Shown: positions 1 to 64,000 of the stretch, in pieces | Layout of the letters: each line of letters opens with the position of its first letter | How positions within the stretch are numbered: position 1 is the stretch's first letter | Notes under the pieces: model-generated | Databases searched by the model: none | Told to the model about the DNA's origin: nothing | What the model saw: only the letters and a program-made list of their open reading frames with translations | Source: a virus | DNA: 64,000 bases | Virus record (IMG/VR): IMGVR_UViG_3300025383_000010 | Strand: one strand, 5' to 3' | Made by a program: the position numbers and the translations under genes

Positions 1-174
1 CAAGCGTCTCCCGGATCTAGTAAAGAACTAGATTATGTAGTAAACATTTACCACAATGGTAAGTTTAAGTTTGCATATCGTTACGAAGACTGGACCGAAG
101 ACGCTGTATCCAATGAGGTCAGTCTTCTAAGGTCTAGGTTCTCTGACACTAACGGTTTCATAGTCAAGTGGTAA
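1..174 (+). CDS. Partial hypothetical protein (5' truncated)
   Basis: Open frame from base 1 to TAA at 172-174 (...GFIVKW*). Confidence 0.5.
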   Translation, partial: QASPGSSKELDYVVNIYHNGKFKFAYRYEDWTEDAVSNEVSLLRSRFSDTNGFIVKW

Positions 175-216
175 AAACTGGTTGACACTATACATAAAAT
201 AATGTAGTGTCAACTT

Positions 217-738
217 ATGAACACGATTGTTGAACATCTTAAAGGTCGCCACATTGACCTTAATCTTCATCGTCCCATGATAGATGAAGATGAGCGAGTG
301 GCGACCTTTTACCTTTACAATCAGAGTGGTTGTATCATCGGGTACCAGCAGTATCGTCCTGATGCTGATAAAATGAAGAACAATCATCCCAAAGAGGCGC
401 GCTACTTCACGTATCGCAAGCAGCCTACCCTCGCTGTATGGGGCTTAGAATCGCTTCATTTGACCCCTCACGTTGTCTTTCTGACAGAGGGTATCTTTGA
501 CGCTGCACGATTGACAGAGCGCGGATACAGCGCCCTAGCAGCATTGACGAACAACCCTACAAAGGACTTGCGTAACTGGTTGAGTATGCTCAATCGCAAA
601 GTTGTAGCAGTGTGTGACAACGATGCTGCTGGTCGTAGGCTTGCTAAGTTTGGCGATGTTGCTGTATTTACAGAAGACAAAGACCTTGGTGAAGCTGATG
701 ATGAGTTTGTTACTGAACTGTTGAAAAAGTATGGCTAA
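217..738 (+). CDS. DNA primase-like TOPRIM-domain protein
   Basis: VFLTEGIFDA, VCDNDAAG and KDLGE motifs; TTGACA-17-TAGTGT promoter at 182-210. Confidence 0.8.
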   Translation: MNTIVEHLKGRHIDLNLHRPMIDEDERVATFYLYNQSGCIIGYQQYRPDADKMKNNHPKEARYFTYRKQPTLAVWGLESLHLTPHVVFLTEGIFDAARLTERGYSALAALTNNPTKDLRNWLSMLNRKVVAVCDNDAAGRRLAKFGDVAVFTEDKDLGEADDEFVTELLKKYG

Positions 739-946
739 AACCATTAACTTTGGAAGGCCGCCCGGAGAAACTGACATTGCTTGGTTTGTGAAGAACATTG
801 GGCCAAGAACTCATTACACCAAGTTTAGCATTGGTGGTAAAGGCTGGAGATTCACGTATGAGCAAGATAATCCATGGTCTATCAAACATTGGAACTTGAC
901 GGTTGACGATGACAAGATGCTAACATATTATTTGTTGGTTAGGTGA
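731..946 (+). CDS. Hypothetical protein, distant member of the LRWS-array family
   Basis: ORF track; C-terminus VDDDKMLTYYLLVR. Confidence 0.65.
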   Translation: MAKTINFGRPPGETDIAWFVKNIGPRTHYTKFSIGGKGWRFTYEQDNPWSIKHWNLTVDDDKMLTYYLLVR

Positions 947-954
947 TTTTTTGG

Positions 955-983
955 TTGACATTGGTGACCCATTTTGATATAAG
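955..983 (+). promoter_or_regulatory. Sigma70-type early promoter (repeated family)
   Basis: TTTTTTGG-TTGACA-17nt-TATAAG followed by ATAGCAAGGAGA leader. Confidence 0.8.
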
Positions 984-1006
984 AAGATATAGCAAGGAGA
1001 CATTGA

Positions 1007-1285
1007 ATGACTAAGTTTGAAACTCTCTCGCACTTCGTTCTGACCCAGGCTGACAACGAGGAACTCAATACCCTCATTGAATATATCAAGATGCGCCGTC
1101 AGCAGATCACCAAGTCCAATGTTCGTTCTATCACGAAGGGTGCAAAGGTCACGTTCACTGACAAGCGTGGTAAGGTTTATAACGGCACTGTAATGGATGT
1201 CAAGATCAAGAACCTGGTCGTTGAAACGCAGCATGGTCGCTATCGTGTCCCTGCTAGCATGGTCAAGGTTGCTCAGGGAGCGTAA
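1007..1285 (+). CDS. Hypothetical early protein (possible SH3-like C-terminus)
   Basis: ORF with AAGGAG RBS. Confidence 0.75.
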   Translation: MTKFETLSHFVLTQADNEELNTLIEYIKMRRQQITKSNVRSITKGAKVTFTDKRGKVYNGTVMDVKIKNLVVETQHGRYRVPASMVKVAQGA

Positions 1286-1538
1286 TATGAGTAACTGGCT
1301 TTATCTTGCAGGGAGTGCCTGCTTCGCACTCGGTACTATTCTCAATATGGTGAAGTGATATGCATTACCTTCATTTATTTTTTGTTATTTTGTGTGGTTC
1401 GCTTTGCATTGCAAACATCGGATCCATGGTATATTACTGTCGCAAGTTTCCATTTGTAATTATTCTTAATGGTATTGCTGCTGTCGTTACTGGCATTGCC
1501 ACACTGATTAACTATTCCCAGCTTTAAGGAGAAATGAA

Positions 1539-1772
1539 ATGAAAGATATTATCAAGATTGTTTACGAAAACGTTTTTACCTTTAGCACTGCTATGATTCT
1601 GATTGTAGCAGCGTTTATATTTGCTCTGGTCGTCACGATTGATGCCGAAAATAAGCGTGAAGAACAGAATCGTCTATTGACAGAAGCCTGTTACAATCAG
1701 GGAATGGTCCCTGTTGATACAGAAGCGGGTAAGCGTTGTGCTACTCCGCAGTCTCTTATTAAGGTGAAGTAA
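1539..1772 (+). CDS. Small membrane protein
   Basis: N-terminal hydrophobic helix; RBS. Confidence 0.7.
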   Translation: MKDIIKIVYENVFTFSTAMILIVAAFIFALVVTIDAENKREEQNRLLTEACYNQGMVPVDTEAGKRCATPQSLIKVK

Positions 1773-2165
1773 GATGTTGGAACGTATTCTGTTTGCACTA
1801 GCTATGGCTATTGTGTGCGGTATCGGTTTTTATATGCCTGACTATGTTAAGGGAACACTTGACCGAGCCGACATCGCTGTACCGATGATGGCATTTGTTG
1901 CTTCATTCATCACTATGAATGTTAGAGAGAAGTAATATGACAACACATAAAGTAAGGGTTGGTAATGCATTCTTATATTAGTATAGGAAACGATAATAAG
2001 CATTACTGGTGTATTGATTTTACAGACCAAGAACTTAAGATTTGGTATAATAACAAAGAGTTTATGGAGCGGAAGACTAAAGTATATCTTCCTAGCAAAG
2101 AAGAAATTATTGCCGCCTATCCGCACTTAGCAGAAGTATTATAATGTAGATTAGGGAGAAGTAAT

Positions 2166-2438
2166 ATGGCAACACATAAAGTAAAGAGTTGGACGGCATT
2201 CTTTCAGGCATTCAAGACTGGTGCTAAGAAGCATGATATGCGAGACTTGAAGGATCGTGACTATAAGGTTGGAGACATTCTCATCCTGCAGGAATATGAT
2301 CCGTTCAAGGGTGAATATACTGGTGAAGAACTGACTCGTCAAATCACTTACATTACCTCGCGTGATACGCCCTGTGCGTTTTCGTCAGCGGCACTTGATC
2401 GTGACTACTGCATTCTTTCTCTCGGTGAGGTAGAATAA
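2166..2438 (+). CDS. DUF3850/ASCH-like protein
   Basis: HKVKSW..FF, G.KKHDMR..DRDYKVGD.L.L.EY, ITYI, YCILSL pattern. Confidence 0.75.
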   Translation: MATHKVKSWTAFFQAFKTGAKKHDMRDLKDRDYKVGDILILQEYDPFKGEYTGEELTRQITYITSRDTPCAFSSAALDRDYCILSLGEVE

Positions 2439-2464
2439 AAATCGTACCTGAGGTCATTTTTTGG

Positions 2465-2493
2465 TTGACTTCGGGTACCTTTTTGTGTAGAGT
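2465..2493 (+). promoter_or_regulatory. Early promoter (repeated family)
   Basis: TTTTTTGG-TTGACT-17-TAGAGT; leader CTGAGAAAACGGAG shared with 36970-36993. Confidence 0.7.
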
Positions 2494-2525
2494 GAATCAT
2501 AAGCTGAGAAAACGGAGTTACGAAA

Positions 2526-2801
2526 ATGATCTACACTCTCAAGATTTATCGTCTCGACAAGCGTTGCAAGACTGGCGAACGTTTCATCAAGTCCTACGAG
2601 TTTGACCGCAAGGATGATGATGCGATGAAGCGTGAAGTCAACGCTCTCCGTGGTTGCGGCTATTGGGACACTCACTATCGCATTGAGTTCGCCCCCAAGT
2701 ACAAGACTGTTCACAATCTGATGACTGGTAAGGAAATTCAGATTGCTACTGATACTCCCCGCTGCTGCGACCCGTCTTCTGAATCTTATTGGAGCATGTA
2801 A
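2526..2801 (+). CDS. Hypothetical early protein
   Basis: ORF; C-terminus TPRCCDPSSESYWSM. Confidence 0.75.
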   Translation: MIYTLKIYRLDKRCKTGERFIKSYEFDRKDDDAMKREVNALRGCGYWDTHYRIEFAPKYKTVHNLMTGKEIQIATDTPRCCDPSSESYWSM

Positions 2802-3211
2802 AATGGATATTGACCGCGCAACGCATATCGTCAACAAGATGGTCAAGGAACGCTATTCCACGGTTGACAAGGTTCTCGCAGAATTTCTCAAGTACAATAA
2901 GAATGGTGAATGCCAGCATTTCTGGCCTGATGAAAACACTGCTTGCAAGGTGCTGATTGCGCGCAGGGTATCAAAGTGATCATTAAAATCAAAGGTATTA
3001 CTAATCACGGTAAGAATCGCATTCGTGAACATGGCGAAGAGTGGCGCGTGATTGAACCTATGGTCACTCCTAAGCCTGCACAGCTTTTCATTGAAAGCGT
3101 TAAGACCGGGGATCGGCGGTGGCTAAATCACAACTTTGAGATTGTGCAATGATGCACTATACAATTCCCGGCGGGGCTACGCGAAACTATAGTAACACAA
3201 AGGAAAGTAAT

Positions 3212-3433
3212 ATGGAAACTATTGTTAAGATTGTCGGGGCTATTGTTCTCGGCGTAGTGGGTATCGTTACTGTCGGTCTCCTCATGAGTCTGCCGGTTAT
3301 GTGGCTTTGGAACGGTGCCCTCGTTCCTGCTGTGAGTGGATTGCATGAGATTGGTTGGCTCCAGGCTTGGGGAGTCATGATTCTGTGCGGTATGCTTTTT
3401 AAGGGCAACAGCACTAGCACTTCGTCTAACTAA
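3212..3433 (+). CDS. Small membrane protein
   Basis: Hydrophobic, PVMWLWN...IGWLQAWG; AAGGA RBS before METIV. Confidence 0.7.
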   Translation: METIVKIVGAIVLGVVGIVTVGLLMSLPVMWLWNGALVPAVSGLHEIGWLQAWGVMILCGMLFKGNSTSTSSN

Positions 3434-3445
3434 AGGAAATTAAAC

Positions 3446-4078
3446 ATGTTTAAGAAGTTTACTATTGGTCTTATGGCTGCGCTTCTTGTTGCTCAGCCTG
3501 CATTTGCTGGCCGTTTCGGCGGTGGGGGCGGAGGCGGCTTCCATAGTTCTAGCTCTAGCTCCTCTCGTAGCTTTAGCTCTAGCTCTAGCTATCGTCCTAC
3601 TTCCAGCTATACTCGTCCTGCTGCAACTACTCCCGCGCGTTTCAGCAACACTAGCTCTGGCTATAGCTACAAGCCCGCACAGACTCGGGTAGTCTCTCGT
3701 CCTGCATATACTAGCGGATATAATGGCGGGTATCGTTCTGCCCCTGTAGTACAGAATCACTATTATGGTGGTGGATACGGCGGCGGCTATGGTGGCGGCT
3801 TCACTTCTAGCCCGTTCTTCTGGCTGTGGATGTTTGATCATAATCGTCAGCAGGCTCCGGTAGTTGTTCAGAATGGTGGTGGCTATGCTCCTCAGGCTCA
3901 GGTTATGCCTCAGGGTGACCCTGGTCAGGTGCAGTATGCTCAGGGTCCTCAGAGTCAGGGTCCTGGATTCTTTGGTATGATCTTTTATGGTCTGCTCAAT
4001 CTTGTCATCCTGATCCTCGTGATCACTGCTATCGTTTGGATCGTTATCAAGATCCGCAAGATGCTTAAGGGCGAGTAA
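3446..4078 (+). CDS. Gly/Ser/Tyr-rich exported membrane-anchored protein
   Basis: Signal peptide (PAFA), low-complexity body, C-terminal TM helix. Confidence 0.75.
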   Translation: MFKKFTIGLMAALLVAQPAFAGRFGGGGGGGFHSSSSSSSRSFSSSSSYRPTSSYTRPAATTPARFSNTSSGYSYKPAQTRVVSRPAYTSGYNGGYRSAPVVQNHYYGGGYGGGYGGGFTSSPFFWLWMFDHNRQQAPVVVQNGGGYAPQAQVMPQGDPGQVQYAQGPQSQGPGFFGMIFYGLLNLVILILVITAIVWIVIKIRKMLKGE

Positions 4079-4079
4079 G

Positions 4080-4277
4080 GTGTTTAAAAATGGTGATTTA
4101 GCTAGGGTAAATATTCCAGGAAGCTCAATCAATGGGCTTCTAGCAAAAGTCATTGGAATACACACTAAACTTCCGGTAGTAAACAGTGTTTACATTGTTC
4201 TTTTAATGGATGACCATAACGAAGAATGGGATGCATTCACTGTACCGGAAGGGCACCTAATTAAAGTGGAGAATTGA
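4080..4277 (+). CDS. Hypothetical protein
   Basis: ORF track. Confidence 0.6.
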   Translation: MFKNGDLARVNIPGSSINGLLAKVIGIHTKLPVVNSVYIVLLMDDHNEEWDAFTVPEGHLIKVEN

Positions 4278-4405
4278 TATGCTTTGCACTAATCTTGGAA
4301 CTGTAGTAGAGTACAACATCATCAGTTTTGTTGCTGGCGTCGTACTCACTACGATCTTCTTCGTTCGCTTTATGATCAAGCATCGTAAGCATAAGGAAAA
4401 TAACA

Positions 4406-4684
4406 ATGCTGCCTAAGTATCCTATCAACAAGCGCCCTCTCACTAACAAGAGTGCCCTGAGAACTCCAGCTTCTACTAATCGTCGTATCACGACTAGTAA
4501 CTATTCTAGCGATAGCAGCGACGATGGTTCCGATGTTCTCGGTGCTATTGTCACGGCTGAAATCATCAGCAGCGCACTTGATTCGTCTAGCTCGTATGAT
4601 AGTGGTTCATCCAGTGACAGTTATAGCGGATTTGATGGCGGTGGCGGTAGCTTTGATGGTGGTGGCGCATCGGGCGATTGGTAA
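4406..4684 (+). CDS. Ser/Gly-rich protein ending GGGSFDGGGASGDW
   Basis: C-terminal motif resembles the tail of TPM/DUF477-type proteins. Confidence 0.7.
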   Translation: MLPKYPINKRPLTNKSALRTPASTNRRITTSNYSSDSSDDGSDVLGAIVTAEIISSALDSSSSYDSGSSSDSYSGFDGGGGSFDGGGASGDW

Positions 4685-4799
4685 GGAATAAAACAATGAA
4701 GCACGATCTTTTCATTATTGGCTGTTTCATGCTTGGTTGGATCGCATATGATTTAATCAAAGTCAGCATTCGGCGTTTTAAGAAGTAAGGAGAAAAACA

Positions 4800-5027
4800 A
4801 TGAAGTATGATGGTCTATTGACTGATTTTAATAACATTCGTGAAACCCAGGTCTACGCTGTGGGCAAGGTGATTGACGAAGCAGAGAACTACATCACATA
4901 TCTTGAAAAGCGTGATGATACCCTCAGTAACATTCTCAAGTATCTTGACGAGCTTGATAGTTCTGGCAAGACTGAAACCAAACAGGAAATCCTTGACGCG
5001 ATTTTCAAGTTGGTTCCTCAGGAATAA
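4800..5027 (+). CDS. Hypothetical protein
   Basis: ORF with AGGAG RBS. Confidence 0.7.
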   Translation: MKYDGLLTDFNNIRETQVYAVGKVIDEAENYITYLEKRDDTLSNILKYLDELDSSGKTETKQEILDAIFKLVPQE

Positions 5028-5039
5028 AGGTTAATCAAT

Positions 5040-5600
5040 ATGTTTGCAGTAGTCTTGTGTCTCATCCCGTTTGCATTTCTCGGATATATGTGTTATCGTG
5101 CGTTTCATGTCAAGCGCAAGACTACTGTAACTCCGCAGCCGAAGCCAGTTGATAAGGTAATATTGCATGGACACAATCTTGCCAAGTGGAATTATCTTGG
5201 GCATACTCTTTGCAGATACGTTGATAAAGATGGTGAGATTACAGGTGAGCATCCTATATTCTTGTTCGTAGACAAGAACAATGAAAAGCGTAGGTCTTAC
5301 TTTGTTGTAAGTGAGTATGCTGACAAGAATCATCAATATATTCAGGTAACTGTAAAGCCTTGGGCAGCAGGTGAAGGTGAACTTTGGCATCTAATTTCTG
5401 GCACAGGCAACAAGCCATCTGACTATCTCAGAGAGTATATGCTTGAGAAGTTTAAATGCGAATGGGATACCGATACCAAATGGTGGGGTACCAGTGACAA
5501 GGCTAAGTACAACTCTGCAAACGAAAAGCAGAAGCGTGAACGCAAGCCTAAGGAAGTCAAGACTGAAAGCAATGTCGTTACCGTTGAGTTTGGAAAATAG
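5040..5600 (+). CDS. Membrane-anchored hypothetical protein
   Basis: N-terminal TM helix. Confidence 0.7.
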   Translation: MFAVVLCLIPFAFLGYMCYRAFHVKRKTTVTPQPKPVDKVILHGHNLAKWNYLGHTLCRYVDKDGEITGEHPIFLFVDKNNEKRRSYFVVSEYADKNHQYIQVTVKPWAAGEGELWHLISGTGNKPSDYLREYMLEKFKCEWDTDTKWWGTSDKAKYNSANEKQKRERKPKEVKTESNVVTVEFGK

Positions 5601-5640
5601 GGGTAACGATTAAATACTATTGTATCAAAGGAGAAAGACC

Positions 5641-5877
5641 ATGGATATGAATAGTATTTTAAGTCAGTTAAAGGGACTGATTGCAGAGGGTGATGGTAAA
5701 CTAAGCAACAAGCGTGTTATCACTATCCTTTGCACTCTCATGCTCATCACTGCATTTAGTGCCAATGTCTTTATGGCAAAGCACATTGATGACAACATCT
5801 TGAACAGCATCATGTTCATTATCATCGGTGGTATGGGCATCACTGGTATGGAAAAGTTTGCACCTAAGCAACAATAA
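5641..5877 (+). CDS. Two-TM small membrane protein (holin-like possible)
   Basis: Two hydrophobic helices; TAAATA late promoter near 5611; AGGAG RBS. Confidence 0.55.
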   Translation: MDMNSILSQLKGLIAEGDGKLSNKRVITILCTLMLITAFSANVFMAKHIDDNILNSIMFIIIGGMGITGMEKFAPKQQ

Positions 5878-5880
5878 CAC

Positions 5881-5909
5881 TTGACATTACCTCGTTTTGG
5901 GCGTATAAG
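5881..5909 (+). promoter_or_regulatory. Early promoter upstream of the SWIM gene and LRWS array
   Basis: TTGACA-17-TATAAG. Confidence 0.75.
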
Positions 5910-5937
5910 AAATTATATCGCTTGAAACGAGGTTTTT

Positions 5938-6324
5938 ATGCTTAACATCGGTGACACTGTTACGATCAAAGTTCGCAACGTCATGTATGACGTTCGCCAT
6001 CGTTATCCCGCAGGTATGATTCCCGAGTTCAACGAATATACCGGTACCGTCATGCGCGAAAAGTTCTTTGCCGATGACGAGATTGGTATCACCAGCGACA
6101 CCTTTGGTATCAAGTTCCGTCGCATTCGTCTTGATCGCATCGTTGAAGTCAATGCTGCCAAGGTTGAGTTTACTCCTGTCAAACATGAGCGTGAAACTAA
6201 GGTAGTTCAGGGTAGTAAGGGTAACTCGTATATTGTCACTCGTGATGGTAGCAAGACCACTTGCACTTGCCCCGGTTATGGTTTCCGCAAGACTTGCAAG
6301 CATGTTCATGAGGCATTTGCGTGA
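5938..6324 (+). CDS. SWIM zinc-finger protein
   Basis: C-terminal CTCPGYGFRKTCKH. Confidence 0.75.
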   Translation: MLNIGDTVTIKVRNVMYDVRHRYPAGMIPEFNEYTGTVMREKFFADDEIGITSDTFGIKFRRIRLDRIVEVNAAKVEFTPVKHERETKVVQGSKGNSYIVTRDGSKTTCTCPGYGFRKTCKHVHEAFA

Positions 6325-6560
6325 AACTTGATGTTATAAACAATGCTCATCACCGAAATATGTATGTGTCCGCTAAAGCAGCATTTGTTAACGCGAGTCC
6401 TTCTAGTTTTGATAACGCTGAAAAGTTTTGGAAAGAATTGGGTGAAGCATACGATATGAGAATTATCAAACCTATATACAAGGGCAAGTTTCCGGTTGTT
6501 GAAGCACTAGAGTTTAACACCGAAGAAGCATATTCCTGGTTTCTGTTGAGGTTTTCATAA
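6321..6560 (+). CDS. LRWS-array protein 1
   Basis: Ends FNTEEAYSWFLLRFS. Confidence 0.8.
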   Translation: MKLDVINNAHHRNMYVSAKAAFVNASPSSFDNAEKFWKELGEAYDMRIIKPIYKGKFPVVEALEFNTEEAYSWFLLRFS

Positions 6561-6769
6561 TGCGTTGGGTTCGTGAACATAGCAAGCCTTATAGGCTGGA
6601 ACTGAAATATAATCTCGGTGAGGAACGTTGGTCAGAAGTTCAAGATACACTAAATGAAGCTAAGAAGTGGTGTAGACAGAACAATATGTTTATCTGGGAC
6701 GATGGGTTGTTCTACATTGGTTTCATTAACCATCGTGACATGGCTTGGTTCTTGTTGAGGTGGTCATGA
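6560..6769 (+). CDS. LRWS-array protein 2
   Basis: Ends FINHRDMAWFLLRWS. Confidence 0.8.
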   Translation: MRWVREHSKPYRLELKYNLGEERWSEVQDTLNEAKKWCRQNNMFIWDDGLFYIGFINHRDMAWFLLRWS

Positions 6770-6987
6770 AAACTGCATTCACATTTAAGAAATGGTATTG
6801 GGGACCATTGCATGATGATCAGCCGCCCCATTGGTGGACCAACTTCGCAGAGGGTAAATCTATCAGTGTCAGCAAGATAACTGAACTTAGCCGTGTTGCT
6901 AAAGTTAGACAAAAATCAAATGGTAGCCTTCGTGTAGTGTTCAAGTCTCCCGGTGATCTAACGTTTTTTATTTTGAGGTGGTCATGA
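6766..6987 (+). CDS. LRWS-array protein 3 (paralog of 7441-7665)
   Basis: ATG in ATGA overlap; ends FKSPGDLTFFILRWS. Confidence 0.8.
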   Translation: MKTAFTFKKWYWGPLHDDQPPHWWTNFAEGKSISVSKITELSRVAKVRQKSNGSLRVVFKSPGDLTFFILRWS

Positions 6988-7160
6988 CCGAAGTTGATAT
7001 TAGCTTTGTCGGAAATTGGTCTAACAGCAAGATTACCGAGTGTAACGAATGGTTGGACAAATATCCTCACTTCGGGGAGATTGATATTGACGGGGCATCA
7101 TGTATCATGTATTTTGAAGATGAAAGGGATGCTATGCTCTTTATGTTGAGGTGGTCATGA
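6984..7160 (+). CDS. LRWS-array protein 4
   Basis: Ends FEDERDAMLFMLRWS. Confidence 0.8.
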   Translation: MTEVDISFVGNWSNSKITECNEWLDKYPHFGEIDIDGASCIMYFEDERDAMLFMLRWS

Positions 7161-7444
7161 GTTACTATGAAGCAAAAGATAGAGAACTGTACTCTAAACT
7201 GATTCAGTTTTATCCTAGGGTAGAACCTGGTCATGCGTTTGTATCCAATCTCTTTAACGAGTTTGGAAAGCAAGATGCTATTCCCAATTATGAGGACCCT
7301 ATGTATTCATGGGCCAAACGTCTTGAACAGTGGCTGCCCGGTAAAGTCGGTTTGATTAGAAATCCAGATGATGCTGATAATTGGGACAAGTTTATCGTAG
7401 TTGATCAAGGGCTGTATGCTTTTGCATTGTTGAGGTATTCATGA
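7157..7444 (+). CDS. LRWS-array protein 5
   Basis: Ends YAFALLRYS. Confidence 0.8.
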   Translation: MSYYEAKDRELYSKLIQFYPRVEPGHAFVSNLFNEFGKQDAIPNYEDPMYSWAKRLEQWLPGKVGLIRNPDDADNWDKFIVVDQGLYAFALLRYS

Positions 7445-7665
7445 AAACTGCATTCACATTCAAGCGTCGGTGGTGGGGTATAGATCACGAAGATCAACCT
7501 CCCCAATGGTGGAAAAACTTCCTTGATGCATATAGCCCGTCGGGAGAAGCTGCATATAAAGAACTTAGTAAGATTGCTAAAGTTAGACACATGACCAACG
7601 GAAATATCCGTGTAGTGTTCAACAGTCCCGGCGATCTATCGTTCTTTATCTTGAGGTGGTCATGA
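7441..7665 (+). CDS. LRWS-array protein 6 (paralog of 6766-6987)
   Basis: MKTAFTFK...FNSPGDLSFFILRWS. Confidence 0.8.
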   Translation: MKTAFTFKRRWWGIDHEDQPPQWWKNFLDAYSPSGEAAYKELSKIAKVRHMTNGNIRVVFNSPGDLSFFILRWS

Positions 7666-7889
7666 TTACCTATATAGAAAGCACATATGAGTCCCGTGGA
7701 GCCAGTTTCACCTTAGCTACGCCGGTATTACACAAGGTTTGTTTTAATCATTATGATCGTTTGGAAGTAATGAACTGGTGTGAACAAAACTGTAAGGCTA
7801 AGTTCTATCCCGGGCCTTCTTGGGCAGGGCATTTTTTTGAGTTTGAAGACGATGAAGACGCTGTTTGGTTTGCGTTGAGGTGGTCATGA
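7662..7889 (+). CDS. LRWS-array protein 7
   Basis: Ends FEDDEDAVWFALRWS. Confidence 0.8.
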   Translation: MITYIESTYESRGASFTLATPVLHKVCFNHYDRLEVMNWCEQNCKAKFYPGPSWAGHFFEFEDDEDAVWFALRWS

Positions 7890-8122
7890 CACATACCATC
7901 AAGCTCGCTGCTGGATTTGATGATCGCCCGGAATGGTTCAAGGAGCGGTATAGTGCTGTCATGGCTGATGCGAGAACCAACGACAAGTGGTTGGTTCCTA
8001 AGCCATGGACTTGGTATTGGAATGACAAATATGAAGGCAAGATTCGCATACGTAATAGTAGCCTGTTTGTTGAATTTGACAGTGAGCAGGATTTTATGTG
8101 GTTCATTCTGAGGGAAGCATGA
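7886..8122 (+). CDS. LRWS-array protein 8
   Basis: Ends FDSEQDFMWFILREA. Confidence 0.8.
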   Translation: MTHTIKLAAGFDDRPEWFKERYSAVMADARTNDKWLVPKPWTWYWNDKYEGKIRIRNSSLFVEFDSEQDFMWFILREA

Positions 8123-8394
8123 TAAACAACTACGATGTTAACAGTCTGTATCCTTATTTGCCTCCGGTTGACTTCCTAGCTAGAGGCGGCATCAAACCTT
8201 ACATATATGTAGGAATGTGGACTCCTACAGAGTGGCGTGTCTATTCAGTAGTAACCGAGATTGCTGATTGGATCAAGCAACAGCCTGAGGATATGTGGGT
8301 AGGAGCAGAAAACACCAAGCACCTAGTTCCATATGCTCATCCATACGCAGTCAGCCCAGAGTTAGAAGCCTGGATTAAGTTGAAGTGGGGATGA
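8119..8394 (+). CDS. LRWS-array protein 9
   Basis: Ends EAWIKLKWG. Confidence 0.75.
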   Translation: MINNYDVNSLYPYLPPVDFLARGGIKPYIYVGMWTPTEWRVYSVVTEIADWIKQQPEDMWVGAENTKHLVPYAHPYAVSPELEAWIKLKWG

Positions 8395-8708
8395 CTAAAA
8401 CTATTAGCGGAATTGAAATGAGGGATCGTCTCTTGAAACATATTAATGACCCAAGAGTGCGGGAACTAGAGAACAAATATTTTATTCTCTATCGCAAGAG
8501 GGTGCAACGCAAGACCGGTGGGTGTAAGAACAAGTGGATTGTTCAGATCAAGATGCGCCCTGACTTTAATTATATGCAGGATCGGCCAGAAGCACTAGCA
8601 ATCATGGAATCGTTCGGTGGTGAAGACTTTGGTCCTCGCTCTAGGGTATTCAGAAGGTATAGTGATGCTGAAAAGGCTTGGGTCTATTTAACGTTGAGGT
8701 GGTCATGA
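8391..8708 (+). CDS. LRWS-array protein 10
   Basis: Ends FRRYSDAEKAWVYLTLRWS. Confidence 0.8.
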   Translation: MTKTISGIEMRDRLLKHINDPRVRELENKYFILYRKRVQRKTGGCKNKWIVQIKMRPDFNYMQDRPEALAIMESFGGEDFGPRSRVFRRYSDAEKAWVYLTLRWS

Positions 8709-8959
8709 AAGATTATACTTTTTATAGAATGACTGTTATAATGGATAAATGGACTCGTATTCCTGTGCGTGACAAATGGTGCCATCCTAACCATGTGTTT
8801 GGATTAAGGAATCCATTAAGCCAAGAAATGAAAGAATGGCTTGACAAAAATGTTAAAGCACATTATGCTATTCTTGAGGATGAAGATAATTTCGTGAACC
8901 ATGACATAGCTTTTTCTAGTGAATATGATGCAGCTTTTTTTCTATTGAGGTGGTCTTGA
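8705..8959 (+). CDS. LRWS-array protein 11
   Basis: Ends FSSEYDAAFFLLRWS. Confidence 0.8.
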   Translation: MKDYTFYRMTVIMDKWTRIPVRDKWCHPNHVFGLRNPLSQEMKEWLDKNVKAHYAILEDEDNFVNHDIAFSSEYDAAFFLLRWS

Positions 8960-9168
8960 CCTACCAAGTAACTTTCCGTGAAGGTGAAGAACCTGAATGG
9001 TATGTGAAAGCATATGACAACGCTTGGGATAATAGATCAGGGTTCACTACATGGGCAAGTGTTTGGAATGAATATTATCCTGATACTAACTTGACTCATT
9101 CTGTTAGAGACATAACTGTTACCTTTAAATCCGAAGAAGATTTCACTGTATTTTTATTGAGGTTATAA
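8956..9168 (+). CDS. LRWS-array protein 12 (TTG start)
   Basis: Ends FKSEEDFTVFLLRL. Confidence 0.75.
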   Translation: MTYQVTFREGEEPEWYVKAYDNAWDNRSGFTTWASVWNEYYPDTNLTHSVRDITVTFKSEEDFTVFLLRL

Positions 9169-9434
9169 TGAGTAAGAAAACTGTTTTGAGAGAGATTACA
9201 CACTTCAAGTTCATCCAGACTAAACACGCTCCGCCGGGCGATCAATGGGCTAAGCCACTCTACATCATTGACGCTTGTAAGGGCTGGACTGCTGCAAGTA
9301 TTGATATGGAAGAGGTCAGAAACATTGTTGACCCTAATCGCAATATCAGTGGTAAGAATGGTACTCGTTGGAAGTTCCGCAAGTTTGAAGATGCTGACAA
9401 ACTATGGATGTATCTTGTTTTGAGGTATTCGTAA
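9168..9434 (+). CDS. LRWS-array protein 13
   Basis: Ends FRKFEDADKLWMYLVLRYS. Confidence 0.8.
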   Translation: MSKKTVLREITHFKFIQTKHAPPGDQWAKPLYIIDACKGWTAASIDMEEVRNIVDPNRNISGKNGTRWKFRKFEDADKLWMYLVLRYS

Positions 9435-9640
9435 TGGCACCGTTGCTTGATGATGGTCCAATCTGGTATTTTGAAGAAAAGAAACTAATATGGTCATTCT
9501 TGCCTAGAAAGTGCAAGGTCTCCGGTGAAACATTGTGGTTCAAGAAGGCTTGGAGAATTAGATTTCATGACTGGGGCGGGCACGAAGATCGCTGGTATTG
9601 TCAGCGAGAATATCTTTGGAAACTACTAAAAGAGGATTGA
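9434..9640 (+). CDS. Hypothetical protein closing the array
   Basis: TAATG overlap; lacks the C-terminal motif. Confidence 0.7.
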   Translation: MAPLLDDGPIWYFEEKKLIWSFLPRKCKVSGETLWFKKAWRIRFHDWGGHEDRWYCQREYLWKLLKED

Positions 9641-9686
9641 CATCACCTTCATAACCTGCTATAAGAGTAATTGTAAGGAGACATAT

Positions 9687-10100
9687 ATGACTATGCATTT
9701 GCTCGGACCTGCATTCTCTACGCTCAACACTAACAAGCGTAAGAAGAAGATTTCCGACAGTCAGTATCATAAGTTTGCTATGGAGCTTAACAGTTACAAT
9801 AAGCAGATGAAGAAGTATGGTCTCAAGCCCAAGACGCTAGACGAATACATTGCTTATCGTCAGGGTAAGTACAAGCCCACTCTTAAGGGTGCTCCTAAGG
9901 ATCCTATGAAGGCTACTACCCTTCGCCGCGAGACTCCGGTAGTTCCGTCTGGTGATGGCATCGGTACTACTTACGCTCGTAAGGAAAAGGTTTACACTGG
10001 TACGTTGATTAAGGGCATTGCAACTATGCACAAGAGCAATGCTGTTCCTATCATTAACGAAGAACAGATGCACGAAGTTGCCCGTATGAGGAGGGGGTAA
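9687..10100 (+). CDS. Conserved-type phage hypothetical protein
   Basis: YTGT..KGIATMHKSNAVP motif; TTGACA-17-TATAAG at 9637-9665. Confidence 0.75.
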   Translation: MTMHLLGPAFSTLNTNKRKKKISDSQYHKFAMELNSYNKQMKKYGLKPKTLDEYIAYRQGKYKPTLKGAPKDPMKATTLRRETPVVPSGDGIGTTYARKEKVYTGTLIKGIATMHKSNAVPIINEEQMHEVARMRRG

Positions 10101-10267
10101 TGACCGTTAAGGAACTCAAAGAACTGCTTGACAAGATGCCGGATGATGCTAAAGTATTCTACGAAGGCGGCGAATACAAATATGATTACCGCAGCGTCTA
10201 CAAGGTAGAATACAACGAACATACAACTTTAGCCTCTTCTGGTAATTCTGTTTTAATTAGGTGATAT

Positions 10268-10663
10268 ATGACTGATATTTCTACTGAACACATGGATGCT
10301 GTCATCAGTGACGGTATTGCGTTTCTTCGCTCTATCACGACCGCATACGGTTCTGATGAGGGCATGAAATTGTGGGATACTATTGCTAGTACTCTTGACC
10401 CTAATATCAAGGGCAAGATTTTCTTTTCCATGCTTACTAATACGCATGAGGATCGTGTTACCTTGTCTGGTGCGGTTGCTGGTACTAACAAGATCAATTG
10501 CATCAAGATCATTCGTCAGTATACTGGTTTGGGGCTGGCCGAAGCCAAGAATGCGTATGAAAACGCTGGTGATTATGGTAGCAAGGTCGTTCTTAAGGTT
10601 TACCCCAAGAATCGCCGTGAATTCATTGACGAACTTCGTCAGAATGGGATGATCGTGTCGTGA
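10268..10663 (+). CDS. Protein with ribosomal L7/L12 C-terminal-like domain
   Basis: NKINCIKIIRQYTGLGLAEAKNAYE resembles L12 KI.VIK.VR..TGLGLKEAK. Confidence 0.7.
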   Translation: MTDISTEHMDAVISDGIAFLRSITTAYGSDEGMKLWDTIASTLDPNIKGKIFFSMLTNTHEDRVTLSGAVAGTNKINCIKIIRQYTGLGLAEAKNAYENAGDYGSKVVLKVYPKNRREFIDELRQNGMIVS

Positions 10664-10917
10664 TTATTTACAAGATTCGTCACAAGGATAAGCAGGATAA
10701 GTTCCTGTCTGGGACACCCACATACCACTCTTGGCAGAAGGACGGTAGAACCTTTCCAACACTCGGCAAGCTACGTACCTTTCTCACTAACAGCATCAAG
10801 TATAACAGGCTTTCTGGTGATTGGGAAGTAGTAGAATTTGAACTAACTGAATTGTCAGCAAAAGGCGTTCACGAAATGATCAAGCCCGAACAACTAATAA
10901 AGATGCTAAAAAGATGA
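10660..10917 (+). CDS. Hypothetical protein
   Basis: ORF track. Confidence 0.7.
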   Translation: MIIYKIRHKDKQDKFLSGTPTYHSWQKDGRTFPTLGKLRTFLTNSIKYNRLSGDWEVVEFELTELSAKGVHEMIKPEQLIKMLKR

Positions 10918-11414
10918 CTCCAGAACTAGATCAACATATTAGAGAGAAGTATCCTCTTATCTTTTCGCAGCGTTGTGAAATGTCAATTGGTGATGGGTGG
11001 TTTGATATCATTGATCGGCTGTGCGCTAACATTCAAAGTCACATTGATAACGTTGCAGACCATCGTGTACGCTCTATTCAATGGAATGAGGAAGTAAACA
11101 ACCCTGACTATGATTGGGCGGACCGTAGTTTTATTAAGCGTGAAGAAAGAAAAGTTCCTGAACTTGTTGAGCAAGTCATAGCTACTCAAATCAAGGAAAA
11201 GTTCGGTACCTTGCGCTTCTACTATCAAGGTGGAGACGATTATATCAGGGGCTTAGAGGCAATGGCAGATTCAATGTCTGCTGTGATCTGTGAGGAATGC
11301 GGTTCTCCAGGTGAGCGCCGTAGTACTGAAAAAAGGCGCTGGATGAGGGTACTGTGCGAACAACACGCACATGAACAAGGTTATTTTGAAGACACTGAGG
11401 CTGATGTTACCTAA
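10914..11414 (+). CDS. Hypothetical phage protein with C-terminal CxxC
   Basis: QIKEKFGTLRFY and CEECG motifs. Confidence 0.75.
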   Translation: MTPELDQHIREKYPLIFSQRCEMSIGDGWFDIIDRLCANIQSHIDNVADHRVRSIQWNEEVNNPDYDWADRSFIKREERKVPELVEQVIATQIKEKFGTLRFYYQGGDDYIRGLEAMADSMSAVICEECGSPGERRSTEKRRWMRVLCEQHAHEQGYFEDTEADVT

Positions 11415-12201
11415 AATCATTCACCAAATTGCTCCTGCGAACAAAGACATTTGGCACGTTATGTGGCACAAGTGCTATGAATCTTGGCAGGAGCATTTTA
11501 CTGATTATGAGTTTAAATTATGGGATGATGATCAGGAGCTTGATGCTTTTGTAAAGTCCAAGTATCCTGATCTTTATCAAACATACTTGTCTTGTCCCAT
11601 TCACATTATCAAGATAGATTTTGCTCGTTTACTGATTCTAAACTATTATGGCGGCATGTATGTAGACATGGACATGTACTGCTATAAAGACTTCACTGAC
11701 GATTTGAACAACCAAATCTGTTTGATTGGGAGTCCATGGCGCAATGAAAAAGTAAACAACTGTCTAATGGCAGGAGTATCCAATCATGATTTTTGGAAAA
11801 CTCATATCAACGATGTGAAAAACAATATTGATACGATTGATCACAGAAAACTATTCACTATAGACGGCGTAGAAGATGTGAATATCAGTAACGATGAAGT
11901 CTTGCATATCGCTGGCCCATATGCATTATTAAATAGCTATAACAGTTATCCTAATAAGAGTGAGATTACTATCTTACCTAGTGAGGAATTTCAGCAGGAT
12001 TGGCTGTACTATGGACCTGAAATTAAAACTCGTCATTTTATGACAGGCAGATGGGGTCGAGAGTATTACGAAGTTCTTCAACGTAGACACAAGGAAACTT
12101 TCCCTGAATTAACCGAGAAAGAATACGAAGTTATAGAGTTCTATGGTTTCAGGCAGATCAATATGGATAACTTTGATTTCAAAACTAACTATAACACTTG
12201 A
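11404..12201 (+). CDS. Glycosyltransferase family 32 (OCH1/TcdA-like DXD)
   Basis: PKIIHQ, DFARLLILNYYGGMYVDMD. Confidence 0.85.
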   Translation: MLPKIIHQIAPANKDIWHVMWHKCYESWQEHFTDYEFKLWDDDQELDAFVKSKYPDLYQTYLSCPIHIIKIDFARLLILNYYGGMYVDMDMYCYKDFTDDLNNQICLIGSPWRNEKVNNCLMAGVSNHDFWKTHINDVKNNIDTIDHRKLFTIDGVEDVNISNDEVLHIAGPYALLNSYNSYPNKSEITILPSEEFQQDWLYYGPEIKTRHFMTGRWGREYYEVLQRRHKETFPELTEKEYEVIEFYGFRQINMDNFDFKTNYNT

Positions 12202-12231
12202 CATTTACCTATAACAGTATATAATGACATA

Positions 12232-13071
12232 ATGAAAATAGCACTAGCCTCGGATCTCCATTTGGAGTTTGAAACAATTACCCTTCCCAACACTGAAGGT
12301 GCGAAGGTACTGATCCTAAGTGGTGATATCTGCGTAGCTCATAGTCTCCATGACCATCCTATTGATAAGCCTGTTCCTGCTGATGCTATGAAGCCGGGAC
12401 GTAATCAGGGTGCTGCTGTTAAGTTCCGTGAGTTCTTTAACCACGTGAACAGTGAGTACGATCATGTGGTGTACATCGCAGGTAACCATGAGTTCTATCA
12501 TGGTCGCTATCCTGACACTATTCAGTGGCTGCGTGACGAGATTGCAAACTATAGTAACATTCACTTCCTTGATCAAGATCATATTGAGATTGATGGCGTA
12601 ACTTTTGTGGGCGGTACCCTTTGGACAAACATGAACAAGGGCGACCCCACTACTATGCACTTGATTGAGAATATGATGAATGACTTTAGAATCATTCGTA
12701 ACAGTCAGCGTAGTTATGCTAGATTCAGCCCATTGGACTCTGTAGTCCATCACAGAGCAACGCTGGAGTACATTAAGAAGACTGTTGACAGTGATCCTAA
12801 TAAGAAGTATGTTGTAGTTGGTCATCATGCTCCTACTCCATTGAGCATTCACGATAAGTACAAAAACGAGTACTACATGAATGGTGGCTATCACAGTGAC
12901 TTGTCAGAGTTCATTCTAGATCGCCCTCAGATCGTCCTCTGGACTCATGGGCATATGCATGATCCATTTGACTATATGATGGGAGAGACACGCATTGTGT
13001 GCAATCCTAGGGGCTATAAGGGACATGACCCTCGGGCTAATGTGTTTCAATTAAAGTTTATTGACATCTAA
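12232..13071 (+). CDS. Calcineurin-like metallophosphoesterase
   Basis: SDLH, GD, GNHE, HHAP, HGHMH motifs. Confidence 0.9.
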   Translation: MKIALASDLHLEFETITLPNTEGAKVLILSGDICVAHSLHDHPIDKPVPADAMKPGRNQGAAVKFREFFNHVNSEYDHVVYIAGNHEFYHGRYPDTIQWLRDEIANYSNIHFLDQDHIEIDGVTFVGGTLWTNMNKGDPTTMHLIENMMNDFRIIRNSQRSYARFSPLDSVVHHRATLEYIKKTVDSDPNKKYVVVGHHAPTPLSIHDKYKNEYYMNGGYHSDLSEFILDRPQIVLWTHGHMHDPFDYMMGETRIVCNPRGYKGHDPRANVFQLKFIDI

Positions 13072-13291
13072 GGAGATTATAATGTTCAAATGGATAGAGA
13101 AGTTAGCCGACGATCATCCGCGACGGTATCCGCTAGGTCCTGGAGAAATGCCGATACGAGATGAGCATTATGACTCTATGATCTTTGGTAGGGGTTACTG
13201 CGACATGAACGGTAAGATGCATCCGTTCAAGGTTACGCTTCCGGGCGTAATTAAAGGCATCATTACATTAAAGTTTATTGACATCTAAGGA
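13050..13291 (+). repeat. 25-bp direct repeat ATTAAAGTTTATTGACATCTAAGGA flanking a small gene
   Basis: Copies at 13050-13074 and 13267-13291. Confidence 0.9.
13082..13288 (+). CDS. Hypothetical protein between direct repeats
   Basis: Ends LKFIDI* like the upstream gene. Confidence 0.7.
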   Translation: MFKWIEKLADDHPRRYPLGPGEMPIRDEHYDSMIFGRGYCDMNGKMHPFKVTLPGVIKGIITLKFIDI

Positions 13292-13299
13292 TACTAAAT

Positions 13300-13638
13300 A
13301 TGGATATGCTTACAGGATTTCTTATTGGATTCGGTATCTACTGCTCTTTTAAGCTGGGGCAGATGACAGTTAGAAATGCACTGGCAAATCAGGGTATTAA
13401 GAATCTAATGGATAAGGCAAAGATTCCGGTTGCTGTTGCTGAAAAGATTGAGGGACACTATTATCTCTGGGAGAAGGATACTACCAACTTCTTGTGTCAG
13501 GCTCCTTCTCTTGATGAACTTCCGGCAAAGTTGATTGAGAATAAGAAAATCTCTCTTGCGTTGGTTCTATGTCCCGAAGAAAATGCAGACCAGATTTATT
13601 GGTGTATCAATGGAAAGCTAAAGATTGTTGAATCATAA
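13300..13638 (+). CDS. Membrane-anchored hypothetical protein
   Basis: ORF track. Confidence 0.7.
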   Translation: MDMLTGFLIGFGIYCSFKLGQMTVRNALANQGIKNLMDKAKIPVAVAEKIEGHYYLWEKDTTNFLCQAPSLDELPAKLIENKKISLALVLCPEENADQIYWCINGKLKIVES

Positions 13639-14171
13639 TGAAGGTTAAACTCGGGAAACACCCTAGTGGTAATGCAAAAAGAAGGGTGAGTATTGAAGTT
13701 GATAGCTTTGATACTTGGTCCCTTGACCACACCCTTGCTCTTATCATTCTTCCTGCACTGATCCAACTTAAAAACACTAAGCACGGTGTTCCTAGCAATT
13801 TCGTTGAAGACATTGCCGATGATTGGCATAGTCAAGATTGCTTTGACTTCATCAAAGAAGACAAGGATGCTGTGTTTGAGGCTGGTTGTCAAAAGTGGGA
13901 AGATGTTCTTGACAAGATAATCTGGAGTTTTCAACAAATTGCAATTGATGATGAATATGATAGTCAGTATCATCATGGTGAAATGAAGATTGGTTGGAAG
14001 CCGATCACGGTTCCGCATCCTATTACCGGTATAGTAGAAGAAATGCACGAAATGGTTGACGAGAATCCAAACGAACATTGGTATGACCACGTAGGACACA
14101 CACTGCATAATGAGCGCATCCAAGAAGGGCTTGACCTGTTCGGCAAGCACCTGCGTGACCTCTGGGATTGA
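13638..14171 (+). CDS. Hypothetical phage protein
   Basis: DTWSLDHTLA..ILPAL...HGVP; GLDLFGK..LWD. Confidence 0.75.
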   Translation: MKVKLGKHPSGNAKRRVSIEVDSFDTWSLDHTLALIILPALIQLKNTKHGVPSNFVEDIADDWHSQDCFDFIKEDKDAVFEAGCQKWEDVLDKIIWSFQQIAIDDEYDSQYHHGEMKIGWKPITVPHPITGIVEEMHEMVDENPNEHWYDHVGHTLHNERIQEGLDLFGKHLRDLWD

Positions 14172-14172
14172 T

Positions 14173-14655
14173 ATGAAACCTAAATACATAACGTTGTACA
14201 TGGATTTAGCAGACCGCATAAGCCAAATGTCTTATGCAAAACGATTGCAGGTTGGAAGTGTCATCGTAAAAGAAAACACCATTATCTCATATGGTTGGAA
14301 TGGAATGCCCTCCGGTTGGGAGAATGACTGCGAAACCCGTACTCACTATACTGACGGTGGTCCGGAAGGTCCTGTTTGGTATGATGAAAATGGCAGTATG
14401 TATGGGCTAAAGACTAAGCCCGAAGTGCTGCACTCCGAAATGAACTCCTTAATGAAGGTCGCACAATCTACCGAGTCTTCGGCGGCCGCTACTATGTTTT
14501 GTACTCACGCACCGTGCATGGACTGTGCCAAGGCTATTTACCAAGCAGGGATTTCTACTCTATATTACCGAGAAGAATACCGCTCACTAAAAGGAGTAGA
14601 GTTTCTAAAGAAATCAGGAGTAAATGTTCTCAAATATGAAGATAGGGATAAATAA
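14173..14655 (+). CDS. dCMP deaminase
   Basis: GWNG.P.G, HSEMN and PCMDC zinc motifs. Confidence 0.9.
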   Translation: MKPKYITLYMDLADRISQMSYAKRLQVGSVIVKENTIISYGWNGMPSGWENDCETRTHYTDGGPEGPVWYDENGSMYGLKTKPEVLHSEMNSLMKVAQSTESSAAATMFCTHAPCMDCAKAIYQAGISTLYYREEYRSLKGVEFLKKSGVNVLKYEDRDK

Positions 14656-14681
14656 AAGTGCTACACGCAGAGGCATCTTTT

Positions 14682-15248
14682 ATGAAAAAACTAACGCACA
14701 TACATCACATTATACCTCGTCATATGGGAGGGACTGACGATCCTTCTAATCTCATTGAATTATCACTTGCTGAACACGCCGAGGCCCATTTAAAACTTTA
14801 TGAGGACCACGGTAAAAAACAGGACCTTTGGGCTTACTATCTATTGTCAGGACAGACAGAGGAAGCCTTTTTACTCAACTGTTCTGCGGGAGGGAAGATT
14901 CAAGGGAAGGTAAATGCAGAAAACGGCCATATGCAAAAGATACAGAAAATGGCTAACTGTAGTGAAGCCGGTAAAAAGGGCGGCGCCGCAACTATGGCAG
15001 CCGGGAAAGGTGCATTTGGTGATCCGGCCGAGAGACTTAAATCGTGCATAAAGGGAGGCAAGGCTCAAGGAAAACGCAATGCCGAATCTGGGCATTTAGC
15101 AAGAATAGCCCAGATGCCCATAGAACTTAACAAGCGCACTCTTGGACAGATTTGGGTTACAGACGGTACAAATAACAAGATGCTTAAATCCGGTGAGGCC
15201 ATTCCTGAAGGATTTAGTCGTGGAAAAACTCAAAAGAAAAGTCAATGA
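14682..15248 (+). CDS. HNH homing endonuclease
   Basis: HHIIPRHMGGTDDPSNL..L...EHAEAH; GATAAATA late promoter at 14647. Confidence 0.85.
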   Translation: MKKLTHIHHIIPRHMGGTDDPSNLIELSLAEHAEAHLKLYEDHGKKQDLWAYYLLSGQTEEAFLLNCSAGGKIQGKVNAENGHMQKIQKMANCSEAGKKGGAATMAAGKGAFGDPAERLKSCIKGGKAQGKRNAESGHLARIAQMPIELNKRTLGQIWVTDGTNNKMLKSGEAIPEGFSRGKTQKKSQ

Positions 15249-15451
15249 TCAATATACCGACCGCACATAAAGCTAACATTGATATTCCATATGGGCATTT
15301 GCAGCCTGTTCTTGATTGGTGTGAGAGAAACTGTGAAGGTGATTACCGTTTTGTTGATCTTGTCGGTGATCAAGACAGTGACACAGGACGGTGGGAGTTC
15401 GTTTTTGAATCCGACCGAGACTATGTAGCATTTCTTATGTGGCAGAAGTAA
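15245..15451 (+). CDS. Hypothetical protein, LRWS-family-like outlier
   Basis: DWCERNC...FESDRDYVAFLMW. Confidence 0.7.
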   Translation: MINIPTAHKANIDIPYGHLQPVLDWCERNCEGDYRFVDLVGDQDSDTGRWEFVFESDRDYVAFLMWQK

Positions 15452-15708
15452 TGAGTTATATTGTATTACAACGAGAATCCAACAACTTCAAGGATATTTT
15501 GAATGATTCGGTCATTAAGCGCAATATTCGCTTAAAGATGAGTTTTAAGAATCACTTGATCCTAGACTTTGCTGATGAACAGACTGCATCGTACTTTATG
15601 CTAAAGTATGGCGATGATGTGGTTAGCATGTCTCATATCGTTCCTAACAGAACACCTATTCCCAATAAGGACTATGTTCCTGAGCGTAAAAAGAGAACTA
15701 AGCATTAA
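15451..15708 (+). CDS. Hypothetical protein
   Basis: Internal FADEQTASYFMLKYG. Confidence 0.65.
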   Translation: MSYIVLQRESNNFKDILNDSVIKRNIRLKMSFKNHLILDFADEQTASYFMLKYGDDVVSMSHIVPNRTPIPNKDYVPERKKRTKH

Positions 15709-16690
15709 TTAAATTAGTCTTGAAGATTTCCCAGCAGTTTTCCCAAGACCATTTCTTACTTTCTTGATATACAGCATTGCGTCCTAAGTCTAGGCAATTA
15801 TCTATTGCTACTGACAGATTTTCATCCATGAATCCAGTTATGTTCTGTTCTATTACATCAATAGGTCCAGTAACTGGATATGCTGCAACCGGTGTTCCAC
15901 ATGCCATTGCCTCAATGATGACTATACCAAATGTATCGGTCTTGCTTGGAAACACAAATACATCAGCAGATGCATAGTATTTGGCAAGCTCGGTACCTTT
16001 CTTAAGCCCAACAAACTCCACATTAGTATATTTCTTCTCAAGCTCACTGCGATATGGGCCATCACCAACTACGATCTTTTTCGCATTAGGATAATTTAGT
16101 TCACAAAAGTCCTCAATGCTTTTCTCTTTACTGATTCTACTGACACATACAAGAGTTATCTCGGATTGTTCTTTTCTATAGTAGGGATTGAATATATCTC
16201 TGTTTACACCACGAGTCCAAGATATGATGTCTCCATTGAAACCATGCTCTTTAAGTTCGTTAACCATTGACTGCGTAGTAGTAAGCACTCTACCGCTATG
16301 TTTGTGGAACCAACGCAAATATGCATATGTCCATGATTCAGGGATACGATACAATCGTTTAAGAAACTCTGGAAACTTTGTATGATAGCTAGTGTTGTAT
16401 TTCCACTTATGTTTGTCTAGCCATAACTTTGCAGCTACTCCAATTGGACCTTCAGTAGCAATATGTATGTAGTCAGGATTAATAGATTGAATCTTGGCAC
16501 CAATGCGAAATGGAAGGGAAAGTTTTACTTCTGGATATCCAATAGCAGACATATGTATAAAACTATTAGGATCAATATATACGATACGATGATCATCCTT
16601 AACGGCGACTCGTTCAAGATTTCTAAAAGTTGTGACAACACCATTAACTTGTGTTCTGAGGTTGTCAGTGATTACTAATATGGTTTTCAC
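15698..16690 (-). CDS. Glycosyltransferase family 4 (GT-B)
   Basis: QVNGVV, HIATEGP, YHT, SRISKEK, DTFGIVIIEAMACGTPV. Confidence 0.9.
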   Translation of the reverse strand: MKTILVITDNLRTQVNGVVTTFRNLERVAVKDDHRIVYIDPNSFIHMSAIGYPEVKLSLPFRIGAKIQSINPDYIHIATEGPIGVAAKLWLDKHKWKYNTSYHTKFPEFLKRLYRIPESWTYAYLRWFHKHSGRVLTTTQSMVNELKEHGFNGDIISWTRGVNRDIFNPYYRKEQSEITLVCVSRISKEKSIEDFCELNYPNAKKIVVGDGPYRSELEKKYTNVEFVGLKKGTELAKYYASADVFVFPSKTDTFGIVIIEAMACGTPVAAYPVTGPIDVIEQNITGFMDENLSVAIDNCLDLGRNAVYQESKKWSWENCWEIFKTNLINA

Positions 16691-16818
16691 TGGATATGAT
16701 GAGTCTTTTTATGCTTCAATGACTTCTTCAATGCCTTAAACCATAGTTTCTTCTCAGCATCTTTGTCCTTAAGCGTTATAGCTTCATACATCTTTTTTAC
16801 TAGGTTCTTTGTCTTCAT
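16687..16818 (-). CDS. Small basic protein (43 aa)
   Basis: Hand-read MKTKNLVKK...HHIQ*, coupled to both neighbours. Confidence 0.5.
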   Translation of the reverse strand: MKTKNLVKKMYEAITLKDKDAEKKLWFKALKKSLKHKKTHHIQ

Positions 16819-17569
16819 TTTTCATCTCCTGCCATGTAATGATTTCCCAGCGTCCGTCATGGTGTTCTACCAATGCAGTACAACTTTCTACCCAGTCGCC
16901 GTCATTCATGTATATGATATCATCAATCATCTTAATCTCAGCATGATGGATATGTCCGCAGATTACACCTGCATAACCCTTTCTCTTAGCATATGATGTT
17001 ATGTTGCCTTCAAACTTGAATATAAAGTCCATAGCTTTTTTAACACGATGCTTGAGATATTTGCTCAGTGACCAATAACCAAAGCCCAAACGGTGCCTTA
17101 TCCAATTGAATCTACTATTCAAACTCAATACGAAATCATATGCCTTATCTCCTAAGAAACTGATCCAGGGAGCTAAGCGAGTGATGCCATCAAACAAGTC
17201 ACCATGCACCACCATGTATCGTTTACCATCAACACCAATATGAGTAACAGTGTTGCAGATTTTCATTCTACCAAACGTAGCTGCATATGGCATCATTGGG
17301 CGTAAAAACTCGTCATGATTGCCAGCTACATAGATCACATCAGTATCTCTTTTACTGTGACCCAAGATTCTTCGCACCACATTAGTATGTGATTGCTTCC
17401 ACTTCATCTTGTTCTGTTGAATCTTCCAAGCATCTATGATGTCACCGACTAGGTATAAAGTTTCGCAGGTGTTGTGCTTTAGGAAATTGTTAAGCAAGTC
17501 TGCTTTACAATCCTTTGTGCCCAAATGGACATCCGAGATGAAGATGGTTCTGTATGTCTTGTGTGTCAT
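16784..17569 (-). CDS. LpxH-like UDP-2,3-diacylglucosamine hydrolase family metallophosphoesterase
   Basis: FISDVHLG, LVGDIID, GNHD, HGD, CGHIH, NDGDWVES. Confidence 0.85.
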   Translation of the reverse strand: MTHKTYRTIFISDVHLGTKDCKADLLNNFLKHNTCETLYLVGDIIDAWKIQQNKMKWKQSHTNVVRRILGHSKRDTDVIYVAGNHDEFLRPMMPYAATFGRMKICNTVTHIGVDGKRYMVVHGDLFDGITRLAPWISFLGDKAYDFVLSLNSRFNWIRHRLGFGYWSLSKYLKHRVKKAMDFIFKFEGNITSYAKRKGYAGVICGHIHHAEIKMIDDIIYMNDGDWVESCTALVEHHDGRWEIITWQEMKNEDKEPSKKDV

Positions 17570-17675
17570 ATAGCTATTTATCTGGTATGACCAAAGATAT
17601 ACATTAAAGGCTTGACATAGGCATACTATTGTGCTATAACAAGTAGTATTTGATAGAGATATGGATAAATAGTAG

Positions 17676-18221
17676 ATGAAGATCACGGAACTCCTAGAAA
17701 ATGTACAGGAACAGAAACCTATCGTCTATGTTGACATGGATGGAGTACTTGCTGACCTCTACAATCACGCTGCCGACTTGCATGATGTTGATCACTACAA
17801 CGATATGAGCAAGGAAGAATGGGAAACGTTCTTCAAGGATAGTGATGCTTATCACTTGTTTCGTGATATTCCATCCTTTGCTACTGCTAACAAACTGCTT
17901 GAACTTGTAAAGAAGTATGCAGATGGTTATACTATTCTTAGTAGCCCACTGAGCTTTGATAAGGCAGGTAGCATTAAGGGCAAAACTGAGTGGCTCAAAA
18001 AGCATATCAAGGTAAAGCCCGATAACGTAATCTTTGAGCATGACAAGTACAAGTATGCTGTTCAACCTGATGGCACTCCCAACGTGTTGATTGACGATTA
18101 CGGTGTCAACACTCGTGCTTGGAATGAACACGATGGAGTTGCTTGCAAGTATCAAGCTGATGAAGATTCTCTGGATAAGGTGGTAGCAGTTCTGCAAAAG
18201 GTCTTCGGCAAAGATAAATAA
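17676..18221 (+). CDS. 5'(3')-deoxyribonucleotidase (HAD)
   Basis: VDMDGVLAD, ILSSP, K..WL, LIDD. Confidence 0.85.
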   Translation: MKITELLENVQEQKPIVYVDMDGVLADLYNHAADLHDVDHYNDMSKEEWETFFKDSDAYHLFRDIPSFATANKLLELVKKYADGYTILSSPLSFDKAGSIKGKTEWLKKHIKVKPDNVIFEHDKYKYAVQPDGTPNVLIDDYGVNTRAWNEHDGVACKYQADEDSLDKVVAVLQKVFGKDK

Positions 18222-18241
18222 GACAAAGATTCGGAGATTTT

Positions 18242-19678
18242 ATGGATACCAGAGATATTTACAAACTCGTAAGAGAACTAAGTGAAGAACGTGATGATGT
18301 CATCAATCTGCATGACAGCATGGATATTGAACTTAATGAGGGCTTTGTAATTGAAACCGGGGTAGTTGGTTTCACAGAAGACGGCGTTATCGTTCATCTT
18401 GACGAAGATGCTATGGAGTTTCTTGACTTTAACGGTGTCCTACTTGAATCCGAAGAACTAAACGAATCTCACGACGAATCTCCTGCATATGGTGCTACTT
18501 TAGGTCGTATTATGCGTATGCATACTGACCTTCTATCAAAGTATGGTCCTGCTGCTGTTATGGCTGCTGTAGAAGATGTAACTGGTCATTTAACTGACCT
18601 AGAAGAAATTGGCTCAAGCGATGTTAGTATCTGGGTGAGAGAAGTTATCAAGGACCTAGAAGCTGGACACTACAAGGATCTCCATGAGGATAGCGAAGCC
18701 GATGTTGACTCCTTTAAAGCTAAGGTGGCAGCAAGCGAAGATGCATTTGATATGATATATGATGCTATCTCTGGCAATTATGGCGAAGAAATTCGTAAAG
18801 CTATCCAAGAAATGTATGATGATGTAGTTATTGATAGTCAGGGCAGATTACACCCAGATGATGACTTTGAAGAAATTATCGGTCGTGTAGTTGATCATAT
18901 TGATGCCGAGAGTGGTGATATGAGCCTAAGCAATGACCACGCTGCTATGAGAGATATAATGTGGCATCCTGGAAAAATTGATGAACTTGCTGCTATTAAG
19001 AAGCTAGCATTAGGGGAAAGCTGGGCGCATAGCGATCACAACGATCCTAGATATGACGATGATTCAACTGACCCATCAGTGTCAGCTAGAGATAAGGCCC
19101 GAGCGCAAGCAAGACGCCGTGCAGAGGACGATGGCTGGGGAACAGATGATGAGCGTGAAAATGATGCTGAACTTGATGAGGGCCTCGGAAAGATGCTTCT
19201 AGGCGGTGCTGCGCTCATTGCTGCTCTCACTGGAATCAACAAGTATGAAGCCAGTCAGATGATGAAGAATGACCCTCAGCTTGCTAAGTTGGCTCACTTC
19301 CGTGAAGTCGCACAGCAAAAAGGCGACGATGCAAAGGTTCAAGAGCTTGATGACAGAATCAAGACTACAATGGATCACTTGACAGTAACCGGTGACGAAG
19401 TTCGTGATGAAATGGGTCGTCCAATTGATCCTGTATACGAAGCCGAATATCAAGGTCGCAAAGTTCCTCTTGGCAAGCCAATGCAGGGCGATGTCAAAAA
19501 GTCAAAGGTCTATGTTCGCAAGCCAAATGGCAAGGTCGTAAAGGTTAACTTTGGCGACAAGAACATGCGTATCAAGAAGAACAGCCCAGGACACCGCAAG
19601 AGCTTCCGCGCTCGTCACCACTGCGAGAATCCGGGACCACGCTGGAAAGCAAGATATTGGTCATGCAGAGCATGGTAA
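18242..19678 (+). CDS. Acidic multi-segment protein, probable virion internal protein
   Basis: Late promoter at 18214; repeated L-x-E sites; basic C-terminal domain ending RYWSCRAW. Confidence 0.65.
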   Translation: MDTRDIYKLVRELSEERDDVINLHDSMDIELNEGFVIETGVVGFTEDGVIVHLDEDAMEFLDFNGVLLESEELNESHDESPAYGATLGRIMRMHTDLLSKYGPAAVMAAVEDVTGHLTDLEEIGSSDVSIWVREVIKDLEAGHYKDLHEDSEADVDSFKAKVAASEDAFDMIYDAISGNYGEEIRKAIQEMYDDVVIDSQGRLHPDDDFEEIIGRVVDHIDAESGDMSLSNDHAAMRDIMWHPGKIDELAAIKKLALGESWAHSDHNDPRYDDDSTDPSVSARDKARAQARRRAEDDGWGTDDERENDAELDEGLGKMLLGGAALIAALTGINKYEASQMMKNDPQLAKLAHFREVAQQKGDDAKVQELDDRIKTTMDHLTVTGDEVRDEMGRPIDPVYEAEYQGRKVPLGKPMQGDVKKSKVYVRKPNGKVVKVNFGDKNMRIKKNSPGHRKSFRARHHCENPGPRWKARYWSCRAW

Positions 19679-19714
19679 AAATGTTTGGCTTGATTACAAG
19701 CCGTTAAATAATAC

Positions 19715-19897
19715 ATGACCAATAGTTCCAACAATGTTAGATATGAGGTTATCACTCAGGAAGATCCTGAGTCAGGTGACCTCATTATTCCTATTCCGAT
19801 TCCAGTTCTCAAAAAGATGGGCTGGAAAGATGGAGATGAAGTCTCTATCGCCGTTGATGAAAACGGCCAGTTATATCTAAAGAAAGCAGACAAATGA
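19715..19897 (+). CDS. AbrB/MazE-like DNA-binding protein
   Basis: GDLIIPIP..VLKKMGWKDGDEV. Confidence 0.7.
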   Translation: MTNSSNNVRYEVITQEDPESGDLIIPIPIPVLKKMGWKDGDEVSIAVDENGQLYLKKADK

Positions 19898-20433
19898 ACG
19901 ATGATGACAGCATCCTAGACTTAGATAGTCTATGGGAAGAGGATGCCAATACATTAACTGATTCGACCTATTCCAATACTATTTCAAGTGCCTTGGGCAA
20001 CGCAACTACATTAAGTACTTCACTATCAGGCGGATATGCACTCGGTTCTTTAGGAACAGTAACGGCAAGCGGTACAGTTGGAGCAACATTATCTACTAGC
20101 AACACCGGAAGTCTATTGTGGAATAACCCTACTTACACTGCTACTGCAAGTCCATACGCAAATGCAACAAATAATTGGACTACTTATACGCAGCCGCAAG
20201 TTCTAAAAGTTAATGGTGACGCTGAGTTTGACGGTGATGTTAAGATTAAAGGCGTAAGCATAGGTCATCTAAATGATAGACTTGACGCTATTGAAGAACG
20301 ATTGGGTATCCTACGCCCAAACAATGACCTTGAAGGTAAGTGGGAAAAATTGAAAGCTCTCGGTGATGAGTACCGTAGACTAGAAAAAGAAATCTTGGAG
20401 AAAGAAAATATGTGGGACATACTAAAGAAGTGA
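19894..20433 (+). CDS. Hypothetical protein (Thr/Ser-rich, C-terminal coiled coil)
   Basis: ORF track. Confidence 0.7.
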   Translation: MNDDDSILDLDSLWEEDANTLTDSTYSNTISSALGNATTLSTSLSGGYALGSLGTVTASGTVGATLSTSNTGSLLWNNPTYTATASPYANATNNWTTYTQPQVLKVNGDAEFDGDVKIKGVSIGHLNDRLDAIEERLGILRPNNDLEGKWEKLKALGDEYRRLEKEILEKENMWDILKK

Positions 20434-20436
20434 TTT

Positions 20437-20652
20437 ATGGCTAAAGACGATACATTAAAGATGGAAGGAGAAATTGTAGACGTACTACCGAATGCAACGT
20501 TCAAAGTTAAACTTGAGAACGGGCTAGTGGTATTCAGCTACCTCGCAGGTAAGATGAGGCAGCATCAGATTCGTATCCTTATGGGAGATAAAGTTGACGT
20601 AGAACTTACCCCATATGATCTGTCCAAGGGACGCATAGTTAGACGCAAGTAA
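20437..20652 (+). CDS. infA: Translation initiation factor IF-1
   Basis: [19 protein letters not shown]...GKMR...[21 protein letters not shown]. Confidence 0.95.
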
Positions 20653-20666
20653 CGATAAATACTCTC

Positions 20667-21227
20667 ATGCTAGAATTTATTAAAATGCTTGAGGGTAAAT
20701 CTAAACCTAAACCCAGCGATTTAGAAATCATACCCCTAAACTTCACACAGCGTGAGGTGTCTCCAGTCATGGGCAAAGACACATTAGAGTTGCACTATGA
20801 TAAGCTAGCTAAGGGTTATGCAAAACGATACAACGACAAAGAAGGCGACCGCGAGTTCAACTACGCGGGTGTATTCCTGCATAATATTTGGTTTACTCAG
20901 TTCCGAGAAGTGCGTAACACCAATAAACCTAACGGCCCGATGCTTACCTTCATCAACAGACACTTTGGTAGTTACGAAGACTTCAAGCGACAGTTCCTAG
21001 AGGAAGCATTGAAAATACAAGGATCGGGCTGGATTTATTTAGCGTATGATGGAAAGATCAAGACGATTGAGAACCATGCTGTTAGAGACGATATTATATT
21101 ACTCGTTGACTGGTGGGAACATTCGTTCGTTCTAGATTACGGGAGTGACAAGAAAAAATACTTGTCTGAGCTTTGGAAGATCATTAATTGGAATGTGATT
21201 AATACGAGGTGGGGCCGATCGTTATAG
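20667..21227 (+). CDS. Fe/Mn superoxide dismutase (divergent)
   Basis: LHY, LHN, QGSGW, DWWEHSF. Confidence 0.85.
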   Translation: MLEFIKMLEGKSKPKPSDLEIIPLNFTQREVSPVMGKDTLELHYDKLAKGYAKRYNDKEGDREFNYAGVFLHNIWFTQFREVRNTNKPNGPMLTFINRHFGSYEDFKRQFLEEALKIQGSGWIYLAYDGKIKTIENHAVRDDIILLVDWWEHSFVLDYGSDKKKYLSELWKIINWNVINTRWGRSL

Positions 21228-21229
21228 GC

Positions 21230-21300
21230 ATAAATAAAGATGTAGTTCGCGGGATTGGCGTCCCCAACTACTCTAATGCTATAGAGGAGCATCAGCTATG
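21230..21300 (+). promoter_or_regulatory. Late promoter plus structured leader of HNH gene (copy 1)
   Basis: ATAAATA; GTAGTT/AACTAC stem; GGAGCATCAGCTATG; homologous to 63395-63465. Confidence 0.75.
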
Positions 21301-21747
21301 TGTATTTATTGCGGTACAAAACACCATCGTAAGATTTATAAAGAACACTTCGGTCCTATTCCAAAAGGTATGGACATCCATCATATAGATGGAAATCACG
21401 CAAACAACGATCCTAACAACTTAAAAGCAGTCACCGTCAGAGAACATTACGATATTCATTATTCTCAGGGCGATTACGGCGCGGCATATATGGTCGCCAA
21501 AAGACTAATATTGACCGAAGAAGAAAGAAGTCATATCGCATCTCTTGCTGCCAAAAAGGCAAATGCTGAAGGTAAAGCAGGATTTGGTATGGGACATGCA
21601 AGTGAAGCCGGAAAGATCGGCGGCAAAAAAGGCGGGGCCTCTGCTAAAGAGAACAAAACTGGAATCTTCAACCTAACTCCTGAACAGCATAAAATTAGAC
21701 ACCGAAACTCAGTGCTGTCCCGTCTGCGTAATGCGGGAAAACTATAA
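21298..21747 (+). CDS. HNH homing endonuclease
   Basis: GPIPKG.DIHHIDGNHANNDPNNL.....EHYDIH. Confidence 0.9.
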   Translation: MCIYCGTKHHRKIYKEHFGPIPKGMDIHHIDGNHANNDPNNLKAVTVREHYDIHYSQGDYGAAYMVAKRLILTEEERSHIASLAAKKANAEGKAGFGMGHASEAGKIGGKKGGASAKENKTGIFNLTPEQHKIRHRNSVLSRLRNAGKL

Positions 21748-21757
21748 ATACAATACT

Positions 21758-22459
21758 ATGAAGATAAATGAAATCTTAACTGAATCTACTGTAGATGAGA
21801 TGGCTCTCCCTGCTGATTGGGATCCTGCAGCACTTGGTCACGATAAGACGTTCAAGAGCCGCCTAGATTATGCTCTACAACGTGCCCGTAGACTTGGTGG
21901 CGGTTCTAGTAGAGTTGCATTCGTCATTCCCGACAATGGACGCGACACAGTGCTTAAAATCGCTAAGAACCGTAAAGGATTAGCTCAAAACGAAGCTGAG
22001 TTAGAAGTACTAGATGATGGCTACTTAGGTAAATTAGACATCGTTATTCCTATAGTAGACTACGACAAACAGAACCCAACTCCCACGTGGATTCAAACAG
22101 AGCTAGCAAATAAGGTAAGTCAAGCTAAGTTAGCAAAGATGCTACACGCTAATGGTCGCTGGCCAATGACCAGTTTTCTGTACGCAGTCGATAACGTATT
22201 AGGAAAAAGAAAACCAAACAGCTGGATACCCGATCTAGCAACCATCAAAAAAGAAATGATCGAGGCAGGTAGCACCGAGCAAGACATTGACATATTCTTA
22301 GATTATGTTAATCAAGTAGCAGATTTGGTCAATTCGTCTAACTTGTTGCCGGCTGATTTCGGAAACGCAGCCAACTGGGGCGAGTATCAAGGTCGTCCGG
22401 TTATTATTGACTTAGGATATACTCACGCAGTTCATGATTTGTATTGGGGAAGAAGATGA
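21758..22459 (+). CDS. Protein-kinase-like fold protein
   Basis: GGGSSRVAF, VLKIA, N..E, DF...NWG, IIDLG. Confidence 0.65.
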   Translation: MKINEILTESTVDEMALPADWDPAALGHDKTFKSRLDYALQRARRLGGGSSRVAFVIPDNGRDTVLKIAKNRKGLAQNEAELEVLDDGYLGKLDIVIPIVDYDKQNPTPTWIQTELANKVSQAKLAKMLHANGRWPMTSFLYAVDNVLGKRKPNSWIPDLATIKKEMIEAGSTEQDIDIFLDYVNQVADLVNSSNLLPADFGNAANWGEYQGRPVIIDLGYTHAVHDLYWGRR

Positions 22460-22878
22460 GAGCAACAGAGTTCATAATTGAAGAACCCATCAAACTCAGA
22501 GGCTTTGGACCATCCGAGAAATCTAAAGAATGGGTTGCGAAAGTAAATGATATGTTCCCTGAAAGTCCATTAAGTCGTAACAACAGAATCATGACTTTTG
22601 GACAAGGTAATGACATGTCTATCGTGCAGTTTGAACTTGTTCCCAAGCAACAGAACAAAGTAGAAGTCAAATGGATTCAGGCTACTCCAATGCGTACCGG
22701 CGCTGGTTCAAAGGCAATGAAGATATTACAGGATTTGGCACAACAAGATGGTATCACACTTACTTTGTTCCCATGGGATAAAGGTGCAGTATCACAAGCC
22801 AAGCTAATCAAGTTCTACAAAAAGCAAGGGTTCAACCCAATTGGGAAATCCAAAAACATGATTTGGGAGCCCAAGTAA
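22456..22878 (+). CDS. GNAT-like acetyltransferase
   Basis: R.GAGSKAM (motif A) and LIKFYKKQGF. Confidence 0.65.
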   Translation: MRATEFIIEEPIKLRGFGPSEKSKEWVAKVNDMFPESPLSRNNRIMTFGQGNDMSIVQFELVPKQQNKVEVKWIQATPMRTGAGSKAMKILQDLAQQDGITLTLFPWDKGAVSQAKLIKFYKKQGFNPIGKSKNMIWEPK

Positions 22879-22918
22879 CTAGCCCTTTTTGATAAATACT
22901 ATCAAATAAGGACTAGAG

Positions 22919-25090
22919 ATGAGCATTTCCGGACAACAAACAATTAACATTGGGCTACCGAATGAGTCCACAGCCAGTGACTCATTATACACCGCCTTCA
23001 CCAAATCACAAGAAAACTTTACGCAACTTTTCACTTGTGCAAGCCCCTATACGAACTTTGTGGGCGGCACCGGAATCTCTACTGCCAATAACGCTTCGAA
23101 TGGTACAGTAACTATTACTAACACCGGTGTTACTAGCATCATTGCAGGCACCAACGTCACTATAAGTAGTGCAAACGGTGCAGTCACTATTTCTGCTACT
23201 GGTGGTGGAGGTGGAGGTGGCGGCACTGTAACTAGTGTTGGTCTTGCTCCAGTATCATCATCTAGATTAGTAGTCACTAATTCACCGATCGTATCATCAG
23301 GAACTATTGGTATTGATCTTGCTACAAGCGGGGCGACAGCAGGCACATATACGAATCCAAACGTAACGGTTGACACATATGGTAGAGTTACTAGTATTTC
23401 AAGTGGTCCAGCTTCGGGTACTGTTACTAGTGTTGGATTAACTGCTGGGCCCGGAGTGCAGATCAATGGTGGTCCTGTTACTACTAGTGGTAACATTGTT
23501 GTTACTAACACCGGTGTTCTCAAGCTCACTTCTGGTACAGGCATCAATCTTACTGGACAGACTGGAAATATCACTGTATCATTAGATGGATCATATCAGG
23601 GTACAGTAACAAGTGTTGGAATCTATAGTACATCACTTAATGTTACTAGTAGCCCGGTTACCACATCCGGTACTATAAGAGTAGAATTACCTGATAGCCC
23701 ATCCGTTGCTGGCACATTTACTGCTGGAAATCTTACTACAGCAGGTACATTGAATGTAACCGGTACGTCTACATTTGGTAATATCCAATTAGGTAATAGT
23801 ATAGTTAGTGGAAATATATCTGCTGGTAATGTCTATGCAAACTCAGGAACAGTAAGTGCGTCATTATTAGCCGGCACATTAACAACTGCGGCACAACCAA
23901 ATATTACAAGTGTTGGTACCTTAGGAACATTAACAGTAACTGGCAATATATCAGGCGGCAATGTCAACGGTGGCAATCTAGTAACTGCTAATTATTTCAC
24001 TGGTTCAGGACAATATCTCACTGCTATACAAGCATCAAGTGTTACTGGTGTAGTTGCCGCAGCATCGAATGCTACTAGAGTATTAACCGCATTGCAATCA
24101 ACAGGCACATATTATCTGCCGTTTATTTCTGCTACAGCTGGAGCTAACTATAGCTTAGCTTCAAACAGTGCATTCAGTGCAAATCTAGCGAACGGTGCTT
24201 TGACTGCTACTACATTCGTAGGTTCATTAAGTGGAACTGCAACATCTGCTACAACAGCAGGTACAGTCACAGCTAGCGCACAATCAAGTATTACCTCAGT
24301 TGGTACATTGTCAAGTCTTACTGTAGCCGGCAATATTGCGGCAGGAAATGCCAACTTAGGTAATCTTGTTAAAGCTAATTACTTCCAAGGAGACGGTAGT
24401 CTTCTATCCAACATTACAGTAAGTGCAGGTACTTCTATTGTTAATGGCACATCCAACGTTTCTATTGATACTAATGGAAATATTAGATCAAGTGTTTCTG
24501 GAAACGCTAACGTTCTTGTAGTAACAGGCACTGGCGCTAATATAACAGGCACACTCAATGCAACGGGTAATGCTAATGTAGGCAACATCGGTACAAATAA
24601 TGTAGTTGCAACTAGCTTAACTGGTACAGTTGCAACCGCAACACAAACTAGTATTACTTCAGTTGGTACACTAACTGGTCTTACTGTAGGTGGCGCTGCT
24701 GCTTTCAATGCTAATATTGCAATGAGCAATAACTATATTAACATGCCCATATTTAGCTGTTACAAAGAATACGTGACTGCGCTCTCTGTTAGTGGATCTT
24801 CACAGACCCTTGACCTGTCTACTACAAATGTCTTCAACGTGACGTTAAGTTCCAATACTACATTAGTATTTGCCAATCCGCCTGCATCCGGTATTGCTTA
24901 TAGCTTCATGGTATACTGCAAACAAGACGCAACTGGTGGCAGAGTTATTACATGGGGAAATACTATTAGATGGCCTAACGGATCAGTTCCAGTAAACTCA
25001 ACCGGTGCAAACAAAATTGATGTTTATAACTTCTTCACTTTAGACGGGGGCGCTACTTATATAGGTGCTCTATCACTTGCTAACATGTAA
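22919..25090 (+). CDS. Tail fibre/virion fibre protein
   Basis: Gly/Thr/Asn-rich repeats (GTVTSVG, AQPNITSVGTL); C-terminal QDATGGR..W...W domain. Confidence 0.75.
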   Translation: MSISGQQTINIGLPNESTASDSLYTAFTKSQENFTQLFTCASPYTNFVGGTGISTANNASNGTVTITNTGVTSIIAGTNVTISSANGAVTISATGGGGGGGGTVTSVGLAPVSSSRLVVTNSPIVSSGTIGIDLATSGATAGTYTNPNVTVDTYGRVTSISSGPASGTVTSVGLTAGPGVQINGGPVTTSGNIVVTNTGVLKLTSGTGINLTGQTGNITVSLDGSYQGTVTSVGIYSTSLNVTSSPVTTSGTIRVELPDSPSVAGTFTAGNLTTAGTLNVTGTSTFGNIQLGNSIVSGNISAGNVYANSGTVSASLLAGTLTTAAQPNITSVGTLGTLTVTGNISGGNVNGGNLVTANYFTGSGQYLTAIQASSVTGVVAAASNATRVLTALQSTGTYYLPFISATAGANYSLASNSAFSANLANGALTATTFVGSLSGTATSATTAGTVTASAQSSITSVGTLSSLTVAGNIAAGNANLGNLVKANYFQGDGSLLSNITVSAGTSIVNGTSNVSIDTNGNIRSSVSGNANVLVVTGTGANITGTLNATGNANVGNIGTNNVVATSLTGTVATATQTSITSVGTLTGLTVGGAAAFNANIAMSNNYINMPIFSCYKEYVTALSVSGSSQTLDLSTTNVFNVTLSSNTTLVFANPPASGIAYSFMVYCKQDATGGRVITWGNTIRWPNGSVPVNSTGANKIDVYNFFTLDGGATYIGALSLANM

Positions 25091-25103
25091 CCTAGGATAA
25101 ATT

Positions 25104-28100
25104 ATGATTGAAAGCGTTAAAATCACGAGCTTGAACAATATAGGATCTAACCTATCCTATTCATCTATCTTCCCTGTAGTAGATGTATCGGGCACTCCTA
25201 TTACTGATAAAGCTAATCTACAAATCATCGGTAACTATATCTTAAGTCAAGCAGGTGGTGCAAATATGGTTCAGGCTGCTCAGGCTACTCTTGCTCAAGC
25301 AGTTGTCAACTCTGCACAACCAAACATCACTAGCGTCGGTACACTAAGCATTAATACGCTACATATCTCAGGTGGTACTAATGGTCAGTATCTACAAACA
25401 GATGGTACTGGAAATCTAAATTGGGTATCGGGCGGCGGATCAGGCAACGGCACAGTAGGTGGTGCAACTGGTCAGATTCAGTTCAACAATGCAGGACACT
25501 TTGGTGGCAGCACTAACTTAACTTGGGATCAAGCAAATGCATTACTAGGAGCCACAAACTTTGTTGCGTCTCACGCTACAATCTATGGTAATGTTGATTC
25601 AGTAAATCTAAATGCTTCAGGTAACGTAAGAACGGGAGCTATCTACACTGATCACTATTACTATGCTAATGGTTATGTGTTTGGTGGCGGCGGAGGTGGT
25701 ACTCCAGGTGGTGTATCTACTCAAGTACAGTTTAATGATGCAGGTGCGTTCGCTGGCAATACCGGATTCACTTTTAACAAGACAACTGGCGTATTGAATG
25801 TTACTCATTTATCAGGTGAAGGTGGAAATCTCAGCAACATTCAAGGCTCAAATGTCTCGGGTACTGTTGCTTATGCTGCTGTTGCTAACTCGGTAGCAGG
25901 TGCAAATGTTTCAGGTCAAGTATCACATGCTGCGGCAGCAAACAGTGTAGCTGTAGCAAACGTTGTTGGTTTAGGTAATATTGCTACAGTTGCATTAGAT
26001 GGTAGTAGCAGTCACGTACTCTATGGAAATGGACAATGGGCTGCGGCTAGTAGTGCTAACGTAGGTAACTTTGCTTTTGACAGCACTGATGTAGACGGCA
26101 CTACCTATGATGAAATTGTATTAACAGGTACAAACAGTGGAAACATACTGGTAAACGCTGATAACTTAGTAATGATATCAGGTTCTTATGAATCTGATGG
26201 CTTAATAGCCGGTGGTGGTAATGTTTACCTATTCAACGGTGACCCTACATATGCTAACGGCATACCGCAGCCAGGCGTAGGTCACATATGGCAATTTGAC
26301 GATACGGGTAATACAACTTTACCTACTGGTGCAGCTATAGCAAACATCTCTGGCTTTGGCCCAGGACTGTCTACATTCTTCGGTGATGCTAATGGTGCTA
26401 CATTTGGTACTGGTCCAGGTAATGATATTACTTTCACCCCTGCCGATGGTGCTGCTATTTACTCTAATGGTTTCATGTGGACTTTTAGTACAGATGGTAA
26501 CTTGACTACTCCAGGTAACATTACTGGTGCTAATGTAATTGAAGCAAATACATTCTTAGGTACAGGTAACTTAAAACTTCAACCAGATCCAAACAATAAT
26601 GGAGCATATTTAGATGTATATCTAACAAGTGGACCTGATGTTCACATTGCAGGTAACGGTGAAACTGTTATTGTTGGTAGTGATGCCGGTGCTAATGTCT
26701 CTGTTCAGGCTTCAGGTAATGTTGCTATTCAAGCTAATGCTGTATTTGGCGGCACTCCACGCACTTGGATGTTTGATTATAATGGTAACTTAACATTACC
26801 GCAACTTACAACAATCAATGATGTAAGTGGCACCGGCACTACATTAACAGTGGGTGTTCCACCTACAGTAATAGTTATCAGTGGTGCAGATTTTGTTGCA
26901 GTGAATACTACTTATACTAGAGACTTTGGTCAAGCAACACCAACTTGGTACCCAGCCGGTTATACGCCGGGTGTTAATCCTTATATAATGTTTACAGGTG
27001 GTCAATATGGGATTTATAATCCAGGCTTTGTCCCACCGCTTTATATCAACACCGGTACATTAAATATACCACTAATACAATGGAATCTAAATCCTCCATT
27101 AGGTAGCATTGCACCTACAGCAGTATATACATATGGTTCTACAGGTCCCGCTTGGAAATTTGATCCAACTGGTAATCTAAAATTGCCAGGTGTATTAGTA
27201 GCACAAGCCAGTGACAATGGTAGTATTATATTCAGCAATAACGGCACAGACACTAACGGCAGCTTTAAAGTTGACGGCGGTCTTAATATGACTATTAGTG
27301 CCAATAGCAACTTTTATGTCAAACGAGCAGGTAGTGATAGACTTGCTATAACTGATACTGATACTACATTGATGGCAGGAGCTAATCTTGTTTTGAAGTC
27401 AAATAAGAATGCCACAGAGAAGGTTTGGACGTTTGATACAACTGGTAACTTAACAGCACCAGGTAATATTACTTCTGGCAATCTTCTAACTAGAACACTG
27501 TATACAGGTGGAGCAACTACTGTCCCAAGTGGTGTCACAATGGACGGTGGTGTTGTTGTAAACGGAAACATTGCAACTGTACTCACTGCAAGTTATCAAG
27601 GAAATGGTTTCTTTGCCATAAATGCTAATACTAGTGTTGCCGGTGCTGGCGACTTATTTGATAGATCAATAAATGGTGGGTGGAGTAGAAACCTAACGTT
27701 AGCTAACGGAAATGTGCAAATCGCTAACTATATTGTATTCAATGACGGATCTTATCAAAACACTGCTCCTATAATATATAACAACAGCAATGTTGCTACT
27801 TTCTTAGCGTCATTTGGTAGTAACACTATCACTACTACAGGCAATATCAAGGCAGGTAATGCCAACGTTACTGGTAATCTAGTATTAGCAAGCACAACAA
27901 ACATTGTGTCTGTATCAGGTAGCAACGGTAATATCACTCTTGATCCAGACGGTACTGGTGTAGTCAATGTTATTGGTAATGTTGTCGCTAATAACTTTAG
28001 TGGCAACATATCTATCACTGGTAATGTTCAAGGTACAAGCCCGAACGTTACTCTTGTTGCTGGAAGTTATTCAGCAACATTTGATAACACTGGCGTGTTA

Positions 28101-28655
28101 ACATTGCCGGCGCAGGGTATAGGTCCTTCTAACGAGGGTGCTGAAATTGATTTCACTAAAGCTCCTAATAGTTCACTGAGTGGTAATGCTGTTATCGTTG
28201 ATCAGTACATTGATAGAATCAGATTCTTTGAAGGCGGCGGTTCTGCTCGCGGTGCTTATATTGATTTGAGTCAAGCAGCGGCAGGTGTAAACACATTACT
28301 AAACAATCGTGTAAGCGGACTAGTGAATGCTGGTACATTTGTAACAATGGACAACCTCAAAGCAACAGTTACAACAAGTGGTCAGCGTGGATTAAGTTTG
28401 GCTGCCGTATCAGGATCGTTTAATATATTGATAGGCAGCAGTTATTCATTGACTGCTAGCACTGGCGGAAATTCAGGAGGCGGTACAGTCAACACCACTC
28501 CAAGTACTTCTCAATTTGGCTATAACTTTACTGGTGCAGGTGACACATCAACATACATTATTACTGACACTACTAACAACAGAGCCTATCGTATCACACT
28601 ACAGATTGGTGCCAGCTACAATAACAACTTGATTACTATTGAGCGATTAGTATGA
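25104..28655 (+). CDS. Long tail fibre-like protein
   Basis: GNV/ANV repeats, repeated W.FD..GNLT.P, QVQFND.G. Confidence 0.75.
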   Translation: MIESVKITSLNNIGSNLSYSSIFPVVDVSGTPITDKANLQIIGNYILSQAGGANMVQAAQATLAQAVVNSAQPNITSVGTLSINTLHISGGTNGQYLQTDGTGNLNWVSGGGSGNGTVGGATGQIQFNNAGHFGGSTNLTWDQANALLGATNFVASHATIYGNVDSVNLNASGNVRTGAIYTDHYYYANGYVFGGGGGGTPGGVSTQVQFNDAGAFAGNTGFTFNKTTGVLNVTHLSGEGGNLSNIQGSNVSGTVAYAAVANSVAGANVSGQVSHAAAANSVAVANVVGLGNIATVALDGSSSHVLYGNGQWAAASSANVGNFAFDSTDVDGTTYDEIVLTGTNSGNILVNADNLVMISGSYESDGLIAGGGNVYLFNGDPTYANGIPQPGVGHIWQFDDTGNTTLPTGAAIANISGFGPGLSTFFGDANGATFGTGPGNDITFTPADGAAIYSNGFMWTFSTDGNLTTPGNITGANVIEANTFLGTGNLKLQPDPNNNGAYLDVYLTSGPDVHIAGNGETVIVGSDAGANVSVQASGNVAIQANAVFGGTPRTWMFDYNGNLTLPQLTTINDVSGTGTTLTVGVPPTVIVISGADFVAVNTTYTRDFGQATPTWYPAGYTPGVNPYIMFTGGQYGIYNPGFVPPLYINTGTLNIPLIQWNLNPPLGSIAPTAVYTYGSTGPAWKFDPTGNLKLPGVLVAQASDNGSIIFSNNGTDTNGSFKVDGGLNMTISANSNFYVKRAGSDRLAITDTDTTLMAGANLVLKSNKNATEKVWTFDTTGNLTAPGNITSGNLLTRTLYTGGATTVPSGVTMDGGVVVNGNIATVLTASYQGNGFFAINANTSVAGAGDLFDRSINGGWSRNLTLANGNVQIANYIVFNDGSYQNTAPIIYNNSNVATFLASFGSNTITTTGNIKAGNANVTGNLVLASTTNIVSVSGSNGNITLDPDGTGVVNVIGNVVANNFSGNISITGNVQGTSPNVTLVAGSYSATFDNTGVLTLPAQGIGPSNEGAEIDFTKAPNSSLSGNAVIVDQYIDRIRFFEGGGSARGAYIDLSQAAAGVNTLLNNRVSGLVNAGTFVTMDNLKATVTTSGQRGLSLAAVSGSFNILIGSSYSLTASTGGNSGGGTVNTTPSTSQFGYNFTGAGDTSTYIITDTTNNRAYRITLQIGASYNNNLITIERLV

Positions 28656-29353
28656 TAATTCAAGGTGTCGCACTTAAAGGTACAAGAGTTGTTGATGCTA
28701 GTATCATCAGGCAAAACCTTGCCATATGGATAGATGCTAACAACTCATCTAGTTATCCCGGTACTGGTACTACGATCACTGACTTGAGCGGTAACGGTAG
28801 AACACAGAATATCATAAACGCTAGTCAATATACTGTATTAAGTGGGGTTAAATGTTTTGACTGTAGTGGTCCTAGTGTGAACAATGCTATATCAGCCGCT
28901 AGTGCAGGGCCAGTGTTACCTACATCAGGCTTTACGTATATTTCATGGGCTAGGATGATTGCTAGTACAGCAAACTATCGTACACTTTTTAGAACCTATC
29001 CCGATGATCATCCATTGTTAATTGGTATAGGCACTAATCAATTAGGAACTTGGGACAACAACGGTACTAACTTTCATTCAGCCGGATATGATGTATCCAG
29101 TCTTGCTAATGTATGGACACAATGGGCAGTGACTGGTGATAGTAGTGGACAAACATTTTATATAAACGGAAAACAAGTAGGTACTACTACAGCGTCATCC
29201 GCAGGTAATAATCACAACATTACAGGCAATGCAAGTGCTCCTGGCGGACAACCATTTGGGTATATTGCTAATATGTTTTTATATACTGCTAAGTTGACAC
29301 AAGAGCAGATACAACAGAACTACTATGGACTGAAAAGCGTGTTTGGTTTGTAA
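28652..29353 (+). CDS. LamG/concanavalin-A-like virion protein
   Basis: WIDA....SYPGTG, FYING, I.QNY. Confidence 0.75.
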   Translation: MIIQGVALKGTRVVDASIIRQNLAIWIDANNSSSYPGTGTTITDLSGNGRTQNIINASQYTVLSGVKCFDCSGPSVNNAISAASAGPVLPTSGFTYISWARMIASTANYRTLFRTYPDDHPLLIGIGTNQLGTWDNNGTNFHSAGYDVSSLANVWTQWAVTGDSSGQTFYINGKQVGTTTASSAGNNHNITGNASAPGGQPFGYIANMFLYTAKLTQEQIQQNYYGLKSVFGL

Positions 29354-29398
29354 CAATACGAATACGATAAATATAGAGAAAGAATCAAAGGATAAGAT

Positions 29399-32300
29399 AT
29401 GCAGATTGCACCGGGCGTAGTATTAGGATCGGGAATGGTTTTGGGAGTCGGTTCGGCTCCAACAGGTAACATGATATTGCAATATGTCATGGGCAACAGT
29501 GCGAGCTTCAACGGTCAGGGCATTGATTTGCAGCACAATGACTTTCTTAATAGCCCGCCGCCAGCAAATACTAATCTAATCTTTGATACATCAGCAGATT
29601 ATGCTAACGGTGCATATGGTAATACCGGAGTCTATGTTACTAACGAAGGCAGTGGCAATATAACAGGTAGTGACTTCGTTAATCACGGTTCACTAAGTTA
29701 TGTAACATTTGATGGTGGTTTAAATAATCAATATCTTGATAGCGAGACTATCAACGGATATAACATTCCAGCTGGTAGTAGCTACACTATCTTTGCTGTA
29801 GTCCGAATGAAAGGTTTTGATCCAGGTAGCGGTAACGGCGGCGGCATCGTCGGTGGCGACCACATGTATTTTGAGTTTGTCCCTCAAAACATTTTCGGAA
29901 ATTATCCCTTCTTGTGTGCAAATAATACTAACGACTTTCCAGTAGTTCTTGATAATACTACGCCGTATCAGTATAATACCTGGTATGCAGTAGCACTTAC
30001 ATATGACAGTGTTAGCCAAACTATGAAGTTGTATACTAACGGCCAATTAGTAAGTTCAGCAACAGGCGTAGCTCCAATTGGAAGTAACGAACCATTATAT
30101 TGGGGTACAATAGGAGGCAACAACTATTTGAATGGTGATCTTGCAGTGATGACGGTGTGGGATTATGCACTGAGTGCCGGCGAAATTACTAGCTACACAA
30201 ATCAATATGGTAATCCATATGGTGTTAACTCTAAGCGTCAAGACAATGACATGCCTGTTCAGTCATACAGTCAATTGTTCTCTGTACCGGGTGAGTATAC
30301 TTTCCAAGTTCCACAAGGTGTAAGTAGTGTCAGCATGGTAGCTGTTGGTGCCGGTGGCGGCGGTACTTGGGGTGGTTTCAGCCCTCCAGGTGGTGATAGT
30401 TATGTTTACTCTCAGTGGGCACATTTCAATATAGACATGACTACAAATGCCGGTTATAGTGATGCACCGTTCATAACATTTGATTGCACCGGCGGTAACA
30501 ATGCTGCACTATTAGGCAATGTTGCTCCGGGTTGGTTGATCACGAGTGCAGACTTTAACAATGACTATCCCAACAAGGCATTGATTCAAGGTAATGTTTA
30601 TGGTATGGTTACTGCGGTAGACAGCACTGATACAGCAAATGTGGTATTAACTATCTCTCCTACGGTGACATCAACAAACGGCGGCACATATCATTTCTTA
30701 GGTCAAACTATCGTAGGCGCACAAGGTGCTCCACAAATCACCGATAGTAGATATTATACAAATCAAGATGGCACTCCGGGGCCACGTGCATTACCATTAT
30801 GGGGAGATAGCGGCGGTAAGGGCGGCGTAGTAGATGCGTTGGATTCCTGGCCAATCGGCGGCGCTGGTGCTGGTGGCTATGGTACTAACGATGTTGTGGT
30901 AGCATTTGATCCTACGCAAACATTTGTTTATGATAGCAATGGAAATACCAATACAGGTGAGGCAAATATTGTATTGGGTTTATCTGATTATAATTTATCC
31001 GTTGAAGCAACTGCAAACAATGCAAGTTATCCTGGTATTGCAACAGGTACATATGAAATAGATACCGGTCAGAAGGTAATGTTCAGTTTAACTATGACTA
31101 CTGCGGCGCCATCAGGCAACCAAGGTATTGGTTTTGGTAACTATGGCGCTAATCTACAAAGCTATGTAGGTAGTGATGTTAATGGTGGTGCATTCTACAA
31201 TGATGGAAGTTTTGTTACAAACGGTGCCCAAGCCTATACAGGATATCCTACATTTACAACAGGTGACGTAGTTGATATTGCTATTGACAACTCTAATGTT
31301 TTAAACCAATTGACATGGGTTAGAGTCAACGGCGGTGATTGGATGGGCGATCCTGGTGCCGATCCTTCAACAGATACGAATGGTGTACCATTTACAATAT
31401 CAGTTCCATTGTACTTAATGACTACACAAGGTGATCAGAATGGCATTGGTAAATGGACTATCAATGAAAGCAACGCACATCCAATACCAAGCGGATACAC
31501 TTTCATTGCTGGTTCACCTAACGTAGGATCAAATGGTGGTACTGGCGCAAGTGAGGCTCTTCCAACTAATACTGACGGACAAGGTGATGGTAATATCGGT
31601 GGATCCGGCGCTGGTGGCGGTGGCATTTATGATGATATCGGATCTGGTGGTGGTGGCGTTGGTTTGTATGGCGTTGGCAACCCGGGCACACGCGGCGGCT
31701 GGGTAGATAACGATACTTACAGTGGCAACAGTCCTTATTCAGAGTGGCAAGCACAGGCAGTAGGCGGCAGAGGCGGCTCTCGTAGAGGTAACTCGGGAAC
31801 ACAAGGTGGTATGGCTAGCTCATGGGCTGGTGGTGCTGGTGGCTGGCCAGGCGGTGGTGGCGGTAGCGGCACAAGTCTATGGGACGGTGGTAACGGTGGC
31901 GCACTGGCATATAAGAACAATGTCAGTGTAAATCCAGGCAGCCCGGGTAATGCGGGACAGCAGCTACAAGTTATCGTAGGTCAAGGCGGCTGGGGCGGCG
32001 GTGTCAGCAATGTTACATACTATACAGGAGGTGTCGGCGGCGGTGGCGCAGTTCGTATTATGTGGCCTGGCGATACAAGAGCATTCCCTGCGTTTAACGC
32101 AGGAATTGATCCACTTGTGACTTCATTCACTATCAACCCTGGTGATTTTGGGAGCGGCGGCCCGTACAACTCAATCTCGCAGAGCAGTGGTACTATTGGG
32201 AATAATTATACACAAATCTATCCTACAAGCGAACAAGTGGCACAAAATGTTTTTGCGTTCTTTAGGTCAATAGGTGTGTATACACAGAATCCAGAAAACA

Positions 32301-32581
32301 ACAATGCACCATATGATGTAAATAACTTCAATGCATACATCTTTGATGTGACTTGGGGAGATGGTAGCACGATACCAAATGGTTTAGTAAGAATGAGTTA
32401 TAGCGCAACATATGGTTCACTTTTTATCAGTACGGTAGATCCAACTAATACAGCATACGAAACTGCAAATCCTTCTAATGTTGATCCCGGTGGTACTACT
32501 GTTCCGGGTACATTTAACTTCCCAGCAACATTCACATTACGCACTCCGACAATTCAATCAGGCGGACTATATTGGTGCTAA
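29399..32581 (+). CDS. Large adhesin-like virion protein (LamG, Gly-rich and SPRY-like regions)
   Basis: LamG motifs (WY.VALTYD, LYTNG); VGAGGGG...GGGGAVRI.W glycine-rich domain. Confidence 0.7.
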   Translation: MQIAPGVVLGSGMVLGVGSAPTGNMILQYVMGNSASFNGQGIDLQHNDFLNSPPPANTNLIFDTSADYANGAYGNTGVYVTNEGSGNITGSDFVNHGSLSYVTFDGGLNNQYLDSETINGYNIPAGSSYTIFAVVRMKGFDPGSGNGGGIVGGDHMYFEFVPQNIFGNYPFLCANNTNDFPVVLDNTTPYQYNTWYAVALTYDSVSQTMKLYTNGQLVSSATGVAPIGSNEPLYWGTIGGNNYLNGDLAVMTVWDYALSAGEITSYTNQYGNPYGVNSKRQDNDMPVQSYSQLFSVPGEYTFQVPQGVSSVSMVAVGAGGGGTWGGFSPPGGDSYVYSQWAHFNIDMTTNAGYSDAPFITFDCTGGNNAALLGNVAPGWLITSADFNNDYPNKALIQGNVYGMVTAVDSTDTANVVLTISPTVTSTNGGTYHFLGQTIVGAQGAPQITDSRYYTNQDGTPGPRALPLWGDSGGKGGVVDALDSWPIGGAGAGGYGTNDVVVAFDPTQTFVYDSNGNTNTGEANIVLGLSDYNLSVEATANNASYPGIATGTYEIDTGQKVMFSLTMTTAAPSGNQGIGFGNYGANLQSYVGSDVNGGAFYNDGSFVTNGAQAYTGYPTFTTGDVVDIAIDNSNVLNQLTWVRVNGGDWMGDPGADPSTDTNGVPFTISVPLYLMTTQGDQNGIGKWTINESNAHPIPSGYTFIAGSPNVGSNGGTGASEALPTNTDGQGDGNIGGSGAGGGGIYDDIGSGGGGVGLYGVGNPGTRGGWVDNDTYSGNSPYSEWQAQAVGGRGGSRRGNSGTQGGMASSWAGGAGGWPGGGGGSGTSLWDGGNGGALAYKNNVSVNPGSPGNAGQQLQVIVGQGGWGGGVSNVTYYTGGVGGGGAVRIMWPGDTRAFPAFNAGIDPLVTSFTINPGDFGSGGPYNSISQSSGTIGNNYTQIYPTSEQVAQNVFAFFRSIGVYTQNPENNNAPYDVNNFNAYIFDVTWGDGSTIPNGLVRMSYSATYGSLFISTVDPTNTAYETANPSNVDPGGTTVPGTFNFPATFTLRTPTIQSGGLYWC

Positions 32582-32596
32582 ATAAAGGACAATATC

Positions 32597-32767
32597 ATGA
32601 CATTTCATCTTAACACCCCTGAGGCACAAGCTGCTAGAGAACAGTTCAAGCAAAACGCTGCTGCTAAACAAGAAGCAATCAAGAGTGCCCCTAGATTGTC
32701 AGCACCAACTAAGCCTGAAGAGCCAGCAAGACCAGAACGAGTTCCTTTTAAAGGAGCAGGTAAATGA
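32597..32767 (+). CDS. Small hypothetical protein (56 aa)
   Basis: Hand-read MTFHLNTPEA...FKGAGK*, AAGGA RBS. Confidence 0.6.
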   Translation: MTFHLNTPEAQAAREQFKQNAAAKQEAIKSAPRLSAPTKPEEPARPERVPFKGAGK

Positions 32768-33705
32768 GCGGATTAACAATCACAGGCACTGGCATAACAC
32801 TTGGATCAGGTATTAGTATACATATGCCTCCTGTATTAATGTTGAATCTTGACGCTGCAACTTACAGTGTTGTTACTACTTCAGCCTCACAGAATATTAA
32901 CGGTTCTAATAGTGATACCGGTAATTTCTTTAGACCTAATGATTCAAGATATGCAGATATTACCATAGGATGGACTGTAGTTGGAAATCCTACATGGGTA
33001 GTAACCGCGGTTTCGTGCAATCCAAGTGATCAATATAGTACTATAGTAACTATTAGCAATGGTGTATTCCTTTCAGGTCAGTCTTACGCATTCACTAGCG
33101 AAGTGTCTTGGATTGACTCTATCTCTGATCGTGCGTTCATATTACAAAACGGTGTTACATATGACAACATTGACGGTGGTAGTTTAGTCTTTGATGCAGC
33201 TTCAAGTCAATCTGCAATTTGTACTTCTAGCCTACCTAATCTAAGTACATGGGCAGTTGAAGTTTGGCACTATTACACGGGTAACAATACACCAGGATCA
33301 CCTGAAATCGTAACAGAGACCTATACAGGGGATAGCGGAATCAACTATACCTTAGGTTCTATCTCTAATACTACAACCGGATTATCAACCGGGTGGTGGA
33401 ATGGAGGTCAATGGATTTATACTAACCCTGATTATAGTCTAACACCTGATAACTGGTATCAAATTGTAGGTACATATGATGGTTACAATGTTAATTTGTA
33501 TGTCAATAATACATTAGTAGAATCATCATCTATCGCTGCGGGTAATGCATATGGCAGTGGACAAGGCATTAGATTGATGGAAAGATGGGACAATGCCGAG
33601 TACTGGGACGGTAAATTAGGTATTGTCAATATCTATGATGGATATATGAATGCAGACGATGTAACTGCTAGCTGGAATGCTAATAGAACAAGATTCGGGC
33701 TTTAA
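32764..33705 (+). CDS. LamG-domain virion protein
   Basis: LNLDA, WYQIVGTYDG..LYVN, C-terminal RFGL. Confidence 0.75.
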   Translation: MSGLTITGTGITLGSGISIHMPPVLMLNLDAATYSVVTTSASQNINGSNSDTGNFFRPNDSRYADITIGWTVVGNPTWVVTAVSCNPSDQYSTIVTISNGVFLSGQSYAFTSEVSWIDSISDRAFILQNGVTYDNIDGGSLVFDAASSQSAICTSSLPNLSTWAVEVWHYYTGNNTPGSPEIVTETYTGDSGINYTLGSISNTTTGLSTGWWNGGQWIYTNPDYSLTPDNWYQIVGTYDGYNVNLYVNNTLVESSSIAAGNAYGSGQGIRLMERWDNAEYWDGKLGIVNIYDGYMNADDVTASWNANRTRFGL

Positions 33706-33715
33706 GGAATAAACG

Positions 33716-34231
33716 ATGAGCGTATCAGGAATACAATTAGGAGCAGGGATTAGCGTCGGCGGTGGCATCAACATTGGTGCTACGAGACCTTTATTCGTAT
33801 TAACTTCAGCAGACATTAGTAGTGTTGGCTTTGGTACAGGTTGTGAGGGCGATAATACAGGGTTTAGTATCGGCGGCGACTTCAACTCTACCGGAGCATG
33901 TTACAATCCTACTCTAACTGGTCCAAAGGCTGCTGAGTTAGTAAACTTTTTTAACAATAATAGTTTATCAATCGGTAGCAATAGTTACTTGTTTGATGTA
34001 CAATGGGCCCCGGGAAGTAGCACTAATACTACACGCAATGTAATGGTCATAATGAATGAGACTAGCTTTTTAGCTATGGGCACAGTTGATACTAATGTTA
34101 CTGGCTGGGATACTCCAGGACAGGATCCACGATTTTCACCTACTATGAAGGCAGCAAATGGAACATTTCTGTTTCCAGCAACATTCACATTAATTCAACC
34201 TCCTATCGTTGATCAAGTTAATTGGTGCTAA
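33716..34231 (+). CDS. Virion protein sharing its C-terminal domain with 29399-32581
   Basis: GTFLFPATFTL...WC. Confidence 0.7.
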   Translation: MSVSGIQLGAGISVGGGINIGATRPLFVLTSADISSVGFGTGCEGDNTGFSIGGDFNSTGACYNPTLTGPKAAELVNFFNNNSLSIGSNSYLFDVQWAPGSSTNTTRNVMVIMNETSFLAMGTVDTNVTGWDTPGQDPRFSPTMKAANGTFLFPATFTLIQPPIVDQVNWC

Positions 34232-34903
34232 ATGATCGTACATCGTCCCGCTAATAGTAGGGGCCATATTACTGCGCCCTTCATGGATACAAGAAGAACT
34301 TTCAGTTTCCCTAGTTACTATGATAGTCGTTATATGAACTTTAGCGACTTACAAACTATCAATGATGATCGGGTTCAGTATGCATGGCAAGTTCCCTGGC
34401 ACGAACACAAGAACATGGAAATTTTCGGCTATGTAGTTGAGGGTTCAAGTCATCATGTAGACAGCTTGGGTAATGATATAGAAGTTCCAGCTGGTGCTGT
34501 CCAACGCATGAGTGCAGGTAGTGGTATACATCACACTGAAGGTAATACCAGTGACACCCCAAATCGTTATCTGCAAATATGGATCAGACCAAATGTATTT
34601 GATACTCAACCAACACATGAATGGTGCATGTTTTCTAGGCGAGATAAGCTAAATAAGTTCTGTAATATAACAGAAAGATTACCAGTTAAGCAAGATGCAA
34701 GATTACTAGCTGGAATATTCACACAAGACTTTAGCTTTGACTTAGACAGTAATAGAAAATACTACTTGTATGTAGTGACTGGTACTATAACTGTTAACGG
34801 TTTAGAGTTAGTTGAGGGCGATGGACTAAGTTTTATTGAAGAATCTAATATCAACATAACTAATCCAGAAGAATCGGAAATTATTCTTTTTGATCTACGA
34901 TAA
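34232..34903 (+). CDS. Pirin family protein (YhhW-like)
   Basis: RTFSF..YYD, INDD, H.H.NMEI, H.DSLGN, QRMSAGSGIHH.E.N, LQIW. Confidence 0.9.
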   Translation: MIVHRPANSRGHITAPFMDTRRTFSFPSYYDSRYMNFSDLQTINDDRVQYAWQVPWHEHKNMEIFGYVVEGSSHHVDSLGNDIEVPAGAVQRMSAGSGIHHTEGNTSDTPNRYLQIWIRPNVFDTQPTHEWCMFSRRDKLNKFCNITERLPVKQDARLLAGIFTQDFSFDLDSNRKYYLYVVTGTITVNGLELVEGDGLSFIEESNINITNPEESEIILFDLR

Positions 34904-34914
34904 GGAAAACAACA

Positions 34915-35760
34915 ATGAGAGATCCACGCACAGTTATTGATGTTACACAAGATCCTGGTCTAAGCCATAAGCCCATAGTTGCTACTGCTTTTAAATCTGA
35001 TTTTAGTATTCCTAAATATCACTGGGTAGCTGACAAGCCTGACTCACGAGACTATATCTATCAACCAGTAACTCTATCTACTACTCCATCAACTGTTGAT
35101 CTTAGAACATTGTATCCTACTCCAGTTGAAGATCAGGGTAATCTAGGAAGCTGCACAGGTAATGCTATTGCAGAAGCGATAGAAATTATTGACAAGAAGA
35201 ACGGTAAGAACACCGAAGTCAGTAGATTATTCATCTACTACTATGAAAGATTATTAGAGGGCACGGTTAACTATGATAGCGGTGCATATATTAGAGACGG
35301 CATCAGAGCTTGCTACACTTATGGTGCACCGTTAGAAACTCTATGGCCTTACAATATAAATAAGTTTAGAACAGCTCCTAGTAGTGCTGCTGTGTCTGAT
35401 GCTGCTAGACGTAAGGTTACACTGTACGAACGTGCTACCGACTTCAATGCATGTATCAATGCGCTTGCAAATGGATATCCTGTTGTTATCGGATTCACTG
35501 TTTACAGCAGTTTTGAGAGTGGCAATTGGTGGCATACTACTGCTAACATGCCCTACCCCAACACACGCTCAGAGAGCGTCCTAGGAGGCCACGCAGTGCT
35601 TCTAGTTGGATACAACAATAGTACCCAGCGTTTCATCGTCAAGAATAGCTGGGGAACGAACTGGGGCGATCACGGGTACTTCTATATGCCATATCAGGTT
35701 ATTCAGAACACTAGCATGAGTAGTGACTTCTGGGTCATCAAATCAGTAAACAACCCATAA
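34915..35760 (+). CDS. Papain-like cysteine peptidase (C1)
   Basis: DQGNLGSCTGNA, GGHAV, KNSWG..WG..GYF. Confidence 0.9.
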   Translation: MRDPRTVIDVTQDPGLSHKPIVATAFKSDFSIPKYHWVADKPDSRDYIYQPVTLSTTPSTVDLRTLYPTPVEDQGNLGSCTGNAIAEAIEIIDKKNGKNTEVSRLFIYYYERLLEGTVNYDSGAYIRDGIRACYTYGAPLETLWPYNINKFRTAPSSAAVSDAARRKVTLYERATDFNACINALANGYPVVIGFTVYSSFESGNWWHTTANMPYPNTRSESVLGGHAVLLVGYNNSTQRFIVKNSWGTNWGDHGYFYMPYQVIQNTSMSSDFWVIKSVNNP

Positions 35761-35786
35761 AAAAGCCCCCGATTAAGGGGGCTTTT
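35761..35786. terminator. Bidirectional intrinsic terminator between convergent blocks
   Basis: AAAAGCCCCC-GATTAA-GGGGGCTTTT. Confidence 0.85.
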
Positions 35787-35788
35787 CA

Positions 35789-35995
35789 TTAATTGTCCTT
35801 GGGAAGCGAATCTACTTCTTCAAGAATGATTCGAACTTCTGCTAGATCACGACAGACCAACTTGACATTTGACCAATCGTCATTACTGTCTCGTCCACTG
35901 ACTTCTACCATATAAGCATTGTCATAGAAGTAAACATTGACCTGTTCGGAAACCTTCTTTAGCTTATCACTGACCTTTGTGATACCCTTAGCCAT
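35789..35995 (-). CDS. Hypothetical protein
   Basis: ORF track. Confidence 0.7.
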   Translation of the reverse strand: MAKGITKVSDKLKKVSEQVNVYFYDNAYMVEVSGRDSNDDWSNVKLVCRDLAEVRIILEEVDSLPKDN

Positions 35996-36350
35996 TGACA
36001 GCCCCTAGAATATCGTCAACGGAAACATCCTTGCGAGGACGATTCTTGATAGCATCAAGCGAAGGCTTAGCCTTGACCTTCACTTCACCCTTGCGAGATT
36101 CCTTGATCTTGTCTTCAAGAGTGTCCTGAATCGTTGCCTGATCATCTTCGGACTGAAACTCCTTACAAGTAAGCATATACTCAAGAGCTTCAATCTTAGT
36201 CATTGCATTGGGCAGTTCAATAAAGTCAATGCGAGTAGCGCCACCCTTACTAAACTGCTTGACACGGCGAACCAAGTCATCAGTGAAACGAACCTTGACA
36301 CTACTATTGTGATCAGTGATACCGACTACGGTAAAAGTTTGTGCAGTCAT
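35988..36350 (-). CDS. Hypothetical protein
   Basis: ORF track with RBS. Confidence 0.75.
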   Translation of the reverse strand: MTAQTFTVVGITDHNSSVKVRFTDDLVRRVKQFSKGGATRIDFIELPNAMTKIEALEYMLTCKEFQSEDDQATIQDTLEDKIKESRKGEVKVKAKPSLDAIKNRPRKDVSVDDILGAVNG

Positions 36351-36433
36351 AGTTATTACTCCAGTTTCTGTTATAGTTTATAGTTAACACAAAGGGTGCC
36401 CAAAGTCAACAACTTTGGGCACCCATATTTTCA

Positions 36434-36592
36434 TTACGCGGGAAATGCGCTCTCAGAAATCAGCAAGCGACCATAAAGAGCCTTTGCAATCTGAATAGCT
36501 TCATACGAATTCGCAGCATTTACATACTGCCGGGCAACTGCGGCGCCCGCTTCGTCCTTAAGACGGACCTGAACAAACCACTGACGAGTCAT
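36434..36592 (-). CDS. Small hypothetical protein (52 aa)
   Basis: Hand-read MTRQWFVQV...SAFPA*, AAGGAG RBS. Confidence 0.6.
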   Translation of the reverse strand: MTRQWFVQVRLKDEAGAAVARQYVNAANSYEAIQIAKALYGRLLISESAFPA

Positions 36593-36603
36593 ATTAATTC
36601 TCC

Positions 36604-36972
36604 TTACTTAGTTACGATGTAGGGCTTATTCCAATTGCCCACGTTGATGTCAATGTAATGGCTGACATGAAAATAGTCAGTCATGGCATCCGAGTTATCA
36701 AAGAACTTCGGACCCTTCATCGCAGCAATGACTTCTGCGAGAAACTTCTTAGCCTTACCGGTGTAGTGTTCGTGCGCCCAGTAAGTGTTGACCTGATAGT
36801 TATAGTTGTCAGAGGTCGAATCCTTAGCGAAGTCGATCTTGCCAGACTTGATGTTGAGAACGAGAGTAGAGTGATGACGAACCGCCAGCGAACCCTTGAT
36901 GCCATACTTCTTGCAGATAGCCTTGATCGCGGGGGCCAGTTCCTGCTTGTGCTGCTGCGACATATAAGCCAT
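36604..36972 (-). CDS. Hypothetical early protein
   Basis: FDNSDAMTDYFH motif; early promoter upstream. Confidence 0.75.
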   Translation of the reverse strand: MAYMSQQHKQELAPAIKAICKKYGIKGSLAVRHHSTLVLNIKSGKIDFAKDSTSDNYNYQVNTYWAHEHYTGKAKKFLAEVIAAMKGPKFFDNSDAMTDYFHVSHYIDINVGNWNKPYIVTK

Positions 36973-37040
36973 TTCGTATCTCCGTTTTCTCAGTCTATAA
37001 TTAACTATATACCCGTTTTATGGGTAAGTCAACCAAAAAA

Positions 37041-37184
37041 TCACCGGGCCCAAAAATCGTCAATATCAACAACCAACTTCTGTCCAGCCTGATTCTTGAT
37101 CATAGCCTTGAAAGGACCGACGTACTTTACGAACGTGCCGGGTTCTTCATTCATCGTTTCAATGTTGAGAAAAATGATAGCCAT
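37041..37184 (-). CDS. 47-aa early protein, copy 1
   Basis: MAIIFLNIETMNEEPGTFVKY...VDIDDFWAR; paralog at 63162-63305. Confidence 0.75.
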   Translation of the reverse strand: MAIIFLNIETMNEEPGTFVKYVGPFKAMIKNQAGQKLVVDIDDFWAR

Positions 37185-37430
37185 TTTAGAAACCCTTTCT
37201 TCGCTCTTGATATACTCTTATAACAAGTTTGGGTAAACTTGTCAACCAAAAAATGACCTTTTTACAAATTAATTTTTGCGATCTTTCGGATTTCCTGACG
37301 ATCTTGCATCAAAAGGTCAATGATATGACCAATACCATCACATGCTTCCTGATGCTTACCTTCCTTACGGAGTTTGTAGGCAGCAAGGCAGATATTAGCG
37401 AAACCATCTTCAAAAAGCTGATTAGGATCC

Positions 37431-37613
37431 TTAGGCATTGTAATACTTCCAACCACTGATAGGAGAAAACGAAGCAATGAGTGCCCCATTAAGCAGCACA
37501 ATAGCTTCAAAGCCAGCCTTCTTCACTGCATCCATAGCATCGTGAAGCGACTTACCGAGGTAAATATCATTGCCAAAGTTGACAAGAATAGCTTGATAGA
37601 GTTCAGGAAGCAT
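37431..37613 (-). CDS. Hypothetical protein
   Basis: ORF; GGAGATACTGAAATG leader. Confidence 0.7.
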   Translation of the reverse strand: MLPELYQAILVNFGNDIYLGKSLHDAMDAVKKAGFEAIVLLNGALIASFSPISGWKYYNA

Positions 37614-37627
37614 TTCAGTATCTCCTA

Positions 37628-37825
37628 TTACGAAGGACGAACGCCGATACAGGCTTCGTCTCCGACAAAACTAACAGCATAGCGAATAGAAGTCATGCCG
37701 GTTTCATCATCGGTGAAATGAACATCGTCACACACTCGGTGTGCGGTGTAGCCCTGAGTGGAAAGCTGACGAATGAACTTTTCAGCTTCATCAACAGTGG
37801 TCCTGATTTGAATCATATACTTCAT
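37628..37825 (-). CDS. Hypothetical protein
   Basis: ORF; early promoter near 37852-37880. Confidence 0.7.
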   Translation of the reverse strand: MKYMIQIRTTVDEAEKFIRQLSTQGYTAHRVCDDVHFTDDETGMTSIRYAVSFVGDEACIGVRPS

Positions 37826-37942
37826 TTCAGTATCTCCTTGCTATACATTCGTTATAACAAAATGGGTACCCATTGTCAACCTTTTTTATCCAAAAAGGTA
37901 CCGACAGACTAAAATAATCTGCCGGTACCAAATTAGTTTAGA

Positions 37943-38875
37943 TTACTCGCTATCGGAAGCAAGCTGTTCCTTAGCAGCTTCAACAGCAGCAGCACGCGCA
38001 GCCTTGATGAAGTTAGCAAGTTCCTTTTCAGCGATCACGCTGGCTTCGGCTTCTGCCTTAGCCTGCACCGCCTTCTCAAAGGCTTCGTCAGCCTTATCCT
38101 TGTCGATTTCATCAACGATTTCGTAGCGGCAAGCACGGCCCTTAGAGTCATTGTAATCATTCGGGATGCTGACAACATCACGCGGATTGATCTTGAGAAC
38201 GATGATACGATCACCGCCGAAGTGATTGAGATAATCCTTCGAACAGAAGTGCAGACCGACCGAGCAAGTACGGTTTTGATCATCGTCAACCATGTTACGA
38301 TCCATAGAAACAACCGTCACACCATCAACCACATCAACAGTAACTTCGTTATTCTTACCAGCAGCTTCGACCAGAACAGCCTTATCAGCGTCAGTCATAT
38401 AGACAGCCGGCTTGTTCAGCACAGTACCCGAATGACAGTCCATGTAGTCGCCGCGGACCTTCTTGTAAGCGAGGAAGCAACCATCGGGAGTGATCGGAAG
38501 AGTGTTCTTTTCGAGGAAACCATAGAGTTCAGTGACAGCCCGCTTGCTCGGATTCTCCATGAGATTTTCCATGAAAGCAACGAGCGGCTCGACCGGGAAG
38601 TCTTCCTGAATCATAGCAACCATGCGCTTGGTGAGCGCATTGTGCATTTCGCGGCCCTTCCAGAAAATCTTGTCGCCTTCAATCTCAATGTTGCCCTGAC
38701 CGAAGTTGATCACAGCCTTCTTCGGCTCAATGATGTCCTGAACAGTTTCCCAATCATTGGACTTGATAGCGTTGAGCAGCTTATTGTATGCAATATGGCT
38801 CTTAGTCACAGTATGCGGCGTAGTGCCGATAACAACAGTGATATTCGAACCCTGGATGATGTACGGAAACGACAT
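37943..38875 (-). CDS. rIIB: rIIB-like protein
   Basis: LPITPDG.FLAYKKV, CS.GLH.CS..Y, V.NPRDVVSIP.DY...K.R.C.Y; follows rIIA. Confidence 0.9.
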   Translation of the reverse strand: MSFPYIIQGSNITVVIGTTPHTVTKSHIAYNKLLNAIKSNDWETVQDIIEPKKAVINFGQGNIEIEGDKIFWKGREMHNALTKRMVAMIQEDFPVEPLVAFMENLMENPSKRAVTELYGFLEKNTLPITPDGCFLAYKKVRGDYMDCHSGTVLNKPAVYMTDADKAVLVEAAGKNNEVTVDVVDGVTVVSMDRNMVDDDQNRTCSVGLHFCSKDYLNHFGGDRIIVLKINPRDVVSIPNDYNDSKGRACRYEIVDEIDKDKADEAFEKAVQAKAEAEASVIAEKELANFIKAARAAAVEAAKEQLASDSE

Positions 38876-38941
38876 ATTAAATTACCTTCTATTACGAGTT
38901 GAGAACTAAGTTATAACACATTAAGTTTGATTTGTCAAGAA

Positions 38942-41110
38942 TTAAATGCCCTTGAGCATATCAATCGCATTGATATATTCAGCAATGGACTTGTAATCAC
39001 GGAAGTAACGAGTCAGTTCATTGATGAGCGGATAACGCGACCGAACATTCTGCATTTCAGTATTGTACTTAGCAATTTCGTCGGTGACGTTAACATTTCC
39101 TGCGGTCACGTTGTAGATAGTGCAGAGCGTCTGGAAACCCTGACGAGCCGACTTATTCACAGCATTGACAGTAGCAAACTCATTGTACATCTTGAGATAT
39201 GGGCTATTAGTATTCGTAATCTCATTCTGCACATAGGGGAACTTGAAGTATTCGGTGTGACCGATAGCTTCCTTAACGATACCCTTAACGTCAAGCGCAC
39301 CCTGCTGAGCCAGCTTTGCCGAAACATATTCGTCAAGATTGACCCAGTTAGACTTACCCTGAACACTTTCAAGGTCAGCCTTACGAACACCATAGACCGT
39401 TTCAGTCAAGATGCCCGAATCCCTAAGAGCCTTCGCAAAAGACTTCATATCATAGTCCTTAGCGACACCCTGAGCCTGAAAACCGCTCATGGGCAGATAA
39501 TAGTAAGTCTTGCTATCATCAAATGCAGCAAGCGAACCAGCATCGCGCCAGACCATATCGTTGCTACGCATGTAACCCTTGTTGTCACGCTTTTCAAGAT
39601 GCAGGATAGAAACGTCCTTGCCCATACCAGCAGCACGTTCCTTCTGCATCAGCGTAGAAGCCTTGCGAATCTGCGTAGCAGGAGGAGTAGAAAGAGCGTT
39701 GAAGAATGCCTTAGTACGCATATCCTTCTTCTTGTCAGCCTTCTCAAGGACGTAGACATAATCATTACCGCCCATGCCCTTAACAGTCTTCCAGTGATAC
39801 TTAGCACGATTACCAGCACCGACCGTAGTATCGTTAATGACAAACTGTGTAGTGTCAGCTACCTGAATCGACCAATGCGGAGTGGAGTCCCTATAGCCCT
39901 TAGTGTTGTCATAGACATTCTGCATAAGAAGCGTAGAAGCAACACGATCACCATAGTAGCTACCGCGCATTTTGAAAGCAGTGATCTTGATATTGAACTT
40001 CTTCGCCAGAGTATCTTCGGAGAAGTAAAAGGTCTTGCCATCACCATAGCGATTAGCGTTGATCAGATCAAAGCCAGTGTCAGCAAGGTACTTCTGAACC
40101 GCAGCATTCCAAAGCGAGGTGTTCATGCGAGTGCGAAGACGATAAGCCTTTTCCCACGGATTCTTGATAGCAGCGATTTCTTCTGCGATGCGATCAGCAA
40201 GCACCTCATTCAGTGCTTCCAGCTTTGCCTTGATAGCAGCAATCGTTTCAGGAATGTAAGACAGACCTTCACGCGAAGCCTGAATATCAAGTTCACCAAT
40301 ACCAAACTCAATGGCCAGCCCGCAAGTCAATAGGTGCTCAAGATCACCGAGGTCAGCATTCGCAGGAACCTGCAGGGGGTATTCAATGTTACCCATGATA
40401 GCATAGCTATATCCGTTGCGGGTGCTAGCAGTAGAATGTACGCCCGGGATAATATCACGGTCAGTGTACTCGGGTTCAATGAACGTGAATCCACCGATAC
40501 CGCCAGAGACTACAGGACGCAGCTTGAAATGCTTGTAAACGTGACGAGCTTCTTCCTGAAACTTACGGAAGTCCAGCGAGTCTTCAACAGCAAAGCGAAT
40601 CTCAACACCAGCAGGCTCATTGGAACCTTCTTCACCCATCGGGGCAATCGAAGGAACACCCTGATCATTGATGAATGCAGTGTAGACACGCTTGATGCCA
40701 TTCTTGACGGCAACGATAGTGAAATTGTCAGTGAAGCTGAAAGCAGACTTGGAACCGAGGCCCAGCCCACCAATCAGTTCATCAGTGCCAGTCTTAGTGG
40801 ATTCAAAGTAAGTAGTGAAGATGTTGCGAACCTGCTGTTCATCAAGACCCACACCATAGTCACGGATTGAGAACCAAGGTTCAAGCGAGTTGGGAAGATG
40901 AACATCAAAAGGAGTATCAGTGTTGCCTGCTTCAACGTGCGAGTCAACAGCATTGCACGAGTATTCGCGGATGATAGCGCGAATCTTGTTAGCATAAAGA
41001 CCAGACGAAAGAATGCCAAACGCCTTAGCACTATTGCGAATACGGAACTCGCCAACCTCACCGACGTTCGAAAGAACCGGTTCGTTGTCAATCTTATTCT
41101 TGATAATCAT
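38942..41110 (-). CDS. rIIA: rIIA-like protein (GHKL ATPase N-terminus)
   Basis: LY..K..A.IRE..CNA.D.H, DYGVG, STK, GGLGLGSKS. Confidence 0.9.
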   Translation of the reverse strand: MIIKNKIDNEPVLSNVGEVGEFRIRNSAKAFGILSSGLYANKIRAIIREYSCNAVDSHVEAGNTDTPFDVHLPNSLEPWFSIRDYGVGLDEQQVRNIFTTYFESTKTGTDELIGGLGLGSKSAFSFTDNFTIVAVKNGIKRVYTAFINDQGVPSIAPMGEEGSNEPAGVEIRFAVEDSLDFRKFQEEARHVYKHFKLRPVVSGGIGGFTFIEPEYTDRDIIPGVHSTASTRNGYSYAIMGNIEYPLQVPANADLGDLEHLLTCGLAIEFGIGELDIQASREGLSYIPETIAAIKAKLEALNEVLADRIAEEIAAIKNPWEKAYRLRTRMNTSLWNAAVQKYLADTGFDLINANRYGDGKTFYFSEDTLAKKFNIKITAFKMRGSYYGDRVASTLLMQNVYDNTKGYRDSTPHWSIQVADTTQFVINDTTVGAGNRAKYHWKTVKGMGGNDYVYVLEKADKKKDMRTKAFFNALSTPPATQIRKASTLMQKERAAGMGKDVSILHLEKRDNKGYMRSNDMVWRDAGSLAAFDDSKTYYYLPMSGFQAQGVAKDYDMKSFAKALRDSGILTETVYGVRKADLESVQGKSNWVNLDEYVSAKLAQQGALDVKGIVKEAIGHTEYFKFPYVQNEITNTNSPYLKMYNEFATVNAVNKSARQGFQTLCTIYNVTAGNVNVTDEIAKYNTEMQNVRSRYPLINELTRYFRDYKSIAEYINAIDMLKGI

Positions 41111-41185
41111 GTGTGTCTTTCTCTGTCTTGATATATTACTTATATCAAAATGGGTAACGGGTGTCAACCAAAAAATGAAGAAAAC

Positions 41186-41404
41186 TTAAAAAAATCGTAC
41201 AGCACAACCTGCCATGTAGATGACCAACAGACCTGCATTCACTGCAATCAAAGCAGTCTCGCGCATACGCACAGCAGCAATGAGCCAAGCAATAGAACCT
41301 ATGTTGAACAGTACAACGTTGAGCGGATCAACACTTGCAGAAGTAGCGATAGCGCCACCAATCGTACACAATGTACCAACCCACTTGAGGGTATTATCAA
41401 GCAT
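41186..41404 (-). CDS. Small membrane protein
   Basis: Three hydrophobic segments. Confidence 0.7.
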   Translation of the reverse strand: MLDNTLKWVGTLCTIGGAIATSASVDPLNVVLFNIGSIAWLIAAVRMRETALIAVNAGLLVIYMAGCAVRFF

Positions 41405-41416
41405 TATGATTACTCC

Positions 41417-41731
41417 TTAGCCGGGATAACGAGTGGGCTTACGAACGATACGACCATCCTCATAGATTTCCAGGTCGAAGTTATCATCCTCAGGGTCAGC
41501 AACAGTGTAGAACCAGCCGCCGCCCTTACGGAACGAGCTTAGCCAAGTCTTGGCGCCATACTTGGTCCAGAACCACTGACCGCGATCAGGACCGGTATAG
41601 CTATAATCACGAGCATTTCGAGCGCCCTTCTGATAGCCGATGAAGTCTTTGACCAGGATCACAGTAATTGCAACAAACACAAAAGCAACAATACCCGAAA
41701 CGATCATACCGACGATAGTGAAAAACGACAT
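41417..41731 (-). CDS. Membrane-anchored hypothetical protein
   Basis: N-terminal TM; early promoter near 41758-41786. Confidence 0.7.
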   Translation of the reverse strand: MSFFTIVGMIVSGIVAFVFVAITVILVKDFIGYQKGARNARDYSYTGPDRGQWFWTKYGAKTWLSSFRKGGGWFYTVADPEDDNFDLEIYEDGRIVRKPTRYPG

Positions 41732-41804
41732 ATCAGTGTCTCCTTGCTATACATTCGTTATAACAGTTTTGGGCAACCGTGTCAACCAAAATCGTGCCAG
41801 CCAC

Positions 41805-41836
41805 AAAAAAAGGTAGGGCCGATTAAGACCCTACCT
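41805..41836 (-). terminator. Intrinsic terminator
   Basis: AGGTAGGG..GATTAA..CCCTACCT with A-run (U-tract on minus strand). Confidence 0.75.
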
Positions 41837-41846
41837 AATTTGTTTG

Positions 41847-42488
41847 TTATACGTTTCTCACATAGAATATATGTGCACCAATCTGTGCTAAACGCTCAAC
41901 ATGTCTCCAACGAGGGTGAACATAGTTTGCGTGATAGTACAATGCACTTTCCATTCCCTTGACTCTAACGCCATTTTCAAGAGCATTCTTTGCTACTCTA
42001 ACGCTTTCGTTCCACATTTCTCCCTTAGGGTGTGTCCAGCGCATTCTATGATTGTTAGTCCAAGAGAACTGATTTCTAGCCATTACCACATCACAAACCC
42101 TTCCGGCGAACTTAGGATCGCGGGTTCTATTGATAGTGACTTGTGCTACTGCTAACTTGCCCTTTTCGGACTGATTGCCAGCTTCGTGGTAGATATTCTT
42201 AGCCATACAGAACAAATCGTTCTTTGAGTAATGAATCTTATCTGTTGTTTCCACGACTGACAGGAATTTAGCCTTCTTGTAGCCTAGTTCAATTTGTTTT
42301 TCTTTTATTTTTACTGGCGAGATTTGTACTAACTGGGGATGCGGCTGCACCGTGTGATATTGTGTTAGTACGCCAGTTGCTGCGTGTGCTGTACTATAGT
42401 TGTGCCAACCGATTAATAGTGCAAGTGAGGCAACAATTAACTTTACACCATTGACTACATCAGTAGTCTTTAGTTGAGAATTATACAT
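41847..42488 (-). CDS. Cell wall hydrolase (SleB/Hydrolase_2)
   Basis: CMAKNIYHEA, AVAQV..NR, QFSW, YYHA.YV.P.W, IGAHIFY. Confidence 0.9.
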   Translation of the reverse strand: MYNSQLKTTDVVNGVKLIVASLALLIGWHNYSTAHAATGVLTQYHTVQPHPQLVQISPVKIKEKQIELGYKKAKFLSVVETTDKIHYSKNDLFCMAKNIYHEAGNQSEKGKLAVAQVTINRTRDPKFAGRVCDVVMARNQFSWTNNHRMRWTHPKGEMWNESVRVAKNALENGVRVKGMESALYYHANYVHPRWRHVERLAQIGAHIFYVRNV

Positions 42489-42767
42489 TTTATTTCCTTA
42501 ATTGGGCCGCTCTATGATACGATGGGTATATTGTATTGTCCTTCTAATGGGACACCCTATCTATCTACTAAAGTAGCTCTTCCGACGATCAGAATAAGAA
42601 ACAGGATATATCCTTTGTGTTTCTTACTATGTGATCGTGCGGCAATCAACTGAAATATCAGTCAATCGAAACCAGTGTATAAAGCTGGTCTCTTGTGTCA
42701 GAATTCTCACAACTGACACTAATACTTAGTGGCTTAGCGCCACTATAATATGCTTTTATTGGTAGTT

Positions 42768-43076
42768 TTAGTCTTCGCTCATCGCAAATTCTACACGCTT
42801 CACCGACCGAATCGTGAAACTGCGCCAGCTATTTGCGTCAAGATCATAGACTGCCATTGTAGAATCCGAAGTTTTGCGCGGCTTTGCATCTTCCTTAATT
42901 TCCTGCACAGGGAGAAGATCAGGTTGAAGCGTACACTTCATAACACGTTCAGTGCCATCCTTCTTAGTAAAGGTAACAGTTGCGCCTGCTGTATAAATCA
43001 CACCCTTCAACCACTTAGAAAAGATATCCCAATCGTGATCATTGAAGTTAATTTCGGGTTCGTAGGTATTCATCAT
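42768..43076 (-). CDS. WYL_2/Sm-like SH3 phage protein
   Basis: VTFTKKDGTER.M.CTL; V.D.....WRSF. Confidence 0.7.
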   Translation of the reverse strand: MMNTYEPEINFNDHDWDIFSKWLKGVIYTAGATVTFTKKDGTERVMKCTLQPDLLPVQEIKEDAKPRKTSDSTMAVYDLDANSWRSFTIRSVKRVEFAMSED

Positions 43077-43108
43077 TTCTTTTTTCTTTCTTACGTTAAA
43101 GAGATAAT

Positions 43109-43354
43109 TTAGTCTCGCTTGAGCAGAAACATAGTTAGATAAGGTCCATCGACCTTCACAACATCTTTAGGGGGACGAATAGTAGTGTCTTCACGATCCT
43201 TCTGCCAGCCCCGATCATGCCGAAATGCAACTCTAACGTTCTTGTTAGTCAATTTAGTGACTCTACCAAGTTGCAGTTCTCGTCCGTTGGGGATAACGAA
43301 AATAACGCTATCCCCAACTTCAATATCACGGCCAAGATAATCTCTATGTTCCAT
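43109..43354 (-). CDS. Hypothetical SH3-like protein
   Basis: D.LGR.I.VGD.V. Confidence 0.7.
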   Translation of the reverse strand: MEHRDYLGRDIEVGDSVIFVIPNGRELQLGRVTKLTNKNVRVAFRHDRGWQKDREDTTIRPPKDVVKVDGPYLTMFLLKRD

Positions 43355-43356
43355 AG

Positions 43357-43689
43357 TTAAATCTTAGGCTCTTTAGGCATAGTTAGCTTCAACGTCTTGC
43401 GATCAGCTTCGGACAGTCGGTTCCAAGCATTCAGCTTAATATGATACTTGTCCCACGCTTCCTTACGCTTGTTTACCGTTTCAGTAGCAGCCTTAACGAC
43501 CTTGCCCCACCATGCACGGCTTTCATCATCACGCAAGAACAAGAAAGTAGCATGACCGCTCTTAACAAGCTGAACCATCGTCTTGCGAAGGATACGCTCG
43601 TTTTGATTGATATAGTTCTTCTTTTCAGTGTTACGAAGGATTTCTTCGTAAACTTCGGGTGCGATCTGGAGTTCAGTATCTTCGCTCAT
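43357..43689 (-). CDS. Hypothetical protein
   Basis: C-terminus AWNRLSEADRKTL similar to neighbour. Confidence 0.7.
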   Translation of the reverse strand: MSEDTELQIAPEVYEEILRNTEKKNYINQNERILRKTMVQLVKSGHATFLFLRDDESRAWWGKVVKAATETVNKRKEAWDKYHIKLNAWNRLSEADRKTLKLTMPKEPKI

Positions 43690-44039
43690 CGGTGATATCC
43701 TTTCTTGTTAAGACCAAACGCAGCAAGTTCTTCTGGAGTCAACTTCGCAACAACTTCTGCACGAGCGGCATCTTCCAGCTTCTTCTTTTCGGCAGCCTTC
43801 TGCCTACGAATCTTTTCCTGCTCAGCCTTCTTGAGCTTATCTGCACGTTCACTCTGCACAGTGTACCAGTACTGGCGAACAGTTGCGTTCTTACGAATAA
43901 GTTCCGCAAACTCAACACCATCAGCATATGCTTCAAGCAATGCAGTAGCAACATCGTCACCGCGAGTTCGGTATCTATCGTTGTAATACGGCATTTTTAA
44001 CTCCCTTGGTTCAAATGAACACCATTCATCTTCAAACAT
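43686..44039 (-). CDS. Hypothetical protein (start uncertain)
   Basis: C-terminus AKLTPEELAAFGL. Confidence 0.65.
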   Translation of the reverse strand: MFEDEWCSFEPRELKMPYYNDRYRTRGDDVATALLEAYADGVEFAELIRKNATVRQYWYTVQSERADKLKKAEQEKIRRQKAAEKKKLEDAARAEVVAKLTPEELAAFGLNKKGYHR

Positions 44040-44084
44040 TATTGTAGTCTCACTATAACATATAATGTGAGGAGTGTCAACCCC

Positions 44085-44666
44085 TCACATTATAGGTCCG
44101 TTACCATTTCTGAAACCGACAGTTCCACCCTGATCCTTGATCTTCTGCAATACTTCTTCAAACAGAATCGGACGGTAGTCAGTCTGCTCAACGCAAACGC
44201 AGAAGTAATCTGGATCAATCACGAGAGGACCAATACCATTGATTTCTTGTTTCATAACACGATTACCATGAGTGTGACCATGAATGTTAGCACCGAAACG
44301 AGCGATGCTGTCCTTATGCACAGGAATATGACTCAGGATACAACCATTCATAACATGATAAGCACGAATGTCACGAAAGTACTTCGTGTAGTCAGACAGC
44401 TTAAAGATGTCGTGATTGCCTTTGATCAGAACCTTATCACCATTCAGACGATCCAGGATCTGCAGGCTCTTGCGATTGATGACAACATCGCCCAGGTGAT
44501 AGACTTTATCTTTGGGACCAACGGTTTCGTTCCACCGTTTGATCATTTCTTCGTCCATTTCATTCACATCGTCCCATGGACGCACAGGCGAGCCATCGTA
44601 GTTCGTGAACTGGCAGATGCCCTTATGACCAAAGTGAGTGTCGCTGGTCAGAAAAACTGATGGCAT
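44085..44666 (-). CDS. Calcineurin-like metallophosphoesterase
   Basis: SDTHFGH, HLGD, GNHD, SH.P, HGHTH. Confidence 0.9.
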   Translation of the reverse strand: MPSVFLTSDTHFGHKGICQFTNYDGSPVRPWDDVNEMDEEMIKRWNETVGPKDKVYHLGDVVINRKSLQILDRLNGDKVLIKGNHDIFKLSDYTKYFRDIRAYHVMNGCILSHIPVHKDSIARFGANIHGHTHGNRVMKQEINGIGPLVIDPDYFCVCVEQTDYRPILFEEVLQKIKDQGGTVGFRNGNGPIM

Positions 44667-44844
44667 GTTTAATTCCTTTCTATAACTGTTATACAATGTT
44701 TTGGGCATAGTGTCAAGCACTAAATGCTATTATTCAATTTGTTTTTAAAAAGTTTGTGGGGAAGGGTCTCGGTACCATTTCGCTCTAAGCATTAGCTGAG
44801 CCGGCGAGAAAAGATAAAGCACCAATGTGCTAGATAGTTATGAA

Positions 44845-45357
44845 TTAGAATGGTATGTTTACGTCACCGTACCACTGACCTTCTGTACGCATTCTACGAA
44901 TGAAGGTGCAGTAAACACTAACAGCACCATAACAGCGTAGCTTAGCAGTACTCAACAATCCACGATCTACAATCTCAGGAAGAAATACAATGCTTGTAGC
45001 GTTGTCGATAGGTACATTGCCCGGTACCATTTGCTGACCACCTGTTACATCAGCAGGTGTTGATTCTGTGTCATTTGAAAACTGAAAAACATGAGGATAT
45101 AGTTTTCTTGGCTGTGCTAATAGATAAGCATAAGCATCATCATTGCGACAGTTCAACCAAAAACGATTGCCTTGAAGGTACTTGTCAGTGACTTGTATTG
45201 GATTGTTTTCAGTACCAATGCAGAGAACATCATCTATTCTCCATACATCAGCCACGACGGAATAACCATTGTTGAATGCTTGACCCAACTGGTTAGGTGT
45301 GTTAGCAGATTCAAAGTTCTGCCCATCGTATATACCTTGGTATGAAATTATTTGCAT
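44845..45357 (-). CDS. Degenerate GDPD/PLC-like phosphodiesterase-fold protein
   Basis: IISY.G, N.P, G..V..DVW; catalytic residues appear altered. Confidence 0.5.
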   Translation of the reverse strand: MQIISYQGIYDGQNFESANTPNQLGQAFNNGYSVVADVWRIDDVLCIGTENNPIQVTDKYLQGNRFWLNCRNDDAYAYLLAQPRKLYPHVFQFSNDTESTPADVTGGQQMVPGNVPIDNATSIVFLPEIVDRGLLSTAKLRCYGAVSVYCTFIRRMRTEGQWYGDVNIPF

Positions 45358-45372
45358 AATGTATTTATGCTG

Positions 45373-45768
45373 TTATCTTAGTGGAAGCCCTCTTGCTGCT
45401 CTACCATTGCCCTTATTTCTTCCTCCAAAAGTAGGAGATTGACTATGGCAGTTAGGACAAATCAATCGCAAATTATCGGGCATATTGTTTGAAGCATTGC
45501 CGTCAATATGATCTACTTGTAATGTGATAGGGAGATTGTTGTATTCGCTTATGCTACATTCACTACACGAATATCCTACTGTTTCAGTGAGCAATCGCCG
45601 TAGAATAGGTCTTTCTGCAACCTGTCCTAACAAGAAACGCTGTTTAGTTTCTTTCAATTTATATTCTCCGCAGCACTTGTTGCTACAGAAAACATTGGTT
45701 TTTTGGTGAGACCACTTAGATTCGGATCCGCAGTTTTTGCACAGATATGTTTTGGTAGAGTTTCGCAT
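45373..45768 (-). CDS. HNH endonuclease
   Basis: LQVDHIDGN..NN...NLRLICPNCH. Confidence 0.9.
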   Translation of the reverse strand: MRNSTKTYLCKNCGSESKWSHQKTNVFCSNKCCGEYKLKETKQRFLLGQVAERPILRRLLTETVGYSCSECSISEYNNLPITLQVDHIDGNASNNMPDNLRLICPNCHSQSPTFGGRNKGNGRAARGLPLR

Positions 45769-45817
45769 AAGAGTATTTATACTCTACCTAATAAAACTGC
45801 TATTTAAGTGATAAGTT

Positions 45818-45892
45818 TGGAGCGGGTGAGCGGATTCGAACCGCCGACAGCTTCGTTGGCAACGAAGGGCTCTACCACTGAGCTACACCCGC
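45818..45892 (-). tRNA. tRNA-Gly(GCC)
   Basis: Cloverleaf, CCA end. Confidence 0.9.
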
Positions 45893-46050
45893 AAGAGTGT
45901 ATTAACTTTTAGAAACACTAGTCCTGCAATAGCCTGGGTCGGGCATTTATCGTCTTTGACAGCAGTTCGTAGTGTATGACTTGCATAGCGCCCATATTCG
46001 TTAGCCTATTTGTTCGCTTGATTTCTCAAGTATGCAAGTTATCTAAACTT

Positions 46051-46124
46051 TGGAGCGGTATGCGGGAATCGAACCCGCGTACTCAGCTTGGAAGGCTGCT
46101 GCACTACCATTGTGCTAATACCGC
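46051..46124 (-). tRNA. tRNA-Gly(UCC)
   Basis: Cloverleaf, CCA end. Confidence 0.9.
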
Positions 46125-46125
46125 T

Positions 46126-46204
46126 TGGTTGCGGGGGTCGGATTTGAACCGACGATTTCCGGCTTATGAGACCAGCGAGGACGACCAGACTCCTCTACCC
46201 CACG
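46126..46204 (-). tRNA. tRNA-Met(CAU), initiator-like
   Basis: C1.A72 mismatch, CAT anticodon. Confidence 0.85.
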
Positions 46205-46211
46205 ACACTAA

Positions 46212-46270
46212 ACTATTTTGAAGAACACACAAACAATTTTGGGAGGTGCATATGTGTTCATCAAAATAGT
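46212..46270 (-). ncRNA. Closing-stem RNA A
   Basis: ACUAUUUUGA-U-GAACACA / UGUGUUC-U-UCAAAAUAGU. Confidence 0.55.
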
Positions 46271-46279
46271 CTAATATTA

Positions 46280-47125
46280 TTTATCTTTTGTACAGCCTGA
46301 GATTACAGCTTTAGACGAGTGACTTTGGTCATTACCGAATCCCTTGCGAGGACCGTTCTACCGTTATCCACTAGAGCTTGTTACAGTCATCTAGTATCAC
46401 TCAATGCTGCCTTTTTGAGAGTCTGGCGTTTGACTCGTCGCACTATGCTATTCGACCATCTATCTTTCGTTAGCCTTGCGGGCTATTCACAGTCGCTAAA
46501 CCGTTACGCTTTCTTTCCGATCAATCAGTTCGGCCTTGCGGGCTTCCCTGAACCTCATTCCCTTGCGAGTGAGGTATTAAGCACCTTTCACATAGTACCG
46601 GAGCAGTCTTTCGCTTTTGTTTATCAAATTAGGATTTGAACCTAAGCCGATCCATTAGAAGTGGATTACTCTACCGCTGAGTTATTTGCGAACCTACCAA
46701 GATGTGCTGCTCCAGTTGCTCCATACCTTGTTAGATACAGAATACAACACACCTCATGTCTTTTGCCTTGCGGGCTACTCAACCATACTTCACGGATCCG
46801 GAGCAAGTGTCCTCCTTCTTCGTTTGTATTGCTATCTTGCCTTTCCTTGCGAGGTCAGACTCAATAACTACCTGTTAACCTTCGATATTCGTCAGTTTGG
46901 CTGTACATCGTGAGAGCGCCAACCCTCTTATCTACTCACCGATTTGGCTCTGTAGACTATCCCCTTCGGGACGCTATACCTGACTTACTACCTACCGCCT
47001 TTCTACGGACGGGCCTTTCGGCTAGTTCAGGCTTGCATAGATGGACTCTTACGAGCGCAAGTTTATAGGAAACCTTGCTTTAGGCACATTACTGTGCTTA
47101 CCCTAATGAGGCTATGCCCCCAATT
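46280..47125 (-). ncRNA. Large structured RNA, GOLLD-like candidate
   Basis: ~850 nt with no credible ORF; about 9 GNRA-capped hairpins on the minus strand; dedicated promoter; adjacent to tRNAs. Confidence 0.6.
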
Positions 47126-47136
47126 CTTATATTCAA

Positions 47137-47205
47137 TTTTCAAAGAGCTAAGACAATCTCTTGTCTTGATAAACTCATTATATCAAAGTTCGTAACCGTT
47201 GTCAA
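47137..47205 (-). promoter_or_regulatory. Consensus promoter with boxB-like hairpin and boxA
   Basis: TTGACA-17-TATAAT; AAGACAA-GAGA-TTGTCTT; GCTCTTTGAAAA. Confidence 0.75.
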
Positions 47206-47491
47206 GAACTTTTTTGCCTATTTACGAAAAAAGTTTGGAAGAGAAAGAGTAAGTGATAGACAAAGCAATATGCAGCGACCAACCCAAAGGGTAAAATCTA
47301 TACACACTGAACACTAAACAAACTGCAAAATAGCGTATGTCCAAGCAAGCAATTCACAAAGTTGAATAAAGCCTGGTTCATGCTATTATAAGCGTTTCGA
47401 GCGCCGTGCTGTAAAGTATCATCCGATACCAGGGTGTCTACTCTAATCTCTCTTTCTCTCCCCGGTAACATCCGAAGATGCTACCAAACTG

Positions 47492-48052
47492 TTAGAGGAT
47501 ATCCTCGTTAGTCAGTGTTGCAACTGTCTCGTCGGACAGTTCAATGGTCGTGCGAACATTAAGTTCAAGCAACTCATCCTGCAACTTCTGCTTTTCCTTC
47601 TTTGCCTTGACAGCAAGACGATTAAGGGTCTTGATGTCATTCTGGGTAAAGATAGAAGTTTCTACTTCTGCCTTAGCATAGTAGCTATCTTCCGTGCGGT
47701 TGGCAATCTTCACGAGCTTGCCACGAATGACTTCACCGTCCAAACGTTCCTTAGCCTTGCTATAAGCAGTGAAGAAAGTTACTTCCTTCTCTAGAAAAGC
47801 AAGATCAGCGAGACGACCATCAATGTCGTTAGTTGCGTTAGCAGATGCAGTTGCTTTGCGGATCTCATAGAGACTACGGAGCAGTGCATTACGACGGTTG
47901 ATGTTATCAAAGAAGGTCGTTGACGCAGCAGCGATCACTTCTTCTGGCTTCTGGAATTCATTGATGCTGACATCAGCCTTGAATTCAAGGCCCTTAAGAG
48001 CTTCGTTGATTGCGATCTGGATTGCATTTGCCTTACGTAGTGAAACTTGCAT
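47492..48052 (-). CDS. Hypothetical coiled-coil protein
   Basis: ORF track. Confidence 0.75.
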   Translation of the reverse strand: MQVSLRKANAIQIAINEALKGLEFKADVSINEFQKPEEVIAAASTTFFDNINRRNALLRSLYEIRKATASANATNDIDGRLADLAFLEKEVTFFTAYSKAKERLDGEVIRGKLVKIANRTEDSYYAKAEVETSIFTQNDIKTLNRLAVKAKKEKQKLQDELLELNVRTTIELSDETVATLTNEDIL

Positions 48053-48122
48053 TCTTCTTCCCTTTGTGTTTCATTGCTTATACTATAAACCAATATGATA
48101 ATCAATCATTTTGGGTAAACTT

Positions 48123-48199
48123 TGGTAGCAGTAGCAGGATCCGAACCTGCGACCTTCCGGATATGAGCCGGACGCTCTGACCAACTGAGCTATACTGCC
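48123..48199 (-). tRNA. tRNA-Met(CAU), elongator-like
   Basis: Cloverleaf. Confidence 0.85.
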
Positions 48200-48202
48200 A
48201 TA

Positions 48203-48580
48203 TTATGTAAAAGTCTTCAACGCTTTCAAATCGTCACCGATGTTGTCTTCACTGATAGGACCAAGACCAAGACAAGTCGTAGTTGGTTCATTGAACACAG
48301 TGAATCCAGCGTCAGTTACAAGACTCGTACCGCAGACATCCTTATACTTTTCCTGGAGAGCCTTAAGCTCATCAACAGTATCTACGATAAGAGTAATCTT
48401 GTAAGCACGGTCGCTATTCATGTATGCTCGTACTTGATCAATAAAGCACTTCTCAGGATTCAAAGAATCCCAATAAGCATGTAGATAAGCATGGCCTGCT
48501 TGAGTACACATCTTACCTCGAATACCTTTCATCTTTGCAACGCTCTCTTTGGCAAAGATAGCGTACATTTTGTATTTCAT
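48203..48580 (-). CDS. Peptidyl-tRNA hydrolase Pth2 family
   Basis: GK.CTQAGHA, KITL.V, V.DAG.T......T.LGLGP. Confidence 0.85.
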   Translation of the reverse strand: MKYKMYAIFAKESVAKMKGIRGKMCTQAGHAYLHAYWDSLNPEKCFIDQVRAYMNSDRAYKITLIVDTVDELKALQEKYKDVCGTSLVTDAGFTVFNEPTTTCLGLGPISEDNIGDDLKALKTFT

Positions 48581-48729
48581 AACATTCTCCACTATCAATA
48601 ATTTGCCATAAAATCACTGGGTAAACCTGAGGACTCTTGCCCCACCTTTTTATTATCATACACGCCGGCAACCCTGCAGCGTCAGGTGTACTCTCTCGCT
48701 ATAGCATATGCATCTGTTATAGCATGAAT

Positions 48730-48815
48730 TGGAGGACGTAGTGAGGCTCGAACTCACAAGGCATTTCTGCGGCAGATTAAGAGTCTGCTGGACCAACCAA
48801 TTGTCCAATACGTCC
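48730..48815 (-). tRNA. tRNA-Lys(CUU) with long variable arm
   Basis: GCAGA-CT-CTT-AA-TCTGC; 86 nt. Confidence 0.8.
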
Positions 48816-48904
48816 ATATAAACTGTCCGTTTTGTTTTCAACGACTACGGGGAGAACTTAATCTCCTTCAGGCATTGGTTCAGCAGACGGTACTGCTTAT
48901 TGAT

Positions 48905-49004
48905 AAAACAACTTAGAAGAACACAGACCCGCAATGCGGGAGTTGGTTGCTAACATTATGATATCTAAGAAAGCACTACCTACTGTGTTCATCTAAGTTG
49001 TTTT
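48905..49004 (-). ncRNA. Closing-stem RNA B
   Basis: AAAACAACUUAGA-U-GAACACAG / CUGUGUUC-U-UCUAAGUUGUUUU. Confidence 0.55.
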
Positions 49005-49125
49005 CAAGCAACGAGAAGCTAGTCCACTTAGCAATAACTAGCAATATACGAAAGACCATTCGGAGCTTCTCGTCACTTGATATACTAGATATACTATACT
49101 TCTCGTTGCTTGTCAACCGTTTTTT

Positions 49126-49500
49126 TTACTTTTTCAAAGTTTCTTTCTTACAATATACACTTTCGCTGTAATAACCATTTGAAGTTCCGAGGAACCTAAT
49201 AGTCACATACCCCTTGAAGGTTGCGAAGTTGTAGAAGGTCCACGTATAGGATTCTTCATCTAATTTTGTTCCATCCGCATTGTGATCTTCACGAGCGATT
49301 AGCAATGGCCAACCCGCGAGGTCTTCAAGATCACCGTTGATATCTTCAACTACCACTGATTCGCAACAATCTTGATCATGATAAAGCACATAACATACTT
49401 CATCGTTTTCAAACGTTACTGTATCCATAGTAGCAGTAACCTTAGAGAAGGTCTTACCAAGCATATCATTAACGTCTACATGAGTATCACGCCAGCCCAT
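49126..49500 (-). CDS. Hypothetical phage protein
   Basis: HDQDCCESV...TWTFY...SNGYYSE. Confidence 0.75.
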   Translation of the reverse strand: MGWRDTHVDVNDMLGKTFSKVTATMDTVTFENDEVCYVLYHDQDCCESVVVEDINGDLEDLAGWPLLIAREDHNADGTKLDEESYTWTFYNFATFKGYVTIRFLGTSNGYYSESVYCKKETLKK

Positions 49501-49522
49501 TGCCTTCTCCTTTCTGTGTATT

Positions 49523-49598
49523 TGGTGAACCGGGAGGGGCTTGAACCCTCGACCCTAGGCTTAAAAGGCCCATGCTCTACCTACTGAGCTACCGGTCC
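49523..49598 (-). tRNA. tRNA-Lys(UUU)
   Basis: Cloverleaf. Confidence 0.9.
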
Positions 49599-49607
49599 AT
49601 ATAACTT

Positions 49608-49681
49608 TGGTGGTTCCGGGAAGAATCGAACTTCCAATGACCGATTATCAGTCGGTCGTTATACCATTTAACTACAGAACC
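49608..49681 (-). tRNA. tRNA-Ile(GAU)
   Basis: Cloverleaf. Confidence 0.9.
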
Positions 49682-49687
49682 AAATAA

Positions 49688-49775
49688 TGGAGCCCGGTGC
49701 AAGATTTGAACTTGCGTGGAGAATACTCTCGGAGGATTTGCAGTCCTCTGCATTCGGCCGCTCTGCCAACCGGGC
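49688..49775 (-). tRNA. tRNA-Cys(GCA) with long variable arm
   Basis: GAGGA-CT-GCA-AA-TCCTC; 88 nt; U73. Confidence 0.85.
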
Positions 49776-49833
49776 GTTTATTTCTTTATAGATTTCTTAT
49801 AACAACATTCAGAACGAATGTCAACCATTATCT

Positions 49834-49921
49834 TGGCGGAAGGTGTGGGAATCGAACCCACTCAACCCTTGCGGGTTGTACAGATTAGCAATCTGCTGCA
49901 TTACCAGCCTGCCCACCTTCC
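49834..49921 (-). tRNA. tRNA-Ser(GCU)
   Basis: Type II cloverleaf. Confidence 0.9.
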
Positions 49922-49933
49922 TTATAGATATAT

Positions 49934-50632
49934 TTACTCTAGTATGCTATTCTCTACTAAATCTTTTTTCTTCCAGACTACGAGAGGTTCAGAGAACTGC
50001 GACCACTTACAGCGATCTAGCGCAGTTTCATAACCCTTAATCTCTAAATACCCTCCCATTTCTTCAACGTAGAAATCCGGAGTGTAATGACTCAAGTTAC
50101 CTTTAAGATTAGTATAGGGGAATCGTGTAGTATTTCGTTTCCACATATATCCTTTAAGGTCTAGCCATTTAGCAACCGCTAACTCCCAGGTGCCGTCTAC
50201 CCAGACAGTGCCTGCGATCGGAGATACATACTGAATCTTCTTGCACCTACCTGCCTTTGGCATCCATCCGGATTCATATCTTGCAAGAATGTTTTCTCTA
50301 GCACGAGAAGCGTGTTCTAGTTTCTGTTCAGGAGTAAAGTTCTTGTATGAGCCTTTTCCTTTATTACCCAATGATCGGGACAAGCGTTGGGCAAGTGCTT
50401 CATTGCCGTACAATGCATCGTAAGTTTTACCCAACAACGCCTTTCCGCTAGTATTGCCCTTAGGGTGCCCATTCTTCCAATAAGAGTCACCTGCTATAGC
50501 CCGCCTAGCTTTGACTCTATCGCTATTCTTGGCCTTCATTGCAGGACAAGAGCTTGGTGAGTTGCTACAACAGTTTTTACTGTTCTTAAGCGTTTTTATA
50601 GCTTTGCTACCACAACCATAATCACAGATCAT
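49934..50632 (-). CDS. PD-(D/E)XK endonuclease with Cys-rich N-terminus
   Basis: WE, YTPDFY, LEIKG. Confidence 0.8.
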   Translation of the reverse strand: MICDYGCGSKAIKTLKNSKNCCSNSPSSCPAMKAKNSDRVKARRAIAGDSYWKNGHPKGNTSGKALLGKTYDALYGNEALAQRLSRSLGNKGKGSYKNFTPEQKLEHASRARENILARYESGWMPKAGRCKKIQYVSPIAGTVWVDGTWELAVAKWLDLKGYMWKRNTTRFPYTNLKGNLSHYTPDFYVEEMGGYLEIKGYETALDRCKWSQFSEPLVVWKKKDLVENSILE

Positions 50633-50690
50633 ACTTTATTTCCTTGTATGATCTATTTATCATTTGTTCGTTAAACAAGTGGTTTAAGCC

Positions 50691-51095
50691 TCATATATCC
50701 AAATGTTTTCTCGCATTTTCAATGTATCCAGTGATACGTTCTTTTCCAGCAGGGTTCATTGAGTGAACAATGTACTTAGGGAACTTGAAACCTTTCTCAC
50801 TGCAATAGTCAACGAGCCACTTGGCACAATCGTAACCAGTCTTTTCAGTACCATAGTCTACGATAGTTTCAAGCTGTTTGACAGGATCACTTTCGTTTTC
50901 TTTGAGCATAGCTATATAATGTTCGTCAGCTAGATCATGATCAAAACAAACGAAAGCTGGCATTCCTCCGCGAGAGATTTGATTGACAAATCCTTCATAG
51001 TTGCGAACAGTGAATGTAGTCTCAAAGCGAGGGAATTCAGCCCAAGTTACATCGTCAGGGTTTCTAACATCATCAAGAAACAGTACATACGACAT
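50691..51095 (-). CDS. Cyclic-phosphate-processing receiver-like domain protein
   Basis: LFLDD.R, FDHDL, TGYD...WL, HS.NP.G. Confidence 0.75.
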
Positions 51096-51113
51096 ATTTG
51101 GACTTTCTAAACT

Positions 51114-51201
51114 TGGCGGAGAGAGTGGGATTCGAACCCACGGAACCTTGCAGTTCAGCGGTTTTCAAGACCGCCGCAATCGACCACTCTGCCATCTCTC
51201 C
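51114..51201 (-). tRNA. tRNA-Ser(UGA)
   Basis: Type II cloverleaf. Confidence 0.9.
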
Positions 51202-51208
51202 GTATTTG

Positions 51209-51871
51209 TTAAAACTTTACACCTAGTGTAAAGCTAGTAATATCATTCTCTTTAATATCTCTAGTATATAGATTTTGAACACCAATTGCAACCAAATTAT
51301 TCAAGTTATACGTGATTGCAGCTTGATTTCGGTAATAATCAATGTTGCTCTTTTCATAAAGAAACTTGTTATACGCGGTCAATGGACCATTTGAATAACG
51401 GAACCAAACACTGTCACGAGCAACAAAGTAGTCACCATCGTCAGTGTGTCTATAACCAGCAGATAACTCATTGCTGACCTTGATATGATCGCTACGATAA
51501 ACCTTATAGCCCCAGCCGCTTGCAACAACATAAGTATTCTGCCAAGGACGGAACTGATTGTAATCGTAACGAATATCACCGATTACATAGTTTCTATCAT
51601 TCAATGCATAGTTACGCTTGATTTCAGCGGCACCCATGTTGACAGTTGCAACACTCTTGCTCTGCTGATAGTTATAGTTGATATCGTAAACTCCCTGCCA
51701 GCGACCATACTGCGTAGTCAACTCGCCGTCAACAGTAGCAGTGGCATTACCATGATCAGTAAACATTCCACCTACTGCTAATACAGCATGAGTTCCATCG
51801 GTTGTTTGATTACTCTGTGCATAGACAGGAGTTGCAAACAAAAGGGCTACTAGTGCAAAAAGTTTTCTCAT
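51209..51871 (-). CDS. Outer-membrane beta-barrel protein (DUF481-like)
   Basis: Signal peptide, amphipathic strands, terminal Phe (TLGVKF). Confidence 0.75.
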
Positions 51872-51958
51872 ATGTCTATTTAACTCTTTGTAAGGCGTGT
51901 TATAAAAAATGATTCGAATCTAGTACCGTACCGTAACGCAATAGGAATAAATAATAGT

Positions 51959-52396
51959 ATGAACAAATGCATTCACTGTGATAAAGAAACGTCAAATCCT
52001 AGATTCTGTTCAAAATCCTGCTCTGCTAAACATAATAATCGCGGAGTTTGCAGAGTAGAAAGAAAGGTGTTTCCTCATCCTTGCGCTCATTGCGGAACTA
52101 TTACTACATCAAAGAAGTATTGCTCTATGCAGTGTAGCTCAGATGCACTTAGAGTTAGTGAGGAGCACCTCAAAAAATCAAATGCAATGCGTCAAAGCAG
52201 ATATCGCGCAAGACAATACAAAGTTCTTGACCCCGGCGCTAATCTTGCAAAGATAAAAGAGATATATCGCAACTGTCCCGAAGGTCATGAAGTTGATCAT
52301 ATTGTGCCCCTTTCAAAGGGAGGGAAGCACCATGAAGATAACCTGCAATATCTCACTATCAAAGAGAATCGTAGCAAGGGCAATCGTTGGTGGTAG
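51959..52396 (+). CDS. HNH endonuclease (antisense to tRNA cluster)
   Basis: EVDHIVPLSKGG.H...NLQ.L...EN..K. Confidence 0.9.
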   Translation: MNKCIHCDKETSNPRFCSKSCSAKHNNRGVCRVERKVFPHPCAHCGTITTSKKYCSMQCSSDALRVSEEHLKKSNAMRQSRYRARQYKVLDPGANLAKIKEIYRNCPEGHEVDHIVPLSKGGKHHEDNLQYLTIKENRSKGNRWW

Positions 52397-52466
52397 TCCC
52401 GGCCGGGCACGATCCGACAACCTAGCCGTTATGAGCGGCCAGCTCTACCAATTGAGCTACGGGACC
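52391..52466 (-). tRNA. tRNA-CAU (Ile2-like), atypical T-loop
   Basis: GCCG-CT-CAT-AA-CGGC; T-loop ATCGTG. Confidence 0.75.
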
Positions 52467-52493
52467 ATATTATTGAGCTACAAGAGCAATGTT

Positions 52494-52579
52494 TGGTGCG
52501 CAGGGTTGGATTCGAACCAACGTAGTCTCACGACGGCAGATTTACAGTCTGCTGGTATTAACCACTCACCCACCTACGC
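52494..52579 (-). tRNA. tRNA-Tyr(GUA)
   Basis: Type II cloverleaf. Confidence 0.9.
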
Positions 52580-52585
52580 ATTAAC

Positions 52586-52813
52586 TTATAAAAACTGTTG
52601 GAGCCAACCATCAGCGAATGTCTTTACCTCATCATCTGCGGCAAAGTATGCATCCATGTCGTTGATTGCGTCAATAATGTCAAGAATGTCATCTTCAATA
52701 ATTCCTTGATTACGCAATGTGTCCAAGTAAGCAGTAAGGTCTAAGTTTACCCCTAGAACCTCCTGTTCTTCAATGTCCATCTTACCAAACTCAACGTGAA
52801 TAACTTCACCCAC
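52586..52813 (-). CDS. Acidic hypothetical protein
   Basis: GTG start with AAGGAG RBS. Confidence 0.7.
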   Translation of the reverse strand: MGEVIHVEFGKMDIEEQEVLGVNLDLTAYLDTLRNQGIIEDDILDIIDAINDMDAYFAADDEVKTFADGWLQQFL

Positions 52814-52830
52814 GATTGGCTCCTTTTAGA

Positions 52831-53028
52831 TTACTTGGCTTCTACCGAAGTATCACGATCAGTCTTACCACCAGCTACGTCAGTAGCAGCGGCAGTAGCA
52901 GCATCAGATGCAGCGTCAGATGCGGCGCTAGTAGCAGCATCAGTGCTGGCTGCTTCCGGAGCCTTACCGCTGCAAGCAGCAAGGGTAGTTAGTGCTGCAA
53001 CAGCAGCAAGAGTAACAATCTTCTTCAT
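52831..53028 (-). CDS. Small Ala-rich lipoprotein
   Basis: Lipobox LAAC. Confidence 0.8.
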   Translation of the reverse strand: MKKIVTLAAVAALTTLAACSGKAPEAASTDAATSAASDAASDAATAAATDVAGGKTDRDTSVEAK

Positions 53029-53088
53029 GTTATTTTCCTTGTTTTGTTTTTTGGACCCGTTTCATCGGATCTCTGTATTTATAGCGAC

Positions 53089-53164
53089 TGGTGACCCCTA
53101 CGGGATTCGAACCCGTGTCGTTGCCGTGAAAGGGCAGTGTCCTAGGCCTCTAGACGAAGGGGCC
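53089..53164 (-). tRNA. tRNA-Glu(UUC)
   Basis: Cloverleaf. Confidence 0.9.
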
Positions 53165-53172
53165 GCTAAACT

Positions 53173-53259
53173 TGGTGGGCGCGGTCGGACTCGAACCGAC
53201 ACGGAATAAATCCGGGAGATTTTAAGTCTCCTGCGTATGACCAATTTCGCCACGCGCCC
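53173..53259 (-). tRNA. tRNA-Leu(UAA)
   Basis: Type II cloverleaf. Confidence 0.9.
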
Positions 53260-53842
53260 GTAATTTGTTAGCTCTAGCGTAGTTCCCTCCCTTTGGGGTA
53301 AGACCTACTTTCTGTAATGCTTTTCTTATACTACTACATTCCTCAAGGGCTGTCAATAGCTCATCGTCACTTACTTTTACCTTTCCTGAGTTGATATTTC
53401 TACCTCTCCAGGTATCGGTCAATGCGTGGCAGTTGCAGCATAGTAGTTTGAGATTTTCTTTAATGTTGTTCTTATTGTCACCATCAATATGTTCTAACTC
53501 TAGAGGAACCTTATGACCTTGCCATTCTTCTAATCCACATGCTTCGCACCTGTGCCCGCGTTCTTGGATGAGAACAGCTTTATGACTACCAGTTCCACCG
53601 TATTCAAATACAGTGTTAGGATACTTATCCTTATTCCAATTCATGCGAGTTTTAGCATCCTCGCTCATTGATGAATATGCTTCTTTCGCAGAAGGTCTAG
53701 CACCGGTTGCATATACCCGTTTGGTTGCAAGCGAGTTTTTGCTTTTAATCTCCGGGCAGCCTGCCGGTCTCTTAGAACAGCAGTTTTTGCCATTCTTAAG
53801 AAGATAGTGAGAAGTCTGTCCACACCCATACTCACAATACAT
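53222..53842 (-). CDS. HNH endonuclease reading into tRNA-Leu(UAA)
   Basis: LELEHIDGD..NN...NL..LC.NCH; stop codon is the anticodon. Confidence 0.85.
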   Translation of the reverse strand: MYCEYGCGQTSHYLLKNGKNCCSKRPAGCPEIKSKNSLATKRVYATGARPSAKEAYSSMSEDAKTRMNWNKDKYPNTVFEYGGTGSHKAVLIQERGHRCEACGLEEWQGHKVPLELEHIDGDNKNNIKENLKLLCCNCHALTDTWRGRNINSGKVKVSDDELLTALEECSSIRKALQKVGLTPKGGNYARANKLRARGEIGHTQET

Positions 53843-53905
53843 AATAGTCTCCTATAATGTATTTATACCTGGTAGACAGACTTTTCACTTAAAACTTAAC
53901 CAACA

Positions 53906-53974
53906 TTGTCAAAGACCAGAATGTGTTTCTCACTCTGTATATCTCTTTATACGACATTGTTAGAGTAATGTCAA
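53906..53974 (-). promoter_or_regulatory. Promoter with boxB-like hairpin and boxA
   Basis: TTGACA-17-TATAAA; CAGAGTG-AGAAA-CACATTCTG; GGTCTTTGACAA. Confidence 0.7.
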
Positions 53975-53993
53975 GAACTATTTTCAGAAAGTT

Positions 53994-54067
53994 TGGCACG
54001 AGTGCAGGGATTTGAACCCCGACGAATGGTTTTGGAGACCATCATGCTACCGTTACACCACACTCGC
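53994..54067 (-). tRNA. tRNA-Trp(CCA)
   Basis: Cloverleaf, G73. Confidence 0.85.
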
Positions 54068-54204
54068 ATGTCGGGAGAGAGTTAACACAACTCTCTCCGT
54101 ATCCGCCCATGTTTTGATTATGGCCCAGCAGGAGAGGAAACTAGTGTTATTTTCCTCTTTGTCCTCAGGTACCAACGGAGTCACGGGAACTCCAACCTCG
54201 GTAT

Positions 54205-54597
54205 TTAGAAAGTGACAACACCACTGTCAATCACAGGATGTTCATCATCTGTGCGATCAACTACAGTGTAGGTGAACTTGTAGGTTCCAAGTTCCTTGAG
54301 CATATCTGCTACAGCTTCAATTGCGAAATCCTTGCATGAATATAGATCAAACTTATAAAAACTTGGTTCACCTGACCAAAAATGAATAGATGAGTGACTG
54401 GTAGTAATACCAACCATCCCCGTTACGCCTTCGTTTCCTTCATCGTCACACCAAACACAGATAGGATCAATTAACACCTTCATATCAACTGCTTCAACCA
54501 AACGATTGAACCAGTCTTCAAGAAACGTAACATACTCCGCAGTAGGAGCTTCTTCTAGATATCCTGTAACAAGGATGTGCTTATTAACTTGAGCCAA
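54205..54597 (-). CDS. speD: S-adenosylmethionine decarboxylase proenzyme
   Basis: GVTG...I.TSH.SIH.W, D.YSCK.F. Confidence 0.8.
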   Translation of the reverse strand: MAQVNKHILVTGYLEEAPTAEYVTFLEDWFNRLVEAVDMKVLIDPICVWCDDEGNEGVTGMVGITTSHSSIHFWSGEPSFYKFDLYSCKDFAIEAVADMLKELGTYKFTYTVVDRTDDEHPVIDSGVVTF

Positions 54598-54696
54598 CTC
54601 ATAAAACCTTTCGTTTCAATTTTACTGTCAGACAGTGAATAACTATTTATCACAAAAGGAAAAACTACAGATATTATCTGTAGCTTTCCTTGAATA

Positions 54697-54772
54697 TGGT
54701 ACCTGAGGAGAGGATCGAACTCCCGACATTTTCCGTGTAAAGGAAACGCTACTACCGCTGAGCTACTCAGGC
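54697..54772 (-). tRNA. tRNA-Val(UAC)
   Basis: Cloverleaf. Confidence 0.9.
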
Positions 54773-54778
54773 ATTATA

Positions 54779-54855
54779 TGGTCGGGAATGTAGGATTCGA
54801 ACCTACGACCCCCTGCTCCCAAAGCAGGTGCGCTACCGGACTGCGCTAATCCCCG
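54779..54855 (-). tRNA. tRNA-Pro(UGG)
   Basis: Cloverleaf. Confidence 0.9.
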
Positions 54856-54871
54856 ACGGTGGATTAATGTT

Positions 54872-54945
54872 TGGTGGAGACGGAGGGAATCGAACCCTCA
54901 AGTGCGCCTTGCAAAGGCGCCAGTTTCCCGTTAGCTTACGTCCCC
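54872..54945 (-). tRNA. tRNA-Ala(UGC)
   Basis: Cloverleaf, G3.U70. Confidence 0.9.
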
Positions 54946-55500
54946 AGAAACTTTATTATACTTATCATTCCATTTACTGATCTTAACAAAAAGTTCTTCA
55001 ATTGTCAAGTCACATTTTTTACCTTTTGACACATTTGTGCCATGCTGTAATAGTTGACAGTTAGCAGGGTGAGAGATTATTGACGGATCAATTCCGTTAT
55101 CAAATCCGTATCTCACACTCACAATATGGTCTCTACTGACACCTGTTAAATTATTACCACGATTTGTAGCTTTATACCAACCGTGCTGTTCAACTAGTAC
55201 AATATCAAACTCATCTGGAAAGTCAAACACATTAAACTTGAATGAACAGTCTGCTCTATAGTTTACGAGTTCCGGACGTTGACTTCTGACTTCGGTGTAG
55301 TCGCCGGGCTTTAGTGCTGCCCTTAGTTTACACGCAGAAGACAAGTCTCTTGGAACAAACAACCCAAGTCGTTTTGCTTTCTGAAAAGTTTTGAATGCTA
55401 TTCTAAACTTTCCCTGCAGGTCACGCTGCGACATACCAGCATCATACAACGCTTGTACTTCTTGCCAAGGCATATCGTGTATTAAAGTGCGCTTTCCCAT
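54931..55500 (-). CDS. HNH-like endonuclease overlapping tRNA-Ala 5' end
   Basis: SRDHIVS...HPANCQLL....N.SK. Confidence 0.75.
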   Translation of the reverse strand: MGKRTLIHDMPWQEVQALYDAGMSQRDLQGKFRIAFKTFQKAKRLGLFVPRDLSSACKLRAALKPGDYTEVRSQRPELVNYRADCSFKFNVFDFPDEFDIVLVEQHGWYKATNRGNNLTGVSRDHIVSVRYGFDNGIDPSIISHPANCQLLQHGTNVSKGKKCDLTIEELFVKISKWNDKYNKVSGDVS

Positions 55501-55516
55501 ATTAGTATTTATGTTT

Positions 55517-55593
55517 TGGCGTCCCCAGCAGGGCTCGAACCTGCAACCCCAAGTTTAGAAGACTCGTACTCTATCCAGTTGAGCTATGGAGAC
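55517..55593 (-). tRNA. tRNA-Arg(UCU)
   Basis: Cloverleaf. Confidence 0.9.
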
Positions 55594-55658
55594 AATCTCT
55601 CTTTACATGTTTACTTATACTAAAGATTGAAACGAATGTCAACCTCTTTTTTCAAGAA

Positions 55659-55734
55659 TGGTGCCGGCTAGAGGAGTCGAACCCCTGGCATCGTCATTAC
55701 AAGTGACGCGCTCTACCACCTGAGCTAAGCCGGC
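55659..55734 (-). tRNA. tRNA-Thr(UGU)
   Basis: Cloverleaf. Confidence 0.9.
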
Positions 55735-56276
55735 GTGTTCTTTAATAACTTGTTTCTTCTCTTGTATATAGCAGCATTAGAAACACCTAGAATATTTTCT
55801 AGTTCCCCAATCCCGTGTTTATCAAGCAAGTCTAACAAATCAATGCTGTCCCAGTCAACTTTTCTACTGTTCTTTTGGGCGCATATATGACTACAAAACT
55901 TTTGAGCAATAGGTTTTTTATCATTGCAGATAGGACAAGCATCATATTCTGACACTTTTTTAAAATCAGCAAATGCTTCATTAAACACTTCATACGTTTC
56001 CGGAAGCTCTCTAACGCCTGCATGAATCTCACTATGGCAATTGTGACATACCAGTATACACTTTCTAAGTTCATTTACAATCTTAGGCCATGCCTTTGGG
56101 TTTGCTCTAGCACCACCAAATCCAATGTCTTTCTGACTAGGATCAATGTGATGAAACGCCAGCGCAGCAGTATGCTTATTATATCCGCAACATTGACATT
56201 TGCTGCCCATTGCTTCTACCATTTTATCTTTGGTGTTTTCTCTCCAACGCTTTACGCTTTCTGATCTATAACTCAT
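55725..56276 (-). CDS. HNH endonuclease overlapping tRNA-Thr 5' end
   Basis: CQCCGY, FHHIDP, CILVCHNCHSEIH. Confidence 0.85.
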   Translation of the reverse strand: MSYRSESVKRWRENTKDKMVEAMGSKCQCCGYNKHTAALAFHHIDPSQKDIGFGGARANPKAWPKIVNELRKCILVCHNCHSEIHAGVRELPETYEVFNEAFADFKKVSEYDACPICNDKKPIAQKFCSHICAQKNSRKVDWDSIDLLDLLDKHGIGELENILGVSNAAIYKRRNKLLKNTPA

Positions 56277-56281
56277 AATAT

Positions 56282-56330
56282 AACCTCTAACCTGTAAATC
56301 TATTTATCAAAAGTTTGCAGGTTAGAGGTT
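56282..56330 (-). promoter_or_regulatory. RBS-sequestering hairpin with late promoter in its loop
   Basis: 13-bp perfect IR AACCTCTAACCTG/CAGGTTAGAGGTT around GATAAATA. Confidence 0.8.
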
Positions 56331-56336
56331 TTAAGT

Positions 56337-56411
56337 TGGCTCCCACGGATGGATTCGAACCACCGACCAGACGATTAACAGTCGTCGGCTCTGCCACTGA
56401 GCTACGTGGGA
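56337..56411 (-). tRNA. tRNA-Asn(GUU)
   Basis: Cloverleaf. Confidence 0.9.
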
Positions 56412-56469
56412 ATGAGAGAATGAACTCTTAATAATATTTAATAGTTGAAAGCAACGTGGATTTATTTTC

Positions 56470-57036
56470 CTACGCTGCCTTTAACATAATACGACTGTGC
56501 TTCGGAACACCTGACATTAGATACTCCATCTGGTCAGCAAGAATGCTACGATTCTGGAGAATCAAGTTTTCAAAGTGATTGGGTTCGTAAGGGATATACA
56601 ATAGTTCCATACGAGCTTCCTTAAGCGACTTACAACCCTTCTTTTGGTTGCAGTCAATGCAAGCAGTAACTACGTTAGTCCATTCGTCCAAACCACCGTG
56701 GAACCGAGGAACAATGTGATCACGGCTCAAGTCATTACGACTTGTGAAATGATTACCGCAATAAGCACAAATATGTCGGTCACGAGCGAACAGTGTACCA
56801 TTCGTCAACACAACCTTATTGTGCTTTTTGAAGTCAAAACCATGACCCTTAATAGCGATGATGCTAGGAGTTTCAATATAGCTGCGAGTGCCATCCTTTC
56901 GGACACCGCCTCGGTAACGTGCGATCACATCACCCATGCTCCATGCTACCAGGTCTTTTGCGTGATATGCAATCGCTTCGTCGTGGGAGACCCACGTGCG
57001 CGGGACACCTGAAATGTCAAGGGCTAGAACTGCCAT
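56470..57036 (-). CDS. HNH endonuclease (McrA-like type)
   Basis: LFARD...CAYCG, DHIVP...GG.D.W.NVVTAC..CN..KG. Confidence 0.9.
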   Translation of the reverse strand: MAVLALDISGVPRTWVSHDEAIAYHAKDLVAWSMGDVIARYRGGVRKDGTRSYIETPSIIAIKGHGFDFKKHNKVVLTNGTLFARDRHICAYCGNHFTSRNDLSRDHIVPRFHGGLDEWTNVVTACIDCNQKKGCKSLKEARMELLYIPYEPNHFENLILQNRSILADQMEYLMSGVPKHSRIMLKAA

Positions 57037-57136
57037 AAAAACTCCTGTTTCTTCCTGTATTTAGTAATCTACAAAGTGAATTCCTTATTGTGTTTTCACT
57101 ATACATTTGATTGACCGAATTGTCAACCGAAATCTT

Positions 57137-57222
57137 TGGTGCCCTAGAGAAGATTCGAACTTCCACGAGCTTTCGCCCACTACCACCTCAAGGTAGCGTG
57201 TCTACCATTCCACCACCAGGGC
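57137..57222 (-). tRNA. tRNA-Leu(GAG)
   Basis: Type II cloverleaf. Confidence 0.9.
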
Positions 57223-57229
57223 ATTAAAT

Positions 57230-57322
57230 TGGTGCACCCGGAGGGACTTGAACCCCCAACCGTTCGGTAATCTGCCGATCATGAGGTATAAGCTCACCGC
57301 TCTACCATTGAGCTACAGGTGC
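57230..57322 (-). tRNA. tRNA-Ile(UAU) with long variable arm
   Basis: GTGAG-CT-TAT-AC-CTCAT; 93 nt. Confidence 0.8.
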
Positions 57323-57323
57323 A

Positions 57324-57399
57324 TGGTGCTCTATACAGGAATCGAACCTGTTATCTCTGGGTTACGAATCCAGCGCATCGCCAGCAATGCTTATAGAGC
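57324..57399 (-). tRNA. tRNA-Thr(CGU)
   Basis: Cloverleaf with 31-39 mismatch. Confidence 0.8.
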
Positions 57400-57688
57400 A
57401 TTGAATGATTTTATAGTGGGCCTGCTGTACCACAACATCAGCAGCATTCCATACCTATTAAAAGCGCCGGTATATACTAGGGTGCGTTGTTGAAGTCGTT
57501 GTCAGATGGTTTCCATTTTGCGTACTTGAACCGTCATCCGTTACAGAGATTCAACTGGCCAGTATAGGCTCTGTGACTATTACTTCCAACACCCACTACA
57601 AAACTTTAGTATCCGCTCCCTGTGAGCACCTCATGTCATTAGGAGGCCATCCCTATGTTTAGCTCGGACTCGAACCGAGTAGATAATT

Positions 57689-57774
57689 TGGTGCCCGTAG
57701 AGGGACTTGAACCCCCACACCTTTTGGATACCTGATTTTGAGTCAGGCGCGTCTACCGATTCCACCATACGGGC
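57689..57774 (-). tRNA. tRNA-Leu(CAA)
   Basis: Type II cloverleaf. Confidence 0.9.
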
Positions 57775-57779
57775 AAAAC

Positions 57780-57953
57780 TTAATTTCCTGTTAAGCTGTA
57801 TAATACTACTGTATTGATAGGTTCACCCTCAAGATTCAACTGAAACGTTATTTGATCTGGCTTAATGCCATACATGTCAGGAGTAATCTCATATGAGAGG
57901 GTTAGATTATTAGCTAGATAATCTTTGATTTGTGCTTGAAGTTTTGGATCCAT
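57780..57953 (-). CDS. Small hypothetical protein (57 aa)
   Basis: Hand-read MDPKLQAQ...LTGN*; late promoter and GGAG RBS. Confidence 0.6.
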   Translation of the reverse strand: MDPKLQAQIKDYLANNLTLSYEITPDMYGIKPDQITFQLNLEGEPINTVVLYSLTGN

Positions 57954-58094
57954 TGTACTCTCCTATTGAGAGTATTTATCGCTTGGTACGGATGAAGGGA
58001 CTCGAACCCTCATCGACGTTATGATTGGTGCGGGTAGAGGGAATCCCGGTCCTCGGACATTTTCACCTGTCCTACATACCACCTTCGTGAAACT

Positions 58095-58172
58095 TGGTGG
58101 GGCTACCCGGACTCGAACCGGGAGAACTTTACGGCCTAAACGTAACGACTTTACCAATTTGCCCATAGCCCC
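58095..58172 (-). tRNA. tRNA-Leu(UAG) with short variable loop
   Basis: TTACG-TT-TAG-GC-CGTAA; 78 nt. Confidence 0.8.
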
Positions 58173-58183
58173 GTTGATTTTAT

Positions 58184-58846
58184 TTAGTTTAATTTCCTCT
58201 TAAAAGAAATATTATGTTCTGATATTAGATTTACTATCTTCTTAACTGATCCGTATCGTAAATCTAATTTTTCTAATACCTGATTCAAGTTTTCTGAATC
58301 CTTGATAGCAGCTATTAGCTGCTCATCGGTGTATCTACTTGTTTTGAACCCTTTTACCCAACCCTTTCTCCAAGTAGGAGTCTGTGCGTGACAGTTAGGG
58401 CATAGTAATTCAAGGTTATCCTTTGTGTTATCTTTGCGGTCGCCGTTTTTATGCTCCAATTCAAGAACAATCGGTTTTCCTCTCCACTCAGAGAGTCCAC
58501 AACCCTCACAACAATATCCTCTCTCAGCAATTAGTGCGCTTTTGTGCTGACCCTTTCCATTATGTGAGAAATCTGCATATCGTTTTCCTGCATTCCAATT
58601 CATGTTATTTTTGGCAGTATCAGATAACGATTCATAAGCCTCTTTCGCAGAAGGTCGTTGCCCGGAATCATATGCTGCTTTTCCGGCAGCGGAGTTTTTC
58701 TTTTTAATCTCAGAGCAGGAAGCGGCTCCAGGACCACACATCAGTTTACCTGACTTGTTTCTAAAGTTTGCAACCAAACCACATCCATAACTACATAATT
58801 CAGTAGTTATTATTGCTTCTGCTTTCTTGGGCCCTCTTTTACTCAT
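58184..58846 (-). CDS. HNH endonuclease (paralog of 53222-53842)
   Basis: LELEHKNGD..DN...NLELLCPNCH. Confidence 0.9.
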   Translation of the reverse strand: MSKRGPKKAEAIITTELCSYGCGLVANFRNKSGKLMCGPGAASCSEIKKKNSAAGKAAYDSGQRPSAKEAYESLSDTAKNNMNWNAGKRYADFSHNGKGQHKSALIAERGYCCEGCGLSEWRGKPIVLELEHKNGDRKDNTKDNLELLCPNCHAQTPTWRKGWVKGFKTSRYTDEQLIAAIKDSENLNQVLEKLDLRYGSVKKIVNLISEHNISFKRKLN

Positions 58847-59164
58847 AGTAGTGTTCCTTAATTGGGTGACACAACTATTTATCATTTAGTCTACCAATTT
58901 AGTATTTACTCGCCGTGATCCATGTCTCAAATTAAATCACTGATAGTATCTTTCAACTACTGCTACAGCCTTCGGGTACATAGGAGAGAATTGAGAATGT
59001 CCCCTATCTCATACGGCATACTGTACACACGCGAGTAATTAGGTGTGTTGTTTAGTCGTTACACTAAAAGCTACTTGTCATTTGGGATCCGAGTGAGGCG
59101 TCACCCGTCGATCCGGCCAGACTCCCAATGGGTTTTTTCACTTCCTTAGGGACAACACATAAAC

Positions 59165-59240
59165 TGGTGCCTGGGGACGGAATCGAACCGCCGACACGGA
59201 GATTTTCAGTCTCCTGCTCTACCAACTGAGCTACCCAGGC
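59165..59240 (-). tRNA. tRNA-Phe(GAA)
   Basis: Cloverleaf. Confidence 0.9.
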
Positions 59241-59245
59241 AGTAA

Positions 59246-59331
59246 ACTTATTAGAAGAACACACTGTCGTCACCACCATTCTCGCCCGTGTTACGGGGCC
59301 TATGTCCGTCCTGTGTGTTCATCTAATAAGT
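59246..59331 (-). ncRNA. Closing-stem RNA C
   Basis: ACUUAUUAGA-U-GAACACA / UGUGUUC-U-UCUAAUAAGU. Confidence 0.55.
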
Positions 59332-59334
59332 CTA

Positions 59335-59574
59335 TCATTGAGATAAACTTCTCAGGAATGCGAATACTTCTTCTTCGGAACGATAGATAGCGTGATGTGC
59401 TATCGGACGAGTTAACGCCACTTGATAGTGATCACCAAACTTTCTGATTATTCCGTAGCCCTCAAACCTACCATTACCTGCTGAACGATTGTTCCAGCGA
59501 GTGCGATAGCGATAAGGGAAAGATTCACATTCGTAGGTCACGCCGAGGATCTCAGCGCACTTTTCATAGAACAT
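59335..59574 (-). CDS. Hypothetical protein
   Basis: Start MFYEKC after AAGGA RBS; RTRWNNR..GNGR. Confidence 0.7.
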   Translation of the reverse strand: MFYEKCAEILGVTYECESFPYRYRTRWNNRSAGNGRFEGYGIIRKFGDHYQVALTRPIAHHAIYRSEEEVFAFLRSLSQ

Positions 59575-59599
59575 GATCTTCCTTTCTTTATATAAAGTC

Positions 59600-59674
59600 G
59601 TAACCCTCGTATGGGATTCGAACCCATGTTCCCGACCTTCCCGGTCGGCGTCCTGTCCGCTAGACGAACGAAGC
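59600..59674 (-). pseudogene. Degenerate Glu-like tRNA
   Basis: D and T arms intact; anticodon loop lacks U33; no CCA. Confidence 0.55.
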
Positions 59675-59762
59675 AAGAGATAAGTAAGATTCCCGTGATC
59701 AAATCGGGCGATCTTAATCTCTTGGACTTTCCCACCTATGATGATCAGCCATAGTCGGAAAC

Positions 59763-59861
59763 TGGCGTCGGGCGGGGGTTATTGCACCCTGCGGTTAAGC
59801 ATTTTCTCCATTCTTCTCGGGGTCTAGAAATCCCTCTGAAAGCAACTATGCCATACCCAAC
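59763..59861 (-). ncRNA. Atypical CCA-ended tRNA-like RNA
   Basis: 7-bp acceptor GTTGGGT/GCCCGAC-G-CCA; non-canonical arms. Confidence 0.45.
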
Positions 59862-59971
59862 ATTAAATTAATATGAAGTGTCAGAGTCGGCTCACCGATT
59901 TGAACGGTTAAGTAACTAGTATAGTATCCACATACCTACGCTCTGAAACGCACTAGACTCACTTCATAAAC

Positions 59972-60046
59972 TGGCGACCGTGAGGGATTACGATACCCCG
60001 ACCTTTCGCGTGACAGGCGAATGCTCTTCCTCTGAGCTACACGGCC
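59972..60046 (-). tRNA. tRNA-Asp(GUC), atypical T-loop
   Basis: TTCGC-CT-GTC-AC-GCGAA. Confidence 0.85.
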
Positions 60047-60450
60047 AATTTTCTAAGTTGTGCGAGTTTGCCTTTTCGGGCACCCTCGTTCATTCGTCTT
60101 CGTCCTTCTTCACTTACATTCTTTACACCCCAGGTGTCTGTTTGAGTGTGACAGTTAGGACATAGATATCTTAAATTATTTTGGGAATTATTGGAATTGT
60201 TCCCGTCAACATGATCTATCTGCAATCTTATATGTTTGCCATTGTATTCTGTAATACCACAGCAACTACATTTATATTCATTTGTGCGTCTAAAATAAGT
60301 CAGTGCATTATTACGGGTATAGTTACCACTTTCAATCTTCTTTCGTAGAGAGTCAATAATCTGACAATCTCTATTACAGTATTTTCCTAAGGTCTGTGAC
60401 GGGCGCCACATGAATTCAGTTTCACACACTGTACAATTAACTCTAGGCAT
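60037..60450 (-). CDS. HNH endonuclease overlapping tRNA-Asp 5' end
   Basis: LQIDHVDGNNSNN...NLRYLCPNCH. Confidence 0.9.
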   Translation of the reverse strand: MPRVNCTVCETEFMWRPSQTLGKYCNRDCQIIDSLRKKIESGNYTRNNALTYFRRTNEYKCSCCGITEYNGKHIRLQIDHVDGNNSNNSQNNLRYLCPNCHTQTDTWGVKNVSEEGRRRMNEGARKGKLAQLRKLAV

Positions 60451-60506
60451 TAGGTTAGTCCTTTCATAGACTATTTATCATTCTAACCTAACTAACGAGC
60501 CATTAA

Positions 60507-60610
60507 ACTTTTTAGAAGAACCCTGACAGGATTCGAACCTGCGCTAGGAAAACCCATTGAGGGCGTAAGTACCACTCTCACATTACATCAACAGGGTTCA
60601 TCTAAAAAGT
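60507..60610 (-). ncRNA. Closing-stem RNA D with tRNA T-arm
   Basis: ACUUUUUAGA-U-GAACCCUG / CAGGGUUC-U-UCUAAAAAGU; insert has GCAGG-TTCGAAT-CCTGT. Confidence 0.6.
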
Positions 60611-60727
60611 CTATCATAGTTAGGAAGAGTCACGGTGCTAGGGAGGGTCCGTTGCTCTATTTCAGGTCTTGCCAGTGCCACTCTCACGCCCTTAGCTTGA
60701 CCACCTAATAGAAAAATTCATTCAACA

Positions 60728-60795
60728 ATGTCAAAGAACAGAGAGTGTTTCGCTCTCTATGTTCTCGTTATAGCAAACAACGATACCGTTGTCAA
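60728..60795 (-). promoter_or_regulatory. Promoter with boxB-like hairpin and boxA
   Basis: TTGACA-17-TATAAC; AGAGAG-CGAAACA-CTCTCT; TGTTCTTTGACAT. Confidence 0.75.
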
Positions 60796-60804
60796 CCTTT
60801 TTTT

Positions 60805-60879
60805 TGGTAGCCCGAACGGGTTTCGATCCCGCTTCTACTCCTTGAAAGGGAGGTATCCTAGCCACTAGACGACCGGGCC
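60805..60879 (-). tRNA. tRNA-Glu(UUC), second copy
   Basis: Cloverleaf; T-loop ATCGAAA. Confidence 0.85.
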
Positions 60880-60885
60880 ATATAT

Positions 60886-60961
60886 TGGTGGAGCCTACGG
60901 GGATCGAACCCGTGACCTTTTGTCTGCCAGACAAATGCTCTCCCATCTGAGCTAAAGCCCC
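60886..60961 (-). tRNA. tRNA-Ala(GGC)
   Basis: Cloverleaf. Confidence 0.9.
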
Positions 60962-60969
60962 AAATATCA

Positions 60970-61055
60970 TGGCGGAGTGTGATAGCATCGAACTATGTAC
61001 CTCGCAGTACCTACTGTTTTCGGGACAGTGTGAGGAGCCAACCTCAGCACACTCC
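60970..61055 (-). tRNA. tRNA-Ser(CGA), atypical
   Basis: ACTGT-CC-CGA-AA-ACAGT (C33), odd D arm. Confidence 0.7.
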
Positions 61056-61062
61056 ATTAAAC

Positions 61063-61138
61063 TGGTCGGGAAGACAGGGATCGAACCTGCGACCTCGGCG
61101 TCCCGAACGCCGCGCTCTACCACCTGAGCTACTTCCCG
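61063..61138 (-). tRNA. tRNA-Pro(CGG)
   Basis: Cloverleaf. Confidence 0.9.
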
Positions 61139-61144
61139 TTGAAT

Positions 61145-61223
61145 TGGTCGGGATAGCAGGATTTGAACCTGCGGTCTCAAGTCCCCCAGACTTGCGCGTT
61201 AGGCCTGACTACGCTATATCCCG
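61145..61223 (-). tRNA. tRNA-Pro(GGG)
   Basis: Cloverleaf. Confidence 0.9.
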
Positions 61224-61314
61224 TTGATTGGTGGAGCGGCTTTTTACTTTCGCAACGCTATACCGTCCCCAAACCTCGTCAGGCACCGATACAGTCAAGT
61301 ACCGGCTGTTATAT

Positions 61315-61404
61315 TGGCGGAGTCGGTGAGATTCGAACTCACGGTACCCTTGCGAGTACAACACCTTTCCAGGGTGTCACAATCGGCCACTCTGTCACGA
61401 CTCC
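61315..61404 (-). tRNA. tRNA-Ser(GGA)
   Basis: Type II cloverleaf. Confidence 0.9.
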
Positions 61405-61410
61405 ATGATT

Positions 61411-61474
61411 TGGCGCGGTCACTTTTTTTCTATACTGGGGCTACTTTCGGAAGGTAGTCCATATATGTGACCGC
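61411..61474 (-). ncRNA. 64-nt CCA-ended armless tRNA-like RNA
   Basis: GCGGTCAC/GTGACCGC-G-CCA stem with one internal hairpin. Confidence 0.5.
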
Positions 61475-61481
61475 ATAAGAA

Positions 61482-61556
61482 TGGTGCGCGATGCAGGAGT
61501 TGAACCTGCCGCCTCTTCCATGTCAAGGAAGCGTTCTACCGATGAACTAATCACGC
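61482..61556 (-). tRNA. tRNA-Val(GAC)
   Basis: Cloverleaf. Confidence 0.9.
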
Positions 61557-61564
61557 ATTAAGAC

Positions 61565-61640
61565 TGGGGTGTAAGACGGGGATCGAACCCGCGACATGCG
61601 GTACCACAAACCGCCGCTCTACCACTGAGCTACAAACACC
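61565..61640 (-). tRNA. tRNA-His(GUG)
   Basis: Encoded G-1 and C73. Confidence 0.9.
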
Positions 61641-61646
61641 ATGAAT

Positions 61647-61720
61647 TGGCATACCCCGTAGGAGTCGAACCCACGCTCTCGGACTTGGAAACCGATGTGC
61701 TACCGTAACACTTGAGGTAT
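61647..61720 (-). tRNA. tRNA-Trp(CCA), second copy
   Basis: A1-U72, G73, loop TT-CCA-AG. Confidence 0.75.
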
Positions 61721-61724
61721 ATGA

Positions 61725-61916
61725 TTAAGAGTTATCTGTAGGGAAAATGTTATATACTTCGTTGATGAGATTGTAGTCATCATCAAAGACTTTTGCATGA
61801 TAGCCTTGTTGTGCTTGAGATAGTGCATAAGCATAAGCATCTTCCTGAGTATCATACTCGGTAGTGATTACGTTTAGTACTTGATTCTCGTCGTAGACTT
61901 GCACACAGACTTTCAT
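61725..61916 (-). CDS. Hypothetical protein
   Basis: Late promoter and GAGGA RBS. Confidence 0.7.
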   Translation of the reverse strand: MKVCVQVYDENQVLNVITTEYDTQEDAYAYALSQAQQGYHAKVFDDDYNLINEVYNIFPTDNS

Positions 61917-61943
61917 TGATTGATCCTCTACGATATTTATCTA

Positions 61944-62021
61944 TGGTGCAACCAGAAGGACTTGAACCTTCAACCTTCGGTTTCGTAGACCGACGCTCTA
62001 ATCCAGTTGAGCTATGGCTGC
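61944..62021 (-). tRNA. tRNA-Arg(ACG)
   Basis: Cloverleaf. Confidence 0.9.
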
Positions 62022-62116
62022 ATGAAATCTTCCCTGTTTTTATAGAGGTGTCGGGAACCTCTACCGGTAAGCACTAGAGCAGACCCAGGAACCGCTCTTT
62101 AGTAATCCGGCGAAAC

Positions 62117-62193
62117 TGGTACCCTCGGAGAGACTCGAACTCCCGACATTCTGGTTCGAAGCCAGACACTCTAATCCACTGAGCTACGAGGGC
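62117..62193 (-). tRNA. tRNA-Arg(UCG)
   Basis: Cloverleaf. Confidence 0.9.
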
Positions 62194-62201
62194 ATGAAGA
62201 A

Positions 62202-62277
62202 TGGTGCTGTATGACGGAATCGAACCGCCGACATCCTGATTACTAAACAGGTACTCTACCAACTGAGTTAATACAGC
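62202..62277 (-). tRNA. tRNA-Thr(AGU)
   Basis: CCTGT-TT-AGT-AA-TCAGG. Confidence 0.8.
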
Positions 62278-62298
62278 ATAACATTATTTATACAGAGT

Positions 62299-62372
62299 TG
62301 GATGCCCCTCTAGGACTCGAACCTAGGTTGACGGATTCAAAGTCCGCTCTCTTACCACTAGAGGAAGGGGCA
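62299..62372 (-). tRNA. tRNA-Gln(UUG)
   Basis: Cloverleaf, U1-A72. Confidence 0.9.
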
Positions 62373-62429
62373 ACGATCAACTTTGTATAGTTACATTATA
62401 TATGCTTTGATATACGATGTCAAATATTT

Positions 62430-62503
62430 TGGATCCCCGAACTGGATTCGAACCAATATAAACAGAGTCAGAGTCTGTTGTCCTACCATTGAACGATCGG
62501 GGA
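62430..62503 (-). tRNA. tRNA-Gln(CUG)
   Basis: Cloverleaf, U1-A72. Confidence 0.9.
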
Positions 62504-62821
62504 ATGAAATCTATTCATATTAACACACTCGGGGTGCCGATTCCTGCAAATTCAGAGTATGAGGGGCGTTGTTTTGCCGTTATGTGTTTATAAGAATAGA
62601 TTTAGCCTTTTGTTGACAAGCGATCTATGTTGTCTGGCATTTCAGACTTGACCGCTTGAGAGGATCGTAATGTCCTCATCTGATAGATTTTTCATCACCC
62701 TCAGGTGAATCCATCCTTACCACCGCCCGTTCTTTTTTTATAGTGCTTTGCAGCCTCGTTCCGACTTGCACTTTTGTCAGTCTTTCACCTGACTGTCAGA
62801 GATTTACTTTCTGACTAATGG

Positions 62822-62850
62822 AAAACCCCAAGAACTTGAGTCCCCGGGGT
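62822..62850 (-). terminator. Terminator-like hairpin downstream of leader peptide
   Basis: ACCCCGGGGA-CTCAAG-TTCTTGGGGT-TTT; short U tract. Confidence 0.6.
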
Positions 62851-62879
62851 CTAAATAAACATGTTTATACTATGTCTAC

Positions 62880-63023
62880 CTAACCGCCGGGCTGTTGTTC
62901 CACTGCTGGGTCAAAGCTGCCGCGAATGCTTGTATTATATGACGCCGCGACCATGCCCAATGAGGATAATTGTCCCCAGAGTGTATGCTTTTTCAGCGAT
63001 ATGTTACAAGTGTTAGTAGTCAT
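62880..63023 (-). CDS. Putative attenuator leader peptide (47 aa)
   Basis: MTTNTCNISLKKHTLWGQLSSLGMVAASYNTSIRGSFDPAVEQQPGG*; GATAAATA 8 nt upstream of ATG. Confidence 0.55.
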   Translation of the reverse strand: MTTNTCNISLKKHTLWGQLSSLGMVAASYNTSIRGSFDPAVEQQPGG

Positions 63024-63161
63024 AGTGCTAGTATTTATCCCTGGCTTAAAATATGTTCATTTAAGATGCTGTTTTGGTGATTTCTCAACAATCAACATCA
63101 TATTCTCTCTTATATATCATTCAGAAACGAATGTCAACCTTTTTTTCAAAAAATTAGAGTG

Positions 63162-63305
63162 TCAAACTGCCCAGAAATCGTCAATATCAACCACGAGCTT
63201 CTGGCCCGCCTTATTCTTGATCAATGCCTTGAAAGGACCCATGTACTTCACAAAAGTACCAGGTTCTTCGGTCATCGTATCAATGTTGATGAAAGTGATA
63301 GCCAT
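63162..63305 (-). CDS. 47-aa early protein, copy 2
   Basis: Paralog of 37041-37184 with the same promoter. Confidence 0.75.
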   Translation of the reverse strand: MAITFINIDTMTEEPGTFVKYMGPFKALIKNKAGQKLVVDIDDFWAV

Positions 63306-63394
63306 TCTAGAAATCCTTTTCTTCGCTCTTGATATACTCTTATAACAAGTTTGGGTACACTTGTCAACCAAAAAATCACCTTCTCGTGAATAAA

Positions 63395-63465
63395 GATAAA
63401 TAAAAGTGAGTCGCGGAACGCCAATTCCCACTCACACTAACGCTTGAAAGGAGCAATCAGCTATG
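63395..63465 (+). promoter_or_regulatory. Late promoter plus structured leader of HNH gene (copy 2)
   Basis: GATAAATA; GTGAGT/ACTCAC stem; GGAGCAATCAGCTATG. Confidence 0.75.
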
Positions 63466-64000
63466 ACTATTTACTCAAAAAACCGAACCCCTAGTAAAAT
63501 CTATCGTAGGATATATGAGCAATGCCACGGTCCTATCCCCAAAGACGAAGATGGACGAACGTATGATATTCACCATATCGACGGTGACACTGAAAACAAT
63601 CATCCTTCTAATTTAATCGCATTATCTATTCGAGAACACTATGCTGTCCACAAAGCACAAGGAGACTACGGGGCTTGTTGGAAAATATCGGCCAAGTTGA
63701 AACTTACAGTAGGTGAGTTTTCAGACTTAGCAAGACTGCGCGCGGTGGCGCGAGTTACAAACGGAACACACCCTTTCTTAGGCGGAGACATATCTAGACG
63801 GGCACAACTAAAATTAGTAGAAGAAGGAAAACACCACTTACAGCAAAAGGGATGTAACCATCCTAAATATGATTCTACCATCTATGTGTTACAAAATATA
63901 AACTCGCTGGAAATCGTATCCGGAACTAGACAAGAACTAGTAGCCAAACTACGCCTCACTGACGACAAGTTATCTAAATTGCTATGCAAGAGACGCAGAA
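63463..64000 (+). CDS. HNH homing endonuclease (3' truncated), paralog of 21298-21747
   Basis: GPIPKD....YDIHHIDGD..NN...NL......EHY..H..QGDYGA. Confidence 0.85.
   Translation, partial: MTIYSKNRTPSKIYRRIYEQCHGPIPKDEDGRTYDIHHIDGDTENNHPSNLIALSIREHYAVHKAQGDYGACWKISAKLKLTVGEFSDLARLRAVARVTNGTHPFLGGDISRRAQLKLVEEGKHHLQQKGCNHPKYDSTIYVLQNINSLEIVSGTRQELVAKLRLTDDKLSKLLCKRRR

Follow-up and report, generated by a model that had tools for sequence, protein, structure and literature searches.

A chain of small genes from one phage protein family, probably coupled in translation and shuffled at a coding linker

A 64,000-nucleotide stretch of viral DNA (IMG/VR record IMGVR_UViG_3300025383_000010; here, the window) carries 13 consecutive small genes, paralogs that have diverged from one another but are all built on one ~55-aa beta-alpha-beta-beta-alpha domain. 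The genes form a tandem array with a common architecture and a common codon bias and are under purifying selection; between conserved flanks, the content of the array varies among related phages, single cassettes have been transferred laterally, and whole cassettes are present or absent in nearly identical contigs. We propose, with a probability of roughly 60%, that the region is a translationally coupled, hyperplastic accessory array whose genes are rearranged through homologous recombination between copies of a coding linker. In this proposal, translational coupling is inferred, and so is recombination at the gene junctions as the cause of the turnover.

The array (c1 to c13, positions 6321 to 9434, plus strand) is evident from the list of open reading frames and from the sequence itself, and its 13 genes of 58 to 105 aa end in F-x-L-R-W-S or something like it, as the first-pass annotation had described. 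It is preceded by an upstream anchor gene (5938 to 6324, plus strand, 128 aa) with a borderline SWIM zinc finger (PF04434, 19.8 bits at a cutoff of 19.6), the TGA of which overlaps the most likely start of c1, a GTG at 6321 that forms a GTGA overlap and has GAGG 7 nt 5' of it. The next genes on the plus strand are c1 (6321 to 6560, 79 aa, tail LLRFS, junction TTGAGGTTTTCATAA, TAATG overlap), which matches the family hidden Markov model (HMM); c2 (6560 to 6769, 69 aa, tail LLRWS); c3 (6766 to 6987, 73 aa) and its paralog c6 (7441 to 7665, 74 aa), which share repeat families D3/D4 at 77 to 78% nucleotide identity; c4 (6984 to 7160, 58 aa), a minimal domain; c5 (7157 to 7444, 95 aa, tail LLRYS, junction TTGAGGTATTCATGA); and c7 (7662 to 7889, 75 aa). 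Two genes with variant tails come next, c8 (7886 to 8122, 78 aa, ILREA, junction CTGAGGGAAGCATGA) and c9 (8119 to 8394, 91 aa, KLKWG, junction TTGAAGTGGGGATGA), followed by c10 (8391 to 8708, 105 aa), with an ortholog in L127 at 73% on the protein level, and c11 (8705 to 8959, 84 aa, tail LLRWS). The c11 junction, TTGAGGTGGTCTTGA, a TCTTGA variant that also occurs in L148 and L149, implies that c12 most likely starts at the TTG at 8956 through a TTGA overlap; c12 (8956 to 9168, ~70 aa) has a truncated tail, FLLRL, and the junction TTGAGGTTATAATG. The last cassette, c13 (9168 to 9434, 88 aa, tail VLRYS, TAATG overlap), is 82% identical to its ortholog in L129/L038. Beyond it lies a conserved, TAATG-coupled open reading frame on the plus strand (9434 to 9640, 68 aa), which was not detected as a family member by hhalign against the family (probability 2%) and which adjoins a downstream anchor gene (9687 to 10100, plus strand, 137 aa, phrog_27048) that has its own AAGGAG ribosome-binding site and 18 relatives at 53 to 87% identity. 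Given the GTG and TTG starts of c1 and c12, the coupled chain comprises 15 genes from 5938 to 9640, and each of the 14 boundaries between 6321 and 9434 has a stop/start overlap (ATGA, GTGA, TTGA, or TAATG).

The 15-nt sequence TTGAGGTGGTCATGA closes c2, c3, c4, c6, c7, and c10 exactly, and the remaining seven ends are variants, the same tally that had been reported before. With up to three mismatches allowed, there are 11 copies within the array and 14 in the whole window, against 2.0 ± 1.4 in shuffled sequences, none of which (0 of 100) reached 14, and GAGGT stands 4 to 5 nt 5' of the next start at 11 of the 13 cassette ends. TTG encodes the motif Leu in every gene but c8, which uses CTG (12 of 13), and AGG encodes the motif Arg wherever that residue is present (12 of 12; c9 carries Lys, AAG, instead), so the codon choices noted earlier were borne out. 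Given that AGG accounts for 15% of the Arg codons in the cassette bodies (and 4% in six large open reading frames of the window), the probability of 12 of 12 is ~1e-10.

The same bias extends across the family. With one motif-selected copy per locus dropped from the counts, AGG encodes 233 of 313 motif Arg residues (across the family, 74 to 77%) versus 8% of the Arg residues in gene bodies, the motif Leu is TTG in 68% versus 22%, and the stop is TGA in 76%; the preference for AGG and NNG codons is restricted to the motif. The start of the next gene is overlapped by 277 of 370 members. A constraint at the nucleotide level, which the first-pass annotation had proposed, also holds in homologs that were found independently of the DNA motif: in loci retrieved by the protein profile alone, AGG occurs in 24 of 31, the ATGA overlap in 26 of 38, and the exact 15-mer in 7 of 38, and synonymous freedom at Leu and Arg was not seen in array homologs. 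AGG is used in 80% of coupled members and in ~60% of those in which the next start lies more than 15 nt away; thus, part of the bias may reflect inheritance rather than present ribosome-binding function. One identical junction can be reused at up to 17 consecutive boundaries in a locus, and such reuse is seen across thousands of gene clusters.

What do these genes encode? All 13 cassettes match the family HMM, and the family (4,779 clusters at 50% identity, with the match reaching the C terminus in representatives) is found only in phages, mostly in similar arrays of uncultured phages. It has the C-terminal motif F-x-F-x2-(E/D)-x-D-x3-F-x-L-(R/K)-W, with a conserved Trp in the preceding helix, and two family alignments (A2 and A7) contain one invariant Trp and two invariant Phe. 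AlphaFold2 models of c4 (pLDDT 79) and c7 (pLDDT 70) have the same topology, which in c4 spans residues 2 to 57. The N-terminal parts had been described as largely unrelated; instead, a helix with the conserved Trp, two strands, and a terminal helix align family-wide. Very large as it is, the family has no name and no Pfam or PHROG model: a Pfam search with 54 members gave no match at an E value of ≤0.01, a PHROG search with the window cassettes gave none below 0.003, and the precomputed Pfam entry is "-" for the 120 listed of 280 database matches. The cassettes have dN/dS ratios of 0.07 to 0.24, similar to those of the flanking genes, which indicates that they are real genes under purifying selection. 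Examination of the predicted fold gave no functional clue. Since some relatives lack the cassettes, the proteins likely serve dispensable host-interaction or counter-defence functions.

Based on this family-wide alignment, we consider it improbable that the common tail is, as had been suggested, a docking peptide, one that links unrelated effector bodies to one partner, with nucleotide conservation as a secondary matter. In favor of this idea, the Arg/Lys-Trp pair hardly varies, also in members that have no downstream gene in need of a ribosome-binding site. However, the tail, which ends in F-x-L-R-W plus one small residue, is modeled as the last helix of a compact domain, which accounts for almost all of the shortest members and, in c4, for the entire protein, and the upstream Trp and Phe positions that are conserved in the family alignment argue that the bodies are homologous rather than unrelated. 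Moreover, the last codon is NNA preceding TGA, and this overlap dictates the identity of the last residue, which varies among Ser, Ala, Leu, Thr, Gln, and Glu.

The content of the array is far from fixed. It had been proposed that the locus be compared among related phages for changes in cassette content with breaks at the junction. Such changes are seen, as gain, loss, replacement, and permutation of cassettes; the junction is where similarity ends, and neither fixed array order and content nor indel breakpoints unrelated to the junction were seen. Among relatives in which the flanking genes are the same, the number of cassettes ranges from 0 to 13, and their order differs. Orthologs of the SWIM-like gene (53 to 67% identity) border the variable region in L125 to L129 and L134 to L137, and between this gene and the downstream anchor there are 13 cassettes in the window, 5 or 6 in L129/L038, none in L125/L126, and another set in L127 and L128; in L129 and L038, c4 is missing between the orthologs of c3 and c5. 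Single cassettes are 91 to 97% identical across phages in which their neighbors are unrelated. Cassette c7 matches an L064 cassette at 97% of nucleotides (dS 0.05), with identity that collapses exactly at both junctions, and c2 matches an L033 cassette at 91 to 93% (dS 0.25), also with loss of identity at both junctions, on a contig where the anchor gene is only 60% identical at the protein level and lies ~17 kb away. L074 differs from L069, to which it is 98 to 100% identical, by the absence of exactly two cassettes (478 nt); this indel has the junction on either side as a direct repeat of 24 identical nucleotides, and a replacement follows directly after the next junction. A two-cassette indel also separates L149 from L148, which are 99.9% identical, and here the break falls just 3' of the start codon and not in the tail.

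These observations are consistent with the following mechanism. Cassettes are chained through 4-nt or 1-nt stop/start overlaps, and the last codons of each (Leu as NNG, Arg as AGG, Trp as TGG, then NNA and TGA) create GAGGTGG, a putative Shine-Dalgarno site ~5 nt 5' of the next ATG, so that a ribosome ending one cassette could begin the next. A single mRNA could then serve for the expression of everything from the SWIM-like gene to 9640 without intergenic signals. Since the same 15 to 24 nt recur at each boundary, whether in one array, in different arrays, or in different phages, the junction could serve as a portable patch of homology. We posit that general homologous recombination, probably phage encoded, acts between junction copies, that whole cassettes would thereby be deleted, duplicated, inserted, or exchanged in register, and that every recombinant product would remain translatable.

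Could the array instead be an ordinary tandem paralog family in which illegitimate recombination strikes anywhere, only in-register products survive, and the junction has no special role in recombination? In that case, conservation of the tail and junction would reflect a double duty, in the protein fold and in ribosome binding for the gene that follows. We regard this as unlikely, though more probable than the other alternatives. Of the 86 breaks in similarity that fall within arrays, 36% are no more than 5 nt from a family stop codon versus 4% expected, but outside arrays 16% lie within 5 nt of a stop codon versus 2.2% (~7-fold enrichment), so the junction is not clearly more recombinogenic than other gene ends. 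Furthermore, for ~40% of the breakpoints within arrays the nearest junction is more than 30 nt away, the L148/L149 break falls after the start codon, and a repeat at every boundary makes any in-register cassette indel look repeat bounded, whatever its cause. The basic residue and Trp are retained even in uncoupled members, which indicates that the protein itself constrains the tail. Against this alternative stand the exactness of the L069/L074 indel between 24 identical bases, the shift of single cassettes between diverged phages and different arrays with both ends at junctions, a breakpoint density of 2.4 per kb in arrays versus 0.95 per kb elsewhere, and the rarity of scars and fused genes next to clean events. 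An integron-like origin, with cassettes captured and excised at the junction by a site-specific recombinase from another part of the genome, is in our view highly improbable. Integrons are marked by an adjacent IntI-type tyrosine recombinase and by hairpin-forming attC sites, which are imperfect inverted repeats located between cassettes. The resemblance that had been proposed comes from the look of the array, a one-directional series of small, promoterless, exchangeable accessory genes, and it fails on these defining features. As the first-pass annotation had itself remarked, no integrase is seen in the window: a scan of ~30 of its open reading frames with Pfam or PHROGs detected no integrase or recombinase domain. 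A search of 6200 to 9700 gave no inverted repeats of ≥12 nt within 120 nt and therefore no attC-like hairpin; Rfam gave no match; and the cassettes, which overlap by 1 to 4 nt rather than being separated by attC, leave no room for such a site. IntI, attI, and attC are all missing from the array, the genome that hosts it is of the lytic type, and similar arrays sit in many phage backbones with no common neighboring recombinase in the gene lists returned.

The preferred reading, a coupled array shuffled at a coding linker, has partial counterparts in known systems. Coupled bacterial and phage operons use the ATGA stop/start overlap with a Shine-Dalgarno sequence inside the upstream gene, and the array likewise has a 4-nt overlap with GAGG ~5 nt 5' of the start in the 3' end of the preceding gene; in the array, however, the junction also sets the C-terminal residues throughout a protein family. 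For the turnover, the best reading by analogy is a resemblance not to integrons but to shuffling by promoter-early stem-loop (PeSL) elements, the mobile regulatory cassettes of the hyperplastic regions of T4-type phages (Arbiol et al. 2010, PMC2839356; Comeau et al. 2014, PMC4122927). In both, a short conserved expression signal (in the array, a putative one) is repeated among small ORFan genes of a hyperplastic region and secures the expression of a moved gene at its new site, close relatives differ by whole-gene insertion, deletion, or replacement bounded by the repeat (here, in L069/L074 and where identity of the window to L064 and L033 ends), and a site-specific recombinase is not required. 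PeSLs, however, are intergenic, ~100 bp long, and transcriptional (a sigma-70 promoter plus a terminator) and carry unrelated cargo, whereas the array has no intergenic DNA, a repeat made of 15 to 24 nt of coding sequence with stop and start codons that would act on translation, and cargo from one protein family. Neither PeSL-type promoters (21 promoter-like sites versus 14.1 ± 4.2 in shuffles) nor terminator-like sites were found at the junctions of the array. Short boundary sequences have also been proposed to drive mosaicism in lambdoid phages and mycobacteriophages, where they are missing from most mosaic boundaries (PMC3029335). The likeness is that homologous recombination at short common module borders would yield viable mosaics; in the array, in contrast, the sequence is present at nearly every boundary and is tied to a protein motif and a ribosome-binding site.

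PeSL mini-circles have been demonstrated by PCR (PMC2839356, PMC4122927). Might the junction define an integrase-free cassette system that operates at the level of translation? We tentatively speculate, at clearly less than even odds, that LRW-Ser-ATGA genes are excisable as small circles or exchanged during co-infection and can enter any array, in any phage, that has the same linker. If so, a moved cassette would be expressed at once without a promoter or ribosome-binding site of its own, and the thousands of cassette types would constitute a common pool of host-takeover or counter-defence genes for a whole clade of uncultured large phages.

Members of the family, or their remote relatives, also occur outside such arrays. 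Six small open reading frames of Agrobacterium phage Atu_ph07 (MF403008), remote domain relatives, match the family profile (E values of 6e-6 to 3e-4) and have F-x-(D/E)-x-D-A-x-x-F-x-L-R-(Y/F)-like ends, but they are scattered rather than arranged in LRWS-ATGA arrays, and extra residues or other stop contexts follow the tail. In the window, a solitary member on the plus strand (15245 to 15451, 68 aa), identified by an HMM match and its translation, ends in FLMWQK and has no coupled gene 3' of it, the next gene being on the opposite strand. The phage itself is uncultured, large, and tRNA-rich and carries rIIA and rIIB.

The cassettes at 6321-9434 (plus strand) are best read as paralogs of one family, arranged in a hyperplastic, translationally coupled array. 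The first-pass annotation had described 13 tandem small ORFs joined by a 15-nt junction, and we see the same arrangement again: 13 consecutive ORFs of 58-105 aa (c1-c13), in which the 15-mer TTGAGGTGGTCATGA is found with at most 3 mismatches at 11 of the 13 cassette ends and exactly at 6, the ends of c8 and c13 being more diverged variants. At this tolerance (≤3 mismatches), the window holds 14 occurrences versus 2.0 ± 1.4 in shuffled sequence, and 14 was reached in 0 of 100 shuffles. Each pair of successive genes shares a stop/start overlap (ATGA, TTGA, or TAATG). The coupled array thus stands as it was described, but its start does not: a SWIM-like gene (5938-6324) precedes it and overlaps the GTG start of c1. 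At the other end, a 14th coupled ORF (c14, 9434-9640), which lacks the tail, closes the chain. The idea that c14 is a degenerate family member was ruled out (hhalign probability, 2%).

The cassettes had been thought to combine largely unrelated bodies with a shared tail. The alignments instead describe one family, with conservation beyond the tail and a common order of a first strand, a helix with an invariant Trp (often reading W-C-x-x-N-x-G), two strands, and a last helix ending F-x-L-R-W. AlphaFold2 models of c7 (pLDDT 70) and c4 (pLDDT 79) have the same beta-alpha-beta-beta-alpha topology; in c4, at 58 aa, the predicted domain is the entire protein. The proposal that the tail docks to a common partner is weakened because the tail belongs to the fold. 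Foldseek against the PDB returned no convincing solved structure (best E values, 0.39 and 0.28), the best VIA-align score (Z of 5.7) was under the tool's meaningful level, with matches to common alpha+beta sandwiches (KH-like, ACT, RRM, and secretin N-domains), and the only BFVD matches were uncharacterized proteins from uncultured phages.

The family is very large and nameless, and it is exposed in uncultured phages, many of which carry it in long arrays, some in genomes of >200 kb. When IMG/VR was scanned for exact matches to the 15-mer, at least 120 loci emerged; among the 120 listed, 29 contain 2-8 such matches on the same strand. An iterated hidden Markov model built from the 13 window proteins recovered ~630 members, spread over 103 of these 120 loci with up to 17 per locus, and a profile search of 1.84 billion representatives gave 4,779 clusters at 50% identity (E of 0.001 or below), a lower bound, in which the matches reach the protein C terminus. 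A second database gave 280 family matches; among the 120 listed, all are hypothetical and none has a Pfam domain. Pfam and PHROGs searches of the family found nothing, and no model covers it; an ESM Atlas feature search returned hypothetical viral clusters only, and the two-junction pattern occurs in 0 of 185,579 prokaryote genomes. The cultured jumbo phage Atu_ph07 has six remote members, scattered and without the junction format. For ortholog pairs, dN/dS is 0.07-0.24, similar to that of flanking genes, and the cassettes are therefore real coding genes. Four proteins of 139-144 aa (P0173, P0189, P0230, and P0231) each contain two family domains in tandem and are probably fusions of adjacent cassettes. 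In another contig (L143, 2861-3226), a long array of small coupled genes includes a 121-aa product with a precomputed Pfam assignment to PF07068 (Gp23), which is also listed on 13% of a nearby cluster in the Atlas; the assignment is unusual given how small the protein is.

What constrains the junction? In the window, TTG encodes the motif Leu in 12 of 13 genes, and AGG encodes every motif Arg (12 of 12), as compared with 15% of the Arg codons in the bodies of the array genes and 4% of those in six large window ORFs. The suspected nucleotide-level constraint holds across the family after one exact 15-mer copy per locus is removed to offset the way in which the loci were retrieved: AGG then encodes 233 of 313 motif Arg residues (gene bodies, 8%) and TTG encodes 68% of motif Leu residues (gene bodies, 22%); 76% of the stops are TGA, and the last codon is mostly NNA. 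The final residue varies among Ser, Ala, Leu, Thr, Gln, and Glu, as expected if only NNA-TGA matters. Nine nonredundant loci reached through protein matches only give AGG in 24 of 31 and an ATGA overlap in 26 of 38. The next start is overlapped by 277 of 370 members; AGG is used in 80% of overlapping members and in ~60% where the next start is >15 nt off, and in the latter the last codon changes from TCA to TCG, TCT, or GCT. Uncoupled members keep the basic residue and the Trp, and therefore the protein also constrains the tail; the solitary window member (15245-15451, plus strand), which has no downstream gene, ends in FLMWQK. The 3' end of 16S rRNA carries the anti-Shine-Dalgarno sequence, with which GAGGTGGTC would pair over 9 positions, including one G-U, if the host's rRNA is typical. 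The junction has no Rfam match as an RNA element. The linker is protein end and stop/start at once, and we posit that it also serves as ribosome-binding site and homology patch; in this case, a conserved protein C terminus is shaped in part by what the following gene requires.

Cassette gain, loss, and reordering had been anticipated, and all are seen among relatives compared through the downstream anchor gene (9687-10100; n = 18) and, in several, the SWIM-like gene. Between these anchors, the window has 13 cassettes and c14; L129 and L038 have c2, c3, c5, one other, c13, and c14; L127 has c2 then c1, with c10 later; L128 has a c12-like and a c3-like cassette, then c14; and L125 and L126 have a gap of ~230 nt with no cassettes. 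As some relatives carry none at this locus, genome comparison shows the cassettes to be dispensable. Elsewhere, the order is c8, c11, c1, c7 (L064), or c7 adjoins c2 (L033). Window c7 is 97% identical to its L064 counterpart over the whole gene, with identity gone within a few bases of both junctions, and c2 shows the same pattern against L033. The dS of c2 is only 0.25, although the anchor gene ~17 kb away on the same contig is 60% identical at the protein level, which indicates that a single cassette has moved laterally, both from one diverged phage to another and from one array to another. Two contigs that are 98-100% identical (L069 and L074) differ by exactly two cassettes (478 nt), missing from L074, with the same 24 bases at both sides of the indel and the next cassette replaced directly after its junction; another pair (L148 and L149; 99.9% identical) has a two-cassette indel that breaks just past a start codon.

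L058 and L069 differ in a ~130-nt patch of ~60% identity (reverse strand, ~4040-4200 of L058) within a cassette that is otherwise 100% identical, suggesting partial replacement within a cassette. L038 and L129 (locus coordinates 1787-2197 and 5299-5712) share 97-100% identity across the array as far as c14, but their anchor genes match that of the window at 87% and 69-70% identity, which places a mosaic boundary between c14 and this gene.

In the mechanism that we favor, the coding linker would double as the homology through which cassettes are gained, lost, and exchanged in register. The main rival is that selection for intact genes, instead of junction homology, sets the breakpoint positions. 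Where cassettes that are 81-98% identical sit in different contexts, their similarity mostly stops within ~24 nt of a start or stop codon, and in an unbiased count, 31 of 86 alignment ends in arrays fall no more than 5 nt from the stop codon of a family member (~3.5 expected). Outside arrays, however, 16% of 284 ends fall within 5 nt of a long-ORF stop versus 2.2% expected; breakpoints at gene ends are therefore common in these phages generally, as the rival would have it. Against it stands the breakpoint density, with 2.4 per kb inside arrays and 0.95 per kb in other regions. The junction is affected somewhat, not dramatically, more than other gene ends. At 13051-13291, a small ORF is flanked by the two copies of a perfect 25-nt direct repeat (13051-13075 and 13267-13291), which consists of a metallophosphoesterase gene end, its stop, and TAAGGA (a ribosome-binding site). 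For this reason, the ORF also ends in LKFIDI; the arrangement suggests that a small gene was inserted where a gene end meets a ribosome-binding site, an event of the same kind as in the array.

The likeness to an integron drawn in the first-pass annotation fails on both integrase (none in domain scans of ~30 window ORFs) and attC (no inverted repeats of ≥12 nt within 120 nt across 6200-9700), and this reading was rejected. The closest described system is the modular shuffling mediated by PeSLs in T4-type phages, in which a repeat located between genes serves transcription (PMC2839356, PMC4122927), whereas the array linker is coding and would act at translation; short conserved boundary sequences are an older, related idea (PMC3029335). 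The literature searched offered these two concepts and no described equivalent of the array. The array is a concrete example of a fast-turnover phage gene pool that is kept expressible. If the linker truly drives exchange, then PeSL-type shuffling reaches from transcription signals to coding and translation signals, and the linker provides a simple sequence handle for accessory, possibly counter-defense, genes in metagenomic phages. We speculate that the cassette diversity and the position in an early-type gene block would fit host-interaction or counter-defense roles.

The source of the window is a large phage, with rIIA, rIIB, endolysin, and tail-fiber genes, a primase fragment, an HNH endonuclease, and 43 tRNA genes within ~17 kb (45818-62503, minus strand) that cover nearly every amino acid, with small ORFs between them. 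Judged by its sequence, it is distant from cultured phages: among GenBank phages, the array had no megablast match, three cassette members had no tblastn match at E up to 0.1, and a 1,183-aa neighbor protein had none; rIIA is ~30% identical to that of jumbo phages such as XacN1. Two genes past the array, a 131-aa protein (10268-10663, plus strand) has a ribosomal protein L7/L12 C-terminal domain (PF00542; E of 3e-8). A dCMP/cytidine deaminase-family gene (14110-14655, plus strand) is followed by an HNH or homing endonuclease gene (14658-15248, plus strand), the stop of which overlaps the start of the solitary member at 15245. A pirin/quercetinase-like cupin protein (34232-34903, plus strand) adjoins the tail-fiber block, and two proteins have Laminin_G_3 (concanavalin-like) domains (28652-29353 and 32764-33705).

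Follow-up and report, generated by a model that had tools for sequence, protein, structure and literature searches.

The 64-kb window (the whole stretch of phage DNA that was analysed) contained four minus-strand hairpins within the tRNA gene cluster of a jumbo phage. They consisted of one closing helix around four unrelated interiors, called cargos below. The elements, numbered A to D, and their neighbours were located as follows:

45905..46047, minus strand: fifth copy, decayed, flanked by tRNA-Gly(tcc) and tRNA-Gly(gcc)
46126..46204, minus strand: tRNA-Met, docked at the 3' end of element A
46205..46277, minus strand: element A, outer helix 17 bp, U.U mismatch at 46260/46222, inner helix 9 bp, UUGA/UCAA core
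46294..46755, minus strand: GOLLD RNA (the part that Rfam matches, 207.5 bits), tRNA-Arg nested inside it, directly upstream of A
48905..49004, minus strand: element B, outer helix 13 bp, U.U at 48991/48918, inner helix 8 bp
59165..59240, minus strand: tRNA-Phe, docked at the 3' end of element C
59243..59334, minus strand: element C, outer helix 13 bp, U.U at 59321/59256, inner helix 8 bp, 73.0 bits with model R1
60504..60613, minus strand: element D, outer helix 13 bp, U.U at 60600/60517, inner helix 8 bp, 72.9 bits with model R1
60729..60795, minus strand: leader with a TTGACA-17-TATAAC promoter-like site, a boxB-like hairpin and the boxA-like UGUUCUUUGACA (60740-60729)

Stem elements of the tRNA gene cluster

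Four RNAs with a shared stem had been placed on the minus strand in the sequence-only reading, and they were found there, a few bases from the earlier coordinates. The shared closing helix was composed of 13 bp, a U.U mismatch and at least 8 bp, with the core (U/A)GA-U-GAAC/GUUC-U-UC(U/A). The outer helix measured 13 bp in B–D and 17 bp in A, and the inner helix 8–9 bp, for a total of at least 22 bp. The fixed U.U mismatch of the earlier description held, whereas its stem length of 17–21 bp was slightly too short. For each element, the predicted fold was a long closing helix interrupted once, by the U.U; energies lay between −31 and −43 kcal/mol (z from −5.1 to −9.5), and none of 200 shuffles was equally stable. 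The pattern GATGAAC-N(50-80)-GTTCTTC occurred three times against 0.01 expected from shuffles, and the A variant once against 0.00 expected. The four elements were the four longest inverted repeats of the tRNA region. When applied to the 64-kb window, a stem covariance model (R1) found A–D and nothing else, with scores of 61–73 bits on the sense strand and 40–47 bits on the antisense strand. The covariation announced for the outer pairs was borne out: A carried UUGA/UCAA where B–D carried UAGA/UCUA, and the outer helices differed while remaining paired.

The interiors also agreed with that reading, with CACCUCC in the loop of A, a T-arm (GCAGG-UUCGAAU-CCUGU) in D and small hairpins in B and C. 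Element A (z = −9.5; R1 score 61.2 bits) was situated approximately 17 nt past the GOLLD match and adjoined tRNA-Met at 46204. Its cargo of approximately 29 nt formed a short hairpin, whose pyrimidine-rich loop held the CACCUCC motif. The order GOLLD, stem element, tRNA was also observed in the phage contigs L137, L200 and L153/L111. In element B (68.4 bits), the outer helix AAAACAACUUAGA/UCUAAGUUGUUUU enclosed a 64 nt cargo with two hairpins. Upstream of B were a TTGACA promoter-like site (49116-49111) and, at 49005-49085, a leader hairpin of 16 bp; tRNA-Lys(ctt) was 89 nt downstream. The 3' end of element C was 2 nt ahead of tRNA-Phe (59240), and a relative of its 56 nt cargo was found in contig L197 inside a wholly different, still paired outer helix. 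The cargo of element D was a tRNA-like cloverleaf. AGUGGUA formed the loop of its D-like arm, a further hairpin had 4 bp and a loop of 6 nt, and the T-arm was stacked directly on the inner helix. This cargo was kept in six distinct sequences, the window's own included, across which the four-way fold showed compensatory changes. The leader at 60729..60795, read directly from the sequence, was located about 115 nt upstream of D; UGUUCUUUGACA resembles the rrn boxA (UGCUCUUUAACAA). Both B and D were preceded by promoter-like sites with boxA-like leaders. The decayed copy read 5' UUUAGA-U-AAC ... GUGUU-UCUAAAAGUU 3', with core bases lost on both strands; its fold was no better than that of shuffles (z = −1.5) and model R1 did not match it.

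A phage family of modular small RNAs

Searches of phage DNA, by core pattern and, as had been suggested, by covariance model, showed the family to be widespread. The same helix closed 54 distinct elements in uncultured phage contigs, around 41 unrelated cargo types (clusters). The core-pattern search gave 14 true long stems in 21 loci of viral contigs and 26 further distinct long stems in metagenomes. In 596 Gb of cellular genomes, the core pattern was present at 42 places and the extended stem, one marginal case aside, at none; Rfam contained no match to the stem elements. Elements A–D and the decayed copy are members of a phage-only, uncatalogued family of modular small RNAs.

The core AGA-U-GAA/UUC-U-UCU was near-invariant, an invariance made in part by the search, since the sample was seeded with the exact core and variation is visible only in model-found members. 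The AU-rich outer helix of 13 bp was followed by one pyrimidine-pyrimidine mismatch (U.U in 48 of the 54 elements, C.U in two). The inner helix had a floor of 8 bp, with 16 elements at 8 bp and one at 7 bp, and ranged up to 14 bp. One outer helix type carried up to four cargo clusters, and one cargo type recurred in different outer helices and array positions. A GGUUCRANYCC T-arm was present in 13 of the 54 cargos. In a second tRNA-like cargo family (L004:8859 and L137:10185, with L117 added by eye) the T-arm was 9–10 nt from the mismatch.

In a seed alignment of 19 elements, 14 of the 21 stem pairs were changed on both sides, and 97.7% of the cells were paired, compared to 83% in shuffled sequences and about 45% when the partners were slid. 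Over the 54 elements, G.U and U.G pairs filled 111 cells and A.C and C.A 20. The stem is an RNA structure, because its pairs covary and G.U exceeds A.C 111 to 20. The strand was that of the nearest tRNA for 52 of 53 elements. The element end was 0–5 nt ahead of a tRNA 5' end in 25 of 52 cases, so that RNase P would set the 3' end of about half of the elements. These data establish family membership, RNA-level selection, strand, tRNA docking, and the conservation and exchange of cargos. They support the four stems being a common, selected RNA handle on unrelated small RNAs of the tRNA strand. The common handle proposed earlier held on these counts (54 elements, 41 cargo clusters, covariation, strand), while the factor that would read it is a matter of inference.

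The inverted repeats could alternatively act at the DNA level, as termini of a small MITE-like insertion, selfish and palindromic, or as joints similar to the PeSL cassettes, which are recombination joints of T4-type phages. Segments would then be shuffled between co-infecting phages, the transcribed hairpin being a by-product. The exchange of cargos between helices and array positions described above is consistent with this, as are the presence of one element between protein genes of an unrelated 83-kb phage, the richness of the tRNA cluster in HNH endonuclease genes, and a relative, G001, in which the T-arm of element D was recombined with that of a pseudo-tRNA. Recombination at the conserved core could also help to keep the core uniform. 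However, orientation was fixed relative to transcription (52 of 53), the ratio of G.U to A.C was five to one, the sense-strand U.U was kept in 48 of 54 elements, wholly diverged outer helices were still paired (C compared to its L197 relative), and cargos retained their own covarying folds. A DNA-only reading is insufficient because these features show selection on the RNA, and we consider it highly improbable. In addition, no target-site duplication was seen, and no transposase was common to the carriers. DNA shuffling can coexist with an RNA function, but it cannot be the whole story. Decayed mobile-element ends are rejected, as the strand bias, the G.U excess and the conserved cargo structure speak against them.

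tRNA-like and Y-RNA-like features

A further reading treats the elements as pre-tRNA-like 't-elements'. The helix might be a leader-trailer duplex lengthening an acceptor stem, with tRNA-like or minihelix products. The 5' strand would be cleaved by RNase P at or beside the unpaired U, a 3' tRNA-processing enzyme (RNase Z type) would act past the C of GUUC, and CCA would perhaps be added; the product would end in G(-1):C73, as in tRNA-His. In D and five relatives, the 5-bp T-arm was stacked on the 8-bp inner helix, forming a 13-bp stack up to the mismatch with G(-1):C73 and U(-2).U74 in tRNA numbering. The inner helix was exactly 8 bp, the family floor, in B, C and D, element A approximated a 12-bp minihelix, and the T-arms of the 13 cargos and of the second tRNA-like family point in the same direction. 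Bacterial RNase P prefers a U directly 5' of the cut, and RNase Z a U at position 74. There is a precedent in the YrlA of M. smegmatis, which RNase P cleaves and to which CCA is added (PMC4201824). Nevertheless, the T-arm was absent from 41 of the 54 cargos and misplaced in several others (in L038 it was on the 5' side; in L018, L012 and L002 it was internal), and inner helix lengths varied from 8 to 14 bp. Covariation across 13 outer base pairs is unexplained if these are mere discarded flanks, and a paired leader normally hinders RNase P. CCA was encoded in 43 of 43 true tRNAs of the window and not in the stem elements. We regard this pathway as improbable for the family. In plant mitochondria, t-elements are tRNA-like structures that serve as RNase P and RNase Z processing signals (PMC1920247). 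They resemble the D-type cargos as tRNA-like folds punctuating longer transcripts; they differ in belonging to another domain of life and in having no known constant extended stem. Most cargos of the phage family are not tRNA-like.

It is also possible, if unlikely, that an RNA-binding protein of the host (Ro60/Rsr or an analogue) docks on the constant helix. The different cargos would serve as tethers or decoys, each for its own partner, a part that Y RNAs play for the Rsr-PNPase machine, and the phage would thereby divert or sequester a factor of host RNA surveillance. Bacterial Y RNA sets (Yrn1/Yrn2; YrlA/YrlB, RF02553) include several RNAs with one common terminal stem and different distal modules (Chen et al. 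2014, PMC4201824). Among these modules are a tRNA-like one and a hairpin whose loop is rich in pyrimidines, a description that D and A fit. Co-transcription with tRNAs, predicted for the phage elements, is another likeness, Yrn2, tRNA-Asp and Yrn1 of D. radiodurans being made as one precursor (Chen et al. 2014, PMC4201824). Yrn1 also resembles element D in its layout: in both, the end-to-end stem takes the place of the acceptor, and a T-arm and a hairpin with a loop of 6 nt are present. The proposed Rsr motif, GNCGAA(N)G, is on the 5' strand of the Y RNA stem (PMC4201824). The sequence GA-U-GAA, on the 5' strand too, agrees with GNCGAA at five of six positions, its unpaired pyrimidine falling at the motif's C, and two variant elements read GACGAG; but a U replaces this C in 48 of the 54 elements. 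The 3' strand tolerates 5'-strand changes via G.U, and such an asymmetric core is expected for protein read-out. A YrlA-like permuted tRNA-like RNA was found in a related array (L153:3165-3285), but with a different closing stem and a score of 40.6 bits against the Rfam threshold of 69. The order of YrlA is permuted (T-arm, acceptor hairpin, D-arm), whereas element D keeps the tRNA order.

The Y-RNA-like stem of the sequence-only reading had real parallels but failed in the tests applied, of which the U in place of the motif's C is one. As for the suggested look for Ro60/Rsr elsewhere in the genome, no TROVE/Ro60 gene was present near the elements or in five carrier phage records, of which three are complete. 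The YrlA and Y_RNA models gave no match at E <= 10 on any of A–D. All YrlA genes in Chen et al. are at most 4 kb from a Ro60 gene, which was the search criterion (PMC4201824), and this proximity is therefore uninformative on orphan Y RNAs.

Proposed processing and stability of the stem elements

The stem is probably a handle for cutting, stabilisation or protein docking. More specifically, we propose, with not quite an even chance of being right, that a host factor reads it as a common handle for processing and stability, on the analogy of rRNA stalks and of the stable RNAs III and IV of phage T5. Each unit consists of an exchangeable cargo with a fold of its own, enclosed by the constant closing helix. 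The elements would be transcribed together with the tRNAs and freed by host tRNA-processing enzymes. The 3' ends of A and C would result from the RNase P cut at the abutting tRNA 5' end, and those of the remaining elements from cleavage of the (A)AGUUUA spacer by an RNase E-type enzyme. The helix would clamp both ends against exonucleases, and the invariant core may be the recognition site for the host factor. The likeliest reader would be an RNase III-type double-strand-specific endonuclease cutting near the U.U; the outer helix would be trimmed away, and the inner helix would still close the cargo. The cargos would be the working parts, D as a tRNA mimic and A as a minihelix.

RNase III needs a helix of 22 bp or more, and its cleavage of the stem is plausible in the proposed model because the helix is of this size. 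RNase III has weak sequence specificity, and the near-invariant core, which is asymmetric (a purine strand facing a pyrimidine strand, with no dyad symmetry), is left unexplained by RNase III alone; tRNA-docked elements are moreover releasable without it. The carrier phages had no RNase III gene. ThyX was the sole protein common to two complete carriers that are not related to each other (83 kb and 171 kb), and RNase III and RtcB were absent from both. Since these carriers share only ThyX and are without RNase III, RtcB and TROVE, we infer a host rather than a phage factor as the reader. The comparison concerns one element in one unrelated phage, whose copy could be a recent passenger.

The rRNA stalks (RNase III, 16S/23S) and the early RNase III sites of T7 likewise have a helix of at least 20 bp flanking a stable RNA, interrupted by a mismatch or internal loop, in a unit that recurs along one transcript. 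As for B and D, rRNA stalks have a promoter and boxB/boxA-like leader upstream and a tRNA downstream. In contrast, the cargos here are of 30–110 nt and unrelated to rRNA, their cleavage is only predicted, and many copies would already be freed by RNase P at the neighbouring tRNA. Unlike RNase III sites, the core is near-invariant among unrelated phages. In T4, the species 1 and 2 RNAs (rnaC and rnaD) are stable non-tRNA RNAs ending the T4-type tRNA cluster. A T-arm and an acceptor-like end are present in rnaC, but both RNAs are without a long closing helix or common handle, and model R1 found nothing in the T4 region.

The RNAs III and IV of phage T5 are annotated as 'stable RNA with unknown functions' (GenBank AY543070). 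The T5 stable RNAs (III and IV; also I, 1, 2, 2H, 3 and X) are about 100 nt in length and interleaved with tRNAs, among HNH endonuclease genes and on the tRNA strand, as in the window. They are analogues only, because the stem model gives 8–9 bits (E = 4–6), the core having no detectable homology; their stems also differ among themselves, with no constant handle, and are shorter (12–16 bp). In RNAs III and IV, one closing helix, as here, surrounds the interior, which has three hairpins, and the annotated ends of RNA IV (GenBank) are exactly at the 1x1 mismatch of its stem. RNA III adjoins the 5' end of tRNA-His, as A and C are docked on tRNAs. The outer 7 bp of RNA IV, ACUUAUU/AAUAAGU, are identical in sequence to part of the outer helix described here. 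The AAGUUUA spacer motif is common to T5 and the window cluster, in which (A)AGUUUA also occurs behind many tRNA CCA ends.

Four constant-stem elements in a phage tRNA cluster

The window appears to be a segment of an uncultured T4-like jumbo phage genome. Its tRNA genes, 43 according to ARAGORN, all lie on the minus strand from 45.8 to 62.5 kb and all encode CCA; interspersed among them are genes for HNH endonucleases and for a PTH2 peptidyl-tRNA hydrolase. G001, a complete IMG/VR phage genome of 360 kb, was syntenic with the window at approximately 84% DNA identity, and a near search of a cultured-phage collection gave no relative of this region. The features of the cluster were:

45905-46047, minus strand: decayed fifth stem element, between tRNA-Gly(tcc) and tRNA-Gly(gcc), UUUAGA-U-AAC ... 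GUGUU-UCUAAAAGUU
46205-46277, minus strand: stem element A
46294-46755, minus-strand tRNA cluster: GOLLD RNA with a nested tRNA-Arg (Rfam match)
48203-48598, minus strand: gene for a PTH2-type peptidyl-tRNA hydrolase (Pfam E = 5e-15), within the tRNA cluster and downstream of both tRNA-Lys(ctt) and element B
48905-49004, minus strand: stem element B
59243-59334, minus strand: stem element C
60504-60613, minus strand: stem element D

The sequence-only reading had described four RNAs with a shared stem and unrelated inserts. They were confirmed at all four sites on the minus strand, with inserts (hereafter cargos) of the kinds it had named. Read on that strand, B, C and D had the form 5' ..UUAGA-U-GAAC.. 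cargo ..GUUC-U-UCUAA.. 3', and A carried a UUUGA/UCAAA variant. Each folded into one long helix with a single U.U mismatch (z = -5.1 to -9.5), and no shuffled sequence folded equally well. The outer helix of 13 bp (17 bp in A) was followed by the U.U and by an inner helix of 8 bp (9 bp in A), for a total closing helix of 22-27 bp. The core pattern matched once in its A version and three times otherwise, compared to 0.00-0.01 matches expected from shuffles, and the four elements were the longest inverted repeats within the tRNA region. The decayed fifth element had lost one or two core bases per strand and folded no better than shuffles (z = -1.5).

Further long inverted repeats with arms of 17-20 nt were visible in the cluster at 53806-53889, 56279-56333, 50890-50956 and 49004-49080. 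Their stems were unrelated to the constant stem, and each may represent another hairpin cassette, a terminator or a hairpin that overlies the start of an endonuclease gene. The "tRNA-Ser(gga)" called by ARAGORN at 59603-59674 (minus strand) measured 72 nt, had neither a long variable arm nor CCA, and scored 37 bits on the Rfam tRNA model; it is unlikely to be a tRNA for serine.

A phage family selected as RNA

A scan of IMG/VR for the 10+10-nt core, with a gap of 50-80 nt between the halves, gave 21 loci, 14 of which carried the same long stem around very different inserts; a metagenome scan added 26 more distinct elements. Nineteen distinct elements were aligned (alignment A1) and used to build a covariance model of the closing stem, R1, with which the collected loci were searched. 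This search, which the sequence-only reading had proposed, recovered independent members from outside the seed, and the total came to 54 distinct full elements. A-D themselves scored 61-73 bits but belong to the R1 seed, so that they match by construction; their sense-strand scores were approximately 25 bits above those of the antisense strand. The pattern matches at L005, L008/L016, L017, L027, L030 and 18.3 kb of the window were false and were excluded, and two matches from a half-site search (L037 and L040) were coincidences in coding sequence.

The same pattern gave 42 matches in bacterial and archaeal genomes totalling 596 Gb, near the chance estimate for uniform composition. None of the 42 had the extended stem, one marginal case apart, and some recurred in apparent coding regions. 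From the collections scanned, the family appears to be phage-only. One member lay between two protein genes of an unrelated phage of 83 kb, and the 14-kb locus around it contained no tRNA gene. Rfam gave nothing on A-D at gathering score or at E <= 10, its matches nearby being to GOLLD and tRNAs only, and searches of the published literature found no description of the family. Being absent from Rfam, its loci are currently annotated as empty spacers.

In A1, 97.7% of the cells were paired, compared to 83% in column shuffles and approximately 45% with slid partners, and both-sided changes were seen at 14 of 21 stem pairs; because these 19 elements were selected for pairing, the scan of cellular genomes provides the fairer control. 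Among the 54 elements, G.U and U.G accounted for 111 cells versus 20 for A.C and C.A. A palindrome maintained at the DNA level would not give this asymmetry, which argues for an RNA structure and makes a purely DNA-level element very improbable. The orientation was fixed independently of the pairing data: 52 of 53 elements lay on the strand of the nearest tRNA. The sequence-only inference of a common handle is thus supported, as a selected RNA module, by pairing, covariation, G.U excess and fixed strand.

The mismatch was U.U in 48 of the 54 elements and C.U in two, the position being paired in four. The inner helix measured 8 bp in 16 elements, 9 bp in 7, 10 bp in 13 and 7 bp in one, and five further elements had shorter uninterrupted inner runs, with a second mismatch interrupting the helix. 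An inner floor of 8 bp, an outer helix of 13 bp and the mismatch together imply a whole helix of at least 22 bp. The sequence AGA-Y-GA / UC-U-UCU was nearly constant, whereas GAAC varied to GAAU, GAGU or GAGC, paired through G.U or compensatory changes, and one core read UAAAU/UUUUA. On inspection, three other readings were dropped: no sheared G.A pairs faced GAUGA as in a k-turn or box C/D motif, the R-box consensus of an integron attC-like site was lacking, and the repeats were inverted and not direct as in a CRISPR-repeat mimic.

Cargos and their exchange

The 54 elements carried 41 cargo clusters. The D cargo occurred in six sequences as a four-way junction with compensatory changes, consisting of a D-like arm with the loop AGUGGUA, a canonical T-arm and, where a tRNA has its anticodon arm, only a 4-bp hairpin with a loop of 6 nt; it had no free acceptor end. 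ARAGORN and Rfam made a tRNA or tmRNA call on none of A-D. The C cargo was also present in another locus (L197), within a wholly different yet paired outer helix, AAGUAUCGUUAGA/UCUAACGAUAUUU. The cargos are conserved RNAs in themselves. Up to four unrelated cargos were found on one outer-helix sequence, and at orthologous sites (for example upstream of tRNA-Phe or after GOLLD) the cargos differed between related phages. The same cargo in different helices, and different cargos on one helix or at one site, indicate cargo exchange, for which recombination inside the invariant core is the simplest route.

A T-arm was present in 13 of the 54 cargos. A distant search of the cultured-phage collection with element D gave T-arm matches only, one of which pointed to rna2 and RNA IV of phage T5. 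For the D type and one other tRNA-like type, the T-arm stacked on the inner helix in tRNA register, giving G(-1):C73 and U(-2).U74. The stem might accordingly act as a pre-tRNA-like signal, but this stacking was not general across the family and we regard such a role as improbable. In G001 (L090:1070-1290, compared with window 60480-60680 and 59560-59640), the D leader, the 5' stem strand and the cargo up to the T-arm continued directly into the 3' end of the pseudo-tRNA-Ser(gga). The junction was the shared GGTTCGAATCC, and the approximately 900 bp lying between in the window (the D 3' strand, an HNH gene and tRNA-Asp) were absent. Fusion at this shared sequence indicates that T-arms act as recombination microhomologies.

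The CACCUCC of A, which the sequence-only reading had likened to an anti-Shine-Dalgarno sequence, was present. Its interpretation as a mimic was unsupported: it is a single case, the A cargo had no relatives among the examined loci, and the orthologous element of G001 bore a different cargo. The reading of ATGATAGAC... as a short peptide, which applied to C and D only, was also discarded.

Position in the arrays and the possible reader of the handle

Elements A-D lay on the same minus strand as the 43 tRNAs of the window, and 25 of 52 family elements ended 0-5 nt ahead of the first tRNA base. Counted from the 13th outer pair of the model, a tRNA 5' end was located 4 nt from A and 2 nt from C (tRNA-Phe); the helix of A itself extends to 46205, adjoining tRNA-Met. 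With A and C docked in this way, RNase P would make their 3' ends. The tRNA trailers often read (A)AGUUUA (for example at 46050-46044, 48122-48116 and 51113-51108), as also after rna2 in T5. The 3' strand of the stem ends in the same words, which explains the conserved G.U in AGAC/GUUU. The motif fits the RNase E preference RN|WUU and is perhaps a common punctuation signal of the RNase E type.

Approximately 115 nt upstream of D there was a TTGACA-17-TATAAC site with a boxB-like hairpin and a boxA-like UGUUCUUUGACA, and B was preceded by a TTGACA site and a 16-bp hairpin. The stem 3' strand GUUCUUCUAA has UGUUCUU in common with this boxA-like sequence, a likeness that is probably coincidental.

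A stem element stood directly behind GOLLD in the window (A) and in L137, L200 and L153/L111. In all four GOLLD loci examined it lay 3-146 nt past the 3' end of the GOLLD match, usually with a tRNA next, and three of these four elements had the UUUGA/UCAAA variant. The loci with GOLLD and a stem element were:

window 46205-46755
L137:3188-3787
L200:724-1318
L153:5516-6271

In an RNase III processing stalk, the released RNA is flanked by a helix that makes about two turns (20-22 bp or more). The 22-27 bp of A-D, and the family's outer 13 bp with an inner floor of 8 bp, reach this length. We tentatively favour a handle for processing and stability that a host double-strand-specific nuclease would read, a view that we place just short of an even chance. 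Neither RNase III nor RtcB was encoded in the complete carriers of 360, 171 and 83 kb. The TROVE/Ro60 domain (PF05731) was absent from five carrier records including these three genomes, while the controls matched; the search, suggested by the sequence-only reading, covered records other than the window's own genome. The only protein common to the unrelated 171-kb and 83-kb carriers was ThyX. Together these results make a phage-encoded partner unlikely and imply a host factor, with the reservation that the copy in the 83-kb phage may be a passenger.

Bacterial Y RNAs offer another model. They combine one stem with several modules, including tRNA-like and pyrimidine-loop members, and can share one precursor with tRNA (PMC4201824); the family resembles them in both the one-stem logic and these two kinds of member. 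Its core GAUGAA agrees at five of six positions with the GNCGAA of the Y RNA 5'-strand motif, GNCGAA(N)G, or GGUCCGA in animals (PMC4201824), the C of the motif being U in 48 and C in 2 of the 54 elements. However, a Ro60/Rsr (TROVE) gene in the same genome, usually within 4 kb, would be expected for a YrlA-type RNA, and the carrier records had no such gene; nor did Rfam YrlA (RF02553) or Y_RNA (RF00019), the former a check that had been proposed, match A-D at E <= 10. A Y-RNA-like protein handle is therefore unlikely. Of the processing or protein-binding handle put forward from the sequence, the common selected RNA module stood, whereas Y-RNA membership, by TROVE gene and by covariance model, did not. 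The nuclease-handle, Y-RNA-like, pre-tRNA-like and DNA-level readings are not mutually exclusive.

In a more speculative proposal, to which we give rather little credence, the constant helix would be a universal adaptor plugging any small RNA (tRNA mimics, minihelices or decoys) into one host protein or nuclease. Cargos would be swapped between unrelated phages at the invariant core, with the aim of hijacking or blunting host RNA surveillance or tRNA-targeting defence. If true, phages would possess a natural "RNA display scaffold" on which dozens of cargos can be swapped, in effect a Y-RNA-like system that is phage-borne but orphan and acts through a factor of the host.

A permuted tRNA-like RNA of YrlA topology was observed in a related phage array (L153:3165-3285, plus strand). 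It runs from T-arm through a closed acceptor hairpin containing CCA to D-arm, enclosed by a GGGAUAU/AUAUCCU stem, and scored 40.6 bits on Rfam YrlA, under the 69-bit threshold.

Phage tRNA clusters have long been known for stable RNAs of unknown function, such as species 1 and 2 of T4 and RNAs I-IV of T5. In uncultured freshwater phages such RNAs combine a single conserved handle with interchangeable cargos, at least 41 of them in this sample alone, which suggests a host partner in common and a modular route by which new small RNAs evolve. Once the partner is named, a large set of phage non-coding RNAs would gain a function, a new anti-host or anti-defence strategy could come to light, and a natural scaffold for stable small-RNA expression in bacteria could become available.

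Eight stable RNAs are annotated in the T5 tRNA region, most with function unknown. RNA III and RNA IV, both absent from Rfam, have stem-closed (three-hairpin) folds like the family; RNA III is docked on tRNA-His, as many family elements are on tRNAs, and the annotation of RNA IV starts and stops at a 1x1 mismatch within its stem. By R1, RNA III and RNA IV are not homologous to the family (8.6 and 9.2 bits), with which they have in common no more than the architecture and 7 bp in the outer part. The T4 RNAs rnaC and rnaD were not stem-closed, were unmatched by R1 and were rejected as members. Finally, T5 rnaX (L220:16849-17567, minus strand) is a 719-nt stable "RNAX" adjoining tRNA-Arg, with a nested tRNA-like match at 17433-17504 (38 bits). 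It gave no GOLLD-model match at E <= 0.01, but recalls GOLLD with its nested tRNA.

Follow-up and report, generated by a model that had tools for sequence, protein, structure and literature searches.

The GOLLD RNAs have reportedly been known as a family since 2009, when they are said to have been described by Weinberg et al. The marine member env-38 assembles into a D7 14-mer nanocage whose caps are built from the 5′ domains and whose rings are built from the 3′ domains, with the linker in the interior (Kretsch et al. 2025, PMC12286853); in the cryo-EM structure, the pairing of J13/15 with L20 constitutes the intermolecular bridge B7 (PMC12286853). For the isolated 3′ domain of another GOLLD member, the major class was a decamer (review, PMC12990946), so that the number of subunits may differ. 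ROOL, likewise a large ornate RNA of phages and prophages encoded near tRNA islands, also forms a cage, an octameric one, but is unrelated to GOLLD in sequence and fold. tRNAs in GOLLD linkers have already been reported (PMC12286853; PMC12990946): a Mycolicibacterium GOLLD, as cited in the latter review, carries a tRNA-Phe in J13/15, and in M. aubagnense the insert in GOLLD was called a pseudo-tRNA, for which no expression was detected (PMC6582537).

The locus compared with these systems here lies in a stretch of 64,000 nucleotides of an uncultivated virus (IMG/VR record IMGVR_UViG_3300025383_000010), which is referred to in its full length as the window. Phage genes in the window include rIIA, a tail-fibre protein gene and several HNH endonuclease genes, and its DNA is almost complete in several freshwater metagenome runs. 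No DNA match among cultured phages was obtained when 25 kb from the window were queried by megablast; in a comparison of rIIA, Xanthomonas phage XacN1 and Stenotrophomonas jumbo phages come closest among cultured phages, at an identity of only ~30%, and no host is named for this reason. ARAGORN places 43 tRNA genes between 45818 and 62503, every one of them on the minus strand; they occur on both sides of the RNA gene described here. As a phage-borne gene within a tRNA island, the locus shares the setting of the GOLLD family; the large tRNA cluster, the HNH endonuclease genes and a tRNA-like insert within GOLLD are features in common with M. aubagnense, whereas the horizontally acquired tRNA arrays that carry the mycobacterial GOLLDs belong to another host group and another habitat.

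Searched in full against Rfam 15, the window yielded a match to RF02032 (GOLLD) on the minus strand at 46755-46294, with 207.5 bits (gathering score 150 bits) and an E-value of 3.4e-57. The match is full-length (model positions 1-416 of 416 are aligned) and contains few non-canonical pairs. At the gathering thresholds, GOLLD is the sole non-tRNA match in the window; ROOL, group I and II introns, RNase P RNA and tmRNA gave none. All 12 relatives tested also exceed the cut-off, with 163-213 bits. The minus strand from 46294 to ~47130/47170 is thus almost certainly the GOLLD RNA gene of an uncultivated freshwater phage, and the RNA belongs to an already described class of giant phage RNAs rather than to a new one. 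A preliminary description of 46280-47125, made from sequence alone, had read the size, the phage location, the neighbouring tRNAs and the presence of an own promoter correctly. Its label "GOLLD-like" was right in the choice of family and too cautious in the suffix, the RNA being a full member; the new large RNA class that it had envisaged for the case of an Rfam search without a hit falls away with the match.

The layout is that of the family: a structured 5′ region, a variable linker and a conserved 3′ region, together ~840 nt without the leader (Table 1). With env-38 the RNA shares the full-length model match, the size (~840-880 nt), the two domains, the variable linker and, presumably, the complementarity between J13/15 and L20. 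Two differences stand out: the linker, a short disordered loop in env-38, holds a tRNA-like module in the window and in 32 of 39 distinct relatives, and the window and ~10 relatives have their own consensus promoter followed by a leader with a hairpin and a boxA-like element. The hairpin with which the Rfam model begins presumably corresponds to P13 of the published numbering.

Table 1. Features of the GOLLD locus and its surroundings (window coordinates).
Feature	Position	Strand	Basis or remark
Sigma-70-type promoter TTGACA-17-TATAAT, TG before the -10 box	47177..47205	-	12/12 consensus match
Leader hairpin AAGACAAGAGATTGTCTT, 18 nt, 7-bp stem, GAGA loop	47150..47167	-	boxB-like in position
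boxA-like element GCTCTTTGAAA	47138..47148	-	exact-match search
GOLLD 5′ domain	46756..47130	-	nhmmer in 72 loci; "cap" domain in solved homologue
Hairpin at Rfam model start	46699..46755	-	Rfam alignment, model positions 1-62
Linker-closing helix	46600..46713	-	GGAGCAG (46713-46707) pairs with CUGCUCC (46606-46600)
tRNA-like element, anticodon UCU (Arg)	46619..46692	-	ARAGORN and Rfam tRNA; inside GOLLD linker 46698-46607
Conserved GOLLD 3′ core	46294..46618	-	RF02032 match; "ring" domain in solved homologue
Loop-loop pairing GGUACUAUGU (46599-46590) / GCAUAGUGCG (46448-46439)	46439..46599	-	Rfam pseudoknot
Long AU-rich stem with variable insert, directly 3′ of GOLLD	46212..46270	-	read from sequence
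tRNA-Met(CAU), tRNA-Gly(UCC), tRNA-Gly(GCC), downstream	45818..46204	-	all three encode CCA

The Rfam model spans only the conserved 3′ half of the family, and the ~375 nt upstream of the match would accordingly be its variable 5′ half. Relatives were collected in three steps: a conserved 3′-end motif retrieved 47 viral contigs; a motif of the 5′ half, ACAGAGCC..TCGGTGAG(T), retrieved 65 contigs of viruses and more than 120 of metagenomes; and nhmmer with the two halves of the window retrieved 52 loci, 39 of which are distinct, where the two halves occur together and in the proper order. For the 5′ domain, RNAalifold predicts 96 pairs in a 40-sequence alignment (A2), of which 73 show compensatory double changes, and the window retains 89 of the 93 consensus pairs that could be scored. 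Both halves being structured and covarying, and the RF02032 threshold being passed, the whole stretch is a single structured RNA that belongs to GOLLD. A gene of this family is nothing unusual in itself, and its value lies in the comparative material: the window is part of a clade in which at least 39 distinct full-length relatives (52 loci), from uncultivated phages, allow covariation to be mapped densely across the 5′ domain, the poorly conserved part of the RNA. In addition, a lineage found in five metagenomes (L011 type) retains the promoter, the leader, an intact 5′ domain (83 of 87 pairs) and the last ~65 nt, and lacks P13, the linker and the 3′ core, the deletion lying between two CGCAAGG motifs.

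That the stretch is merely a hairpin-rich leader or spacer of a tRNA operon, or a decaying non-functional remnant of GOLLD, is highly improbable in view of these data. Such a reading could invoke the location inside the tRNA array, the failure to find an intrinsic terminator and the L011-type lineage, which apparently persists without a 3′ core; the full-length model match with its few non-canonical pairs, the strong structural constraint on both domains across dozens of relatives and the nearly complete set of consensus pairs kept in the 5′ domain of the window speak against it. Still more remote, to the point of being negligible, is a small protein encoded on the plus strand. The longest ORF (106 aa, 46319-46639) is antisense to the RNA, and about two thirds of the relatives have an open antisense frame of ~100-120 aa at this position. 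In ~10 relatives, however, it is missing or displaced; the substitution rates at its three codon positions are equal (0.24/0.27/0.21), 417 of 477 gap runs are not a multiple of three, the length is within the range of dinucleotide shuffles (p about 0.06), and Pfam gave no match. With 59% A+G the sense strand is rich in purines, and its complement is thereby depleted of stop codons. The ORF was therefore rejected as coding, in agreement with the preliminary description, which had seen no credible ORF.

The abundance of GNRA motifs on the minus strand, from which that description had started, is borne out by counting. Between 46280 and 47125 (846 nt), the minus strand contains 10 C-GNRA-G motifs and the opposite strand two, compared to 2.3 ± 1.4 (maximum 8) in 2000 dinucleotide shuffles and ~0.9 per 846 nt in the remainder of the window. 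On the plus strand they appear as CTTGCG at 46343, 46475, 46535, 46562, 46767 and 46846, as CTTTCG at 46464, 46608 and 47015, and as CTTACG at 47048. The eight inverted-repeat sites for which tetraloop hairpins had been proposed are all present, and each caps a helix or resides in its loop, as judged in the 3′ half from the Rfam alignment and in the 5′ half from the consensus fold, which covariation supports. Several of these loops are drawn by Rfam as C-GCAA-G pentaloop-like. The fold of the single sequence is only modestly better than that of shuffles (z = -1.9) and was not used as evidence.

Covariation extends beyond the 5′ domain. The two segments of the Rfam pseudoknot, which probably corresponds to the J13/15-L20 kissing loop, pair at 9 of 10 positions in the window; the 40 sequences contain 20 haplotypes of these segments, of which 18 likewise form 9 of 10 pairs, one has 10 of 10 and one has no second segment in the alignment. 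This conservation is consistent with an assembly of the env-38 type, although pairing between molecules and pairing within a molecule look the same at the level of sequence. The linker-closing helix occurs in eight covarying haplotypes among the relatives (for example GGGGCAG/CTGTCCC, GTAGCAG/CTGCTAC and GGAGTAG/CTACTCC). Covariation among homologues, the lack of which the preliminary description had listed among the refuting outcomes, is thus abundant.

Upstream of the RNA, the perfect promoter that had been noted is one of only two perfect ones among 21 near-consensus sigma-70 promoters in the window (0.68 expected), which are oriented with the neighbouring genes and tRNAs. Transcription is predicted to start near 47170. 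The same promoter is kept in the relatives L060, L076, L084, L101 and L011, and the closest relatives retain promoter, hairpin and box together ahead of GOLLD. The stem of the leader hairpin covaries among relatives (CAA/TTG, CGA/TCG, CAG/CTG, AGCTAA/TTAGC), and the boxA-like element, which had also been recognised from the sequence, is present upstream of GOLLD in ~10 of the 39 relatives. Exact matches to GCTCTTTGAAA occur twice in the window (0.25 expected), the second copy following the promoter at 60790, and the one-off variant GTCTTTGACA follows the promoter at 53969; similar hairpins occur there too, and the layout of hairpin plus box recurs at these two other promoters of the tRNA cluster, ~53969 and ~60790. 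We take GCTCTTTGAAA to resemble the boxA of E. coli rrn operons, and the combination of hairpin and boxA-like element is presumably akin to the boxB/boxA leader that serves antitermination in rRNA operons. By this analogy the leader is a candidate antitermination element, which would make sense for an untranslated RNA of 850 nt whose synthesis Rho might otherwise cut short.

In some relatives the promoter is located just 15-20 nt upstream of the 5′ domain, and in others GOLLD directly follows a long "closing stem" module; the two arrangements together suggest a mature 5′ end near 47130. At the other end, the same long stem, with unrelated inserts, is found 3′ of GOLLD in most relatives and 5′ of it in six, and in the window it is probably a processing site. 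The three tRNAs that follow, downstream tRNAs having been noted in the preliminary description, are probably co-transcribed with GOLLD. As the minus strand from 45000 to 48500 yielded no intrinsic terminator, and the stem is read as a processing site, the promoter most likely drives a longer unit comprising the leader, GOLLD, the long stem and the three tRNAs.

The linker of the RNA holds a tRNA-like element, which the preliminary description does not mention and which is found at the same place in the 32 relatives referred to above. In the remaining seven of the 39, including L084, an unrelated insert of ~50 nt replaces it. The linker module is therefore exchangeable, and the RNA itself can do without it, L084 being the nearest relative as judged by the 5′ domain. 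The anticodons of the 32 embedded elements are diverse: CUU occurs ten times, UCU six times, UAG five times, AUG three times, GAU twice, and UUU, GCU, UUC and UAU once each, and two elements have 8-nt loops. These changes fall on otherwise similar bodies; the five UAG ("Leu") elements and the GCU ("Ser") element have short type-I bodies of 71-77 nt without a long variable arm.

Is the element a tRNA gene or a part of the RNA that has the shape of a tRNA? In the former case, it would be a genuine tRNA-Arg(UCU) in "inhibited storage" and GOLLD a timed tRNA reservoir, from which RNase P and 3′ processing would release the tRNA upon opening of the shell or decay of the RNA, CCA being added by a host enzyme. 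This idea is already in print (PMC12990946; PMC12286853), and several properties of the element are in its favour: the tRNA-model score of 56.4 bits (threshold 29) is mid-range for the tRNAs of the phage, and the D-loop GG, the T-loop, U33 and a 7-nt anticodon loop are intact. On the other hand, the element lacks an encoded CCA and has two acceptor-stem mismatches, whereas 41 of the 43 tRNAs in the window encode CCA and 39 have a flawless acceptor stem, and a canonical tRNA-Arg(UCU) with CCA is already provided at 55517-55593. Among the relatives the contrast is statistically clear: CCA is encoded in 5 of 32 embedded elements as opposed to 406 of 413 free tRNAs from the same loci (Fisher p = 8e-32), and the acceptor stem is perfect in 3 of 32 as opposed to 365 of 413 (Fisher p = 2e-21). 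Hence 27 embedded elements lack CCA and 29 have acceptor mismatches, two features in which their neighbours are almost always intact, and in this respect the embedded "tRNA" of the clade differs from the working tRNAs of the same phages. The shifting of anticodons on near-identical bodies, which extends to Leu-type anticodons where the arm is short and to the two 8-nt loops, likewise disagrees with storage. Furthermore, the acceptor strand begins with UUCGC, for which a conserved downstream GCGAA is an alternative potential partner (UUUGC/GCAAA in eight relatives); such pairing would explain the "mismatched" acceptor end. The pseudo-tRNA in the M. aubagnense GOLLD, with its undetected expression (PMC6582537), points the same way; here, however, the non-canonical status derives from a contrast within genomes in ~30 relatives and not from a single case.

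Taken together, the missing CCA, the acceptor mismatches, the duplicate Arg(UCU) and the contrast among relatives make the element look like a structural tRNA mimic rather than a normal tRNA gene. Storage of a genuine tRNA is accordingly considered rather unlikely for the element of the window, if still a serious rival, and the five embedded elements with CCA and the three flawless acceptor stems indicate that some of them may be released as real tRNAs. Whether the module escapes processing into a working tRNA and stays in the RNA is judged to be an evenly balanced question. A further-reaching reading is that the linker "tRNA" of this freshwater-phage clade is a purpose-built, processing-resistant mimic within a subunit of the shell, and that the shell thereby acts as a multivalent decoy for host factors that recognise the shape of tRNA; this is put forward tentatively, as a possibility that falls short of even chances. 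Its decoy half is speculation, and the non-released structural mimic is the better supported half. If the reading were true, anticodon nucleases, RNase P, modification enzymes and ribosomes would be candidate targets, and if the published 14-mer applies, each shell would contain 14 tRNA-shaped copies. As seen through the mimic reading, the elements combine a conserved elbow and a disabled acceptor end with an anticodon loop that is free to vary (Lys, Arg, Leu, Ile, His, Ser and Glu types as well as 8-nt loops).

These features could be connected in the following manner: Host RNA polymerase would start near 47170, and the leader with its hairpin and boxA-like element would shield the long untranslated transcript from premature termination, as in rRNA operons. 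The transcript would continue through the long stem and the three tRNAs, and cleavage at the stem and at the tRNAs would free an RNA of ~840 nt. Copies of this RNA may then assemble via loop-loop and A-minor contacts into a closed shell, by homology with env-38, with the 5′ domains as caps, the 3′ domains as rings and the linkers pointing inward. Each linker would hold a tRNA-shaped module that is devoid of CCA, its acceptor end frayed and perhaps tied into the flanking helix, and this module would most likely remain covalently attached, with no maturation. That the RNA of the window forms a cage is carried over from one marine homologue and is regarded as somewhat favoured; our best guess is that the shell presents or sequesters tRNA-shaped RNA during infection. 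The account as a whole, centred on a GOLLD gene in a unit of promoter, leader, stem and tRNAs, is held to be very likely, the shell and its inward tRNA-shaped modules carrying the lower odds given above. The natural lineage that has only the 5′ domain and the contrast between embedded and free tRNAs bear on the role of the GOLLD cage, that is, on whether linker tRNAs are cargo, storage or structure.

Among cultured phages, related GOLLDs are found in the roseophages DSS3P8, DSS3_MAL1 and MD18 and in Caulobacter phages of the phiCbK type; across P13, the linker and a portion of the 5′ domain the shared identity is 70-79%. Compared with the clade described here they are far more remote, each covering less than 30% of the query, and the RF02032 scores of the roseophages and phiCbK range from 151 to 165 bits, above the cut-off. 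The GOLLDs of DSS3_MAL1 and phiCbK have a tRNA in the linker, as in the window; that of DSS3_MAL1 also lacks CCA and has two mismatches, which adds one case to the above contrast, too few for a generalisation to distant GOLLDs. In the roseophages a permuted tmRNA directly follows GOLLD, which is absent in the window.

Sequences from RNA libraries cover most of the gene. Metatranscriptome contigs from four independent aquatic studies span 46299-47067 at 85-99% identity; they are sequences of relatives, devoid of information on ends, strand and timing of infection, and may include DNA carry-over. Over the promoter region (47125-47238) as well as over the spacer (46156-46269), coverage by these contigs is near-absent; for flanking coding sequence the depth does not exceed 2.5-fold, a value from one metatranscriptome run, and such differences in depth were given no weight. 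Some contigs have joints from 46611/46618 to 46686/46696; excision of the tRNA-like element was not adopted as an explanation, as the content between the joints is not shown and the inserts of relatives differ at this place. One contig of 210 nt extends from the 3′ core through the tRNA-like element.

In the window, both strands considered, 21 promoters deviate from TTGACA-17-TATAAT at no more than one position, against 0.68 expected by chance. TG precedes the -10 box in many of them, and taken together the 21 sites look like host-type promoters at high density. Two further promoters, of the tRNA cluster, are, like the GOLLD promoter, followed by a leader in which a hairpin is combined with a boxA-like element, the same layout as in the GOLLD leader (see the table).

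At the other end of the GOLLD gene, a short box directly past the 3' end is conserved in several relatives in the form ..GACTAAATAATATTAG... The box of the window, GATAAATA, resembles a T4-type late promoter box; as a candidate late promoter, it could direct transcription of the tRNAs downstream at a late stage of infection. It is followed by a closing stem, which recurs downstream of GOLLD in most relatives with differing inserts, some of them tRNA-like, and which is found upstream of GOLLD in six contigs carrying relatives (L053, L061, L079, L088, L090 and L103). The stem probably serves the tRNA/GOLLD transcripts as a processing module.

Features around GOLLD and in the tRNA array of the window, and tmRNA regions next to GOLLD in two cultured phages
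Feature	Coordinates	Strand	Description
Box GATAAATA	46278-46285	minus	directly past GOLLD 3' end
Closing stem	46212-46270	minus	17-18 bp, AU-rich, ACTATTTTGATGAACACA ... TGTGTTCTTCAAAATAGT, unrelated insert; directly 3' of GOLLD
tRNA-Met(CAU)	46126-46204	minus	just downstream of GOLLD; first acceptor position unpaired (C1/A72)
tRNA-cluster promoter	53946-53974	minus	then GNRA-type hairpin and G(T)TCTTTGACA
Ser(GGA) call	59603-59674	minus	72 nt only; acceptor mismatch; no encoded CCA
tRNA-cluster promoter	60767-60795	minus	then GNRA-type hairpin and G(T)TCTTTGACA
Permuted tmRNA, DSS3P8	L001:3277-3663		GOLLD-neighbouring
Permuted tmRNA, DSS3_MAL1	L002:3046-3462		GOLLD-neighbouring

An unpaired first acceptor position, as in the tRNA-Met(CAU) next to GOLLD, is the hallmark of bacterial initiator tRNA. 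A Met-tRNA also adjoins the published env-38 GOLLD (PMC12286853). Apart from the GOLLD-embedded element, the short Ser(GGA) call is the sole tRNA in the array that does not encode CCA; a normal Ser(GGA) with a long arm is located at 61315-61404, and the short call may be a further tRNA mimic or a pseudogene.

A natural GOLLD deletion variant occurs at L011:6463-6911 and, with identical sequence, in L019, L029, L032 and L047, contigs of five different metagenomes. The variant retains promoter and hairpin/boxA leader together with a 5' domain that is intact (83 of 87 consensus pairs). At a CGCAAGG motif this part joins straight onto the final ~65 nt and the closing stem downstream, so that P13, linker and the entire Rfam 3' core are absent. 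No second GOLLD was found in the 259-kb record that carries it, which is 73% complete. In L103 (1824-1957), part of the GOLLD 3' domain is present as an extra copy immediately upstream of the full-length GOLLD, and likewise in L170; this arrangement is a tandem partial duplication.

In the cultured roseophages DSS3P8 and DSS3_MAL1, a permuted (alpha-type) tmRNA follows the GOLLD gene after ~60-170 nt. The permuted tmRNA of phiCbK is encoded on the opposite strand, ~500 nt upstream of GOLLD.

Follow-up and report, generated by a model that had tools for sequence, protein, structure and literature searches.

A putative leader-peptide attenuator sampling all 20 amino acids at the head of a phage tRNA cluster

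Transcription attenuators controlled by a leader peptide are well known from amino-acid operons, where trpL, hisL, leuL, thrL, ilvL and pheL are examples. For amino-acid-operon attenuators, see also PMC1183508 and PMC3082878. The locus described here lies on the minus strand of a 64,000-nucleotide stretch of viral DNA (IMG/VR record IMGVR_UViG_3300025383_000010), the whole of which is referred to as the window. Like these attenuators, it has a promoter-proximal short ORF followed by a terminator and a mutually exclusive antiterminator, and the position of the ribosome is predicted to choose between the hairpins, with a ribosome at the stop codon favouring termination. In contrast to the trp and his type, the phage leader contains no run of codons for a single amino acid and samples all 20 amino acids and most tRNA species. 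It also lacks a strong 1:2 hairpin, and its untranslated RNA should read through instead of terminating. Furthermore, the element would control a non-coding RNA (ncRNA) and tRNAs rather than biosynthetic enzymes, and its ORF has 3-4 times the length of trpL or hisL.

In the toiL-topAI system, reportedly described by Baniulyte and Wade in 2019, an upstream ORF is said to sense general translation stress. Systems of this kind use Rho together with masking of a ribosome-binding site, and they respond to antibiotics. The phage element resembles toiL-topAI in that one leader ORF would report many kinds of ribosome slowing instead of the shortage of a single amino acid, while it differs in being a predicted intrinsic terminator/antiterminator pair whose ORF composition looks selected for breadth. 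It also resembles T-box leaders, in which tRNA status is reported through a terminator/antiterminator decision ahead of genes related to translation. A T-box, however, works without a ribosome, by direct binding of a single uncharged tRNA. In the window region and five relatives, no match to a T-box (stem I with a specifier loop, antiterminator bulge) or to any other Rfam family was obtained at an E-value of <=1.

Phage T4 carries rIIA and rIIB, a tRNA cluster starting with tRNA-Gln, and the stable species 1 and 2 RNAs of unknown function. The phage studied here similarly carries rIIA and rIIB and a cluster headed by tRNA-Gln, with a small RNA alongside. A difference is that nothing matching this ncRNA was detected among 50,697 phage records. 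To our knowledge, neither a leader ORF nor an attenuator has been described for T4, and an element of the kind reported here was not described anywhere in our literature searches.

Layout and conservation of the leader locus

The locus had been singled out by a first-pass annotation as a putative general tRNA-shortage attenuator. The promoter, the GATAAATA motif followed by 8 nt and an ATG, the 47-codon ORF and the hairpin with its U run are all found where that annotation had placed them (Table 1). The putative attenuator is compact, with ~320 nt from promoter to U run.

Table 1. Positions of the features at the leader locus, in window coordinates.
Feature	Coordinates	Strand	Details
Sigma70-type early promoter	63109..63137	-	TTGACA 63137-63132, 17-nt spacer, TATAAG 63114-63109; near-consensus; read directly
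GATAAATA, late-promoter-like motif of this phage	63032..63039	-	8 nt upstream of ATG (63023)
Leader ORF	62880..63023	-	47 codons + TAG (62882-62880); all 20 amino acids, 36 distinct codons
Predicted antiterminator hairpin	62843..62891	-	23 bp; dG -23.7, z -5.66 vs 200 dinucleotide shuffles
Terminator-like hairpin	62822..62851	-	GACCCCGGGGAC, loop UCAA, GUUCUUGGGGUU (62851-62824); U run 62825-62822, then CC
Two tandem small hairpins (GUCAG...CUGAC, twice)	62776..62815	-	Between U run and ncRNA
Conserved structured ncRNA	62602..62772	-	~170 nt; alignments A1, A2; present in 83 loci
tRNA-Gln(CUG), first cluster gene	62430..62503	-	ARAGORN + Rfam; synteny kept in relatives
Internal promoter	62395..62423	-	TTGACA-17-TATAAT; 12/12 consensus positions; between tRNA-Gln(CUG) and tRNA-Gln(UUG)

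Transcription from the early promoter probably starts near 63102 on the minus strand, and a leader of ~75 nt lies between this promoter and GATAAATA. In 44 of 50 unique relatives, a TTGACA precedes the ATG by 106-118 nt, most commonly by 113-115 nt (alignment A1). The GATAAATA motif recurs in the window upstream of structural genes at 18213, 22891 and 29366. In the relatives, the context CAGGAcTAA(A/G)TA-N8-ATG is conserved with the same spacing as in the window: TAAATA followed by exactly 8 nt and the ATG is present in 25 of 50 unique relatives, and 12 carry TAAGTA instead, which makes it doubtful that TAAATA is a late promoter in all of them. No Shine-Dalgarno sequence was found upstream of the leader ATG.

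Two further promoter-like patterns were observed elsewhere in the window. Many genes lack a ribosome-binding site and carry (N)ATAAATA just 4-5 nt upstream of the ATG (e.g. at 17664, 19703, 20654 and 45369, and also at 45781, 51884, 51946 and 55513); if this motif acts like a T4 late promoter, those late mRNAs would be leaderless. In addition, a repeat of ~70 nt at 63320-63460 on the minus strand bears a promoter, with an A/T-rich upstream part, TTGACA and then TATAAG. It has five matches of 42-78 nt at 74-86% identity, among 16 mostly short ones, in a related contig (G001), and it looks like an extended early promoter family.

The 47-residue product of the leader has short homologues in metagenomes, and their loci align with the window from the promoter through the non-coding block. 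Using the nearly invariant start of the ncRNA as a DNA pattern, further loci were found on 28 viral and 48 metagenome contigs, some of them >300 kb. The leader ORF is present in 80 metagenomic phage loci; the encoded peptides, 44 of them unique, are 45-48 residues long. When 1.84 billion proteins were searched with a profile, only other short ORFs matched. Five of the most distant of these matches, fetched by protein and therefore independent of the RNA motif, were added to the set; four of them show the layout of the window, and the fifth contig (L103) stops 25 nt past the stop codon. Wherever enough downstream DNA is available, the module stands ahead of a tRNA cluster, with tRNA-Gln first in nearly all cases.

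DNA and protein searches of the 50,697 phage records returned no close relative, only tRNA-Gln matches and rIIA at 27-39% identity. The IMG/VR relatives found through rIIA could not be used: one contig breaks off inside the tRNA cluster, and on another the 40 kb upstream of rIIA contain no tRNAs. The leader, its peptide and the ncRNA had no match in Rfam, Pfam or PHROGs.

The leader frame is open in all 49 unique nucleotide versions, and the other two sense frames contain 2.7-3.0 stops each. Among relatives, the ORF ranges from 135 to 144 nt in length with differences of whole codons only, and the positions of the ATG and the stop codon relative to the hairpin are conserved. The pN/pS of 0.61 in the leader frame is the lowest of the six frames, and codon position 3 is the most variable (entropy sums of 27.7, 30.3 and 38.9 for the three positions). 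From these patterns, we infer that the leader ORF is translated, although a pN/pS of this size suggests that amino-acid constraint on the peptide is modest. An antisense ORF of 51 codons (62861-63016, plus strand) was rejected as a candidate: although 43 of 49 versions keep its frame open, no start is conserved, and the frame is broken in at least six lineages. That this frame is often open is probably a by-product of the wobble positions it has in common with the sense frame.

The same patterns bear on the idea that the element is an RNA-only switch, or a 5′ domain of the ncRNA, with hairpins that answer a protein, a ligand or temperature and an ORF that is never translated. Such a switch would account for the unusual conservation of synonymous sites in the leader, where several positions never vary (ATA, CGC, ACA, TTT), and it fits the missing Shine-Dalgarno sequence as well as the highly structured neighbouring ncRNA. 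However, the consistently open frame, the in-frame length changes, the fixed start and stop and the variable third codon position all argue against it, and the amino-acid completeness described below has no rationale at the RNA level. We therefore consider this explanation very improbable.

Alternative hairpins at the leader stop codon

In the first-pass annotation, CCCGG(C)GGUU at the end of the ORF was noted as complementary to GACCCCGGG. This complementarity is real, yet it forms only the base of a longer 23-bp hairpin (62891-62843). The 5′ strand of this antiterminator (62891-62869) consists of CCCGG, a bulged C, GGU, the stop codon and GUAGACAU, while its 3′ strand (62864-62843) consists of AUGUUUAUUUA followed by GACCCCGGG, which is also the 5′ arm of the terminator. 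The leader stop is separated from the GC-rich terminator hairpin by an AT-rich 28-nt spacer. When both conformers were folded, as the annotation had proposed, dG was -23.7 for the antiterminator and -18.4 for the terminator (z -3.3). Blocking the footprint of a ribosome at the stop codon in the folding left the terminator as the only structure formed in the window.

The terminator hairpin is conserved among the relatives as a GC-rich stem of 8-13 bp with -12.6 to -18.8 kcal/mol. A simple terminator scan of the window did not list the leader hairpin. Its U tract comprises 4 U in the window and 6 in several relatives; nearly all relatives have 4-6 U, and the tract is absent in one subclade (L046, L051, L054 and L099). 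Both earlier caveats, namely that the U tract is short and that internal promoters also feed the cluster, hold. The hairpin with the U run is predicted to terminate transcription.

The minimum-energy fold of the nascent RNA is the extended antiterminator hairpin in all 42 unique relatives, with a mean dG of -22.3 kcal/mol and a mean z of -4.5 against dinucleotide shuffles, and in 39 of them it is more stable than the terminator. Its pairing persists despite very different spacers (L052, L058 and L068). In 37 of 42 cases, the two strands of a relative pair better with each other than with strands swapped in from divergent lineages. Across alignment A3, 96.8% of the cells are paired in the terminator state and 89.4% in the antiterminator state.

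Covariation connects the two states directly. Column 230 of A3, a C or U in the shared 5′ arm, pairs with terminator column 250 (C-G in 11 sequences, U-A in 11) and also with column 181 in the end of the ORF (G-C in 10, G-U in 8, A-U in 3). The resulting three-way G/A, C/U and G/A covariation links the ORF end, the 5′ arm and the 3′ side of the terminator. Within the terminator, the C-G pair is replaced by U-A in 11 of 24 sequences. The annotation had suggested looking in related phages for a conserved short ORF, a stop codon overlapping the antiterminator and covarying arms, and each of these was found; the leader stop codon lies inside the antiterminator 5′ strand in all 42 unique sequences. 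Judged by sequence comparison, the anatomy of a leader-peptide attenuator is present at this locus and is conserved with covariation.

The C-termini of the peptide diverge between lineages (PGG, PGNR, GFRD, GPGIK and DGGTQV), and their nucleotides nevertheless keep the antiterminator pairing. This observation bears on a second explanation, in which the ORF simply encodes an ordinary small phage protein and has an intrinsic terminator of its own, its 3′ end overlaps a hairpin by coincidence, and the ncRNA and tRNAs are reached by leaky read-through. The ORF is conserved, its start context is the usual late-gene type of this phage, and a hairpin with a U run follows; moreover, many small phage genes belong to no known family. 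On the other hand, such a gene does not explain the free variation of the C-terminal residues alongside the preserved pairing of their nucleotides with the 5′ arm of the terminator, and no fold is predicted for the peptide (AlphaFold gave no confident one, with a pLDDT of 57.5). An ordinary small gene is thus improbable, and the position of the ncRNA, considered below, lowers its standing further.

In the full segment at equilibrium, a spacer hairpin together with the terminator (-27.8) beats the antiterminator (-23.7). Therefore, the attenuator model rests on kinetics, and polymerase and ribosome would be kinetically coupled. Pairing of the 1:2 type is weak: the best duplex of the antiterminator strand with the upstream ORF averages -9.5 compared with -23 kcal/mol, which suggests that untranslated RNA defaults to read-through. 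A weak hairpin within the ORF (62952-62915) has partial support. A long-range interaction between the TAAATA region ahead of the ATG and GUUUAUUUAG downstream of the stop codon was rejected, as it is lost in L052, L058 and L068 while the local hairpin is kept.

Amino-acid and tRNA breadth of the leader

A direct count confirmed the earlier statement that each of the 20 amino acids and 36 distinct codons occur in the leader of the window. Of the 44 unique leader peptides, 39 have the full set of 20 amino acids, and the remaining five lack Cys only. Among 28 representatives with a median pairwise identity of 38%, 20 contain all 20 amino acids, seven contain 19 and one contains 18. The chance that a single sequence is complete is 1.2% for real 47-residue windows from the long ORFs of this phage, and 2.2% and 2.6% for random draws from the phage and family compositions, respectively. 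When residues were shuffled within columns, which retains the conservation of each alignment column, 18.7 of 44 and 5.6 of 28 complete sequences were expected, and the observed 39 and 20 were never reached in 5,000 shuffles, although the composition tests ignore shared ancestry and their significance is thus overstated. Even so, at 38% identity inheritance alone would hardly explain the effect. Trp, His, Asp, Glu and Lys, when missing from their usual column, turn up elsewhere in the leader.

The 36 distinct codons compare with 33.2 expected from the amino acids of the leader (P = 0.115) and with 27.4 ± 3.2 in real 47-codon windows of this phage (P = 0.005). The first-pass caveat that 36 codons are barely above the ~33 of random codons was therefore too conservative, since real genes of this phage average 27.4. 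Under simple wobble rules, the window's leader calls on 32 of the 37 phage anticodon species, whereas equal windows of the phage's long ORFs need 21.8 ± 2.8 tRNA species, with a maximum of 30 (10,251 windows). No run of regulatory codons for one amino acid was found in the leader, all 20 amino acids being present and most of them 1-4 times. Combined, these results look as though selection has favoured a leader that samples a broad range of amino acids and tRNA species. The conserved ORF, the two covarying hairpins and this composition bias are established in silico.

With a stall in any of the final 5-9 codons, the ribosome would continue to cover the antiterminator strand. The stall-sensing zone of the leader holds 18-20 amino-acid types, and Glu lies outside it in 24 of 42 members, which speaks against the leader as a gauge of total decoding. 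In the window, the single Glu codon is codon 42, which a terminating ribosome would overshadow. The first-pass proposal that shortage of any tRNA could serve as the input is consequently upheld in part. Retention of all 20 amino acids down to 38% identity and the use of 32 of 37 species favour it, but the frequent masking of Glu and the conserved order of residues do not.

Conservation of the residue order extends to about Phe37, beyond which the peptide varies. The conserved residues are I8, L10, Q12, H13, L15, W16, Y29, T31, R34 and F37, of which Tyr29 and Arg34 are invariant across the 44 leader sequences. This order, like the invariant synonymous sites, is not needed by a pure composition sensor. 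It fits specific arrest of the ribosome at least as well as a composition gauge, suggesting a third explanation in which an identical RNA switch takes its input from a nascent-peptide arrest like those of SecM, TnaC or SpeFL. Here, the conserved residues would stall the ribosome near codon 37-38 upon encountering a ligand or factor, leaving the antiterminator free. The peptide conservation ends exactly where a stalled ribosome ceases to mask the antiterminator, and the two invariant residues point in the same direction. However, the pN/pS of 0.61 indicates weak amino-acid constraint, part of the conservation lies at synonymous sites, and no known arrest motif was identified in the peptide. Retention of all 20 amino acids and of 32 of 37 tRNA species would also stay unexplained. 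Specific arrest is therefore unlikely in our estimation, though it is the strongest of the three alternatives to an attenuator that gauges decoding speed. For the latter, it is favourable that the peptide has neither a confident fold nor a known family.

The members with incomplete leaders show further peculiarities. The Cys-less subclade (L046, L051, L054 and L099) also has a damaged or missing U tract (GGGUUAACC). L106, the only member with 18 amino-acid types, has a promoter directly after the terminator. The coincidence of amino-acid loss with a damaged U tract or an extra promoter in the same members suggests a joint decay of composition and switch. The possibility that a Cys-less leader simply reflects a phage without tRNA-Cys was ruled out, because the leader of L046 lacks Cys and yet this phage has tRNA-Cys; the same combination also counts against the composition gauge.

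Downstream genes and the proposed switch

The GUCAG...CUGAC hairpins that follow the U run occur in about half of the relatives, termed the long class, and are cleanly absent in the short class. The ncRNA starts 8-50 nt past the U run, too close in the short class for a promoter to fit in between. Read-through must thus occur regularly, which argues against the small-gene explanation. In the 83 loci, the 5′ 50 nt of the ncRNA barely vary, and its first 33 nt (GUGCAAGUCGGAACGAG...GCAAAGCAC) are invariant except for three adjacent bases. Compensatory changes were found in 8 of 33 predicted pairs, and at least three architectural variants exist (e.g. L046/L051 and L028/L052; loci L020-L106). The opening of the ncRNA resembles what we take to be a segment of 16S rRNA (UGCAAGUCGAACG), a likeness that may be due to chance. 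In one lineage (L021 and L022, 3636-4262), a QueC-like gene of the 7-cyano-7-deazaguanine synthase family lies between the ncRNA and the first tRNAs.

ARAGORN counts 43 tRNAs in the window, one more than the 42 given in the first-pass annotation. A promoter at the position of the internal one (Table 1) is present in nearly every relative in which tRNA-Gln(CUG) comes first, and it is absent in the clades headed by tRNA-Gln(UUG). In the clades without this promoter, tightly packed tRNAs follow. As the internal promoter follows tRNA-Gln(CUG), the switch in the window would directly gate only the ncRNA and tRNA-Gln(CUG) and merely add to the expression of the rest. Most window tRNAs are thereby independent of read-through, which weakens the case for a regulator of tRNA supply. 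The structural half of the originally proposed attenuator is strongly borne out by comparative evidence, whereas its control over the whole cluster shrinks to these two direct products.

We propose, with a probability of about 0.5, that the locus is a ribosome-dependent attenuator which reports overall decoding speed and terminates transcription when translation of the leader finishes on time. Transcription would begin at the early promoter, and perhaps also at a late promoter, which would give a nearly leaderless mRNA. As the polymerase traverses the 47-codon leader, the last three codons, the stop codon and a further 12 nt would pair with the next 22 nt, which include the 5′ arm of the terminator. 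The antiterminator would fold first and represent the default state, and a transcript that is untranslated or carries a lagging ribosome would consequently read through to the ncRNA, tRNA-Gln(CUG) and beyond. If the ribosome reaches the stop codon while the polymerase is still no more than ~60 nt away, it would cover the entire 5′ strand of the antiterminator. This would free the 5′ arm of the terminator, the terminator would form, and transcription would stop near 62822.

Since the leader contains all 20 amino acids and 36 codons and calls on 32 of 37 tRNA species, read-through would result from a delay at nearly any codon ahead of ~40. The element could then act as a speedometer of total decoding capacity, with negative feedback from the tRNAs under its control. 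The missing Shine-Dalgarno sequence and the window's U tract of just 4 U sit less easily with this proposal. Somewhat more tentatively, at slightly less than even odds, we suggest that in this family of large environmental phages the leader has been under selection for holding every amino acid and for drawing on the majority of the tRNA species that the phage itself encodes, thereby gauging decoding speed homeostatically. Whenever translation slows, such a gauge would switch on the ncRNA together with the head of the cluster, and it would switch them off again once the supply has recovered. The ncRNA, for its part, might affect the polymerase or the handling of tRNAs. A link to host anticodon nucleases is speculation.

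The element bears on why phages carry large sets of tRNAs and how these are regulated. The >40 natural variants of the locus already serve as compensatory mutants, and the highly conserved ncRNA of no known family is the first regulated product to which the analysis points. If the proposal is true, the element would be the first known demand-sensing regulator of phage tRNA expression, and it would extend leader-peptide attenuation from one amino acid to the whole decoding capacity. Viral tRNA supply would then be under homeostatic attenuation control, a logic undescribed for any attenuator.
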